From Botryllus schlosseri (lineage: Eukaryota), in the NCBI GenBank assembly GCA_051294905.1, contig CM119372.1:29266001-29330000 (forward strand): a stretch of 64,000 bases of DNA, in the 5' to 3' direction. The notes under the pieces are model-generated. The model saw only the letters and a list, made by a program, of their open reading frames with translations, was not told the DNA's origin and ran no database searches. Positions within the stretch are counted from its first letter, which is position 1, and each line of letters opens with the position of its first letter. Below are positions 1-64,000 of this stretch, piece after piece. Position numbers and translations under genes: made by a program.

Positions 1-1655
1 AAATGAGCCAAAAAGTAGTTATTCGTGAAGTGAAAAAGAAACTGTTACATGCAGGTCGCATGGAGAATATAATAGTAACAAAAACTACAATTCAAATATA
101 TTTGGTCGCACTGCTGTATCACTTCTACTCAAAGGCCCCAGATAGACAGAGAAACCCGAATGACGATTATTAATGAGCCAAATTCTAACGTCTGCGTTTA
201 CAATTAAATCACTTGTGTTCCTCAAAGCGCATGCGATGAGTTAACGGCAGATTACGAATAAAACAAAGGGAGCATACAAATATATCAGCTTATTCCGTCG
301 TTAGAGTCAGTTAGCGGTTGAATTCAAACGATCAATCTTTGAATTTTTGCCAAAATTCCGTTGTTTGCGAGTAAAGGTGCTGCTAGAATATATCCATTTG
401 ATATATGATCGTGAATGTTATGTAATATACCAAAATGTATACAGGATTGATAATAAACTATGCAAGCGAAAAGTAAGGGCGGGCGTTTTGATGTACCGTA
501 ACATTTTGAAATGATTTGACTGATCCGGCCCGCGAGCGGTTTGAAAGTTTGAATTCGGCCAGCGACGCAAGTTGAGTTTGATACCCCTGGCCTAGGACTT
601 CGTACCTGAATCATCTTTTCCAGCGTGATTGCAAACTTTTCTGGCAATATTCCTTTGCATCGCACGTCTAATGCATTTCGCGCGGCACCGTGCTAGAAGC
701 GACATGATCCCTTTCTATCACATAAGCATTCGACGTCATGATTCATAATGCCATAACGCTTCCATTTTCGTGTAGTTAAATGTCAGAAAATGTAAGATAT
801 TCTTATAAGCCATAGATTCTGTTCACCATTAAACTGTAACGAAAATACACAGGTCTTCAGAAACAGCTAGGATACTGCTATACCTACAATATCTGCTATC
901 AACACCTGCAATATTCTCAAGCTAAAGTTAAGCTGTGGCTTCGAAACCCTCAATATCTTACAGCAACACATCTTGTTATTATCCAATACGAAAACATCGC
1001 GTCGATACAATATCTATCTGGAACATTCAGCCGCACGTGCTCAGGCTCAGATATGTCTGAAGTCTGACGCCGCTATGTCTCGAATATGTATGACGTCACA
1101 ATGTACTGTTCGCTCGAGCAGCTACGAATTCATGATCAAACAATTCATATGGCCATTCGCAGGAAAAAGGTAATGGACGTATACTCCTCTCGTCGCAATG
1201 ACAAAGGAGCATGGCGGCTATACACCAGCTCCAGTGTTTCGATATCTAGTTTGCATCAAAGAATGTACATTCTTTGGTTTGCATCATACATGCGTCAAGG
1301 AGTCTACAATGGTGGCAGAACTGGTCCAACAGATAATTACACAAAAGATCATACCTGCAGCAAAACTACATAACATACCAAATTCGCTTGGCATGCTACT
1401 ATTGCTAGACCTTGATGTCTGCTAGACCTTGATGTCTCAAAGGATACTATTTATAAAACGATATAAACGATGGTATCTGCAATGCCCAAATGTTCGGATA
1501 CCATTCACCGATTAGCATTCAGCACGGCCATCGATGTCGTAATTTGCTTGATGATTGAAACATGATGTAATGACGAAAATCACATATATTTGTCCATAAG
1601 ACCGTAAGCGTGTAAAATGATCGAATTGTAAGTGCAATAGCAATGTTGTAACTAA

Positions 1656-1934
1656 TGATTATCCAGTAAATCGCTTTTACGAATGCAAAAGTAAATTCAG
1701 AATACTGATTATCCAGTAAATTGCTTTTACAAATCCAAAAGTAAATATGAAATACTGGTTATCCCGTAAATTGCTTCTACGAATTTAATCTGTAATTTTT
1801 TTACCCTCTAAAAACAAGTAAATTTACTTTCGACGTGCCCGTATATTAATTTAACGAGCATTTACCGTTAATATAACTGACGGGACAAATTTACCGGTAT
1901 AATTTGGGTAAATCTACGAATATTTCTAAGAGTG
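1656..1934. mobile_element. End of a CACT-terminal (EnSpm-like) non-autonomous element with about three 50-bp tandem repeats
   Basis: Repeats start at 1656, 1706 and 1756 (tgattatccagtaaat...). Ends TTTCTAAGAGTG followed by TA. Other end not found. Confidence 0.45.
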
Positions 1935-2110
1935 TAATGGGTTCGTAAATCTCATGTGGCCCTTTGGCCGAAAAGGTTCGTCAATGGTCACCCCTTCCCC
2001 AGACCAACTACCTTATATACCAGAATGTATATTATTGTTGACCCCGCGTTGAATTGAAAATGCGCAATTCATAAATTAAAAGCGGTATTGCTGCAATTTT
2101 GCGTACTTAC

Positions 2111-2309
2111 TCTGAATTCTTTTTTGTAGCAAGATATAATAACTTTGAAACGTTCCCCTATTTTGAATGGGATCTCATGATGCTCTTCCTTTTGCCACGC
2201 TCCGTCCAGTTGCGAATTCATCACTAGTACTTTGTCGTGAATTCTTGCGTTGAAGAACAACGCCTTAGTGCCATTTCCATTTTTTCCCGCCTGCAAACTG
2301 AATGAGAAC
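2111..2309 (-). CDS. Galectin CRD3 core exon (FSFSLQ...ALFFNARI...MNS...WQKEEH...PFKIGERF...); gene continues left
   Basis: atttcag acceptor, AGA|gtaagt donor, 199 nt, phase 2->0. No convincing following exon found in 1-2110. Confidence 0.9.
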
Positions 2310-3508
2310 CTGAAATATAACGAAATATGGATCATGCCGAGTTATAAATAACGAAACCAATATGGAAAGAGGGTTTTTATATTTTTGATTGACCAATAAA
2401 ATCAAATCAAAGAAAAGATTTGTAAATCTGGTTCTAGACACTTCGGCACATCATTAAGCTTTCACAGTCACACCAGTTGCGTGTTATTCATTTAGATGAG
2501 TGAGAGCATTTGGCACGTACGGACGAATTGGTATAGGTGAGTATGTGGAAATGCACGGGGAGGTGTCGCCTTTGTTTACGTGCAGAACCTCCTCCTAGTA
2601 AACTCATGAATGCAAATAAGACTTCATCGCTAAGCATAGGAATTCAACAATATGGATATTATGGTCTCATTTACATCAAGGTGTGAGGATGCGATGGTTC
2701 GATTACGTGTTAGAAAACTTCACTGATTTAATTTGCACCCTGCGATGAACTCACATTATAAAAACGTCTGCATATTATATATCCAATTATTGCTCTTACA
2801 GCAGGGGTTCCCAAACTTTTTATGGTGTCGAACCTATATTTCGACTTTCCGCTACCCCATCTTTTAATGTATGGCGTGCTCATTACTTAGGAAAATTGTC
2901 AGCACCTTCGCCCAAACCAACTCACCTGGGAAGCTGGCGACTGTGTGGCCTGGCCAGTAATAGCAATTCTGCAATTTTGTACTCGTCAACTCCCGTCTAT
3001 CAAGACTAGACAGTGCTGGCAAAAACTCTTTACATTCAACAGACAAAAATAAATTACATCTAGAATGTGCATAAATTCGTTGCTTATTATTCCCAACAGA
3101 CGCATCCCGTCACCACAACGCTTATAGCAGGTATAAGCTATACTTTCTGGCTACACTTTACTCCAGGGCTCACCAACGCGGTGCCCGCAGTTAACTGGTA
3201 GCCCGCGAGAACCAAATGAGTAACCCGCCTAGCCGCAGTAGTAAATGTTAAAACAAGAGATTTTAAGGTCGAAGCGGAGAAGAGTATGAGCAGCAATTGA
3301 ACATGCGTCACTCGACCCCTAGCAGCATACGAACAGAGGTTTCAACCAGGGCGTTGGTCGACTTCCTCGACGGGGAGATCGGCGCTTTTGTTGGCAGTGA
3401 AGCTACGCAACTGAGCCCTGAGCAGCTGGTGTGAGTCCGGGTGAGTTTTCATTTCGTGGCAAGGGGTGGAAGCCCTGCCCAAGTGCCCAGTGCTCTGCAT
3501 ATCTAAGT

Positions 3509-4166
3509 CAAGGGCGGCCAGCTCGTGACCCACGAAAAGGTTTTGAGGGGCCCGTGGTCGTTAGGTAATTTCCGAAATTAGGTATATTATCGGAATTGAA
3601 TGGCTCAGATTGTGAACGTGCAAGTTGCAAGGCCAACCAAAAATTTGAATTGGTCTGTACACGACACTTGAAATGTCGATTAATCCAGGGGCCAGTATTC
3701 GAACATTACAAGTAAGTAAAATATAGTATAAAAATTGTATTTCACGCTTCCCGCGATTTGATTATCACTTTATTTGTTGCTTTTGATATTGGTACTCCTC
3801 CTGAAAATGGAAAAAGCTGCCAATTCACCCTATTAACTATTATCGCAATTACGAGAGAAATTGTCCGCGCGTTTGCGCTCGCAGAAACATCGTCGACGAT
3901 GAAACCCAGGCACAAGATGATTGACATGTTGACATGTTAGCCGAAACCGTAGATAGGCTATCGATATGTCCAGGTGCCGAACAGTCCTGTCTTTAGAAAT
4001 TGAGCCCAGCGGGTGGTATACAGTAGACCAGCAATATGCTCAAGTAACAATATTATTGACCTAGTTCATTCACGAACTTTCGAGCCAGTGCGCGGGTGAC
4101 TGGTGGCCCGCGCACTGGCTCGTCATTTGCATGTGGTACTTTGGCCGGAAAGCTTGGCCACCCCTG
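3509..4166 (+). mobile_element. hAT non-autonomous element, family A
   Basis: CA(A/G)GGG.GGCCA ... TTGGCCACCCCTG termini. Internal similarity to 9072-9901 and 58280-58964. TSD degraded. Confidence 0.7.
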
Positions 4167-4221
4167 GCCAAGTCAAGAAATCCAACCGAGCACGGATAAA
4201 CCGTGGGAGTAACTGTTAGCC

Positions 4222-5111
4222 CATGGGTGGGCAAACTTTTGAGCTCGCGGGCCGCATTCAACATCTGAATTCATTCGCGGGCCGCACTCTACAAAATTGG
4301 GACTATACAACGAAACGCAATATTGGTATATGATTATATAGTGATGACATGGAGATAATATATATGCTTATATAAAACAAACCAAACATTACTTTGATTA
4401 TATCGTACAAGCGTGAGAAACAGTGGCGAGATTTCAAAGGCTGGTCAACCTCAATAACCAATTTGTCAAAACTATAGAGATGAAAGTCGGTATTGTCCCG
4501 ATTCTTATAACAGGATTAAAATTTAAATATGTGAGCAGCGATCTGTTCATAGATTTACCAATTCCACTTTTGGTACAGTTCCAGGACACACAATGCTGAC
4601 AGCATCATAACCATGTTAGCTTCAAACACCCTTCTACTATATGTGTAGATAAAATATTAATCCCCTATAATTATACGCATACAGAGAACGAATCTACCTA
4701 AGACACGCGCGAATCGTTTTTATAAGCACACCACCGAAATAATTAGAACTGGAGTGGTCAATCTGAAATCACACTGGTGATCCGAATTATGTCAATATCG
4801 TATAACGATTTCTACAGTTGTATGTAAATCACGCGAAGCGCGAAAAAAAAATCAGTTGAGCTCAGCTTCGCGTCCCCTTCAGATGCTTTCACGACCCGCA
4901 AGGAGGGCGCGCCCCTCCGTTTGACAACAACTGTCTTAGAATTATTATGGTTAAATATACTAAAAAAAGTTTAATCAAGTCCCTGCATTAATTCGATTTT
5001 TAGTACGCATTTCATCAATATTTTTAATAAGTTTCTTTAGACTCTCGCGGGCCGCACAGAACAGTGTTGAGGGCCGCATGCGGCCCGCGGGCCGTAGTTT
5101 GCCCACCCTTG
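4222..5111. mobile_element. hAT (Charlie-like) MITE
   Basis: TIR CATGGGTGGGCAAAC / GTTTGCCCACCCTTG. Perfect 8-bp TSD TGTTAGCC. GCGGGCCGCA subterminal motifs. Confidence 0.85.
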
Positions 5112-5786
5112 TGTTAGCCCGTAGCAATAATGAGTACCCAAGAAGCAGCTCTTGATTTCAAAAAGGTTGGTGACTGGTTGCTTTACTGTAAGGACAGGAC
5201 TGTAATTACAGTATTCCGCTGCTTAACAACTTCGTGGAAATCCAGATTTCCGAAATCATACAACATTTTCACAAAATTTTCGGCGGCTTCCAAACTCAGA
5301 ACAAAAATTAAAATGATTCAAAAGAAGGTGCAATTGGAACTAAAATAGCATGTCTTGATTTCAATGGAAATTAGGTTCTGTGGTTATTACAGTCATCGTC
5401 ACCAACTTTATTCACATATGTTCAGCATTATGCAACATTGAGTTTTATAAATAACCAAACGATCGATCAATCAAACAAACAACGAATAGACTAATCGATA
5501 TTCTGAGACAGTTATTGAGTCAATGTACTTGCACACATTCAAATGCATGTGCACTCATGTACAGTGGACAGCCAGGACGACGAAGTTTCGATTGCATGTC
5601 TCTCCAGAACGAAGTGCGATGATTTTGAAGAGAAATTGCCTTGTACGATTATTCTCACTGATTGTATCTGTCCTGGAATTCGTGTGAAATGTGATTCTAA
5701 CGAAGCTTACATAACGTATAGGGCCTATTAATCAATTAGATAAAATTTAAAAAACCAAGTATCAATGCAGTAACCGGGCAATGAGT

Positions 5787-6065
5787 GGCGAGATAGCGTA
5801 GTGGTATACCCTACAGCTGCAACACCACTGGTTTGCGGGTTCGAGTCCGACTGGGGTCGACTTCAAAATTTCTACCTAAGTGTGGGAGGTTCATCTAGGC
5901 TTCTCCTCGCAATCTCATCCGTCTATGCGGTGTCTTGTTGAAGCCTAGAAGTGGACCGTGCTAAAAGTCGGCAGCTACGGAACACAATTGAAGAAAATTG
6001 GCATGGTGTAAATGACTATAGTAGTCGACAAACACCATGAATACCACAAACAACAACAACAATAA
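5787..6065 (+). mobile_element. tRNA-derived SINE, near full length
   Basis: A box TAGCGTAGTGG, B box GGTTCGAGTCC, (CAA)n tail, degenerate ~17-bp flanking direct repeat. 3' parts recur in reverse at ~12229-12350, ~28345-28480 and ~29640-29770. Confidence 0.8.
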
Positions 6066-6205
6066 CCGTGCGATTAACCAATCAATTTTACCGGGCATAT
6101 TGGGTTATGTAGGGGGGCGTTCCATACCTTGTTTGCACCCCATGAGGGCGTTGGGTAAAAAGTTTGGGAAACACTGATCTATTGCATCGAGATAGATAGA
6201 TTTAC

Positions 6206-6294
6206 TGATTATTAGTTCCATTCGCTGTCGGTATTCCTTCCAGGTATATGCTCCGCACTGGTTTCATGGCAGTAAGACCGTAATTAGCTGAGAC
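6206..6294 (-). CDS. Galectin CRD3 first exon (VSANYGLTAMKPVRSIYLEGIPTANGTNN)
   Basis: ttacag acceptor, CA|gtaaat donor, 89 nt, phase 0->2. Paralogous to the 24536-24615 exon (AIKPGRKIYIDGIPT). Confidence 0.82.
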
Positions 6295-6766
6295 CTGTAA
6301 TTTGGAAAACAATGATTTTGATTTGTAAATGAACAAAACAGTACTGAAACATCGCCATAGTCAAGTCGGCGAATCAAAAATGTTTTAATTGAGCGTATAA
6401 ACGTTCTATCTGTTCACGATAATCCATGGATTACTACAATGCACGTATAGTCTATTCACGTTGTAGGAAATGTTTTCACATATTTACGTTCTAGATTGGC
6501 ATTGAATTTGGCCTGATATTTTTCATTTTTAGCCAGAGCCGGATTCGTATTTTTCTGCGATCAGATCCTGCGAGTTTTTATTTTCACGTTTCTCATGTTG
6601 CAATATTCAATAAATAACCTGAACCCACACCGTATAATCTACTGTTTTTGTAGTTAGCCTTGGAGTCGGATGGTAACGCGGCCGAGAACGCAAAACAACT
6701 CTACCGATGCATTTGAACGTAGAATATATGGTCTCAATATAAAAATTCGGATTTGGCATACTATAC

Positions 6767-6895
6767 CGGGGCCTTCCTCTCGAAATCCACGCATACAGCA
6801 GTCAGAGTGATGTTCCCCTTAATCAATAGATATTTCACATATTCGTAGTTCAGGCGGTGCTTGAATGTGAGCAATAATACGCCATCGAACATAAC
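6767..6895 (-). CDS. Galectin CRD2 third exon (VMFDGVLLLTFKHRLNYEYVKYLLIKGNITLTAV...)
   Basis: atgcag acceptor, CCG|gtatag donor, 129 nt, phase 0->0. FxHRL...LxIxG motif. Confidence 0.9.
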
Positions 6896-7734
6896 CTGCA
6901 TCGGAGAATAGAAAAATAGGAAAAATCGGAGTTAAAAGATGACGGAGACACACTCTACATCAGGGGCGGGCAACTTCTCCATCCGGCGGGCCGGATAGGG
7001 GAACATGAACATGAGGCGCGCCGGATTCCTGCATTTTTTTTATGAGTTTAGGGGAGCTCCACCCGGGGGAACGCGCCACAAATCCGTCCATCATACCCTG
7101 CACTACCTTTTGTACGGACACTTCAGAGACGCACACATTTCTGCAGTTGCGAACTATGTCTTGATTGGGCGACCGATTCACGGGCGAGCCCAAAACGGTG
7201 ATATGGATGTGGTCAAAAATCAGGGTATATTTGGCCTCTAGTCGCGCGAAGCGCAAATTTTTTTTTGCATAAATGAATGAATTTGATTGCTGATATTGGT
7301 GCGTGTATTAGCAAGTGGTTTCTTCCAAAATTTACAGCACGTATAATTACACTGGTCTACAAATTTCAACTTTTTTTTTCAGGTTCGGGTTTTGACAACT
7401 GATTTTGGCTAATTTTGGGGCACTGATTCCGAAAATGGCCTCAGATTTTCTCCATCACATCACGTTTTTGAGATATGAAATATCCCTAATTTGAAGAAAA
7501 AAATCAATTTTTGACCCCCCCTGTTTTCAAAACAAGGAAATCTGATGTAAAAAACTATGTTTTATCAGCAATAATCCAGCTTTAGTTAGCAAACAAGCAT
7601 TCTATATTATATTCAAACAAATTAGCGTTGTATTTATTAAAATTTCATGCCTTGGATTAAAAAATAAGCAGGCAAAAGAGCAACTAACAAAGCTGGTACA
7701 AGCGTGACATTTTATCGCAATGAACAATGAAAGA

Positions 7735-8600
7735 GGATTATCAGAACATCAAAACCGTTCTCGAAAAGTTGTAGTAGCATGACCATGGCTGGCTCATCTG
7801 TCTAGATTTGAAAATGGTGAACTTTTTGCTGGGGCTATACCGAATACCCATGTTTCCTATGCTACCGGGACAGCAGGGTCAAGGATAACCACTGGAACAA
7901 AGATGAGTGGCCTCCAAGGCTCACGTTGACGCCTGGAGACAACAATATCATACGTGATCAGTTTGCTGATATAAAAAAGATCCTCTTGCCTCCTCTTCAC
8001 TTCAAACTTGGTCTCATGAAACAATATGTAAAAGTTTTAGATTGTGAAGGGGGTGTTTTAAAGGATATATGTTATGCTTTTTCTGGTCTCAGTGAAGAGA
8101 CAAAAGAACTGGGATTTTCAATGGACCTCAAATTAGGCAATTGTTAAAGGATTAAAATCTTGTATATAATCAATGTTGCCATTCGAGGCTAGAGCTTGGA
8201 ATGTTTTCAGTGCTGTTTTTTGGGAAACAAAAAAGCAGAAAATTATAAAGATCTCTCAAGGGAACTACTGCTTTGTTATGAAGATTTGGGATGCAGGATG
8301 AGCATCAAAGTTAACGATTTGAAGAGCCATGCGGATGAGTTTAGACATAACCTTGGGAAAGTTAGTGAAGAACAGGGTGAAGGTTGCAGCCAAGATAATA
8401 AAATTATGGAGACACGTTATCAAGGTCGGTCGGATTTATGGATTCATTTATATCCCACACCAGTAAAAATCCGGTACGAGCAAGGACAAGGACACAGTTG
8501 CCACCTGTACCGGGATTTTCGTATGATAGCCGATTATTGATGGAGTTGGAAAGGAACAATTCCAGATGCTGTTCGTAAAAGAAAGTCCCACAACAGAGAA
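7735..8600 (+). pseudogene. Chapaev3-type transposase C-terminal half, frameshifted
   Basis: Motifs across frames: WLICLDLKMVNFLLG, YPCFLC, LLPPLHFKLGLMKQYVK, GIFNGPQIRQLL, FLGNKKAENY, LGCRMSIKV, NLGKVSEEQGE, METRYQGR, MIADY. Confidence 0.85.
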
Positions 8601-8772
8601 TTTTTTAGCTTATAAGTGAAGACTTCATATTTTATGAAAGCTCTTTTTTTACTGTTTCTGAACTCGCCCTGTCCAAGTCCCTGTCTTCAGAATTTCTGCA
8701 CTTTATTGGAATGTCTATGTGCATATTGTGTGAACTCTAGGCTGTAATTCAGATAATACCTTGCTACTGTCC

Positions 8773-10848
8773 CAGGGCTGTGGAGTCGGAGTCGGAGTCG
8801 GTGGAGTCGGAGTCGGAGTCGGGGTAATTTTCGCTTGATGGAGTCGGAGTCGGAGTCGGAGTCGTGAAAACTATAATAGCTGGAGTCGGAGTCGGAGTCG
8901 GAGTCGGTGGGAAAATACTGACTGGAGTCGGAGTCGGAGTTTGTGAGAATGACTTTGACTTCGACTCCGACTCCGACTCCGACTTCTCTATCATGAAAAC
9001 ATTTGCTTTCAAAGAATTTTCAATATAATTTTTATGTACCACCAATCACTGTTAATATTAACCATACAGATCAGGTGCGGCCAGCCCGTGGCACGCAGGC
9101 CAAATTTGGCACACGAGAAGGTTAGGTGTGGCCTGCGAGGTAATTCTCGAAATTATTTATGACATCAGGTACAATTGCAAGGCCAACCAAAATTTGGTTA
9201 GCATGACCGCAAAATTTGATGATGACGAAAACAACAGTTCTGAGGCATTGACGTATCCAGGGGTCAGCCACATTTATCCCAGATCTTCGTATATGACCAT
9301 GAAGTAGAATATTTCATAGCAGATTTATTTGACTTGAAATTTTCTCGGTACTTCGCATGATTCATTGTCACTAGATTTCTTGCATTCAGTATTGGAGCCC
9401 CCATTTGAAAATTATAAATACATATTCTTCACAGAATTGAGTCTAACTATATTCGCAATTAGGAGATACGGCTTCGCTTGTGCACTCGCAGCGAGATCGT
9501 CGACAAAACATTTGCACAAAATGATTGGGGCATGTTCACTGATACCGTCGATTTTGCTATGTCTAAACGTCGAATAATCCTGTCCTTGCCAAATGAGCCC
9601 AGTGGTATACAGATGCGACCCCCAATGTATGTTAGCGACATATTTATTGATATAGCTATAGCCTAATTCGGTCGTTATCTTGTAAAAAAATTTCGCGCTT
9701 CGCGCGACCAGGGCCTGATTACGCACTGCACAGTTGCATGACATAATGTTATCAATTTTAGAGCATAGTAATATAACTATTGTTTCATAATTCGGTTCGC
9801 TCCTATCGACGACTAAAAAAAGGTTATCAACATTCCCGTTGCCCGCGCAATGGTTCGTAAATCTCAGGTGTCCCTTTCGCCGAAAAAGTTGCCCACCCCT
9901 GATATAGATAAAAGACATTACTTGCAAATTACAACTCAGTTGCAGAGGGGAAGAAAATCGCAAGATGCGTTTTCGCGATGCAGTCAAAATTGATGCAATT
10001 TTTGGAATTATACCATGATACTCTGACAGAGAAAATGCATCGGCTGGTTTTGTAAAATTGTAAAAATGATGTAAATATGACCAAACGATGCTTCCCATTT
10101 GACAAAATTAAAAATATTTGTAGTGTAGCTTAGCTGTTTGGTTCGAACAAATGATTAAAAAAGACTGCAAGTCCCAATCCTTGAATACTTGATTAAGTAC
10201 ATGTAGACTAGACATAGGCTATGGTCTTTGACTACTTAACTAAATTCCATTTATGACCAATGTCTATTACTAGTAGCAAGAGTGTTTGTGCTTGTAATCA
10301 GGATAGTGTGTAATGACAAAATTAGTAAGTTCGATTTCTTTATTAGTTGCTGAGTCATACACAAGAGCTACACTTGGATTTTTTATCTACATTTTTATTA
10401 TACAGGATTGGATATCTTCCATATTTGAATGATTCATACATTTCAGGATATTAGAGAGTCCATGTTATAAAAACTTGAATAAGTAAGGATATTTAGCAAA
10501 TCTTTATTTCATGTTAATTGCGTAATGGATAATTCGAGCTGTGCCACAATGAAACAATTTAGCACGCCACAGTTAATCATATGTTTGCATATGTTTAATG
10601 GTTGTATGATAGTCATTCAACCGACAATGTGGCATATAATTTTCGAGGTGAATTGGTAATAATGCTGGAGTCGGAGTCGGAGTCGGGAGTCGGAGTCGGT
10701 ACGTTTAAAGACCCAGGAGTCGGAGTCGGAGTCGGAGTCGGTACGTTTAAAGACTCATGAGTCGGAGTCGGAGTCGGTATATTGAAAATGTGTGGAGTCG
10801 GAGTCGGAGCCGGAGTCGGTGGTAAAATTTACCGACTCCACAGCCCTG
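8773..10848. mobile_element. hAT element with (GGAGTC)n subterminal arrays
   Basis: TIR CAGGGCTGTGGAGTCGG / CCGACTCCACAGCCCTG. Perfect TSD TACTGTCC. A related remnant lies at ~51620-51770. Confidence 0.9.
9072..9901 (+). mobile_element. hAT family A copy, innermost layer of the nest
   Basis: CAGGTGCGGCCA ... TTGCCCACCCCTG. TSD ATACAGAT / ATATAGAT. Confidence 0.82.
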
Positions 10849-12566
10849 TACTGTCCTATCCACATGTTCGTCAACATAATGTAGCATTTAATTTTATTAT
10901 GGTTGCTCTTTTGCACGCCTATTTTTAATTCCGGGGCATAAAACCTTAATAAAGACAACTCAAATTTGTATGAATCTAACATCGAATGCTTGTTTGCTAA
11001 TTAAAGCTAGAATATTGCATGTAAAACAGTGTCTATTGCATCAGAATTCCTTGTTTTGACAACATAGGGGGGTCAAAAATTGAATTAAAAAAAAAATTAG
11101 GGATATTTCATATCTCAAAAACGTGATGTGATGGAGAAAATCTGAGGCCATTTTCGGATTCAGCGCCCCAAAATTAGCCAAAATCAATTGTCAAAACCCA
11201 AACCTGAAATTTTGTGTAGACCAGTGTTATAATTTTGAACATTGATCATGGCATAATAATATACATTCATGAGCTTATCGCAGATTATTCACTTCGGGCG
11301 GGTTCATTCTTGTTAATTACTTTGTTGAAAACTCCTGCAACCCCACGGCCTCGGGCTATTCTAGTGTATCTATGATACTGTATTCTCATAATCAAGAAAC
11401 GTACCGTAGTGACACTAATTTGCGCGAATATTTTTTAGTTTGAATCCATCTGCCCGAAAACATATTCCACTATTTATAAATATTACGAATATTCTCTAAA
11501 AATTAGGGAATGGCATGGCCCCATTCGCTCCTGGCTACGACAATGCGGTCAATGCGGTGGACATCAGTTGTATTAGAACGTCGCTTTGTCTTGCTAATGT
11601 TCATGCTCGAAAATGATGGCGCCTAAATGCCTGTAGACGGCGACGCGGGCATCATCATCACAAGACCGAAAACTGTCGGCGGGCCGCACAAAAACCCGAT
11701 CCGGCCTGCGGGCCGTATGTTGCCCGCCCCTGCTCTACATCAAAGTAAAGTACGATCCATCTCACGAAACAATATTTAGTTCGCTGAATTATGGTACATT
11801 GAGGAATTCAAATAACCGATTATTCCGTCGTTCTCAACGGTGGTGCCACGGCATGCTACAATTCAGCCGCCACCGACATTCCCCGCGAATTCTCCATACC
11901 CGATATATCAAATGACTTCAGTGCCTAATTCAGTTTTGTAAGATGCGTCGATTGATGGCATTGGCGGCCTCCGTGTGACAATGTGTTTGCATATACTTTA
12001 TGTCTTCCTCATTAACAGGAGAACCAACTCGCTTTAGAAGTGATCTCAAGCTTTGGAAACATAACTATTCACATTCCGATTGCTGCTGGTGACCTGGTAC
12101 TGCCGGTAAAATATAGGCTTGTAGCGGCAAAGGAATGCGAGAATTGAGAAGTATAGTTCATTGAATTATATCGGTTAACAAATTTCTCCACCGCTGAGGT
12201 TATTATCCCGGTTTATAGACACTATTTCGGTTGTTAATGTTTGAGGTATTCATGGTGTTTGTCGACTACGGTGGTCATCTAGACCAGGCCAATCTTTTTT
12301 AATTTTGTTCTGTAGCTGCCGACTTGCAGCACGGCCCACTTGTAGGCTAGATCAGTGGTTCTAAACGTTTTTGTCTTCACGGACGCCTTCAAGTTTTCGT
12401 TTAAAATTAGCTCAATTAACGTCTATAATATTCACACAAAAAAACAGCAACTGCAACCCAACGAACGCGGTCCAGTGGTCATTAATGTTTTGGAATGCAA
12501 ATATGACAAAAATAACACCGCCTGGCGATAAGTAATGAAGACTGTTCGAAACTGAGGATTATTCAC

Positions 12567-12783
12567 CTCGTAATCGCACTCACGACAGATGATAGCAAGC
12601 TTGAATGGTTTCCCGATTTTGAAAGAGAATTCGCATTCGCCAGGCAGATCTCTTTCCTCCTTCTGCCACTTCCCAGCTACTCTCGTGTTGCGAACAATAA
12701 CGTTTCCCGAGTCAAATCTCGGGTTGAAGTGAAACGCAATGTCATCACTTGCTTCTGGACCGGTTGTCAAATTGATTGCAAAC
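12567..12783 (-). CDS. Galectin CRD2 core exon, canonical binding site (DIAFHFNPRF...VRN...WQKEER)
   Basis: aattcag acceptor, GAG|gtgaat donor, 217 nt, phase 2->0. Full HxNxR, N and WxxExR signature. Confidence 0.95.
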
Positions 12784-13273
12784 CTGAATTAAATATCGAT
12801 ATTACCCTAGTATTGCTATGGGCATATGCTACACCTAGACAGGGAATGTTGTGTTTCCAGATATCTTAGAGGCAAAGATTCTAGCCGCTAGAACTCAACA
12901 TTGAAATGTAATTGGAAATTCCACATGGTCATATTGGGTAATTTTTGAATGCTCGACTCGACTTGAAGCTTAGCAGTCAGTCAGTCAGTCTATTTGGCGC
13001 AGTCCTAACGCAGAGCACATAAGTTACAGCTCATCCCGACAACGATAGGCTGCATACGGAGACATTTTCGCAGTAATATAGCAATGATTGTTACCTGCTG
13101 GTTATGTGGACTAATTGTTTCATGCCTACCCTATTATGAACTTATCTAACTTGTACATGAAGGTGATTTATCAATTTCTGAGATGCCAACTTATAGCACG
13201 ACGGCCAACTTTCGCTCCAGACATTTTGTAATATACCGCTTATGCAGATCAGATGGCGAGGAAGAGCCTAGAT

Positions 13274-14115
13274 CAGGGGTGGCCGACCTGCGCTCCTGCG
13301 GCCGCATGAGGTCGCACAAGGTAATTTGTGCTGCCGTGGACACGCAATTCAATTAGTATGTGTTCGCGGCCGTCGACACGAAAATTAAATTGACGACTTA
13401 TCTCCTGAAATTTTGAGGGATTTTAGTTCTTTTTGATGTTTACTTCGCGCTACGCGCGATTTAATGCGACTTCATTTTTCAATGTTAGTATAGGAACGCC
13501 CTTTGCCATATGCGTCCCACAGAACAGGTGAGAATAGCAAAGGAACGTGATGTGCGCTGTATGGAAATACCAACTCGGAGTCGTGTGCTCCTCACGAACG
13601 AAAGCTGTTTCTGGTACCTTTGGGTCATTCCAATATCTTTCCACTACCGACAATCCTGATGGGAGGTCAGGAAATTACAGCATGCAACAAATTGACTAAT
13701 AACAGTTGGCCCACCCAACATGCATCATGAATTTATCATCTATGACTTGTCCAACACCCCATCCACCAACTCTACCGGTGAATCTGATCACAAGGACTAG
13801 AACGGATAAATGTTAACTATCGTAATATGTGAAACTACTAACATTAAATACGAAATTGATTCGTTAATCTGATATTTTTTAGCGCTTCGCGCAACTATCT
13901 GTTACCATAACGTGGCAACTTGCTATTACGGTATGTATGGTAGGTCCATATCAATGAATAGATTAGTCCAGAGCTCACAGGAAATGGACATGGACATTTT
14001 AACATGGCTATTGGGCGTCCAGCTAGTTCATAAGAAGTATACTATGGAATGCGGCCGTAGACCACATGAGTAATCGAAATGCGGCCGTGAATAGCATAAG
14101 AGTTGCCCACCCCTG
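13274..14115. mobile_element. hAT MITE
   Basis: CAGGGGTGGCC ... GCCCACCCCTG. Perfect TSD GCCTAGAT. Confidence 0.85.
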
Positions 14116-14421
14116 GCCTAGATAAACCTCTAATTCTTAGGAAATGATTCTGGTGTCAATCTCGGTCGGACTTGAACCATGGATCCGTATGTTCTCCAGT
14201 GGTGCAACATACCGCGTCATTACTCGCCAATATGTGCCGCGAACTATTTTCTCTTTGAGGGTGCCGTGAGGTCGAAAAAGTTAAGAACCACATCTTAACG
14301 ATTGAATTATATGTATGCCACCTGGAATCTGACATAATTATACTCTCTACAGTGTAATTACAAGCGAATAATATACATTAGAGACGTAGGCTACACATGA
14401 AAATAAATTAGTTTTACGCAC

Positions 14422-14516
14422 CTCCCCTCCTGCGGCATTCCTTCCACTCGAATTATTTGTCCAGGAACCATAGGAGGAAGGCCCATCAAAAATGGATTCG
14501 GCAGTTCCAAGTCCGA
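14422..14516 (-). CDS. Galectin CRD2 first exon (SDLELPNPFLMGLPPMVPGQIIRVEGMPQEG)
   Basis: catcgtag acceptor, AG|gtgcgt donor, 95 nt, phase 0->2. PxPF...PGxxIxVxGxP motif. Confidence 0.87.
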
Positions 14517-14638
14517 CTACGATGATGTAATAGTATTGTTAAAAGTAGAAATTGAAAGCATCTCGATTTGATGTGTAATAAAATATTTGACCACACACAC
14601 ACACACACTACTTTTTGATAAAGTTTGATCAGGTAGAT

Positions 14639-15372
14639 CAGTGGTTCCCAACCTTTTTGGGATGCAGGAGCCGCATTTCAAACTTCGGAGTACCTATGGA
14701 GCCGCAAGAAAACACTCGAGTAGGCTACTTTTACCGAAAATTTAATGGTAGCTATAGTCTACCTCTGGATCTCATCATCGAGTAAAGTAAAAAGCATGCA
14801 TATTGCACATACAACGTCTATAGATTCTGTATCGGTTATTTTAGCATTGATAGACGCAGATTGGCGAGTGCTATACATTGAAATAAACTGAAAATGCATA
14901 TCATTACTGCAACATACTATTATGTCATTTTGCGATAGTTCTTCAACTTCATGCATTCCTGCACTTAATGCACTAGTTTGCCGGGATTATATGTTAAGTA
15001 ATATTGCCATTTATAATTGACTATATGGACCGTTATTTTGATGTTAGTAAAACAGTGTCGCAATTTATTCTTCACAGAGACGATGTGTAAAGGTCTATGA
15101 CCAGTAAAACTCAAAATATATCCTTGTCTGACGGGTATTCATCCATGTGATTGACGCTAGTCTGCAAGAATTCTCTTTCCCAGTTTTCAGAAGCGGCCTT
15201 GGGCGGCTTTAGACAAACTAATATCCCTCATTTAAGCATTCATATACAAAAGTTGACTATAACTATTCATAGAAACAAACAGCAACTGTCGTGTATTATA
15301 TTTTTGTGGCATATTTAGAGGTTAATCAGAGCGGCAGGGAGGCTACCTTGGAGCCGCGGTTGGTAACCACTG
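14639..15372. mobile_element. hAT MITE
   Basis: CAGTGGTTCCCAACC / GGTTGGTAACCACTG. TSD AGGTAGAT / ATGCAGAT. GGAGCCGC motifs. Confidence 0.7.
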
Positions 15373-15773
15373 ATGCAGATTGTAGATTACAATGTATTTA
15401 TTGAGCTATGGATTCACCGCATCGAATAAGGAGGACAATATTTGCCATAGTGTGTGGATTATATGGAACTCTTCCGAAAGACGATATGAAACCCAGCATG
15501 ACCATTGAGTTAAAACGTTCGAGTCGTCTTATGAGTCTGGACATGATTTCTAATGGTTTGACCAATGTTGTAACTCGGATAAACAAGTTTGCGCAGACGA
15601 AATAGTTGCTTTTATCACATCGATTGCGTTTGTTTTCTTGCTATTCATTATTGGTGCTATGGTATAGCACCAGATCTCTGATGTTGTGTCATCATTGAAA
15701 GAATATCGGATACTCCGTCCAACTTCTCAGCTGCATACCTCACAAGTATCATCCTGTCTATACTGGTGTGAAT

Positions 15774-17232
15774 CAGAGTTGGATCAATTGTAATTTGTAA
15801 TTGTAATTGAATGTAATAATTACATTTTTCAATGTAATTGTAATGTAATTGTAATTGAAGCATTTTTATTTTGTGTCATTGTAATTGTAATTGTAATTTG
15901 ACAAAAATTTTGCTCAATTACAATTTCAATTACATTAAATTGCTATTGAGACCTGACAAGCACAACATAAAATAATTGACTTATAATGCATTCTCTTTAA
16001 ATGTCGACAAGGAATTTGATGGATCCATTTGCGGAAGCCCTTGACTGCGCCCTTGCGGTCGAATTTTTTATTGATTTTTACCGCTATGCTGGCCTCGGCT
16101 GCCATTGTCTACAATTATTAGATTACTAACCAACGGATGGATTCTCAACACGTGACTCACGATTGAATACGCCGAGAAGCGAACTGCTGAGCCGGCTAAA
16201 AGCAGCAGAATTGATAGTCCCATAGCTGGCGATCCAAGCGTCAAAATTTGATATGTATGGTCCTAATCGGAAGCTAGTGTCGCACTGATTCCGCAATAAA
16301 AGTATATTTCCAGGCAATGGTACCATCCCAAAATAGTCGTGAAAGTCTGGGAATCGGCATTGTTCTGAACAATCGCTGGGCGTAATTGGTCATTGTTGTG
16401 GTCATGCTGCTGCGGCGCTCTCACTTTTCAAAACAGTCGGCCTTAAACGGCTATTTTGGAGCAGATACATTGCCCTGACGAGATTTTAATTTGTATTTTC
16501 GGAATTAGTGCATCGATAGCGTACGATAAAGACCAGATGCATCAAATTTAGACGCTTGGATCGCCAGCTCTAGGACTACAAGGTTTGCTGCTTTTAGCCG
16601 GCTCTGCAGTACGTTTATCGGTGCATTCATCCGTGACTCACATCTTGCGCATCTATCCGTGGGTTGGCAATCTACAATACGATTTCAGATCACGATGCTG
16701 CATCGTTACTTCGTCTGGCTAACTAACCAGATCACTGGATATTATATAACGTCTTATCTGACAAAGCACGGTTTTGTTTTTACTCCTCATCCTAATTCCT
16801 ACGTCCCTCGATAAAAATGATATTATTTCTTTAATTATATACTATATATGCAAATCCAACACTTGCATATATTATAATACTTTTTTCAACGACATACTGC
16901 ATATAGTTCGAAAACGTTTTTTCTTTTTATTAATTACGGGGTATTTGCGCATCATGAATGAAACATGAATACTTAAATTGTTGTTAATTACGACGCTACG
17001 GTTGTCAAGGAGCACGGTTGAATTTATGATTATTCAATTACATGTTCAACAGCAGCAATTGTAATTGTAATTGTAATGTAATTGAAGCATGCAAGTAGTA
17101 ATTGTAATTGTAATTGTAATTTGATATTTTTAGCATGGAGTAATTGTAATTGTAATGTAATTGAAAGATGCATGAAAGTAATTGTAATTGTAATTGTAAT
17201 TGAACTGAAATAATGTAATTGATCCAACTCTG
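15774..17232. mobile_element. hAT element with (GTAATT)n subterminal arrays
   Basis: TIR CAGAGTTGGATCAATT / AATTGATCCAACTCTG. Perfect TSD GTGTGAAT. Confidence 0.9.
16119..16674. mobile_element. Foldback (long-TIR) MITE nested in 15774-17232
   Basis: ~220-bp imperfect inverted arms, e.g. gagccggctaaaagcagc / gctgcttttagccggctc and gctggcgatccaagcgtc / gacgcttggatcgccagc. TA at both ends. Confidence 0.7.
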
Positions 17233-17375
17233 GTGTGAATACGATCAAGTCTACGTGAAGCATGATCATTAGAGGCGCGTCGGAATGACAGGGGAGAATC
17301 GCCGACAGTTGTAAACAAACAATATATAGAAAAATTGCCCAAAATATAAGGGAACAATGAGTTTTGATATCATAC

Positions 17376-17504
17376 TTGAGGCTGTAGCTCTGAATCCAAA
17401 CCGACCGCGGATAAAACTACTTTCCCATCAATGAGGATATTCGTGATCTCTTCGTAGCTCATGCAATACGGAAATTCATAGACGACGTGACGATTGACAG
17501 TGAT
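17376..17504 (-). CDS. Galectin CRD1 third exon (ITVNRHVVYEFPY...ILIDGKVVLSAV...)
   Basis: gtcacag acceptor, CAA|gtatga donor, 129 nt, phase 0->0. Matches the VxVNG...F...IxIxGxV C-terminal strands. Confidence 0.85.
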
Positions 17505-18275
17505 CTGTGACCGAAAAATAGTTATGTAAATGGATGAAATTACTGTTATATACATATATGATCAAACAAATATGATAATATATCAGTATAGTGGAGATAC
17601 ATATTTTTATAATATACGCATTGTGTAAAGAAGGCTTTCGTGGTGACACAATTCAGTGTGACACAATTCAATAGAAATTTGCGTTTAACTATGTTGAACG
17701 CATCCGATTGAGAGAAATGCAACATTAATATTTATATTCTTTATTCACAGTAAAACTGGCAAATGCACACATAATCCGGGGAACAACCTGCCCCCAAAGG
17801 AAAATGGCAAGATTGGAGTAAATATTTAAAATTTCACTAAGGCAGTCAAATTATTATTCCTATGCAATGCATAACGGTCAGATTACAGAATTGCGGTGGA
17901 TGAAGAATTGGCAAGAGTTGCAGAGCAGAGATAGAGATGATTGAAAACGAAAAATAGAAAATACAGAAATTATGCTGTAATTTTCGAGTACAAGTAGCCT
18001 ACACGCGCACATGTGCAATTTTACTCCTAGGCTTACATGTAATCGTGAATAATCGTGATTAAGGTTCCATAGTAATCGAAATCGACTACTTCAAGATTTC
18101 GTAATCGCGCCATTAAGAAGTAATCGAAATCACAATCGTCTACATTGATGAAGTAATCACCCAATGCCAGGTACAGTGTACAAGAGTTGCTATATAGCAC
18201 TCTCGCAACCCTGCTCATTGAAATGGTACGCCTAATGCTAACACAAAATAATCCTGAATAACGTATTGCACCAAC

Positions 18276-18471
18276 CACGAATGCCTTTTCTTCACAGGCA
18301 ACACCAATGTTGAATGCTTTTCCGACTTCGAATGGGAAATCCTCGGTTATTCGCCGCTCTTGTTTACACGATCCACCCAAACGCGAATACATTACTACTT
18401 GCTCCTTTGCAAATATCGGATTAAAGTGGATAGCAATATTTTGCTCATCATCCATCAAATCGATTTCGAAG
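18276..18471 (-). CDS. Galectin CRD1 core exon (FEIDL...IAIHFNPIF...FPFEVGKAFNIGVACEEKAFV)
   Basis: tattacag acceptor, 196 nt, phase 2->0. IAxHFNP and FPFxxG motifs. Donor gttggt chosen by alignment with the other two core exons. Confidence 0.88.
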
Positions 18472-20185
18472 CTGTAATATAAGTATTGAATAGAAACTTC
18501 AGTAGTACGTTCATGGTCTATTTGTTAGATGAGTTGAAAAAATAACACACAACGTCGAAAACAGGGGTAGCCTAATTAGCCATCTTAGATGCGCATGTAT
18601 ATTTCCACTACGTAAAAAGTGAAGTAGAAGAAGTAGGCTACCTCTTCCGTAATGACAGTTGATGTAAAATGTTGATAAGCACAACAGAAGCTGGTGAGGT
18701 GATTAAATCACCTTTTCCTCGACTTTCACCCTGTTTGCAAAATCTTTACGGAAACTTGAAATTGTTCAAGCTCCCAAGAGTCCGAACAAAAAATGCTGAA
18801 ATGTCCGGGATTTTGAAGGCTTTTTTTTTAAATAAATTAACGTAAACGATATTATTCAGGGGCAGATTGCTACATGACATTTTCGTGCAGTACGTGGCAA
18901 ACGCGATTCGCGCGTGTGTTAGGTAGCCTCTCTCTCTGTATGTGAAGAGTCTTTTGGGGGGTCAGAACTTTAATATAAATTTTAAATATATCGTGTAAGT
19001 TATGAATATATTATTAAAATGCATATTCAACCCCCATTGCCATAAACGTTTTCACTGCTATACTTGTGAGTGAGGCTTCTTGGCCGGGTCACACCAAAAA
19101 CGCATAAACTGGTATCACCGGCTATCCTGCTAGGAGCCCATCATTCACGGATAGCATGAGGAGAAAAACATTAGGGCAGTATCGCATCTCCGTCGTCAAA
19201 GTGTAATGATGACGCAGGCGAAAAATAACATCGACTCCCTCTCCCGCTCTCTCTCTTTCTTTCTCTCTCGTTTTTCTCTCTCTCGATCCCTATCTATTTT
19301 GTGACATCCTGTCCTTACTATTATAGTCAAACGATATTGAAATCGCCAAACGTACTAAACTAAAAGACGCAGACATATTAACTACTAGATATTTCTTCAC
19401 TGGTGTCGTCATGCCGTAATGGCACGCCGAAATAGCTGTTTCTATAAATCATGCGTATTTTTCCTAGTGGGAGGTTATCCAATAATCAGAACACCCAGCT
19501 AAATTTTATCGCGCCTAGTGCGAAAAGAATTTGAGAAATGTTCCATAAATTTTCCAAAAACACTGCATAATTTATGTTCATTCACGAAATAATTTTGAGT
19601 CCCCTTCGAGCTTCTCGGCAGTTACGGGCGAGGTAGTTACGGTCCTGGTGAAGAGGTAAAGCCATCTTTTTAGTTGGGTTTAGGTGGCCTGGTTTATGGA
19701 ACATAATTTCTGACAGCAATATGAGATACATACCCAGTGAAATATAGACTCACGGCAGAGGCTGAAAGAGCGCCAATTCCGAAAGACCGAATTTTGAAGC
19801 TAGCAAGAGAACAAGGCAATTATACTGAGCTACACACAACCTGGAGTGCAGCAACCAAGACCATCTCGATAATATGTCTTAATAGAACATAATTATCTTG
19901 GGGTTTTAAAAGTGGCATGTTTATCATTGTTTCAAATACTGACATTGAATAAACATCATGTCTGGTAAATTTATCCTCACATCCACTTGGCAGTTTGTTT
20001 TAAGAACTTTCAATTTTAAAATGAAATTAATTTGCTTCATAATATAGTTTAATCGCTTCGCTCGGTCCGCTAACATATTCCCTGTCTCTCATCGGGTCCG
20101 TCGGAAAGAATATTAGGCCACCCCTGTGCTGATGAGTGACCGTTAGCTGGAAAACGCAAATCAGGTGATCAAAAGGTAATTTCTG

Positions 20186-20971
20186 CAGGATTGTAATGAC
20201 TCGAGTGATGACTCGACTCGAGTCCCGATTTTCTGATGACTCGACTTGACACGAGTCATTTTCTCAAAATACGGAAATGACTCGACTCGACTCGAGTCAA
20301 TCTGTGCATTGACTCGACTTGGACTTGGACACAGAAGAAGAAGAATAGAATAGACCAAATCCAAAGATATTCGTATTATATATTTTGAGTATTATGTCAC
20401 TTGTACATGACGGATTTGTATTGCCCTTTTGGCCTTTTCTCTTTTCCTCCGTTTTTATTGAAAATTCCGACCTGAGTGTGTCACGTACTTGTACTTGTTA
20501 CTGATGGTTTACTATTTTGAGAAATTATCTATAGAAATTATTTCCTATTTAATTTTTTGATGAAGGTATGCTGTATGATACAATCATCATTTCATTTACG
20601 ATGCATTGCTTCATGGATCGCCGTATGCTTGACACCTATGTTGTATAGGTATGATAAAGAAGCATATTGGACTGGTTCATGGGTATAGATTTGAATGTAA
20701 CATTTTTGCATCATTTTTTTTCTGGTCCGCAAGCGAATATAGTGTTTGAATTTGATCTCCGAGCCAAATTCAGTTTAATATATTTGGTTGACACCGATGC
20801 GTTTCATGTTTCTAGGATCGTTGCCGAGAAAAGAGAAAGCGATTCTCACATCATCTCATCGCGGAATTTGGTGACTAGAGTTGGGCAAAATCGAGTGATC
20901 GAGTGATTCGATATCGAATGAGAGTGTAGTAGGCTTCGAGTCGAGTCGAGTATCATTCATTACAACGCCAG
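20186..20971. mobile_element. Degraded hAT element with (GACTC/GAGTC)n arrays
   Basis: CAGGATTGTAATGACTCGAG start, related to the 22870 and 49225 family. Right end and TSD decayed. Confidence 0.6.
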
Positions 20972-21514
20972 AATAGTATGAATGATATCGACATTTCCAA
21001 TTAGTACCTTTTAGGTGGCAAAAGGAAAATATTGCCAATTTTATATCATATGAGTAGGGCGATTTTTTTTTGACCTAAAAAACGGAAGATTTTGACCTAA
21101 AAAATCTAAATTTTGACTTTTTTTGACCTAAAAAAATGAAATTTGACCAAATTTTGACCTCACGTATGCAAATTAGGTGTTGTCGCACATACTGTTAAAA
21201 TTGTACTACTTATCTTCATTTCTGGTTGGAACTGTCTGTCCTTACAAAGTAGATTGGCCTGAAAAAACGTTTTTGGCTCAAAAACTGAGAAAGTTTTACA
21301 TGAAAATTTTTTATTTTACGAAATGTGGCCCTATGAAGAATACTGGTAGTTACATGACGTATTATGGTGGAAATAATTAAAATTTGTTGTCGTACAACGA
21401 AAGATACTTTCCTATACATTCTCGGGTAGAAAGTGTCTGTCCTTACTAAGTAGTTTGCCAAGAATGCTGCTGGTGACACACCGTGTTGCTTCATTCTGAC
21501 AATGTTGTCTATAT

Positions 21515-23866
21515 CAGTGGTTCTCAACCTTTTTCACCTCGCGGACCGGTAAAATTTTAAAAAATATTTCGCGGACCGGTGGACTTTCAGAAATTGAAAT
21601 CAACCCAAAATGTAGAGTATGAAGCCGTTTTTTGCAAGTATATGGTGCTAGAGAGTGACATTTCAGGGTTTTGATCGTAATTAATTACGTTCATGATGGT
21701 ATCCATGAGATTTTTCGGTAGTGAGTCTGCTGCGTCAAGGTAAAATTGCCTCTCCCAGATAAACGTGCTATACCTCGGAGAGTCATTTACAGTCTTTCGC
21801 CCCGTATGCCCTGGATTTAACCGACCATGTCAACTCGAATAATATTATTCTCTTCGACAATATCGTGAGAAGAAGTGTTTGGGATTCGAACCAAGCACCT
21901 TGTCGTGCTACCTTGCTGAATGCTGATTGCTCACTACCACCAGACGTAACCTACTCTGGCTACTACGGATACAATGCGCCGCACGAAAAAACCTGGCAAA
22001 AACAGCTATACCTAGCCAATGGCCATACACAAAACCAGTGCCGAAAAGGCACTTCGTCAGTCAACCCCCCCGGAAAACGTTAGTCTTGGGCCCCAAAGCT
22101 AGACGGATGCTCTCACCACTGCGTGAGAGCACGTCCGTTCTACTAAGTGCCGGCAGAGAGTCTACGTTGCCTATCGCTAGAAGCGTGGAAATTTTCTATA
22201 AGTCATGACCGAATCCGTCAATAATATTGGTAATTGCGTACATATTGCTATATTTTAATTTATCCTATCAGAATCAGATTCTCCGGTAGAGCTGAGTGAG
22301 GTGTCGTCTTGGAAAATTTATGGCATCTAATCAAATTAAACATATTCGGGCTGGACTGTTGCAATAATTACTTTGTTGCATGTCATTAATTCATGACCTA
22401 CTGTCTGTTATATGGTGAATAGATATTGAAATCGCCCAAGCGTACTAAGCTGAAAGAAGCACACGATTCCAAATTGTTATTTCTTCACTGGAAAATAACT
22501 TTCTCTGTGGGATGGCGTTTTTCCTGTGGGGTACAGATTGCCAGTACAGGGAAATTCGGCTCCAGTCATTTAGGTGCCTATGGACAATTTGACCTGGGCC
22601 TATTTATATCGCTGTTTGGTCTACAAAGGAAAGTCATTTTCGGCCAAGATTTTGTCGCTGCCAAATGTTTGGCACACTTTTCGCAGTCCTGTATTAGCCC
22701 AAACTTCATCATGCATTGGTGCGTCGTGGCGCGGCAATGGCTGACGCCGAAAATGCCTGATCACTCGATATCCAATTTATTTAGTGACACCAAATCGGAC
22801 AAAGTGTGAAATTTTGTTTTTAACAGTTGTATAAAGTTTCTACTAAAATAATCTTTCGTTTATGTTCATCAGGGTTGTAACCGAGTCACAAGACTCCGAG
22901 TCACAAGTCAATCTGCTTTTTATAGTTTTGACTCGAGTCAAGTCGAGTCATTTCAATTCACCACCGAGTCAAGTCCGAGTCCAAGTCAGCGAGCAGAGGG
23001 TCGAGTCCGAATCATGGAATTATGACTCGAGTCCAAGTCCAAGTCATTGTATAGACTGCTCAGTTTCCAGTTAAAGTCTTGGTAAACCCACTTTTATTAA
23101 CTTTGTTTGGTGATATCGAATGATTCGCATTTATAATATACCAAATTACCAATGTTCCTCACTTTTAGCAGTTTCTGGTCGCATATTCAAGTACCAGTAC
23201 CAAGAGACGAAATCCCAATAGTGTGTTGGCTTTGGAATTACAATGAAATGCCGGTCCTGGCCGTCTGAGTGTCGAGTCAATGACTTGGATCGAGTCATGC
23301 GCAATGACTCGAGTCCAAGTCGAGTCAATACACATATTGACTCGAGTCGAGTCGAGTCATTTCCGTAATTTGGAAAAAATGACTAGAGTCAAGTCGAGTC
23401 ATCAGAAATTCGTGACTCGAGTCGGACTCGAGTCGAGTCATGACTTGAGTCATTACAACCCTGATGTTCATTCACGAAATAACTTTGGGCTCCTTCAAGC
23501 TCGGCCCCTATCAATTAGGGGTTGCAGTGTGGCAGTTATTATAGTTACTATACTGCACAAAATGAATGAATGGAAAACGAATCATCGTGCAAACTGCGCA
23601 TTTTAGCAAGTAAGCCTGTTCTGGTCGCCCACATGTCGTCAAATGACACGGCTTGAACTTCAAGTCAAATGTTTCCAGACCTAATGCTACCTCACGACGT
23701 TCTCAATCAGTTTAAATTTTAATGCTTTATTGATTTTATCAATGGACAAGCCTTCAACATATTGCACCTTGAAATTAAGGTATAAAATTGTAGAATGCCT
23801 GGCGGACCGGCAGTAAAGTCGTCGCGGACCGGCACCAGTCCGCGGACCGGCGGTTGAGAACCACTG
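21515..23866 (+). mobile_element. hAT element nested in 21055-24235
   Basis: CAGTGGTTCTCAACC / GGTTGAGAACCACTG. Perfect TSD GTCTATAT. GCGGACCGG motifs. Second copy at 53165-53925. Confidence 0.88.
22870..23463 (+). mobile_element. hAT MITE with (GAGTC)n arrays
   Basis: CAGGGTTGTAA / TTACAACCCTG. Perfect TSD ATGTTCAT. Same family as 49225-49727. Confidence 0.9.
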
Positions 23867-24535
23867 GTCTATATCACAATATTTCGGCTTGTGCTTCTTG
23901 ATATAAGAACCATGCAATGTCCAAGCAGTCTTGCTTCAGTTACGATATTGCGGTACGTTGACCATAAAACCATGTCACCATTTGTTTCATTTGACCGTTT
24001 ATGATTCACAATGAGCCAGCGATGGGCCGTTTACAACGGTAGGCCTATAAAGTAGGCTACAAGCTGTAAAATATCAAATGATAAAGTTCACCGACAGCAC
24101 AAAATCTACGATACAAACGAAATGCAGAGGTCAAAAAATGTTTGACTTTGTAAACAATTTTGACAAATATTGACCTAACGCTACAATTTTGACCTAATTT
24201 TGACTTTTTTTGACATGTCAAAAAAAATCGCCCTACATATGAGATAATTTGGTATTTTCCAACCATGCATTGTATACTTCATTTGAAGTTTTAACAATGC
24301 TGTGGGTTGACCACGACTTCACAGAAAGGCCATTTGCACCCACGTGTGTAGGTTTTGTGTCAAGCAGTAGTGAGTTTTCCTCAAAACCACTATGATCAAG
24401 GTTGCAATATACTAATTAGCGAGGAAATTGTGCAATCCACATCTGCCCCATAAAATCAGTAGCTCACGGCATATCAGCAAATATAGTAGCTAGTTTTGAA
24501 TTTCAATAAAGTGTATACGAGTTTAAATTACGAAC

Positions 24536-24615
24536 CTTTCTCCGGTCGGGATCCCATCAATGTAGATTTTACGTCCTGGCTTAATGGCGTCTGTCGCAAT
24601 AGATAGTGGGACCAG
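24536..24615 (-). CDS. Galectin CRD1 first exon (LVPLSIATDAIKPGRKIYIDGIPTGE)
   Basis: ttttcacaacag acceptor, AG|gttcgt donor, 80 nt, phase 0->2. KPGxxIxIxGxP galectin motif. Confidence 0.85.
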
Positions 24616-25263
24616 CTGTTGTGAAAATAAGATGATGCACTTTCCGATTGGTACAGAGTACAATCATTAAATTATAAAATTGGAATTGGAAAATACAGAA
24701 CAACATTTATCAGCTGTAAGATATACGAACATATGATCAAAGTTTCGATTACTGGTACTGAGTACAAGTAGAAGTTGTGCCAAATGTACTACTGAATTAC
24801 AAGTGTGGAAGTACCAATTTTGGGACATGTCAAAACTACTTCTGGTACAAATACGACACGTCGTAGAGGTATTTACCTAAATAATTACACGAAGATCGAG
24901 ATGAGGTGCCACATACTTTTCTCTGTCGTGCGCTAGGGCAACTTTCATATTTGCTTTTTAAGCTACGCCTGCGGGATTCATACAAAATGAAAATAGGCGA
25001 GATTCTCTGGGTTACGATCTGTTACTGTCAAGCAGGGTCTGTTTCACCAATGTGTCATATGGCGATTTCATTCATGAAACGAATTCGAATCTATATGCAA
25101 CTTTGTTCTACTTGACGACAGTAGACACGTGAGTGAGAATAAAAGAATTAGACAAAGCCAAATTGGGTGTAAGTGAAAGCACTTTGTCGCCGAGTAGGTC
25201 CTACCACTGGAGCTACAATATTGAAAGATATTAATAAACAACCGAACACATAAAATACCATAC

Positions 25264-25287
25264 CGGTTCGAAGATTGTAGCAGCCAT
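25264..25287 (-). CDS. Galectin coding exon 1 (start; MAATIFEP)
   Basis: ATG preceded by in-frame TGA/TAA. Donor CCG|gtatgg, phase 0. Acceptor tttcttcag 32 nt upstream (exon top 25319). Joins the next exon to give IFEP|LVPL, resembling the galectin N-terminal IYNPxVPF strand. Confidence 0.7.
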
Positions 25288-26632
25288 AGTATCGTTAAAT
25301 TAACCGTATCAAAGTAGATCTGAAGAAACAACTAACATAATCAACAGTTAATTTCAAATCGTAGGTCCAACTGGTCATGACAACGGCAGATATTGCACCG
25401 ATGAAACAAGTCAACTCATTACGCAGGGACTGTGCATACTAATATTAAACTGTAATAGTGTGTGTGGCCGTATATTATGAGTTATGACCTAGATGTAGAC
25501 CTGTACCACTCATATTGCAGTATCTCGTAGAATTTCAAAGACAAGTAATCTCATTCATTTGGACTGTCGTTCTTCTGTGGGGAATTCTTTTATTCCTGCT
25601 AGAAAATAAATCATATTTCATCAAATGTTTACATTTTCCTCATCAACAGTGACCGACCTTTGGCATAGTAGACTATAGACCAGGGTTGTCAAACATACGA
25701 CGCGCGGGCCTACACAAAACCGGAATCGCGACTAAGTAATGTAGAAGCAACAATTACAACGTCTGCGTTTCTAGTAAAATCTCTTGTAATCTTCAAAACG
25801 CATACGAAGGGTTGACGATAGTCTACTAGGGCTGCCACACGTCCGGAATTTCATCGAAATGACCGGAATTTCACTGCTTAAACTGCGTCCGGGAGGAAAT
25901 GCTGAAATATGCCCAAATGTCTGGAATTTCAAAGGCTTGACGGGAGCTGACATTTTTTCTCTCAAATCAACTCAAACAATATCTTATTTCGGAGAAGATT
26001 TATGCTACTTTAAACTTTTCTTCGCGCAATGCGCGAATTAGTGTCAGATTTGTTAATTATAGTATGGGTAGTAGCATTGGGTACCCATGACCCCGCAAGA
26101 GCTGCAAAAACAAATAATTCAAAAAAATAGCTATCATTTACCGTAAAAAGACTAATTGTAATCGAAATTTTAAGAGGACCATGTATTCCTAGTGTTGGTG
26201 AGGCCATTTGAATGCTTTAGTCAAATATAGTGTTTATCAAGCTTGATGTCGTTTAACCTTCTTTGCTTTATTTGGGAATTTACGAACGTTTACAGATCAC
26301 CTTATGATTCCCCAGGTCATTAAAGGTTCAGAAACACTGCTCTGGAGTAGCGGTTCTTAAACTGGGGTCCGCGGTCATCTTTGAGTCCAAGAGACAATTT
26401 TCTAGGCAGGAAGCACGTTACAAAATATTCAGATGATCCCAAAAAAAATTCCGTAATATTAAATATTTCAACCAACCTATTTTTAAACTAGACTCTGTGG
26501 TCAGACATTAGATCGTTAATGAACACGAATAAGAATATTTTGATGTAGAATTATTCGATTTTAAATTTGAGTCGCGCTTCACGCGCTTTATTGTCACAAA
26601 ATGTACATTATTTTACAGAAATACATTTACTA

Positions 26633-27796
26633 CAGTGACGTGCGGTGAGGTTCGTGGCTAGTGAGGCACCCCCCCCCCCCCCAACATACAAGAGCACAAG
26701 CACAAACACGTATGCACGTAACAATAGCGGCGGGCACAGGTACCATTTTCTGTGCACACTAATAGCCGTTGCAATTCCATATTTGACAATACATGTAGGA
26801 CTGGTTGCTATTGTGCTAAATGGGCAAGTTTAGACGGATAGTAATTACTATCTCTTCAAGTACCGGTATAAATTATTCGAAGCACATGAAAATAGCATTG
26901 TCAGTTGCAAATTTTTTCAGTAAAAAAAACACTAGATTTGCCGAATTTCGAAGGAAAATGTACTAGGCCAAGTCAAAATACACTAGATCTAGTGTAAAAA
27001 CACCAGGAGTGGCACCACTGACCAAACAACGACAACGCAGGCTATGTAAGTATAGCTATCACATACCACAATTAGGGGTTATAGCTAGTCGAACACAGCA
27101 TGAAGGACACAAGCAACGACAATGTAGCTTATGCAAGGAGCTACCACATACCACAATTTAACGTAGCTATGGATGGAAAATACATAACAGCTACATAAGT
27201 AAAGTAATGTATCGGCTCCGCATTGCGTATTGGCCGTCGCTACTATATAATTCCTAGCTACAAAACTGTTGGATTCCGGAATCGATTGTGCGTTCCACTG
27301 CGCTTCGATTGTCCAATTGTTAGCGAATAGTGCATGAGCCAGATTCGTTTGTGCCTCACCTGGCCTTTGTTTCTCTGCGATGGCATCGTCTGTAATAAAG
27401 CCGAATGTCACCTTTATTGGCGATTTTGAGGGGGTTCTGGTGCTCTGACACTGATAATATTTGGATTTTCGGAATCAGTGTGACGATAGCCTTTTATTGA
27501 TACCAGTTATTATGAATACCGAGCTATTTATGATGAATTGCATTGTCGCAGGTGAGGCACGACCCGCCCGTGCCTCACCTGTGCCTCACCTTACGTTTGG
27601 CGCTGTATTTTTGAATAATAATTATGGAGATTGATGATGTTGGGTGATAACAATGCTCAAATTTAGTTATTTATGAACATCGATGTAACACATCAATAAA
27701 TCCTCGACTCATCGAGGGTTTTCACGATTTTCACTTACTCACCCAGACGACAGGTGAGGCACTGCCTCACCTGCCTCATTGGACCGCACGTCACTG
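26633..27796. mobile_element. hAT (Tip100-like) element with TGCCTCACC repeats
   Basis: TIR CAGTGACGTGCGGT / ACCGCACGTCACTG. TSD ATTTACTA / ATCTACTA. Related left ends near 36488 and 50637. Confidence 0.8.
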
Positions 27797-28924
27797 ATCT
27801 ACTAGTATTCGGAGTTATGAGAGCATAGTGTTTCAGTATATGGAAATATTTTAGTTTATGGGTGCGAAACCTGTGGGTCTATCATCGGCATTTCCACGCC
27901 AAGACACACCGAAATATATGACAATTTGACCAAATACGACCTCACGAGAAGTGCGCTGCCAAAAAGATCACTGGCAGTAAATCTGTGTCCCAAAATTATC
28001 GTCGCATATTAACCGGATCCTTCGATATTAATATGTTCAAGAACCGAACAGTTCCTATCTGAGACCGAGGTGAGGTATGAGGCGGTACAAACGCGACCCG
28101 CGAAAGGAAATTATTGCTTCCCGTTTTCAAATTCGAATTAAAAATGAGTTTAAGTTTATTATGGTATGTGTGGGTGATTGCATTATCTTTGGAGTAGCAG
28201 CAATCAGTTCTTTTGTTCACGAAGTAACAACTTAATTCAACAAAGTGATTATTCAAAAATTATTCAAAATATTTGATATCTCAAAAAATCTTAGCGCTTC
28301 ACGCGAAAAGAAAATAACTGCACATTAATTTTCATAACACTAGTTATTTGTTGTTGTTGTATTCCTGGTGTTTACTGACTAATATGATCATTTACATCAG
28401 GCCGATATTTTTCATTTTTATTCCTTAATTCCCGACTTGTAGCACAGCCCACACCTAGGCTTTTTGTAAGACACTACTTGATGCTTACGAAACCTACAGA
28501 AACAAAGTTATAAATCTTGCGTTTGCATTCAGGTATTTCGGCTCGTTCGTGAAACGCTTCTGTAAGGCGGATATACAACGGATAGTGATGAAATTAACAG
28601 TGGAGGTAAGAGGGATCTGATAGATCGCTCTATGAGGGTCAAGACCATTGTTTTCGGGGATCGGATGGGATTCACGATATAAGAATTGCGCTCCCAAAAT
28701 CGCAACCAAACATAGCCGAGCTGGTCGCAGAAAATTGGCTACACATGTCACATTGAAATTATAAAATCAACCGTGTTATTTGTTGTTGATTTTGTAATGA
28801 ACAGTGAGTAATTCAGAAAATCACTAAGGGACCGTTCCGTCAATTTTGGTAGATGGAATTGCCGACTCTTGCGGGCAATATTAAACCTGATTGATAGGTT
28901 AACAAAGTGATGTTTTGGTGCTGT

Positions 28925-29347
28925 TAGGGTTATTATATGTCTTTTTTTTAAGAGGATTTGTCCACTTTTGTGACTTTTATGAAATTGTCCTAGGAGTACG
29001 CCTAAATTGTCCTATTTTTTGGGAATTTGTCCTCTTTTTTGAGAATTCTTGTTGAATGTACGTGGAAATTGGACTGATATATGGGAAATCAGCGTCCAAG
29101 TAACTTTCCGACGTGATTCCGGGACTTAAGTCAGAAAAATGACCTTTATTATTATTATTTTTTAGTCAGCCAACGGAAAATCTGATAGAAATGGATAATT
29201 CAGGTTTTGAGCTGGAAAGTTGTCCTTTTTTGTTAGTCAACCGACCACAAAGTCGGGAAATATTTACCATTTTCCCGTATTTTACTCCAGTATTGTAACT
29301 CTGAAAACTTCGAAAAAGTGTCACATTCCCAAAATATGGTAACCCTA
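28925..29347. mobile_element. hAT (Blackjack-like) MITE
   Basis: TAGGGTTA...GGTAACCCTA termini with TGTCC motifs. Relatives at 52501-52664 and 59462-59828. Confidence 0.65.
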
Positions 29348-29350
29348 AGT

Positions 29351-30234
29351 CAGGGACGGGCAACATAAGGCCCGCGGGGCGGATCTGGCCGGCGAAGGTT
29401 TTTTTTTCGGCCCGCAGACAGTTTTCCACCTTACATGATAATGTGGCCCGCGGCCCCAGTCTGCCGAAATTCCCCACTACTTGCTTACTACGTCAAGTAT
29501 TAGTGAATATATGTTATTATACACGTGTATGTACATTGTATAGGGTAGGCGCAGCGAGCGAGGGTTGAGCTTACGCGTAAGTTCGTCAAAGTGAGAAGAC
29601 TTGCATTATCGGCATTTACGATGTACTCAACCATAATGTCGTTTGTGGTAATCATCGTGTTTGTCGACTGCAGTGGTCATTCACACCAGGCCAATATTTC
29701 CTATTTTTGATTCCGTAACCGCCGACTTGTGGAACAGTACAGTTCTAGGCTTTTTTAAGACACCGCTTATGCCAGGGGTCACCAACTCAAAACGGGTCGC
29801 GGCTCGCAGGTTACTTTTCAAATTTCGTAGAGGCCGCGGGTCGCATGAATTTAATATCGAGATAAAATAGGACACACAGTTGAACAACGATGCTATCTCG
29901 TCACCTACTCAACCCTAATGAAGTAATATTTTGGTAAATTTGGGGTACCGGGCTTATCGAAAACCTTGCACTGTGTGTTGATTGATCAGAGTGAAGCAGA
30001 CATGGCGGTGCTTGTATGACAATGCCGTTCTCAAATCTGCATTGTCTGCGACATTACTGGCGAGAAATGGCTTTGAAGTGACATTGCTGTCGTTAAAATA
30101 CATTCATTAAGTACGATTTATTCCTTGTACATGTGGATAAATGGGCGAATAACGTATCGATTCAGCAATCCGACCCGCCAAGTACTTAATTTCCCTATAT
30201 CCGGCCCGCCGACTGGAGAAGTTGCCGGTCCCTG
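29351..30234. mobile_element. hAT MITE with nested fragments
   Basis: CAGGGACGGGCAAC / GTTGCCGGTCCCTG. TSD CCCTAAGT / CCCTAGGA. Confidence 0.7.
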
Positions 30235-30846
30235 CCCTAGGACCTGTACAATTGCATAAATTAGTCAATTGTATACTCAAGTTACATTGTTTTAGTTTTG
30301 TGTGAAATCAAATCTATTTTTTTCACCCTGTTGGTGCGAAGTTTTTTTGTGCATCAACAATATATAGTAATTTATTGGAAGTGTAGATAATGTATAATAA
30401 TGTATAATGCAATGTTTTTGGAGTCTTCGAAGGCTTACAGATTAATGTTGTGGTTCCTCGGATTGTTAAAAGTTTAGACTCCCTGTACTAGACAGAATAA
30501 GATACTCTCGCGCAAATAGTAAGCCAGAATATACTGAAGAAATGCTGTTTCGGCCCGAAATTCTGTCCCTTCAAGAGTCCCTTCAATTGTTTTGCAATAT
30601 ATATTCATTATATAGTTTTAGTCCTGCGTTAAATCATATTTTCATGTTTTTGTAATATACTGATAGTGCATTAGGTGTGTAGTTGGATGAGTAATGTTGT
30701 GGATTTTTGTTTGTGTGTCTCAGCAATTATTTGAGCGTACCCAAAGGCTTACAGATGACTGCTATGGGTCTCCGGGGTACTAAAGTATTAAAGGATAAGA
30801 ACCACTACTCTTGACGGAATAATAACTGAATCTTTTGATATATTAA

Positions 30847-31810
30847 CCCTTTTAATGGGGGGGGGGGGTCACTGTTGACCCAAGTTCAAGTTCATCTTTC
30901 AAATTCTCTAAATATATATGTCCTAGCGGACTGCTTTTGGCTTCTATGGAAAGCCAGCTGTCTTCTGATTTATATGATATTTAATTTGGCGGTATAGGGC
31001 ATGACAATTTTTGAATACCGACGATCTGACATGAGGAGTTCGGCCGAAAATACGCATGCCTAGAATTTCCAGATATTTTCCGAGTAGGAAATACAGTCAG
31101 AAATTCTGCCAGAACATCAGAAGTCGACTTGTACGGCATTCTGTGTATTTTTTTCACCGTTTCGAACATCAGACTTTGTTCTGGGGGGGTTTCTGAGAGA
31201 TTTTGGTAATTATGGTCACGCTTCAGTGATTTTCAAGAACATAATCGAGTTCAAGTTCAAGTTTGTGACGGAATACGAGTCACAAACTGGTTTCCTATGC
31301 CTGGAAATGGTTGGATATGACAAGAGAAAGTATGCCAGATTGTTTCGTGCCATTAACTTGGCGGTAGGGGTCCGACTCGGTATTGATCTTCAACTTGACC
31401 ATTATGACCACGCACTGACCACGACCATATGTAAATTTTTCATGTATTTTTGATTTTACGATATCTGGCGAGCCGTGCGGTTTACGGTCATGGTTGACGG
31501 CTTGTTTGAAACCAGGCAACGGTGGCTTCGCTCTGAGGCATCATTTTTGACTCTCTGACGCTATCCTGGGGGCCTGTCTGGAAAAATGAGAGAGAGAAAG
31601 AGATTTTTCAGAGAAAAAGTTTGTTTATTTAGTCTTATAAAAAAAACTCTAGACATGTCATGGGGTGTCGATCGGGGGTGGAAACGGTAGAAGGCTTTAT
31701 TCTGCCCACTTTTAAACTGGAACAGCTCAGATTAAACTCTTGGTGAGGTCACAGTATGAATTTGAAAAGTGATAGTCAGTTCTGCAAAATCTGACCCCCC
31801 ATCAAAAGGG
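30847..31810. mobile_element. piggyBac non-autonomous element
   Basis: TTAA on both flanks. TIR CCCTTTT(A/G)ATGGGGGG..TCA / TGACCCCCCATCAAAAGGG. Confidence 0.85.
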
Positions 31811-31874
31811 TTAAGCCTGAATAGGGCAAGACGATTTGCTAACATTGTCGAAATTACTGGTATACATACATACT

Positions 31875-32990
31875 GATCACAATACTAGCTATCTTTGCAA
31901 TTGTTCAAGGATGCTAACAGTTCTGGCTCATAGCTTTCACTATCTAGCCATGAGCGGCTTCAACTCTTTATATATATATGTACGCCGCATACAACTATAT
32001 GTGGAAGGTCGCGCTTTTGTCACACCGAACCGGAATTATGATGCGTCTGAAAGACTGGAAGCGATAACAATCCGTAAACTGACAAAGCTTACGTTTCAAC
32101 ACAGGAATTTCGTTGGTGGCGCACTATTTATTGATCATCTAACAATCGATTTTAGACCTGCTTTTGTGGTAATGGTGAACGAGCAATGCAATACAATACC
32201 AGAGAAATATGATCATTTAGCTTCACGAAACAAGAGTAGTGACTGTTTTCAATCTCCTTCTAATATACATAAGATTTCCGCATATCTGAGTTAATTAGAC
32301 ACATCTGCTGGAACTTGATAAGGTCCCTTTGTTTTTTATAGACAGTCATGATGCTGTTTCCACCGCACATGGCTCTTTTTAATCAATCAATCAACTGACA
32401 GATTATATGTTCATCTGCCCAAGACACACACATAATGTACAATGCGATATACATGACACACAATGCGATGTAATGAACAGATAGGGGATGCCGAACGACC
32501 AACCAGTTGGGGTCTCTTAAACTGGCATCCACCTCGACCTAGTGCCTGATGTCACAATCTTCTTCGATGTGATATTCTTTCTTCGTCGGTCCCTTTTAGA
32601 AGATATTTCTCGCTATTTTTCTTTATTTATCGGGTCCGTTTTCTGGGCTTTTCTGTCGCCGTAAGAACAACGACACGGGGGACGAGGAGCTCAGAATAAC
32701 CTCCGACGGCGGGAATCGAGCCCACGACGCCTGCTTGGATGGCACCACTACGCTATCTCCTCCATTTTATTTTGGCGTATGGCTGGCTCTCTGATAAATA
32801 TAAATTGACAATCATCAAATGGCAGGAATCGCAATCAAATGTAATTTTCAGTATGAATTTACATTCATCATGGTTGCTGCATGGTTTACGTCGCATTTCA
32901 TCGTGGCGTGACTACAACTTAATGACCGGTATGAGGTAGATCGCAGTCATTCTACATTCCACCTTTCGAATGTAGGTGGCTGGTAGGAGT
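31875..32990 (+). repeat. Unclassified interspersed repeat, family C (copy 1, interrupted by a reverse SINE ending ~32760)
   Basis: Alignable by eye with 40161-40855 (reverse) and 52288-53980, e.g. ttctggctc(a/g)cagctttcac, gagtagtgactgttttca, ttgacaat(c/t)atcaaatggcaggaa. Confidence 0.7.
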
Positions 32991-35900
32991 CGGTTATCCC
33001 GTCTAGAACAGTGGTTAATAACCTTTAATAACCTGAGGAACCCTTACGTTAATCTGCAAGATTAGTAGATCTCCAAATAGTAGCTGAGACACAAAAGCAA
33101 AAATCGAGCATAATACACACGTAACTAAACTTCTAATATAGATCACTATAGATTACTGATGCACGAAATGAACTCTGCATCAATTCAACATAGTGTTAAT
33201 TGGACAATATCAAATATGAAGCTTGGGAACCACTGACATAAACTGTGTCATATTGCGCCTATATTTTCAATTGTAATTACCAAAGAGTAATATAACAATG
33301 TATTAAGCTGGGCGTCATATTTGTGGATTGTGAGTGCCATATTTTCTCTAAAAAACTGATGGGATTTTATATCCAGGGCTCTGAAGTTGAAGTCTGAGTG
33401 TCATCGTTGGAGGCACAACAAAGACATAGTAACACAATCGAAATTCGATTCTTATGCTTTCATAGCGGTGATTATACGTTAGTAATTCATGCTGTTAGTC
33501 AATTAAGGTGAATCAAAGTATCCTAAGAACGTGAAATCAATGAATAGGGCAGGGCAGGGCCGTAAAAGCATTTCGTCAGCCCCCTCCCCCACCAATCCCC
33601 CAAAAAAACGTTGGTATTAGGCCGACCCATATAAGTTGATATCCCCCGAGACCCTCCTCTATACGATTGTTATTATCACTACTTCTGAGAGGGATTTCTT
33701 ATATTCAGTAGTCAACAAAGAGTACGTGCCCAGATCGTGCGAGCTGCGAAAACTTTCTATAATTCATGATTGAATAGGTTAATAATATTGCTAATTGCAT
33801 AGATATTGCTATAAATTTTGTAACTCTCAGCTAATGTAGCACCATGTAACAAAAATTTAGTTAAGCCGATATTTTGATATTTTCATATATAATATTCCTT
33901 GGTACCAGGGCCATAACAGCACTTCTTGGGCCCCGCTAAAACGTTGGTCTTGGGCCCCCCATAGGGTGATAAACCGGACATATGGGGGGATTCGCCCCCC
34001 AGACCCCCCTCAGGCTCTACGCTATTTCGGCTACTTATCATCAAGATCAGTGGCTCCCAACGTGGGCGATATCGCCTCCCAGGGGTCGATTTGTCGGTCC
34101 AGGGGGGGCGAAAATAGCGAAAGGGGTGATAGGGGGCGAAAACAGACGAAGGGGGCGATAGGGGGCGATGGCGCGTTGAAATGGCTATATTGGCGTCCAT
34201 GACCGTAACCGCCACACCAAAACCCCCAATTTAGATGGGGGGCCCGAGCTCGAAGGGGTCCACAATTTTTTCGTGAATTAACATTAATTAGAGTGTATTA
34301 TTTTGGAAATTCAGGCAACTTTTTCAAAAAAAATTCGCGCTTCGCGCCATTTCGTGGTAACGTATTTCTTGCTTATTGGATACCCTTCCTCCAAGGAATA
34401 ATACGCATGAGGTATAGAAATGGTCATCTCGGCGTTAGCCATTATCACACCATGATGCAGCAAGACATATGAAGTTTCAGGCCATGTAACATGCGACTCC
34501 GAGAAGTGTGCCAGAACGAGAAAACCTTGGCGGAAAAGGACTGCCTTTATGCTGACCGACTTCGATATATATACGATATACATAGACTATATATTTAATT
34601 GTCCATAGGCGCCTAAATGGCTGACGTCAAATGTTCCTGTCCTGGCAATCAGAACCCCACAAAAAACGCCATCTCGCAGAGAAAAATTAATTGACAGTGC
34701 AGAAATACCAATTTGGAATCGTGTGCGTCTTTTAGTTTAGTACGTAAAGGCGATTTGAATATCTTTTGACATAGCAGACAGGCCACGAAATGCCATTACG
34801 TAACGAAGTCGTTATACCCACGGGTCCGCCCGAATATGATGAATTATTATTTACGCGCCTTACATTTTTCACGACACCTCACTATACTTTACCGGTAAAT
34901 CTGAATACATGAGCAGAGAGAGGATAAAAAAATTACCAGCAATTATATGCAATTCCCGATCATATTGACCGATTCAATCATGAATGATAAAAGTTTTTCG
35001 CGCCTCGCGCGAATCAAGCCGATTAACTAAGAGTCCAACAATTTGTACTGAGAAGTAACGGTAAAGAGGTATCGGGAGAGTTGGGTCTGAGGGGTGCAGA
35101 AGTTTGCTTTATCGCCCTATGGAGGGGGTCAAGACCAACATATTGGGGGGGGGGGGACGAAGTGCTGTTACAGTCCTATTGGAATCAAGTCGGAGAAATC
35201 AACTTTTTTGTTATTCAACTCACCAAAATTTAGCTGGAAAATTGTAATTTCGAGGTCGAGCCGAAAAAATGACATTTTTCCTAGTCGACTCGCCGGTGAT
35301 TTCAGTCTGTATGCATATTTTTCGGTTCCCAATATTTGGGGGGCGATGAGTCGAAAAAGGTTGGGAACCACTGATCTAGATTAAGTGTGAGTAACATTGT
35401 CTCGTCTAACCGCGGCAAGCGCGAAATTTTTTTAAATTAATGGTTGAATCGGTCAGTATGATCGAGATTGCATGTATATTGCTATCAATTTTTATCCTTT
35501 CTCTGCTCTCGTATTAAGATTTACCGGTAGAGCGGAATGAGGTGGGTTTGAAAAGGTAGGACCACTCAATAATAATAATTAAACATATTCGGGCGTATAC
35601 ATGTAGGAAGGAACGAACACAGCACTTCGTCAGACCCCAAAAGAACTTGGGTCTTGGGCTCCCATATGGTGATAAACCGACTGTCCCCCCTCCATCACGT
35701 TGTTCGCTTTTTCCACGTAATTAATAGTACTGTTTAGTGAGCACGCGCCAGGCGTGAAAATTTTCAATGATCGATAATAAAATCGGTCAATAAGATCGAG
35801 AATTGCTATCAATTTCTTGTCCTCTCTGCTCGCCCCCCCCCAATTGGGGGGTTTGGGTGCGGCAGTTACGGTCCTGCTTAGTGCAACATGGTTCTGGCAT

Positions 35901-36143
35901 TTATTTGCATCAGGTGTCGTTTAAGTGTTGCCGACCAATACGTTGATTGCCTATACCCTCCGCAAGGCTACTGAGCAAAATATATATAGACAAATTTGAT
36001 ACTTTCCGACAAAGGCTGAATATAGATAAAGGATGTATGTCTCACTACACCATGAATGCTTGACTTGACATCTTTTGTGCATGTGAATTACCCTATAAAC
36101 ACCTTATCCAAACCTAATTTTAGGAACACAGCTTCTTGTATGC

Positions 36144-37374
36144 AAGAGGTCGGGAACCTTTTGAGCCATATAGGTCGTATTTTTTTTATTTTAACTTTCA
36201 AAGAGCCATACAGGTCAATCAACTGTTACGTCACAATTAAAATTCGTAGCCCTAATTCTAGCTATATGGGATTCGTCGTTTGCGCCACATTTTCTCCGTA
36301 AAAACTCATATTGGTCATGCTGGTTGCCTTATTTAAGCTTAATCTTTAAACTTGTGTTACGAGAACGTATAGGTTGGTCGTTATGCTACTTCATATGCGA
36401 GAACATCACATGATCACATGGGTAGGTGGAGCGAAACATGTTCACTACAACAGTATATATCCATACCCAGTCTTAGCTGTGATACATCAGTGACGTCGGG
36501 TCAGGGGAAGCAAGTGAGCCTCAACTGTCGTCAGATGAGTAAACGAAAATTGTGAAACGTTCAATTACTAGTGGTATTTTTTATCGATTTTCAGTTCATG
36601 AATGACAAGATTATCATCATTTTTCTCCGAAAATCACACAATTTGCATATATATAGTTCGAAAATAAATCGCAAATCGAAAGGTAGGCCTACGGCCGCAA
36701 GGTCTGGTCAAGCTTCGCCATTGGTAAACAATTCATCGTGAATAGCTTTCAATTTATTGTAACTGATATTAACCGAATGAAACTGTATAGCGATTCCGAA
36801 AATCTAAATATATACTGGTCGACTTCTCAATTTTGAAAGAACACGGCAGTGACATAACGTTGCGCTACACGCCTGCAATCGCCGGTACTACAGAGCTACT
36901 CACCAATCAAGAACGTGGATACTATGACGTTGTTTGTCATTCGAGTTTGTAATTGTGAACGTAACGTACACGGCAGCTCATTTCGCGACGTAGATCAGGA
37001 AGACTAGATGCGTATTTGAAAACTGCGTTGTCATTTGAACGTCGCCTTGACTGCTATTCTCTCTGATCAATCAACGTCTCGTCCAATCCAAGATTTCGAG
37101 TCGGCTACATCAAATTGGCGAGTGATATTGGCTGCTGGCGCGGCAGCAACTTGAATTTGAGGATTTTGAAAGAGGGGCTCGAGCCCCTAAACCTGAATAC
37201 GGCATTGCATTTGCCTCTCAAAGACATGATTATACTGTCACGGTAATAATTATTCTGGCCGTGATGAAAATTTACTAAAAAGTTGCTGCAATATTAGTCA
37301 ATTCAATACAAAAATATAGTATCTGGCAAAGAGCCATATCTCATACCAAAAGAGCCATAGGTTCCCGACCACTG
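36144..37374. mobile_element. hAT MITE with nested fragments
   Basis: AAGAGGTCGGGAACC / GGTTCCCGACCACTG. AAAGAGCCATA motifs. TSD TTGTATGC / CTGTATAC. Confidence 0.65.
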
Positions 37375-37536
37375 CTGTATACATTTCGAATATAAACTTG
37401 ATATTAGTGTCTATGACGTCATAAAGCAGGGTACGCGACTTTGGAATCTAAAAATTCTTATTCCCTGTGATGTCATTATATGCACATGTTCAAATTGAAA
37501 ATCTCTTTGCGTTGCGCTTTTTGTGTTACTTTCGCT

Positions 37537-37578
37537 TTAACACCCGATGAAGGAGCGGCGCTCCGAAAGCTCGTGTAA
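37537..37578 (+). ncRNA. Minimal type I hammerhead ribozyme-like motif (Penelope-like element terminal-repeat relic)
   Basis: acac-CCGATGA-A-GGAGC(ggc)GCTCC-GAAA-GC-TC-gtgt: stem I acac/gtgt, 5-bp stem II, palindromic AGCT stem III, then AATAAA. The core has U4->C. Confidence 0.6.
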
Positions 37579-38696
37579 CTAATAAAGTTATATTCATTCG
37601 CAAGTGGACGTTAAATAGGGTGTGAAAGTTACCAAGGTTTTAAGTTTATATATATCGTCTGCTATCGGCGCAACAAATCATTAAACTAAAAAAAGCACAC
37701 GATCCAAAATTGTTATCCCTTTACTGGCAAATAAGAATTTTCGAGATATCGTTTTTCCTGTGGGGTTCAGATTGCCACGGCAGGAAGATTCCGCGCCAGC
37801 CATTCAATAACCTGGACAATTCAACATATTTAAATCAAAGTTTACGGTTTTCGGCCAAGGTTTTCTAGCTGACGATATTTTCGGCACACTTCTCGGAGTC
37901 TCATGCTGGTCCAAACTTCATACGGCTTCGTATATCGTGGCTTGGTAATGTCCGACGCTCAAATGCCTATTTCAATAGATAGACCATGCGTATTCTTTTG
38001 TGGCCAATAATCAAAACAGTTCGGAACTTTAAATCACGCGCGTCAGGAAAAAATTTAAAAACTTGCATACATTTTCAAAAGAATAACGTACACTTCATGT
38101 TCATTCATAAAATGATATATGGCCCCATTCGAGCTCGTTTATTTGGGTTTTGGGTGTGGCAGTCCTGACTGTTGGGATATGTGTCTCTTAGTAGGCAGTG
38201 TTGCCTTAATCCTGCAATATTAGCCTATATTCTGGTTCGTTCTAGTAACAATTCGACGTTTCAAAACATCACGAGATTGCAATGAAATAAAAAGATAGAA
38301 AGTTGTCAAAACGAACCGGAATGTGCATTAGGGTTATGACTAGAAAAAAATTTCAAAATTTTGTGTGTCCTGTAGTCACAAATGATGAGCTTTTGTGTCC
38401 TGATTTCAAAACTCACAAAAGTTAAGACTGTTTGAACAAAAACCTCCTGCACAAAAATTTTCCAGTTTTCACTGTATGGAGGATAGGCTTTCTTTTATAG
38501 ATACAGACTATATAATTCAATTATCGACTGATTTGGATTTAACTGACCCAATTCCAATTGCGAAGATTTAAAATAGTATTTTGGTACATTTTGATCGCCC
38601 AGATTGAATTATTCCTATCGTGTTCTTGTTTACAGTCAATATTAAATAATTATTAAATAATTAATAATTCCGATTTTAGATGTAGACTGTATATAG

Positions 38697-39955
38697 CGTA
38701 TAATTTCAATTTGTCTGGCACAAATCAAACTGGGTGTTCGAAAAGGCGAAAGTAGAACAACTCTAGATATTTTCAGCGGTCTAGAAAACCGCCTAGAAGA
38801 ATATGATGTACTGGAAAATTTGAAAATCTCATATATCATATGTGACACCATAGCATCTGTTGATACTGGACGGCAGAATGGCGTTGTTTCGAAACTGCCA
38901 AATGCAATGATGAGCATGGGTTTTCATATCCCTTGCCAACATCATATTATCGATTCTTAAAGCATATATTAGAGTTCTTCGATCCAACGTCTTCAAGAAA
39001 TCTAACTATCAGCTACAAATTCGGAGATGATGTGGTAAAACACTACGAAAACTAGATGCAATCCACCAAGCACGAATTTCAGATGAAAATATTAGAAAAC
39101 CGAGGATGTAGGGATAATTTTAAGTTTATCTATGGCATGTGCAGAACATGCCGTTCTTTCAAAGAAAATAGTATAGATTACCACTGATCAAATGGCATAA
39201 ACTTCCATCTCTACGCAATGCGAGAGGGTGCTCAAGGGCCATTATTGCGTACTTCCACTTCCCCAGATAGAGAATAACTCTGGAGATGCCTATTCATCGT
39301 AAATGCGTGTCAGGAAGACTGTTATTCTAACCAGATGTCTAAAGATGGAATATACTAGAGCCCGACCGATTATCGGTTCGTCGATAATATCGAGACGATA
39401 TCACACTTTGAAAGAATTATCGGTATCGGCCATTGGAGCTGAAAAATCAACGGCAATTTGCGTGTGACGTCACAACATGGATGAAGGAAGCCAGAAAACT
39501 ATAGTCTTCGATCGCTAGACTGAGCATATTGATATATTTCATATAGCTTACACTTTACAGGTGTCCAGATGCAGCCTTCCTAGTTCATTTCATGTTCAAG
39601 TATAACAATGGCTGTAAAGATGTTCAAATAAATGCCCTCTGAAGATTTGAAAATGTGCTGATATGTATACATCCAACTTCTTTTGAATATCGGCTGAATG
39701 TATTGGGGTTATCGGCTAAGGTGTGAGATATTGGTTTTATCGGTATCCACCCAAAAATCCAATATCGGTCGGGCTCTAGAATATACCAAAGATTATTTGC
39801 TGCTATCTTTGCGGTCGAATGTCCTGCTGCGATAAAGTGCCCCAAAACCCCATTGAAAGTCGGATATGTCCGTCGTAGATGTCCCTGGCACTAACATAAT
39901 AACAGAAAGGGAAGTCAAATTGATGAATGAACTTTACAATAAGTGTAAAAGGACA
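38697..39955 (+). pseudogene. hATm-like transposase pseudogene
   Basis: ICDTIASVDTGRQNGVV...IPCQHHIID, RDNFKFIY, KLPSLRNARGCSRAI and TNIITEREVKLMNE, spread over frameshifts and stops. Not in the supplied ORF track. Confidence 0.75.
39356..39778. mobile_element. hAT MITE with (T)ATCGG/CCGAT repeats nested in the hATm element
   Basis: TIR TAGAGCCCGACCGAT / ATCGGTCGGGCTCTA. Perfect TSD GAATATAC. Confidence 0.88.
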
Positions 39956-40160
39956 TATATTTGAAGATTAAATTTGTAGCAAAGAATATCTTTGAATTTT
40001 AAATTTTTTCCATATTTGGACCAGTGTCGAAAATTGATATTAGTTTGTGCGGGACATTTTTTTCGATTTGAACAAAATGATTATAATTTTATTAATTTAT
40101 GCCAAAATGTTCATCAATTCCTGCTACAGGCAAAAAAAGTTTTATTTTGTCATAACCCTA

Positions 40161-40855
40161 ATGTGCATCCCTGCGTCAACTAGATCATACCGGTCATCAA
40201 GCTGTAGTCACGCCACGATGAAATGCGTCGTATACCATGCAGCAACCACCACGAATGGAAATTGTTAGCCTAGCCTACTGATGATTACAATTGATTGCGA
40301 TTCCTGCTATTTGATAATGGTAAATTTTCTATTTATCGGAGAGCTATACGCCATAAACAAAAGAGCCAGGTGTGTATAAAAAAGCGTCATGAATTTCTGT
40401 AAAGACTAAAGGGGGCCATATCAAGTACCCGCAGCTGTGTCTTCTTAACTGAGGTGTGTGAAATCATTGTATATTTGATGGAGACTGAAAACAGTCGCTA
40501 CTCTTGTTTCGAGACAATCATGATATTGATATTTCACAAAGCTAAATGATCATACTTCGCTGACATTTCTTTGTTCGTTTACAATTACATCAAAAAGGGG
40601 TCGAGAATCGATTGTTACATCATCATTAAACTGCGTGACAAACCAAATTCCTGCAGTCCATGTTAAAATGAAAGCTTTGTCCGCTATGGACCGTTATCCC
40701 TTCCAGTCCTTGATTTACATCAGATTTGCGGTTCGATGGGATTGTCTTGCGGTCCAATTACAAGCGCGACTGCCGCAGATTGTATGCCATGTATGGTTTA
40801 TATTAAATATTGAAGCCACTCATGGCTAGGTAGTGAAAGCTGCGAACCAGAAGTG
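40161..40855 (-). repeat. Family C repeat, copy 2 (reverse)
   Basis: Reverse complement aligns with the 31875 and 52288 copies. Confidence 0.7.
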
Positions 40856-41704
40856 AACCTTTTCGTCTTCGCGGACCGCGGACTCTTAAGTCATCGTTCA
40901 ATTTAGCTGTATCATCGTGTACCTCCATATGACTTTTGCAAATATTAACAATAAGCTCGTGATAAACTGGAAAAAAATGATTTTTCATTAAATTAATATC
41001 CTACATGTAAAAGGTTTTGGAACTTTTTTTATTATTTCAATTCGAATTCTACAGCTGAATTTTTTAAAATTCGTGTTCATGTCTTGAAAATCCGCGCGTT
41101 CGATTTAATATGAACGTGAGCCGCAAACCAATTTCTACGGATATAGGTGAAAGAAAATGATAACGTGTAACGCTTCCGAAGATACTTTTATGCATGCATG
41201 TTCGCAACATATTGGGTGCCAAAATGGAAAAACATAATGTTAATGAACACATATCACGTCGGGCTCATATTGAACTTTTTCTGAAATAATAGTGATAATA
41301 TGTATATCATTTGAGAAAAAAAATGAATCCGTAGTGGGAGGTTCCCCCCCTCCCGTATACATTATGGAAAAACTCTAAGAATTTATATTTCAAACGTATT
41401 TTCACTAATGTGCTGAGACTGACAACTTCAAATCGCAAATGGTTTGCAACCAACGCGAAGTTACCCTGATTAAGCTATATTCCAGCTTTTTTCACAAATG
41501 AGTTCGCTCAGTATAGTATATTTTAACTCACTCGGTGATTCTGGTGAGATGAGTAGGCCTACTTAAGTTGTAGCAGTTGTCAAGATGGCCAACTAACTTG
41601 AGATTTCCTTAGCTTACAAATTACAAATTAGACTAACAATCATGTTGTAAATGTAGAGGTTTCGCGAACTCCTCAGGTCCACGAACCCCGCTTGAGAACG
41701 ATTA
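40856..41704 (+). mobile_element. hAT family D copy
   Basis: Similar to 56607-57451 and 62284-63132 (ttcgcggacc, atttagct..att.tc.t.tac). First TIR bases lost. Confidence 0.6.
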
Positions 41705-42072
41705 GTCTAGGCCTATTCAGGATTAACATGGCCGCACGTGTCGGTTAGTCCATCGACAGCAATGGCTCTTAAACTTTATTAATGTGAGAAACCCATTCGG
41801 TAATCTGTATGTCTTCGGGGACGCTCAAATAACTGCTGAGGTGCAAAAACAAAAACCTACGAAATTACGCATCTAATTACACGTCTAATACATTACTACA
41901 GATTACTGATGCACAAAATCAACTGCGCATCAACAGGAAGGAACAGACCAATATAAATATGATTTCACACAACTAGGAAAGGAAAGGACGTAGTTTATTT
42001 TTGTCCTTGATGTTTTGGCGGCATATACACCGACTCACTATAGACATACACACGATCTGTGCATATGCATAC

Positions 42073-44461
42073 CAGACATGGGGTGATTACTTCATGAATG
42101 TAATCGATTGCGATTACGATTACTTCTGAATGACGCGATTACGATTACGATTACGATTACAGCAAAATCAGGAAGTAGTCGATTACGATTACGATTACAT
42201 TGGAAAAGTAATCACGATTACTCACGATTACATTTATTTTGCATCTTAGAAGTTATATCGGAAGACAATATAGGGATTGCGCTGAAAAGGCCTAATGAGA
42301 TAACAATCTTCCTTAAAAAAAGATGCGTCATTGGCTTGTTACGTCATGATGTACCGATTGTCCATTTTTATAGTAGTCGATTTATCGCACCCAACGATTT
42401 GCATTCTTGCCAGCTCAATAACCGCCGCCCCCCCAAATTTCCCAATAGGGTGGGGAGCGAGATCGAAGGGGACTCAAAAGTATTTCGTAAACCAACATAA
42501 ATTATACTGTCTTTTCGAGAGATTTGATCAACTTGAAAATTCTCTCTGGATAGCTTGATTTAGAAATGAATACGTCTCCTCCTAAAACAAAGCATACCTT
42601 ATTTATAGTAGGGTTGCATTTAAAACAAACGGTTGTTTAAAACATATTTTAAACAGTGTTTTATAAAGAAAGGCTTTAAAACAAACTAAATTATGTTTTT
42701 AAAGTTGTAACATTATGCCATAATTGTGTAAACACTTTCCAAAAAAATTTTTGTATGAGCCTACGGACAATTACCACCCGATTTGGCCGACGTAGATCGA
42801 TATGGGATGGTTGGAACCCTCAAAATAGTCTGTTCAACAGTTATGGTCCAGATATTTCGTCAAATGAGCTATATTTACCCTATATTTTCAATTGTCAATC
42901 TCAATCCACTAGGACGTCACAATTTTATATTCGTGACGTTGAGGTTTAAAAAAAACATTTTTTAAACAAGGGCCTTGTTTTAAACATGTCTGTTTTAAAT
43001 TGATTTTTGTTTTAAATGCAACCGTAATTTATAGTAATAGGCATTTAGGTGCCACTCAATACCTTGCCACGACACACCAAAAGCCATACGCAGTTTCGAC
43101 CAACATGCGACTTCACGAAGTGTGCTACTAAAGAAGGACCTTGGTCGAAACTTTGGGTATGTGTCCATTGTCAATAGCCACGCTGGGTGGACGTGACTAA
43201 TAGTCCGGTCCTTCCAATCTGAGCTCATAACACAAATGCCACCCGGGGCACCCAGAGAGTTTTAAAGACATGACAATTTGTGTGAGTGTGCGTGTGCGTC
43301 TCACCAAAGTTCTTGCGCCACTTCAATATCTTTTGACCATATAACAGACCGGAGGTCACGAATTAACAACATAAACCAAAGTAATTATAACAAAATACCG
43401 GACGTATAAGTATGAATTACTTGCTCCCAGCTCTACAGGTAAATCTGACCATCGGGGCTGAGAGAAGATTAAAAATTAATAGTAATATAATGCAATTACT
43501 AATATTGACGAAATTCAGTCTTCAACTTGGAAATACCACCCTATGGGGGATGGGGCCAAAGACCAACGTTTGAACTGGGGGACGAATTGCTATTCAGGTC
43601 CAGATTCTAGCTACCACCCACGTTAACATGATATTGAAGCCCATGGCCATGGCTGCAGGTCCCAATGTTGAGTAAAGAATTGTGAAATAACGATTGACGC
43701 CCGTTTCAAAGCCGGGGCCCGATGAAACGAACATAAAATTCTGCCTTCAACTTCATACAGATAATGTACTGCAAGCTGCCGTTACAAGAAACGGCAAAGA
43801 CGGCTCGGTTATGATTATATATCATTAGCTGTTGATTTTTACATGCTTCCTTTGGCGAGTACAAAATTTCAAATCTTTGTCCGGTGTACGTACGTAGTAC
43901 ATAGGCCTACTGCTCGCCCGAAGCAACGGTCAGACTGCGTTTAACTAAGCATAGCCAATCATCAATACATAAGTCACTATTTTAAACTAGGCAGAATGGA
44001 GATTAATTATCCTGCTGCGAGGCAGTGGCGTATGGAACGTGTTGATAATCTGATATACAGCACGGCGGGAGTTCTTACAACCGCACTAATGTAGGCTACG
44101 TACATCGAATATCTATTTACTGTGGATACTATACTTCTTACGCAATGACGAGCAAAGCTAATTGGCTACTTCTGACGTAATAATGAGCAATAGCATTTGT
44201 AAATCAGACGTGTGTGCTATCGCGAACCTGGTATAATATCTCTTCCTTATTCACGAATGTTCAGTTTATGTCATAGTCCTTGTACAAATAAAAAGTAATC
44301 GTTCTTTCACTAAGAAATCGATTAGATATGCGAAGTAGTCGATTACGATTACGATTACTTCGGAAATTTTTCGAATGTAATCGATTGCGATTACGATTAC
44401 TTGAAAATGCTGTAATCGTCGTAATCGATTACGATTACTAATCGCGATTACCCCATGTCTG
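42073..44461. mobile_element. hAT element with (GATTAC)n subterminal arrays
   Basis: TIR CAGACATGGGGT / ACCCCATGTCTG. Perfect TSD ATGCATAC. Reverse remnant at ~18037-18170. Confidence 0.9.
42609..43026. mobile_element. hAT MITE with TTTAAAAC repeats nested in 42073-44461
   Basis: TIR TAGGGTTGCATTTAAAACAAA / TTTGTTTTAAATGCAACCGTA. Perfect TSD ATTTATAG. Confidence 0.87.
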
Positions 44462-44514
44462 ATGCATACCATGAGTGCATGATGTGCACGTGCAGCTGGA
44501 CAAGGAAGGTACAG

Positions 44515-44690
44515 ATATAGCCTTATATGGTTCTCTAAGTCTTGCACCACCCCTCCATCCTATCCCAGTAATGCATAAGCGTCAAGCAGGGAAGTCATGG
44601 ATACCAGTGCTACTAATCAGGTCTTTGGTCTGACCCGGCCGGGGATCGAACCCACGACTTACCGATCAAGAAGCCGGACGCTTAAACATT
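44515..44690 (-). mobile_element. tRNA-derived SINE, second family (Meta-domain-like core)
   Basis: Reverse strand has B box GGTTCGATCCC then CCGGGTCAGACCAAAGAC...CCTGCTTGACGCT. Related core at ~19080-19160. Confidence 0.6.
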
Positions 44691-45269
44691 ACGATATCCA
44701 TCACTCTAAAACATTGGTGGATATTTATTGCGAAACATTTGGAGAGACTCTTGGGGGCAGACATTTTCAGTACACAATAGACACTTACGTGACCTTTGAC
44801 ACGAACCAATCAGGTTGCTGCAGGATGTAAACAAACATCAAGCCCGGGCAAGCTTACTATGAGCTCTTATGGAAAAGGGTTGAAAAATGAAGGTTTTTAG
44901 CAAAATTACATTGAATTGGGGATGGCTGGACCTGATGAATAGTAATAGCGCAGAGCTAGTATGTAGATGCAGCGTTTTAATCTAGAATGAACAATTTGAA
45001 CATGAATGGTGGCAAGTACGCATCAGCATGGTGTGTCCAAATGCATGGAGTTTTGACAACTTTTAGGATTAAGCAACGATTGATGTATACTATACTATCG
45101 GATTGTGGTAATGCATACTTGACGATTTCATAGGCTCAGGGCACGAGTAAAATCTCCAAGCATAATATCTCCTGTTCAGAAATATATGTTAAATATAGCC
45201 GCTGCCACACAGTACAATTTTGGTATATATTGATTGAAAGCTATGGATATTCTATCGGATTTTCGGATT

Positions 45270-45680
45270 TGAGTGGGACAGTATTTTCTTCTAACACCGC
45301 GGAGAAAGCTACGAAGCTACGTACACGACTTAGGGATAAAGATTGAGGAGACAATCCACTCTTATTGTGGAAGCAATATTCTCGTGAACAGCCAATGTTA
45401 TCGCAGAAAAAACTTGCAGAAAAGTGAGATACCACACCTGATGGAAATATCTCGGAAAATCTAATATTGATTCGTCTTGCACTTGTAAGACAGGGTAAGT
45501 AAGGAAAAAGGCATTTCTTCAGAGACTCATGCAATAGATATTGTAACCATGGTTTTATTTTCAGATTAGGTTCTGATATGCTCTCATGCATATGCAGTTA
45601 TGCAAGGATCAAGACAATCCAACACCTGAAGCTACAAGGGCTGAAAGACATACATTGTGATTTGCGTCAGCATCAGTGAG
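45270..45680 (+). pseudogene. SWIM zinc-finger accessory protein relic of the ISL2EU-like element
   Basis: SYVHD...ILVNSQCYRR...KSEIPHL, then SCTCKTG|LGS.ICSHAYAVM (CxC...CxH) across a 70-bp GT-AG intron at 45495-45564. Frameshifts present. Confidence 0.6.
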
Positions 45681-45901
45681 CTCGATCGTGATTGCCAAGC
45701 CATCTCTTGACCGTACTCGCAACCCATCAACTCCTGCCTCTAGGTAGATTTTGGTGTGTCTGGTGTCTTCGATTTTATAACATTACACCAAACACAAATA
45801 ATCCTACAACATCTGTACCTGGAGAACTGTTTATTCAACAAATTGGGCATCTACATGAGATTCAATGCACACCACACCACTGGAATATAGTATGTATAGA
45901 C

Positions 45902-46863
45902 CAGTGTTGGGATGACTCGAGTCATGACTTGACTCGAGTCACCTTTTTCGCATGACTTGACTTGACTCGAGTCACTTTGCCAAAATGACTTGACTTGACT
46001 TGACTCGGCGTATCAGAAATGTGGATTGACTCGTGACTCGGAGCAAAATTCACGAGTCAATTTCAAGTCATCAAGTAGCCTAATCGGTGTCAATAAAAAT
46101 CACTTTATCTTGGATATGTTCGGATTGTTCGCGAAACGCTTGTGTAACCCCTGTGACTGAGAGCGACCAATCATTCAATAAGCGTGCATTTCACCGAGCC
46201 TCGATTGTTCTTTCACAAATAGATTGACTGCAAACGAAGTGATCGAAGCTTAAAGCTTACGTTGTCGTAACTCTAGTGGTAAAGTAATAGAATAGCAAAA
46301 TGTCTGTTTCTGTTCTCATCTTACCTTAACCAAACCGATTGTTTTATTGAAATTGAAGTCGAATATAGTTTATATAGTCCTCAACCATGGGCACAGGCTC
46401 GAATGGTATCATATCTATTTGTAAATGGGTAACGTATTGCATCTTATCAATTCGTTTCCCTATTCTCTATTTTGGCTGGTAACTATAAACTGAGGCTATG
46501 CAATTACGTAGTTTCACAGTTCTACGTATATGTGAGCGATAAAGCGCCTTCTTGCGTGTATATTTAACTCTATATTCGTTCATCGGTTCGAAATCAATGA
46601 CCAATGACCACTCAAACTGTATTTCAGACAGCTAGCAAATTGCAGTGACGTAATCATTCCTCATACATACATCGAAAAGGCAACTTGACTTGAAATGTGA
46701 CTTGACTCGTGACTTGACTTGACTTGACTCGACTTGACTCGAGTCACCTCCAAAAATCGAGTGACTTGACCTGACTCGAGTCACCTTTGAAAATCGATTG
46801 ACTTGACTTGACTCGAGTCAAAATGTGCAATGACTCGAAGGTAGTGACTTGATCCCAACACTG
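45902..46863 (+). mobile_element. hAT MITE with (GACTT/GACTC)n arrays
   Basis: TIR CAGTGTTGGGAT / ATCCCAACACTG. Perfect TSD GTATAGAC. Confidence 0.9.
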
Positions 46864-46989
46864 GTATAGACATGCACTGTTGGCACACACTGACCATGGC
46901 ACCATGCAATTAGGATCTGTAGCATGCTATTAGTCATTACAATATTCACAATGGAACTGAATTTGCACAAATGCTGAATATGTTGCGTC

Positions 46990-49045
46990 ATTCATTTCTA
47001 ATCTTGAATTAGAGTAAGCAATTAGTCCATATTCGGTTAGTTGATAGACAATGCTGCATATTATGACACCGGACAAAATTTCACACTCCTTGATTCTTCC
47101 GATCAGTTGTTTAATATGAATATGATGTCTCGTCATCTTTCTTGTTGCGGAACAGTTTGGCCCCGACATTTGACGATGTGCCAAATCATGTGCAGGAATA
47201 TAAAATCTAGATTTAATTTCTTGATTTCAGGCTCAATTGCGAATCCCTTTTCTGCCATGATAGCATCTCTTAGTGCACCATAGCTCCATGTGAATAGTTC
47301 TCGCCAGTGTTGGGATCAAGTCACTACCTTCGAGTCACAAGTCATTTCGAGTCATTGCACATTTTGACTCGAGTCAAGTCGAGCCACGAGTCAAGTCACA
47401 CACACCAATGAACGAATACAGAGTTATACACACAAGAAGGCGCTGTGTCGCTCACGTATACGTAGAACTGCTAAACTACGTGATTGCATAGCCTCAGTTT
47501 ATAGTTAACATCCAAAATAGAGAATAGAGAAATGAATTGATAAGATGCAATACATTACCCATTTACAAATTGATATGATACAATTCGAGCCTTCGTCAAT
47601 GGTTAAGGACTATATAAACTAGCCTATATTCCAATCAATTTCAATAAAACAAGACATTTGGTTACGGTAAAAATGTAGAACAGAAATAGACATTTTGCTA
47701 TTAAATTACTTTACTACGGTATACTAGTTTACGACAACGTAAGCTGTAAGAGTCGTTTGCGATAAAAATATATTTGTGAGAGAACAATGAAGGCTCTGTA
47801 AAACGCTCGATCATTGAATGGTTGGTCACTCTCACGGGTTGGTTGGTCACTCTCACCAGCGTTTCGTGAACAGTCCGAACATACAGTGTGCAAGATACAG
47901 TGGTTTTTATTGACACCGATGACTTGAGGACTTGAAATTGACTCATGAATTTTGCTCCGAGTCACTAGTCAATCCACATTTCTGACATGCCAAGTCAAGT
48001 CATTTTAGCAAAGTGTCATGACTCGAGTCATACCAACACTGGTTCTCGCACAAAAGTTAGTACACCACAATCCATCAATCCTTTCAAAGTTGTATGTGAT
48101 TTATAGACAAAGATATTGTGAGCACGGCGGGGTTTGTCTTCATCAGTTCAGTACAGTCAATAATCATTCTAGATTTGAGAATTCGCGAATGGATGCAAAT
48201 GCTGCATTTTTAAGAACCACATCTCTACATAGCCAAATCGAAATTTAATGAAGCAGTTACATACGATTCACCTAATGGTTTAATACTATGCTTACTACAA
48301 TAATAGGAATTTGACGTCAGTAGGATAAGTCGGGCAATTCAGAAAGAATTTAATGTAGTCCAGTATAAAATTTCATCAGCTTCTCCACATCTTTTGACAC
48401 TATGGTGCTCTGAGAGCTGAACTTCACTAGCAATAATTGTCCGTCAATTTGTAATTTTCCTGGAAGAGTTTCCTGTTTTGTGCTTCTATACTTCTTCCAG
48501 AAATTTGATTTTCTTGCGTTTTATCCCTCTACTTCCTCTTTCTGCAGCGTCATAAAGGATATCCATCAAGCCTGCATAAAATATATAATATGTTTATTTT
48601 ACAGAGCAACAACACTGCTGTACAGGCACCCATCAAGGCGTGCTCGTGCGACTCATGTCGACCCCTACCAATGTCATCAACTATCCATCTTATCATTGAA
48701 TATATTGCTTTCAACAATTTCAATCCATTTTACACCATCAAGCAACAACACTGGAGCGGAATAATATGAGACACACACCAAGTCGATTGTGGCATCAACA
48801 ACGAAAGCGGTGTGACTGCATATCAGTTTGGACTCATTGTTCTATCTACTAAATTATGTGACGATTCAATATTTTTGGTACAATAATACATACGTCATTT
48901 TATCAATAAAATGAGAATTCAGATGACTATAAGGAAGTCCACATGCCTTTATCCAGATTTTACATTCTTCCATGCATGTTATTGGCTCTGGGAAAGGTAG
49001 AAGCGCACACCAGGAACGTTCTGGGTAGCAATCTCCAAGTTTCAC
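46990..49045 (-). pseudogene. THAP + DDE (DDE_Tnp_4-type) transposase pseudogene
   Basis: THAP-like PFPEP...CKIWIKACGLP..HLN...TYV at ~48880-49040, then KFYTGL, RMIIDCTEL, YKSHTTLKGL, GVLTFV, DAIMAEKGFAI and TRKMTRHHIHIKQLIGRIKECEIL. Split by the 47305-48041 MITE. Confidence 0.8.
47305..48041 (-). mobile_element. Same family as 45902-46863, opposite orientation
   Basis: CAGTGTTGGGAT / ATACCAACACTG. Perfect TSD GTTCTCGC. Interior is the reverse complement of the neighbouring copy. Confidence 0.9.
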
Positions 49046-49224
49046 CCGTAGGTAGGCTATTAGCAGTTTAGCTGCTGTGTTTATCCGGCATTTATCCTGA
49101 TGGATTCAATACATGAGCTAGAACAAAAAATGGCAATTTCAGCTGTGGTCGGATCATGTTGCCTAAGACATATATTATAGTAACATGTTGATTATAGAAT
49201 ATGCAGACAAGTGTCCAGTGTAAC

Positions 49225-49727
49225 CAGGGTTGTAACCAAGTCACAAGTCAATCACACGTTTATAGTTTTGACTCGAGTCATTTTCAATTCACCACCGAGT
49301 CAAGTCCAAGTCAGCGATCAGAGGGCCGAGTCCACCATGACTCGAGTCGAGTCCAAGTTATTGTGTCGACTGATCAGTTGCTAAATCTTGCTGAATCCAC
49401 TTTTTATAACTCAGTTTGGTGATATCGAATGGTTCGCATTTATAATACTAATTTTCCTCATTTTTAGCAGTTTCTGGTCGCGTTTTCAAGTATCAGTACC
49501 AATAGACGAAATCCCAATAGTGTGGTTACTTTACTATTCTTCGAAATTACAATGAAATGTCGGTCTTGGCCGTCAGAGTCTCGAGACATGCACAATGACT
49601 CGAGTCCAAGTCAAGTCAATACACAGATTGATTCGAGTCGAGTCATTTCCGTATTTTAAGAAAATGAGTCGAGTCATCATAAAATCGTGACTCGAGTCGA
49701 GTCATGACTCGAGTCATTACAACCCTG
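49225..49727 (+). mobile_element. hAT MITE with (GAGTC)n arrays (22870 family)
   Basis: CAGGGTTGTAA / TTACAACCCTG. Perfect TSD AGTGTAAC. Confidence 0.9.
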
Positions 49728-50404
49728 AGTGTAACAGTATAATTTGCTAGATAGTGATACAGACTGTTCCGTATATGATTCCCTAAATAGAACGCATATA
49801 ACACCGAGCACACATAATGAATACCCCACCTATCCTGACTCAAGATTCCTCTAATACATGCTATTCGGTACGACAATCCTATAGTATTGTTTACGACTAA
49901 TGATAACACCGCAACAGTTGTTTCATCCGAAAAGTTGTCAGAAATCCATTCATTTGGACATACCGTGCTGATGGTTGCTTGCCACCATTCAGGTTTATTC
50001 TAGGTTATAACACTGCAAATACGTACTAGCTCAACGTTATTACCATTCACCAAAGCCAGCTATCCCCAATTAAATGTCATTTTGCTAAAAACCTTCATTT
50101 TTCAACCCTTTTCCATAAGAGCTCATAGTAAGTTTGCCCGGGCTTGATGTTTGTTTACATCCTGCTGCAACCTGATTTGTTCGTGTCAAAGGTCACGTAA
50201 GTGTCTATTGAATAATTTATTCAATTTGACAGGACCAAAACAGCACTTCCTCAGCCTATTATGCATTTGCAAGCTAGTCCTAGTGCAGTGCTTCATAACC
50301 TTTAATATCATTGGGAGTCCTTACGGTAATCTGTGTAAACCTTCGCAGACCACCAAATGATAGCCGAGACACGGAAGCAAAAATCGACCACACTGCGGTT
50401 CTAT

Positions 50405-50520
50405 ACCAATACCGAGAAAACCATTACCTAGAATGGACATGAACGAGAATGGACATTACCGAGAATTGGCATTACCGAGAAAGGTCAATGCTGAGAATAT
50501 AACATAACCTACTGAGAAGA
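50405..50520. repeat. Degenerate ~16-bp tandem array (CATTACCGAGAATGGA-like)
   Basis: About seven recurrences of (A)CCGAGAA with ~16-bp spacing. Confidence 0.55.
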
Positions 50521-50807
50521 AGATTGTCGAAAACTTTGTACCTGAGAATCGACACCGAATTTGACAACGCCGTGATGCACATATACATAATATGTACACA
50601 TGCATAACACGCCTGCGTTGCAGACATTGCATACATCAGTGACGTGTGGTGACGAGGTTCATTTCTGGTGAAATACTGACCCTAGAATTTCCTTAGAATA
50701 AGACTGGCAAATATATACCACCTGATGCAATAGCTGATAGGTTTGACGACCTGTTTCTTCACACGCAGCCGATCTAGGCTTTTCCCCGCCATCTGATCCG
50801 CGTAATC

Positions 50808-51094
50808 CAGTGATTCTCAAACGTTTTTAGACACGCCCCCTTTCAAGACAGTGAAAAATTTCGCGCCCCCTATCGTCATATCACAAAATGAAACCAGACT
50901 GCTAGCAATCCCAACGGATAGTTTGATGGCATAGAAGGTTATGACTGTTGATGAGAGAATTCTCCAATATGAAATTCGGACTATACACAGAGCGAAAACC
51001 ATGAATTTGAAGCAAATCGCGCAAAGCGCGATTTTTTTCAGTTAACCAACAGCAGCTTTCAGACGCTTTAACGACCCCAGTATAAAAACCACTG
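50808..51094. mobile_element. hAT MITE, family F
   Basis: CAGTGATTCTCAAAC ... AACCACTG. TSD GCGTAATC / GCGTAAGC. Reverse relative of 57460-57779. Confidence 0.75.
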
Positions 51095-52287
51095 GCGTAA
51101 GCGGTGTTTTACTGAAGCCTAGAGGTGGGCACTGCTACATGTCGGCAGATATGGAATCCTGATGTAGCATATCGACCTAGTGTAAATTACCATTACAGTC
51201 GAAAAACATAAAAAATGCTTCAAAAATCGCAGACTATGGGAGTAGCCACTAGGCTACATAACACAATTAAAGGCGGTATTGATGTAAAATACATAACAGC
51301 AACGTCATAAGGGAATATATTTACTCCGCATTGCGTACTGGCCGTCGCAACTCAACGATTCAGACAATACTGAAATATGGATAACGCGTTCGCTGTGCTT
51401 GTAATGGTAATCCAGAAATTGCACCAATTTGTGACTGCACCACGAAAATGCCTGTTGCAATTTGTTTACACTAGGCAACTGAATTGTAATTTTCGAATGA
51501 TGTCCAATTTTACCAATTTCGTTACTAAAACAGTGATTGTTCGTGAAAACAAATCCAATTTCAGGTATTATTGGTCATTTGAAGGTACCTTTGAAAGCAA
51601 ATGTTTTCATACGAAAGAAGCTCGATTCGGAGTCAGCGTCAGAAGCATTTTGACAAACTCCGACTGGAGCCTGCAACTTTTCCCGACTCCAACTCCAAAG
51701 CGTGGTGGGAATTTCTGAAATTCCGACTCTAATAAGAGAAAATTAGCCGAACTCCAACCCAACAGCCATGGTCTCAGTACATTAGTGAACAGTCGTTTGG
51801 ATTCCTAAAGACTTTTTACTGATCTGTACCTGAGGGATTGAACCCCCACCACGGATTTATTTTTCTCCAGTAATTTGCATAATCGCAATTTGAGAACAAC
51901 TTCAAAATTGGTGCCCGATATATTGCGAACATACCTGAAGGTGTCATCGAGAGCGTTAAACATTATTATTCTCTTTCACATATCTCCATGGAAATTAATT
52001 GTCGGCTCGCGGTCATATTAAATGGAACACGAAAATTTTCAAGACACGGACATTTTTTTCAAGAAATGCAGCTGCAGAATTCAATTTGAAATATTTAAAA
52101 AAAACTAACTTTCTACATATTGTATGAAACTATTTTCACGAATAATCAAATCGTTTCTATTTATCACTAGCCTACTGTTAATATTTGAAAAAGACATATG
52201 GAGGGTATAGCAGCGTTCAAGATGATAGAGCTAAATTTGACCAAAGACTTATTTATTTTTGGTCCGCGGTCCGCGAAGACAAAAGGT

Positions 52288-53980
52288 TGATCAGAATACT
52301 ACCTATCAAAACAAATGAAAAGAGATCGATGCACTTCTGGCTCGCAGCTTTCACGACCTAGCCGTAAGTGGCTTCAATTTTTAATATACACCGTACGTCA
52401 CATACAACAATCTGCGGAAGGTCGTGCTTGTGATTGGCCTGTAAGACAATCCCACGGAACCGGAATACTAATGCATCTCAAGGACTGGAAGTAATAACAG
52501 TAGGGTTACCATACGTCCCGTACGAGTTGAGCCGAAAAGTTGACAGTTTGTTCACAATTACGTGGTAAATTTACCATTTTTTCCGGATTTTACTCCCGTA
52601 TTGTAAGTATGAAAAAAATTGAAAAAATGACCTCCTCTTCCGATTTCAAAATATTGTAACCCTAGATAACGGCCCGTAAGTGACAAAGTTTACATTCTAA
52701 CATGGAGTATTGGAATTTGGTGTGTGACGCTGGAACGTACACTGTTTAATGATGATGTAACAATCCTATTCTCGTCCCGCTTTTGTTGTAACTGTGAACG
52801 AGCAATGCAATGCCAGCCAGGTATGATCATCTAACTTTGGACATATCGATGATTGTCTCGCAACATGAGTAGTGACTGTTTTCAGTCTCCCTCAAATATA
52901 TATATCGATTTAATTAGACACAGCTGCAGGTGCTTGAAATTGTCCAATTTGGTGTTTACGGAGAGTCATGAGGGTTTTTAACCACACCTGGCTCCTTTGT
53001 TTGTGGCGTCTGGCTCTCGGATAAATTGAAGTTGACAATTATCAAATGGCAGGAAATGCTATCAATTGTAATCTTCATTAGGAATTTCTATTCGTTGTGG
53101 TTCCAGCAGGGTATACGACGCCGTCCTCGTGGCGTGACTGTCATTTGGCGACCGGCACGGTCTTCAGTGGTTCTGAACCTTTTTTAATTCGCGGACCGGT
53201 AAAATTTTAAAAATATATAGGGAAAACCGGTGGATCTTCAAAATTGAAATCAAGGCAAAATGTATAGTAGGCCTATGCAGCTGTCTATTTTCAAGTATGG
53301 TACTAGAGAGTGACATTTGAGGGTGTTTCTTCGTAATTAAATATCTCCTTGATGTTATTCATGTAATTTTAAGGTAATGAGTGTGGTGGATAGAGTCGAT
53401 GTAAAATTGCCTTGCGCAGATAAATGTGCTGCCGTCAAGAATCGATAATTAATCCGTGCCCAGGGCAGTGGATAAAACGACTGTGACAGCTCAAACAATA
53501 TTCTTCTCTTCAACAATATCGAGAGATCAAGTGTTTCAGAGTCGGACGCTGATCATTTCTCATACCACCAGACGTACTGCGAATACAATGCGCTACACGA
53601 AAACACCTGGCAACAGCGACACCCGGCCATCCACAAAATATATATATATATAAAACGAATGATCATGCAAATTGCGCGGTTTAGGGAGTCAGCTCGGAAT
53701 AATCGGCCGCATGTTATCACCGAAGTCGGCATGAACATCAAGTGAAAGCGAACATGTTCCCGGGGCTAATGTGACCTTAAAATGTTGTAAAATACGGAAT
53801 TGGTGAAGTTCTAAATCAGTTTAAAACTTGATGTTTGAATTATTTTATCAATGGAGGCATACAATTTTATTATGTCTGGCGGACCGGCAGAAAAGTCGTC
53901 GCGGACCGGCGATTGAGAACAACTGGTCTAGATGTCGCAATGATTTACATTGCACGCTTTGAATGTCGGTGACAGGTAGT
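52288..53980 (+). repeat. Family C repeat, copy 3, with two hAT insertions (52501-52664, 53165-53925)
   Basis: Aligns with copies 1 and 2, which show the empty site ggactggaag.gataac. Confidence 0.7.
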
Positions 53981-54479
53981 ACTTTGATTGAAAGACTGCT
54001 CCAAATAATTGCGATTCCTTCCTATCAAACACAACACAATGCCATCTCAGTGCCGCATATCGCGACTTTATTCCGTGATTCCACCGGCCTACGAAAATGA
54101 GAAAAATAAAAAGTTGTGGTCTTAACTATGATGATCGATCTAGTTTTAGTTTCGTTTGCCAATTCCAATGTTGACTTCAAATTGTTCTATCACGCCAGGA
54201 GTTTACGCTGTCCATTTTACAAATTTTGATAAATTGAGCCGTAATATATATTGTAACCGTAGGCAGCGTTGAAGTGGCTATAAGGCGAAAAGGGATTATG
54301 TAAGTCACAACATATCGTAAAATATTATACGAGTAGAATTATTGGGAAAACAGATTTACTTGATCCACTCAAGTACTGGTATAAGACCGGTTTAGAAGTA
54401 GGTATCCGATCGGTTTTTAGTTCGAATTTGATTTAACGCTGAAAACTGTTCAGTAGAAGTAGTCAAATACCATAGGCAC

Positions 54480-55105
54480 TTGGTCAGGGGCAGCCTGTCA
54501 GTTAACGAAACGCAGCCTAACATTTTAGTCACTTGTTTGTGATTACGACACGTGAGGAGACGATCTCCCGAAGGGAGTGGCTTGATACCAGCGTAGCTGT
54601 CGATGATAGCGTAAAGAGCTCTGTTCACTTTCCCAGGGTGATATCTGGTCATCACCCTATCTATGCCCGAAATTATAACAGTCATACTATTGACATGATC
54701 CGACACGAATTCGGGTCCCCCACTTGACACCGGTGTTGCTAATGCGGCACTCGGAATAATGCTGGGTTCCGAAGAGCTATCAAAGTTCGGACTAGACAAA
54801 GGCTCAGAAGTCGTCGCAGCATTGAGATTATATACGCTCTCATCGCTATCTGAAGATATTGGATCTTCCATTCTACGTTTGAGATTAGAGGATATACCCT
54901 CCATCACCTACCCATTTCTAGGCAGCGATGGGATACACTCTGTTAACTACCTTACAAAGATCCAAAGAGACACTCGGCATGCACTACGTAAAGACATATC
55001 CTCGCGGAGTATGGATTCCTGATAAGGCAAACGAAGACTAGCGATAATTACTCTTTCACGAGAGACCTCCGAACTCCAAAGCGGGACTACAACTGCATTC
55101 GGCAG
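54480..55105 (-). mobile_element. 5' fragment of a non-LTR retrotransposon (I/Nimb-like): UTR plus ORF1 N-terminus
   Basis: ORF 54392-54907 has a Ser-rich N-terminus then IKPLPSGDRLLTCRNHKQVTKML, resembling the VKxLxSGDLLVxCxxxxQ motif of I-group ORF1. No reverse transcriptase follows. Confidence 0.55.
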
Positions 55106-56606
55106 TGTTGAAGCAGGAAAATAGATCCGACATAAAAAAAAACTTGATGATCATTGGCTAAAAGACTCAATTAATTTCGATTTTTTTTCTATTGAAGAGG
55201 CCAGTGCTTTTATTATTAGACAATTGATGAAAATCCATTTTAGATGCATTTGATAAGCAATCGCCTTTTCAATCTATTGCAATTCATCCAGAAGCATGAA
55301 AGAAGCATCTGCGAGTTGAATTTGATTATGTATCAGACTCATCAGCGGAAACTACCACGTAAATGTAATTGAATAAATGATACTTTAATATGTGGCGCAT
55401 TTGGTTAATGAATGATTCTCTGTGAATAAATCAATATTATTGGAGCTCGTTTACCGATTTGTGTGTAATATTTTGCTGAAATGCGGAACGATGTAAATTT
55501 GGTAGGGTAATTTCATTCAGATCGAATGGTCAACGCGTAGAATACCAAGTTGGTGATACCAACGAGTCATCCTAAACATTTTGGGATTTGGTTTGGTTTT
55601 AGTCAGTTTTAATTCAGGGGTTTGGATTATGTTAGATTATGGGTTGTCTTAGATTAGTCGTCAAGTATCGACAAGAGGTAGGTATTTCTAAGTAGGCTAC
55701 TCACCTAGTTTTTCTCTACTCCCAGTAATTACTCAAGTAAGTATAATAATCCGCTCCTCCTACTGCTACGTCTTCATATCTTTTAACTTAAAAACGAAAG
55801 AATCACAAACCGGAGAGATCGACGATCTGTTTTCGGAAAGAGTGAAAAATTTTAGTCATGTTTCGCGCGAAATAAATATTGAGTGACAAATAGGTATCGA
55901 CGAAAGGCTCGGCCAATGATTTAATTTATGTAGCGGTTGCGTAGTTCATATGCCCAATTTCAGACGGCTTATAGTAGCCCATACAACAATTTTATCACAG
56001 TAAATAGAGCTCAGTAAACGCTTATAATTATGGTACCCACCTCCATCACATTTGCCTTCCAAATCGCGCCAAGGTATTATTGATAGCCAAGTACCAGATC
56101 AAACTTATCCTTATTGCTCATCGTCTTATTCATTACGTGCCTTCTAATACGAGCGAAGGCGTCAAACGATGGCATTTTCTGAGAGGTGCTTCGGGGTGAA
56201 AAAAGGTATGGAACCTCTGCTCTATAGCAAATGCATCATATATATCAGCCAATGCGGTTGACTCTTTATTCTGTTGAAAATACATATTTTCTGCATGGGA
56301 TGTATGGCAACACAAACCCAGCTCTGCCTTGTCCACACATGTCAATTTCTAGGTATTGACGAAGCATGAGAGGGTATTATGATTGCTTTCCAAAACTACT
56401 TACATGAGTAGTATTCAAATACGGCAAATTATAATTCTACTTGAAGTAGTTTTGGGCTACTTCAAAAGGCACAACTTCGACTGGTACTTGAGTTGAATTC
56501 TGCGTGGCTATTTCTACTTCTACTTAATTAGCCTTCTTGACTGCGTTGACCATTTCTGGTAACGAGTTAGATCATTTGATGGGATAAGTAAGATTAGGCG
56601 TTAGAC

Positions 56607-57451
56607 CAGTGGTTCTCAACATTTTTGTCTTCGCAGAGACGCGGACCCTGTGGACTCCCACAAATTTACATCGTACAATCGTCATATGTCCTGTGCTAAT
56701 GATAACGCCAACAAAATGACTTTTCTTGAAAATAAAATGCTATATGTAAAAATTGGATAGACTATTTTTCAAAGCGAATTTTGCAGCTGAATTTCTTGAA
56801 ATTCGTGGACATGTTTATTTGCCGCTTATCGCCTGACTAGGCCGATTATGCATTTCCACAGACATAGGTGGTAGCGAATGCAATATCAACCCATAAAGCT
56901 TCCGACGACACACTTGGCTATGATCGCAACATATGGCACTAAAATTGAAAACATGCAGATTTATTACTGTGTTATGTGTTATGTCTATCACGAGTGCAAA
57001 TGTATTCCGTGGCGAGATTTCAATCCCTACATTTGTGTTGGAAAAGACTTCATTAACTTTTATTTCAAACGACTGTGCACTGACTTGCTGATACTCACAA
57101 CGTCAAATCAAAAATGTTTTGCATCGATTTCGAAGTCAGCCTGATTGACCCTGCTATCCCAAATTTTTGTTTTTCCACAAACCCAAACAAAAGATTTCGA
57201 AACAGCGATATGTTTCTAGCAGTAGGCTATTGGCAATTTGGCAACTAAAATGAATTGGCAGAGTAGGATAGTTCATCCCATTCGGCCATTCTGTTTATGT
57301 GACTCCTGAAGTTTCAGCAGTCAAGAAGCAAAACTGCTTCGTGATTTCCCTATAGTTTAAGAAGTGTACAAATTAAGTTTTCAAACAAACAATTTTAAAG
57401 GTTTCGAGGATCCCTGAACATGCTTCGCGGACCCCCAGTTGAGAATCAATG
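56607..57451 (+). mobile_element. hAT family D copy
   Basis: CAGTGGTTCTCAAC ... GTTGAGAATCAATG. Aligns along its length with 62284-63132. Confidence 0.78.
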
Positions 57452-57459
57452 CATTGGAG

Positions 57460-57779
57460 CAGTGTTTCTCAACCTGGGGGCGCGCCCCCTTTGGGGAGGG
57501 GGGCGTGAAAGCATCTGAAGGGGCGCGAAGAAGCAGACAACTGAATAAATTTTCGCGTTCTGCGAGATTCACCTCCAACTCACGCGTGTTTCTCTATATA
57601 TAGACCGAATTTCATATTTTTTTCAATTCTCTAATCGACATCATAACCTTCCATGCCATCAAACAATCTGTTGGGATTGCTAGCATCCCGGTTGGATTTT
57701 GTGATATGACGATAATGGGGGCGCGAAATTTTTCACTATCATAAAGGGGAGCGTGTTTAAAAAAAGTTGAGAAACACTG
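57460..57779. mobile_element. hAT MITE, family F
   Basis: TIR CAGTGTTTCTCAAC / GTTGAGAAACACTG. GGGGCGCG motifs. Confidence 0.8.
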
Positions 57780-58114
57780 CCTTAGACTGTACAGTACACA
57801 GGAAACGGATTATGTCGTGTCGATAATTTTTCGCGTAAACAGGATTATGCCGCAAATGTTTACCAATGCCGGAATCTATGACGTTTGCCTGCTCTGAATC
57901 AAGCTTCTGGGGACGAGTCAAGGGTGAGCCTTTCACCGTGCGTGATGCGCGAGTTCTAATAAATCTAGGGACAACGTTTGCCGGACCCGATTATTTTTTT
58001 TTGCGTCCATAAGCGCCACAAGGCACGCTGTCGTGCTCACAATAATTCTTGAACCAGATATTCGTCACAAGCATTTCGATTTTAGCGTGAAATCGGACAG
58101 TACGTTGTTGTGTA

Positions 58115-59422
58115 CAGGGCTTTGGAGCAGCCGTAAATTTAAACTGCTTCAACTCCGGCTCCGGAGCTTTCTTCTATCATACTCTAGCTCCGGCTCCAGC
58201 TCCGGAGCCGCATTATTACCACTGCTCCGGCTCCAGCTCCGGCTCCGGCTCTGAAATTATCGAATGGGTCTGTATATATCAGGGGTGGCCATTCCGCGAG
58301 CCAAATGTGGCCCGGGAGAGTGTTTTGCGTGACCTTCGAGGTAATTTCCTATTGTGTTATCGAAAATGAATTGCTCAGATTGTGAACTTGCAATTCCAAC
58401 CAAAAATTTCAATTCTGGCTGCGACACTTGGGATGTTGATGACTAAGATATCAGTTCCGACGCATTGACAGATCCAGGGTCCAGTCACATTTTCAGTAAA
58501 TCGTCGTACATTACAATAAACTAAAATAGTAGGGTAATTTTTCTCCACGCTTCGCGTGTTTCATTGTCACACGATTTCTTGCTTGGTAGCCTGCCCCCTA
58601 CTGAAAATGAAAAAAATGCCTAATTTACCCGATTGAATTTAACTGTATTCTCAATTACGGGATAAAGTCTTTTCGCGTTTGCGCTCGCATAAAGATCGTC
58701 GACGGTGAAATGTAGGCACAAAATGATTGTCGCATATTATCGGAGACCTTCGATATCGATTTGGCCAGACGCTGAAAACCCGTGTCCTTGCAAACTGAGC
58801 CTAGCGGGCGGTATACAATAGACCCGCAATACTCAAGTAATAATATTATTGACCTAGTTTATTCATAAACTTTGAAAATTTTACCCGCTTGGTGCGGCTA
58901 GTGGACCGCGCACTCGTTCGTCAATTGCATGTGCCCCTTTAGCCGAAAAGGTTGGCCATTCCTGGTCTATATAGATTACTAATCTACCCATAGGTTAATT
59001 ATCTATAGTAATCTAGAGTCTGTCAGCCGTCAGTAACATCCGATGTAGCAACGAAGACATATAAGTGCCGCCGTGCCGGCGTGTGACGTCGTAGTGAATA
59101 CTTGTCAATTGTCGACAACATCATAGTTGCACTAGAACGCAGTTTAATCTTATGCCATTGCTTTGCACAGCATTAAAATTCAGGCGTGCTGTTCAATTAT
59201 GACAAATCAGCAGATATGGCCGTTGCATATATAATAGCATCTTATGAAATAGGTCGGAGCCGGAGCTACTCCTCAAATAACGGGCTCCAGCTCCGGCTCC
59301 GGCTCCGGCTGAATTTTATGTAGAGCTCCTGCTCCGGCTCCAGCTCCGGTGAAAATGCACGGCTCCGGGGCTCCGGCTCCGGGGCTCCGGCTCCGGGCTC
59401 CGGCTCCGGCTCCAAAGCCCTG
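58115..59422. mobile_element. hAT element with (GGAGCC)n subterminal arrays
   Basis: TIR CAGGGCTTTGGAGC / GCTCCAAAGCCCTG. Perfect TSD GTTGTGTA. Confidence 0.9.
58280..58964 (+). mobile_element. hAT family A copy nested in 58115-59422
   Basis: CAGGGGTGGCCA / TTGGCCATTCCTG. TSD GTATATAT / GTCTATAT. Confidence 0.85.
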
Positions 59423-59461
59423 GTTGTGTATGCGTGATAATTGAACGTATATATCTGACAG

Positions 59462-59828
59462 TAGGGTTACCATATGTCCTCCTTTAGAAGGATTTGTCCT
59501 TCATTTTCAGGAAATGGAAAATGTCCGCCGATGACGCCTAAATCTTCTAGTTTTAGGAAATTAGTCCACCTTTACAGCTTTTACAGCTAGGGTGTAATGG
59601 AGCCGTTGGTGCGGGTCATTCAGGAGTCGAGTCGAATTGATGACGTTTTTTTAGTTAACACTAAATTATTGTTAAAGGAGTCGAGGTCAAGTTATGACAT
59701 TTTTTTAATCAACACAACAATATTTCCAGTAAAAATGTCGACATCAGCTGTTTTCAATTTCGGTAAACTAACTCTTATGACTTCAAAACCATGTCCCCTT
59801 TTCCCGTTTCCAAAATATGGTAACCCTA
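59462..59828. mobile_element. hAT (Blackjack-like) MITE
   Basis: TAGGGTTACCATAT / ATATGGTAACCCTA. TSD TCTGACAG / GCTGATAG. Confidence 0.78.
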
Positions 59829-61755
59829 GCTGATAGTAAATGCTATGCCTATTTTTTTGCTACATTCAGCAGTTTGCATCAAGTTTGTGGCTGAAAGTTC
59901 TTTGAATGATTGCATCCAACAACCCAAAATTGGAGAAACATCGTCCTAGAATCTAGATAGATACCAATGTCTTGTCACCTAATAATTCAATTGACCCCTT
60001 GGCTATATAATTTTTTTATGTGAAAAAATGTGGATTTCTATGAGATATCGAACAGAATTACGGCTAAATGCTTGAAAATTCGCATAATTATATATGCGAA
60101 TTTTTACAGTGTAGAGAAAGAAACGTACCATTATAGAAGAATGCCTGCAAAATTTGGGAATCGTTACACCAAAAATAGCCTAATTCAAGTTCAAAATTAA
60201 AGTTAACAGATTTTTCTTTCAAAATTGTGCCTCGGTGTAATTGAGTAGTTGAGTAAGTAAGCTTAAATTTGCTGACTATAGCTACATGTTGTGTATTTTG
60301 TTCCTAATTTTTTGTGATTACGTGCTAAGCTCACTTTTGATAGTCACGAAATATTCACAAAAGGAAAGCGAAATATTTCGAGTAAACTTTTCTAACAAAG
60401 CAAATAAAATTTTGCAAACTGACAAGGTGCATGTTCGAGGTCTCAAAATCAAATGTGCTCGCGGGCCCATTTCCTAGTTTTTGATGACGCCGCGGGCCGC
60501 AGCATAGACAGGCATTCCACAAACATCGTGGAAATGTAATTTACTATATTGTACTATTCACGCTTGACACTAAAAAAAATCACATTTTCAAATATTTGAA
60601 TAAAATTGTTTTTGTCCCGGGCTTAATTTGTTAAAATAATGAGTCATAGACATCATGCGAGACGATGCATCATGACATCGTAAAACTGTTGGGATATAAT
60701 ATTGAAGCTATTGAATCTTTGACGTGCCACGATTTTATGTAGAATATTTCAAAATCTCCTGAAGATTGATCTGATATGAGAGCATTTGAGCGGTGTAGCC
60801 TAATTATTATTTTGATATAGTCGTGATCAGTACAGGCTATTGTTACTTTCATTGCCAAAGTCAAATTAAATAAGCGTTAGATTTTGCCTTCGATTATATT
60901 GGAACATATCAATAACAACTGAAATATAATAATGATATAGCCATAGTTATAGGCTATAACTTATAGCATTGCTTCTTAGCCTTTTGAGCGATCGCAACCC
61001 TTGTGCTTCCAATAAACTTTCTCGTAGCCCCTGTCCATTTTCAACACAATTTATGATTGTACCTATCAGAAAGCCCATTCTCATAAGATCGCGCGTAGCG
61101 CAAAGACTATTTTCCAGTTGAATAAATTGGCCAAGAAAATATTTCACAGCCTATTGGGCTAATTCCACAATGCATCTCGTACTCCCTGATGTGGTGCTTC
61201 GTACCCCGATGGGGTCTACGGACCCTGGTTAGGACCCCCTGTAACAGAAATGTCCAATCGCCGAAGAATTCATCAGTGTTAAGCGTACTAATACCCTGCT
61301 CGTCACCGATAATAACATGAGTAAAGTCTGCTGAGATTTCATTGATTTTTATAGTAGTTTCAGGGTGAACTTAAAGTTCTTATATCTGAAAAAGATATAT
61401 AGTCCTGTAGAATTTTCGGTCAACCTAGAAAAAATTCTTATAAATACGTAACATATACCGTTGGAAAGATCATTTTTATCAGCTTTTCAATGATGAGTTT
61501 TGTCACTTTTTTACTTTGGGGAAAAAAGTTATGACCAAAAACGTGCCAGGAGATAAAGCACTATTTTGCCTAACAATAAAATACACTTATAAGCTAAAAT
61601 ACGACACCTTCGTATCAGATTACAACACCATAAATTGGAATATCACCCCCAGTAAAGCAAACTAACAATCGAACAGCAAAACAATGAAACAAAACTTTAT
61701 GTAAGAGGTATTTATCATACGTTAAGGGGGCAAAAGTATACCGAGACGGAGATAA

Positions 61756-61960
61756 CACTGGTTCACAAATTTCGAACAAAAATTAGGGTCAAAAATTTCA
61801 ATGATTGATTCAGGCTAATTTATGGTTGCTGAATCCGGTTCTGATGTGCTAATAATTTGTCCATCACGTCAGAATTTTTCCGTATCAATTTTTCTCATTT
61901 TCATAAATTAATCAAATTTCAGCTTTCGTTAGTGACATCACGGTTAGCATGCAATAGCAA
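61756..61960 (+). mobile_element. Chapaev3-like left-end fragment
   Basis: TAA-CACTGGTTCACAAATTTC...GGCTAATTT...GCTGAATCCG...CCATCACGTCA, similar to the TIR at 7350. Confidence 0.55.
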
Positions 61961-62283
61961 AAATTCAAATATTGTTATTGAAATCATCTATCATGAAACA
62001 TGGGTTGTTGTAATGCAGAATGAATGAGTTTTCGGTGAACTTGGCTTCAGTGATTCTTTATTATCGTTCAATCAGAAGCTCTTTTCGACCCATAAAATTA
62101 CACTGGTAAACAAATTGAAAAACCCACTCCAAATACCATGTTGGAACAGAGGCAGAGATGTTTTTAAATGGTATCGAGTCTTTTTGTTTGTGTTTTGCAA
62201 TATTAAACGCCAATTCTATATACAAAAAGCTTTACATTTTAGGCGGTTTCTGATTTGCCGTATTATTTTAATATGAACTTGAG

Positions 62284-63132
62284 CAGTGGTTTTCAACATT
62301 TTTGTATTCGCGGACCCATTTTGGACCGTCACGAACCCCCGCGGACCCCCCCCTCACCCACGAAGTTCAAGTTCCAATTTAGCTCAATTGTCGTACAATC
62401 GTCATCTGTCATGTGCAAATGATAACTGTAAGCTAGTGATAAACAGCAACAAAATTATTTTTCTTGAAAATAACAGCATTCTATGTATGCAGAAATTGGG
62501 TTGACTTTTATTATTTCAAAGCTAATTATTTAACTGCATTTTTTGAAATACGTGGTCGTGTCTTTAAAATCTGCGCCTTCGATTTCATATCAACGAGTGC
62601 TGAAAATCCATTTAGACAAAGAAAGGTTGTGGCGAATGTAATAAAAGGGCATAAAGCTTCCGACGACACATTTGGGTATGATCGAAACAATGATGACACC
62701 AAAATTGACAAACGATTTTTTTATTGAACATATAACGTCAAGCCTGTTAATTTATATCTAGCAGGTCACCTTGTAGTTATTAGGGAAAATGGTTATGTAG
62801 GCCTATATCACAGGCGAAAAGGGATTTTTGCGAAAATTACGAAGTCTTCGAGATAGACTTTACTAATCCAGCCATTTTTTTTACACAATGCCCAACAAAA
62901 CACGTTTATATAGCCAAATATATGTATCAGTGGGCTATTGGCAATTTAGCAACTAAAATGAGTGCACACAGCAGGATATTCCATCTCAGACGGCCTTCCT
63001 GTTGATGTGAGTTCTACTGCAATGAAGCAAAACTGCAGCCTCGTGATTTTCCTAATTTTAAAAATATAAATTAGGTTATCAACTATTTTGTTAAATTTAG
63101 AGGCTTCGCAGACCCCCGGTTGAGAACCACTT
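62284..63132 (+). mobile_element. hAT family D copy
   Basis: CAGTGGTTTTCAAC / GTTGAGAACCACT. TSD AACTTGAG / GACTAGAG. Confidence 0.78.
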
Positions 63133-64000
63133 GACTAGAGATTGTAAAAGTGATTGGTGTTGCTAAAGGTAGCACAAGTAACGCCCTATATTTTCTACTC
63201 AATTAACAGTATAAGTAGTAATTTCTAGGACACGGGAAAACTACTTCAAGTGGCAGAAATATCTAAGTATATTTGGTCGGGGGGAGGGTGGTTGCATACT
63301 TACGACAGTTAGTCGGAGGTGGCTACATACGAAATCGTAACATGTATCTTCTCGGCTAGCGCAAAATGTTTATAATAACACAATACCCATGCATTGGTAG
63401 AATATTCGAAAATATATTCAGTTACCATGCTTTAGGGGCTGTTAAGGCTACTATATTTAAGAAATAATACGCAGTCAACATCGTCGCGTAGCGGAGCTTT
63501 GTTTGGAATACATTCGTGTTAAAATGAATAACTGGGTGCAGTACAAAATTCAATGTGGGCAGATATCTCCATGATATTCCCATGTTGATTTACTATAGTC
63601 ACACAAAGCACTAAAACAAAACCCAATACATTTAATATCCCGTATTGCCAATCACAGATGGGAATTCGGATTGCGTCCATCTGATTCGAAGCACATGGTA
63701 AGAGCTCGACCGCGATGGCTGTTATAACAACCTTGGTTTGACCCCGAATATACCACATGCAAATAATATATATATATGCGATTGAAGGGCAAAATATTTC
63801 CAATAGTAAAATCTCAACCATGAAACAGCGACCGAACTTTGATCTCTTACCAGGACCGTAACTGCCGTATCCCAAATCATCCAAATGGGGGTCCCAAGCT
63901 CGAAGGGGACCCGGAATTATGCCAGCGAATGAACATAAATTATTTATACATCTCTTATTGACAATTTATGCAACTCTTTTCAATTTCTTTCGCGCTAGGC

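Follow-up and report, generated by a model that had tools for sequence, protein, structure and literature searches.

Galectins of tunicates, the sister group of vertebrates, have been described with two galectin domains (CRDs), according to the sections of PMC10343441 drawn on here. The same sections treat genes whose middle exons are all of the long S3-F4 type as an exception among deuterostomes, and they report four CRDs for lamprey LOC116947959 (PMC10343441). Examining a window of 64,000 nucleotides of Botryllus schlosseri DNA, we found a galectin gene model resembling Ciona intestinalis LGALS6 and LGALS6-like (CiLgals-b type) in its tunicate origin, in its three exons per CRD and in its long S3-F4 middle exons throughout, and differing from LGALS6, which has two CRDs, in carrying at least three (PMC10343441, same sections).

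The earlier note had proposed nine exons of 1158 nt in total, with GT-AG borders and matching phases, and we reproduced this model exactly: it runs on the minus strand from 25287 to 2111, has GT donors at 9/9 exons and AG acceptors at 8/8, and splices into 386 codons with 0 stops. Its parts are as follows.

25264..25287, minus strand: E1, inferred start exon of 8 codons (24 nt), ATG at 25287; the weakest exon
24536..24615, minus strand: E2, first exon of CRD1, 80 nt, phase 0 to 2; top of 149 AG..GT candidates
18276..18471, minus strand: E3, middle exon of CRD1, 196 nt, long S3-F4 type; PF00337 E 1.5e-10
17376..17504, minus strand: E4, last exon of CRD1, 129 nt, 43 codons; first of 61 candidates
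14422..14516, minus strand: E5, short linker and first exon of CRD2, 95 nt; top of 63 candidates, margin 2.4 bits
12567..12783, minus strand: E6, middle exon of CRD2, 217 nt, long type; PF00337 E 3.1e-20
6767..6895, minus strand: E7, last exon of CRD2, 129 nt, 43 codons, ending in Pro like E1; first of 139 candidates
6295..6766, minus strand: intron between CRD2 and CRD3, 472 nt; one AATAAA at 6582 and no ATG mini-exon downstream of it
6206..6294, minus strand: E8, first exon of CRD3, 89 nt; top of 85 candidates, margin 2.4 bits
2111..2309, minus strand: E9, middle exon of CRD3, 199 nt, long type, donor GTAAGT; PF00337 E 6.2e-13
1..2110, minus strand: start of intron 9; the last exon of CRD3 and the stop lie outside the window

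The exons start in phases 0, 0, 2, 0, 0, 2, 0, 0 and 2 from E1 to E9, phases 0/2/0 recurring in all three CRD units. Three exons per CRD and conserved intron positions were found, with the middle exons matching Pfam positions 29-95. These middle exons (196, 217 and 199 nt) end inside the strand that precedes the V-x-V/F-N/D-G motif, which places all CRDs in the long S3-F4 type. E4 and E7 headed their candidate lists (61 and 139) by more than 24 bits, whereas the small exons E2, E5 and E8, each first among the AG..GT candidates of its own interval (149, 63 and 85), did so by margins of only 2.4-4.5 bits, E2 being tied. The tie is with an alternative acceptor at 24639, which would make E2 8 codons longer. 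E8 is identical to the first exon of CRD1 at 10/16 residues. Upstream of E2, 10 kb hold 10 ATG mini-exons with a good donor; E1 belongs to them and alone has Pro as its last residue before the donor. An in-frame stop lies 4 codons upstream of E1, and a possible 5' UTR or trans-splice acceptor is present near 25320.

The spliced model thus contains CRD1 and CRD2 whole and two-thirds of CRD3. The third exon of CRD3 was not found in 1-2110, where the best of 52 candidates gained 5.9 bits while the true third exons give 30 and 38 bits, in agreement with the claim that the gene leaves the left edge. A profile search of 25.3-64 kb detected no upstream CRD, no separate linker exon was detected between CRDs, as had been stated before, no neighbouring gene was recognised in the window and Rfam gave 0 matches. 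Signal peptide and membrane segment appear to be absent: the peak 19-residue hydropathy mean is 1.31 and, within residues 1-40, no 9-residue mean exceeds 1.49; the test is crude and holds only if E1 is correct. Together, the data confirm the nine-exon model as genuine spliceable sequence, its splicing in the animal being predicted.

By their sequence the CRDs belong to the galectin family and are predicted to keep its fold. With the Pfam galectin model that the earlier note had proposed to use, PF00337, searched against the single exons E3 to E9, E3, E6, E7 and E9 passed the cut-off, E4 fell short of it (E 0.003) and neither E5 nor E8 gave a match. A CRD profile made from 150 of the 506 database CRDs recognises three domains once the exons are spliced (E 4e-29, 5e-40 and 7e-20), and only five of 2544 six-frame fragments of the window reached E<1e-4, namely E3, E4, E6, E7 and E9, the next best having E 0.85. 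Hydrophobic core columns are kept at 31/32 in CRD1, 32/32 in CRD2 and 20/21 in CRD3, and E6 matches 119 PDB sequences, best galectin-9 and -8, with galectin-4 and -3 also matched. The CRDs are 29-34% identical to one another (66-71% protein divergence). Duplication in the assembly was ruled out because identity is this low.

Galactose is contacted by His, Asn, Arg, Asn, Trp and Glu, according to the part of PMC7053492 drawn on here. CRD2 (E6) has 8/8 galactose-site residues and is the only CRD with a complete site. CRD1 (E3) has 5/8, with Arg48 changed to Ile, Asn61 to Tyr and Trp68 to Cys in galectin-1 numbering, and CRD3 (E9) has 6/8, with His44 changed to Phe and Arg73, a position variable in relatives, to His. 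Four of these five lost residues appear to lie one base from the canonical codon. Among database domains, in a set chosen by likeness to CRD2 and biased toward intact sites, 7/144 have at most 5 site residues and Trp is kept in 144/144. A Cys in strand F3 is common to all three window CRDs; its frequency is higher among C-terminal CRDs (31/72) than among N-terminal ones (9/72), and it is not diagnostic. That only the CRD2 site is intact had been overlooked, and it alters how the protein would work: judged by these residues, it probably has a single sugar-binding head, next to partner domains that bind weakly or not at all, and would not be a trivalent cross-linker.

The claim of one lectin with at least three tandem CRDs is supported in part: the three units can be spliced into a single open frame, and junction reads were absent. 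Four RNA runs were mapped onto 1-20000, the stretch with E3 to E9, and their reads cover intronic repeats. The junction check suggested earlier found no exon-exon joint in 4/4 runs, the exons themselves being uncovered, and all four runs had zero depth in the bins that contain E3 and E9. For the bulk raw-read run this sets a ceiling of about 0.3 RPKM, provided that the alleles share at least 95% identity. The raw runs were sampled at only 6% and 3%, the contig runs show presence only and some reads were dropped unrecorded; the four runs, tied to the window by species label only, represent a part of all tissues, stages and immune states. A search of sequencing runs with 12500-18500 listed no RNA run as holding the stretch. 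Nineteen runs guessed as RNA hold 0.06-0.12 of its words and one run of unrecorded kind holds 0.52; the word shares of the 19 are uninformative on exons, since the two that were mapped (X1 and X6) fall on repeats.

From the layout of the exons it is likely that CRD1, CRD2 and CRD3 lie on one mRNA. The A-B-C, A-B-C, A-B exon order is colinear on one strand, phase-matched and stop-free, E1 is the sole convincing start exon, E4 and E7 are both 129 nt, and E7 shares with E1 a final Pro at a phase-0 donor. Counting against one gene are the missing exon and junction signal in RNA, the E7 donor, a weak match at 5/9, and the CRD-ending donors themselves, which when read through give Val and then a stop (GTATGA at E4, GTATAG at E7; stop at +4..+6). 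A stop directly after the donor occurs at 2/2 CRD-ending donors, at 0/4 other phase-0 donors and at 13/429 donor-like sites of the window, and AATAAA lies 445 nt past E4 (16931) and 185 nt past E7 (6582). The CRD-ending exons may be composite, either spliced on or read into the stop and an intronic polyadenylation site, so that nested proteins of one, two and three or more CRDs would be made. Such polyadenylation could switch valency among a decoy with one CRD and no binding, a form with two CRDs and one sugar site, and a form of at least 3 CRDs, and the stop-bearing donors would then also record fusion of tandem single-CRD copies into a multi-CRD gene. However, the stop-donor pattern was noticed partly post hoc, GTATGA occurs as an ordinary donor too, the background of AATAAA is 1.06 per kb, and the single-cell raw-read run has no pile of molecule ends at the intronic AATAAA sites, the exons being likewise uncovered there; we consider nested forms improbable, and a valency switch equally so. 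The stop behind E4 would also suit two tandem genes, E1-E4 encoding a single-CRD, non-binding galectin-related protein with a Val-stop end, followed by an ordinary two-CRD galectin (CRD2 and CRD3) that would resemble Ciona LGALS6 in its two long middle exons and would begin with an exon inside intron 4. Intron 4 (2859 nt) holds five AATAAA where about three are expected, and two ATG mini-exons with good donors (15752 and 14956), and genes for two-CRD galectins, each with two long middle exons, stand in tandem in Ciona (PMC10343441, same sections). Much of this intron is repeat, however, two such mini-exons in 2.9 kb are at chance frequency (background about 1 per kb) and bear no likeness to E1, and E4 equals E7 in length and phase while the E7-E8 join is better supported, which makes two genes unlikely. 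Three separate single-CRD genes, for which a clean stop possible after both CRD-ending exons and the 29-34% identity speak, are highly improbable: the 472-nt gap would have to fit a 3' UTR, a polyA site, a promoter and a start exon, and a start at the Met inside E8 would remove what appears to be the first strand. A stand-alone CRD3 gene would lack an obvious first exon, since both ATG..GT phase-0 candidates of intron 7 lie upstream of its only AATAAA.

The sequence may also be intact in a gene lately silenced or becoming a pseudogene, with no protein made. Consistent with this are the absence of exon signal in 4/4 RNA runs, the losses at the galactose sites, most of them seemingly by one base, and the long end branches of all three CRDs (0.97-1.28, median 0.47); with neutral change of 1-2%, 43% and 19% of simulated trials left frame and splice sites intact. 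With further simulated random decay they were intact in only 19/1000 trials at 5% change and in 0/1000 at 10%, which makes it unlikely that 5% or more has decayed neutrally. Moreover, over 23 kb rich in repeat insertions nothing has disrupted the frame, the 17 splice dinucleotides or the core, the losses wholly spared CRD2, and the four RNA runs fall short of all tissues, stages and immune states; we consider recent silencing improbable. Given that random decay rarely leaves frame and splice sites intact, the divergence of the CRDs and their site losses seem to have arisen under selection on frame and fold.

On balance, we lean towards one tunicate galectin gene encoding three or more CRDs, among which CRD2 would bind while the sites of CRD1 and CRD3 would be lost or weakened; exons, frame and residues are observed, and the single mRNA, binding, location and role are inferred from them. 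A three-exon CRD cassette would have been copied into one gene by an old tandem duplication, and splicing would yield a soluble protein without signal peptide, with at least three CRDs and short linkers. CRD2 is predicted to bind beta-galactosides via a canonical His-Asn-Arg / Val-Asn / Trp-Glu-Arg site. CRD1, its fold retained, would most likely serve as a spacer, oligomerisation or protein-binding module because the galactose-holding Arg, Asn and Trp are lost, and the site of CRD3 would be weakened or altered. The protein may act like a tandem-repeat galectin with unequal domains, as a glycan-sensing adaptor or weak cross-linker, presumably in haemocyte, pharynx or gut immunity, with expression low, inducible only or confined to a narrow stage. 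Ciona galectins are found in haemocytes and induced by inflammation, according to the sections of PMC10343441 cited above.

Relatives with more than two CRDs are common enough that the earlier view of a multi-CRD galectin as unusual for chordates was overstated. Besides the lamprey protein, three CRDs were found in database proteins of Xenopus tropicalis (galectin 9, NP_001120550.1, by profile count), Ranitomeya, Colossoma and Pholidichthys, and 8 to 21 in those of eel, catfish and sucker. The linkers, described as very short, span 21 and 15 residues when measured from one fixed position of the profile to the next, and fall within the known range: database CRD junctions are at most 22 residues in 98/367 cases and at most 15 in 65/367, and a Lingula 4-CRD protein has 14/14/14. 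An orthologue of the same design, whose absence also counts against the one-gene reading, was not found, the best full-length identities being 27-36%. E6 alone gave 2 matches among 35 candidates and the three middle exons 9 among 386, all vertebrate or insect. Of 30 proteins looked up, those that carry a name include none from a tunicate, and the matches included no named Ciona sequence; 49 metagenome loci included no close relative over a whole exon, and the Atlas search with E3 returned generic galectin clusters only. In a tree of 62 CRDs, drawn from the window and 24 selected proteins, no starred clade contains any window CRD and the bootstrap had not settled; with no supported placement, the tree warrants no claim of a lineage-specific duplication or of an orthologue.

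If expressed as modelled, the gene would fill a small gap, as an independent expansion to at least three CRDs, all of them long-middle-exon units, in tunicates. Paper titles and abstract openings, a scope that leaves out most subscription papers, describe no tunicate galectin with three or more CRDs, and within it no tunicate galectin with more than two CRDs would precede the predicted protein, whose sites would stand in the order dead, live and weak. With such unequal sites the protein would lend itself to asking whether additional CRDs raise valency or are there as non-binding adaptors. The family picture is unchanged, since multi-CRD galectins arose many times, chordates included.

Compared with known systems, the modelled chain shares more than two CRDs with sea cucumber AjGal1 (three), lamprey LOC116947959 (four) and Xenopus NP_001120550.1 (three), and Holothuria and Xenopus have no long linker either (30-31 residues by the same measure). 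Middle exons of the long and the short type alternate in the lamprey gene, whereas those of the window gene are all long (PMC10343441, same sections). The CRDs of Xenopus galectin 9 are close copies in a starred clade, in contrast to the divergent CRDs of the window. Bivalve CvGal1 and CvGal2 are likewise multi-CRD galectins with short linkers and long middle exons (PMC7053492 and PMC10343441, in the parts drawn on); the four oyster CRDs are, however, very similar and keep most binding residues, while the CRD1 site of the window is broken (PMC7053492, same part). The first CRD of the scallop protein has two exons and CRD1 here has three, and the window holds no fourth CRD. Galectin-related proteins of the LGALSL type have kept the fold and lost galactose binding, as predicted for CRD1, but have a single CRD and a short middle exon. 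Galectin-8, which binds both glycan and a protein (NDP52), provides the precedent for a tandem galectin with a protein partner besides.

Rebuilding the model from the sequence gave the same result as the earlier note, nine predicted GT-AG exons (E1 to E9) that together give 1158 nt and 386 codons with 0 stops.

Exons of the galectin model (window coordinates)
25287-25264, minus strand: E1, start exon of 8 codons
24615-24536, minus strand: E2, predicted exon with AG acceptor and GT donor
18471-18276, minus strand: E3, middle exon, passes the PF00337 cut-off
17504-17376, minus strand: E4, predicted CRD-ending exon
14516-14422, minus strand: E5, predicted exon
12783-12567, minus strand: E6, middle exon, passes the PF00337 cut-off
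6895-6767, minus strand: E7, CRD-ending exon, passes the PF00337 cut-off
6294-6206, minus strand: E8, predicted exon
2309-2111, minus strand: E9, middle exon, passes the PF00337 cut-off

Downstream of E1, an order of first, middle and last CRD exon recurs with phases 0/2/0. A Pfam search with PF00337 recovered the three middle exons (E3, E6, E9) and E7, and a CRD profile built from 150 of 506 database CRDs found three domains in the spliced model, as claimed. Among 2544 six-frame fragments of the window just five matched this profile significantly, all of them model exons. Each small exon is the best candidate of its interval, the CRD first exons leading by only 2.4-4.5 bits. A candidate exon scan showed that the last exon of CRD3 is absent from 1-2110, in line with a gene that leaves the window at its left edge. 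At 1, 2, 5 and 10% simulated neutral change (substitutions only), 430, 189, 19 and 0 of 1000 trials kept both the frame and the splice sites; these survival rates exclude long-term decay and leave room for very recent silencing, to which we give little credence. The locus is a real galectin locus and probably functional. Intron 6 carries a decayed transposon-like frame with frameshifts (7724-8612, plus strand), which has no Pfam family; its best match is an uncharacterized protein of Clavelina lepadiformis (residues 213-488, 78% identity). In the 39 kb upstream (25300-64000) dispersed repeats are abundant and no gene was recognised: 87 stop-to-stop fragments of at least 68 aa gave no Pfam match above cut-off, a search that small exons would escape, and Rfam gave no match. 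An open frame of 171 codons there (54392-54907, minus strand), with a Ser-rich start and no Pfam match, looks by eye like a decayed retroelement first ORF.

Four RNA runs under one species label, comprising bulk raw reads (6% read), single-cell raw reads (3% read) and two contig sets presumed to be RNA, were mapped to 1-20000 at 95% likeness. The mapped RNA falls on intronic repeats and mostly continues into other loci. Depth was zero in all four runs in bins 2002-2668 (E9), 12674-13340 (half of E6) and 18010-18676 (E3), and none of the 13 joints listed for these runs in 1-20000 linked one exon to another. Expression of 1 RPKM would put about 10 bulk reads on these exon parts, where the level is below ~0.3 RPKM in the bulk run, provided that the alleles match at 95% or more. 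The lack of reads across 17376/14516 and 6767/6294, by which the earlier note would judge the model, does not count cleanly against it, because the exons themselves are without coverage. In the sampled RNA the gene is either silent or rare, unless its reads are too divergent or were filtered out. Short-repeat and palindromic elements lie in the introns (8780-8986, 10667-10820, 15786-15898, 16119-16674 and 17057-17202); their further copies abound in the RNA runs, draw most mapped reads and can imitate expression of the locus.

Both CRD-ending donors, of E4 and E7, read straight into Val-stop (17370-17375 and 6761-6766, minus strand), which counts against one gene; of 429 donor-like sites across the window, 13 have an in-frame stop directly after the first intron codon. 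A single-CRD gene in tandem with a two-CRD gene would need a second start, but the locus shows only one convincing start exon, and ATG mini-exons of intron 4 occur at background frequency; we consider this arrangement unlikely. Nested isoforms from one locus, with which the stop-bearing donors would also agree, appear slightly less probable still. Three separate genes would in addition have to part CRD2 from CRD3 within a gap of 472 nt that holds no ATG mini-exon beyond its sole AATAAA, and are very improbable. Pro at a phase-0 donor ends both E7 and E1, again in favour of one gene. The CRD2-CRD3 join is better supported than the CRD1-CRD2 join.

Site residues are numbered as in galectin-1. 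CRD2 has 8/8 galactose-site residues, CRD1 has 5/8 (Arg48, Asn61 and Trp68 gone) and CRD3 6/8 (His44 and Arg73 gone), the contact residues being those in an excerpt of PMC7053492. Of 144 database domains, a set biased toward intact sites, 7 had five or fewer site residues and all 144 had the Trp. Hydrophobic core columns are retained (31/32, 32/32 and 20/21 in CRD1, CRD2 and CRD3), and the modelled protein shows no evident signal peptide or membrane segment. Galectins lack signal peptides and act in the cytosol and extracellularly (PMC3396283, in part), and in Ciona the haemocytes contain galectins, which inflammation induces (PMC10343441, in part). From the observed exon structure, open frame and residue pattern we infer binding pattern and role, and on balance favour a soluble adaptor: the middle domain, CRD2, would be the single full galactoside site, CRD1 a folded, non-binding spacer, oligomeriser or protein dock, and CRD3 a weak or altered site. 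Such a protein would be more a sensor or tether of glycans than a three-way cross-linker.

Multi-CRD galectins also occur outside the molluscs, in sea cucumber, lamprey, frog and fish. A sea-cucumber galectin has three CRDs and a lamprey galectin four (PMC10343441, in part), and by the CRD profile Xenopus tropicalis galectin 9 and proteins of Ranitomeya, Colossoma and Pholidichthys have three each. At least three CRDs were found in 65 of the best 150 of 829 E6 matches, which is not a frequency because the ranking favours multi-domain proteins. Predicted eel, catfish and sucker proteins reach 8 to 21 CRDs. The predicted giant teleost forms, with 11 to 21 CRDs by profile and mostly labelled uncharacterized (P0003, P0004, P0005, P0008, P0001; Anguilla, 3214 aa; Ictalurus, 3272 aa; Synaphobranchus; Myxocyprinus lgals4; Gymnothorax), could be a greater surprise than the Botryllus locus; our literature search found no paper on them. 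A 100-aa galectin of 'Salmonella sp.' on a 302-nt contig (WP_411025726.1, P0154) shares a 90%-identity cluster with a Holothuria galectin, the likeliest reading being host sequence under a bacterial label. The linkers, described as very short, measure 21 and 15 residues between profile positions 136 and 14; they fall in about the shortest quarter and are not exceptional, as 98 of 367 database junctions (related proteins counted separately) are at most 22 and 65 at most 15.

Searches of database proteins and metagenome contigs found no orthologue, and a CRD tree placed the window CRDs without resolution. The literature search, outside which key subscription papers fall, found no tunicate galectin with at least three CRDs; the part of PMC12212465 covered names several galectin genes of Botrylloides diegensis and gives no domain counts. 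What makes the locus of interest is that it belongs to a tunicate, uses long middle exons throughout, has unequal sites and carries donors that read into a stop. Ciona has three two-CRD genes, of which LGALS6 and LGALS6-like have a long middle exon in both CRDs (PMC10343441, in part), whereas the Botryllus model has three CRDs, with the long middle exon in all three.
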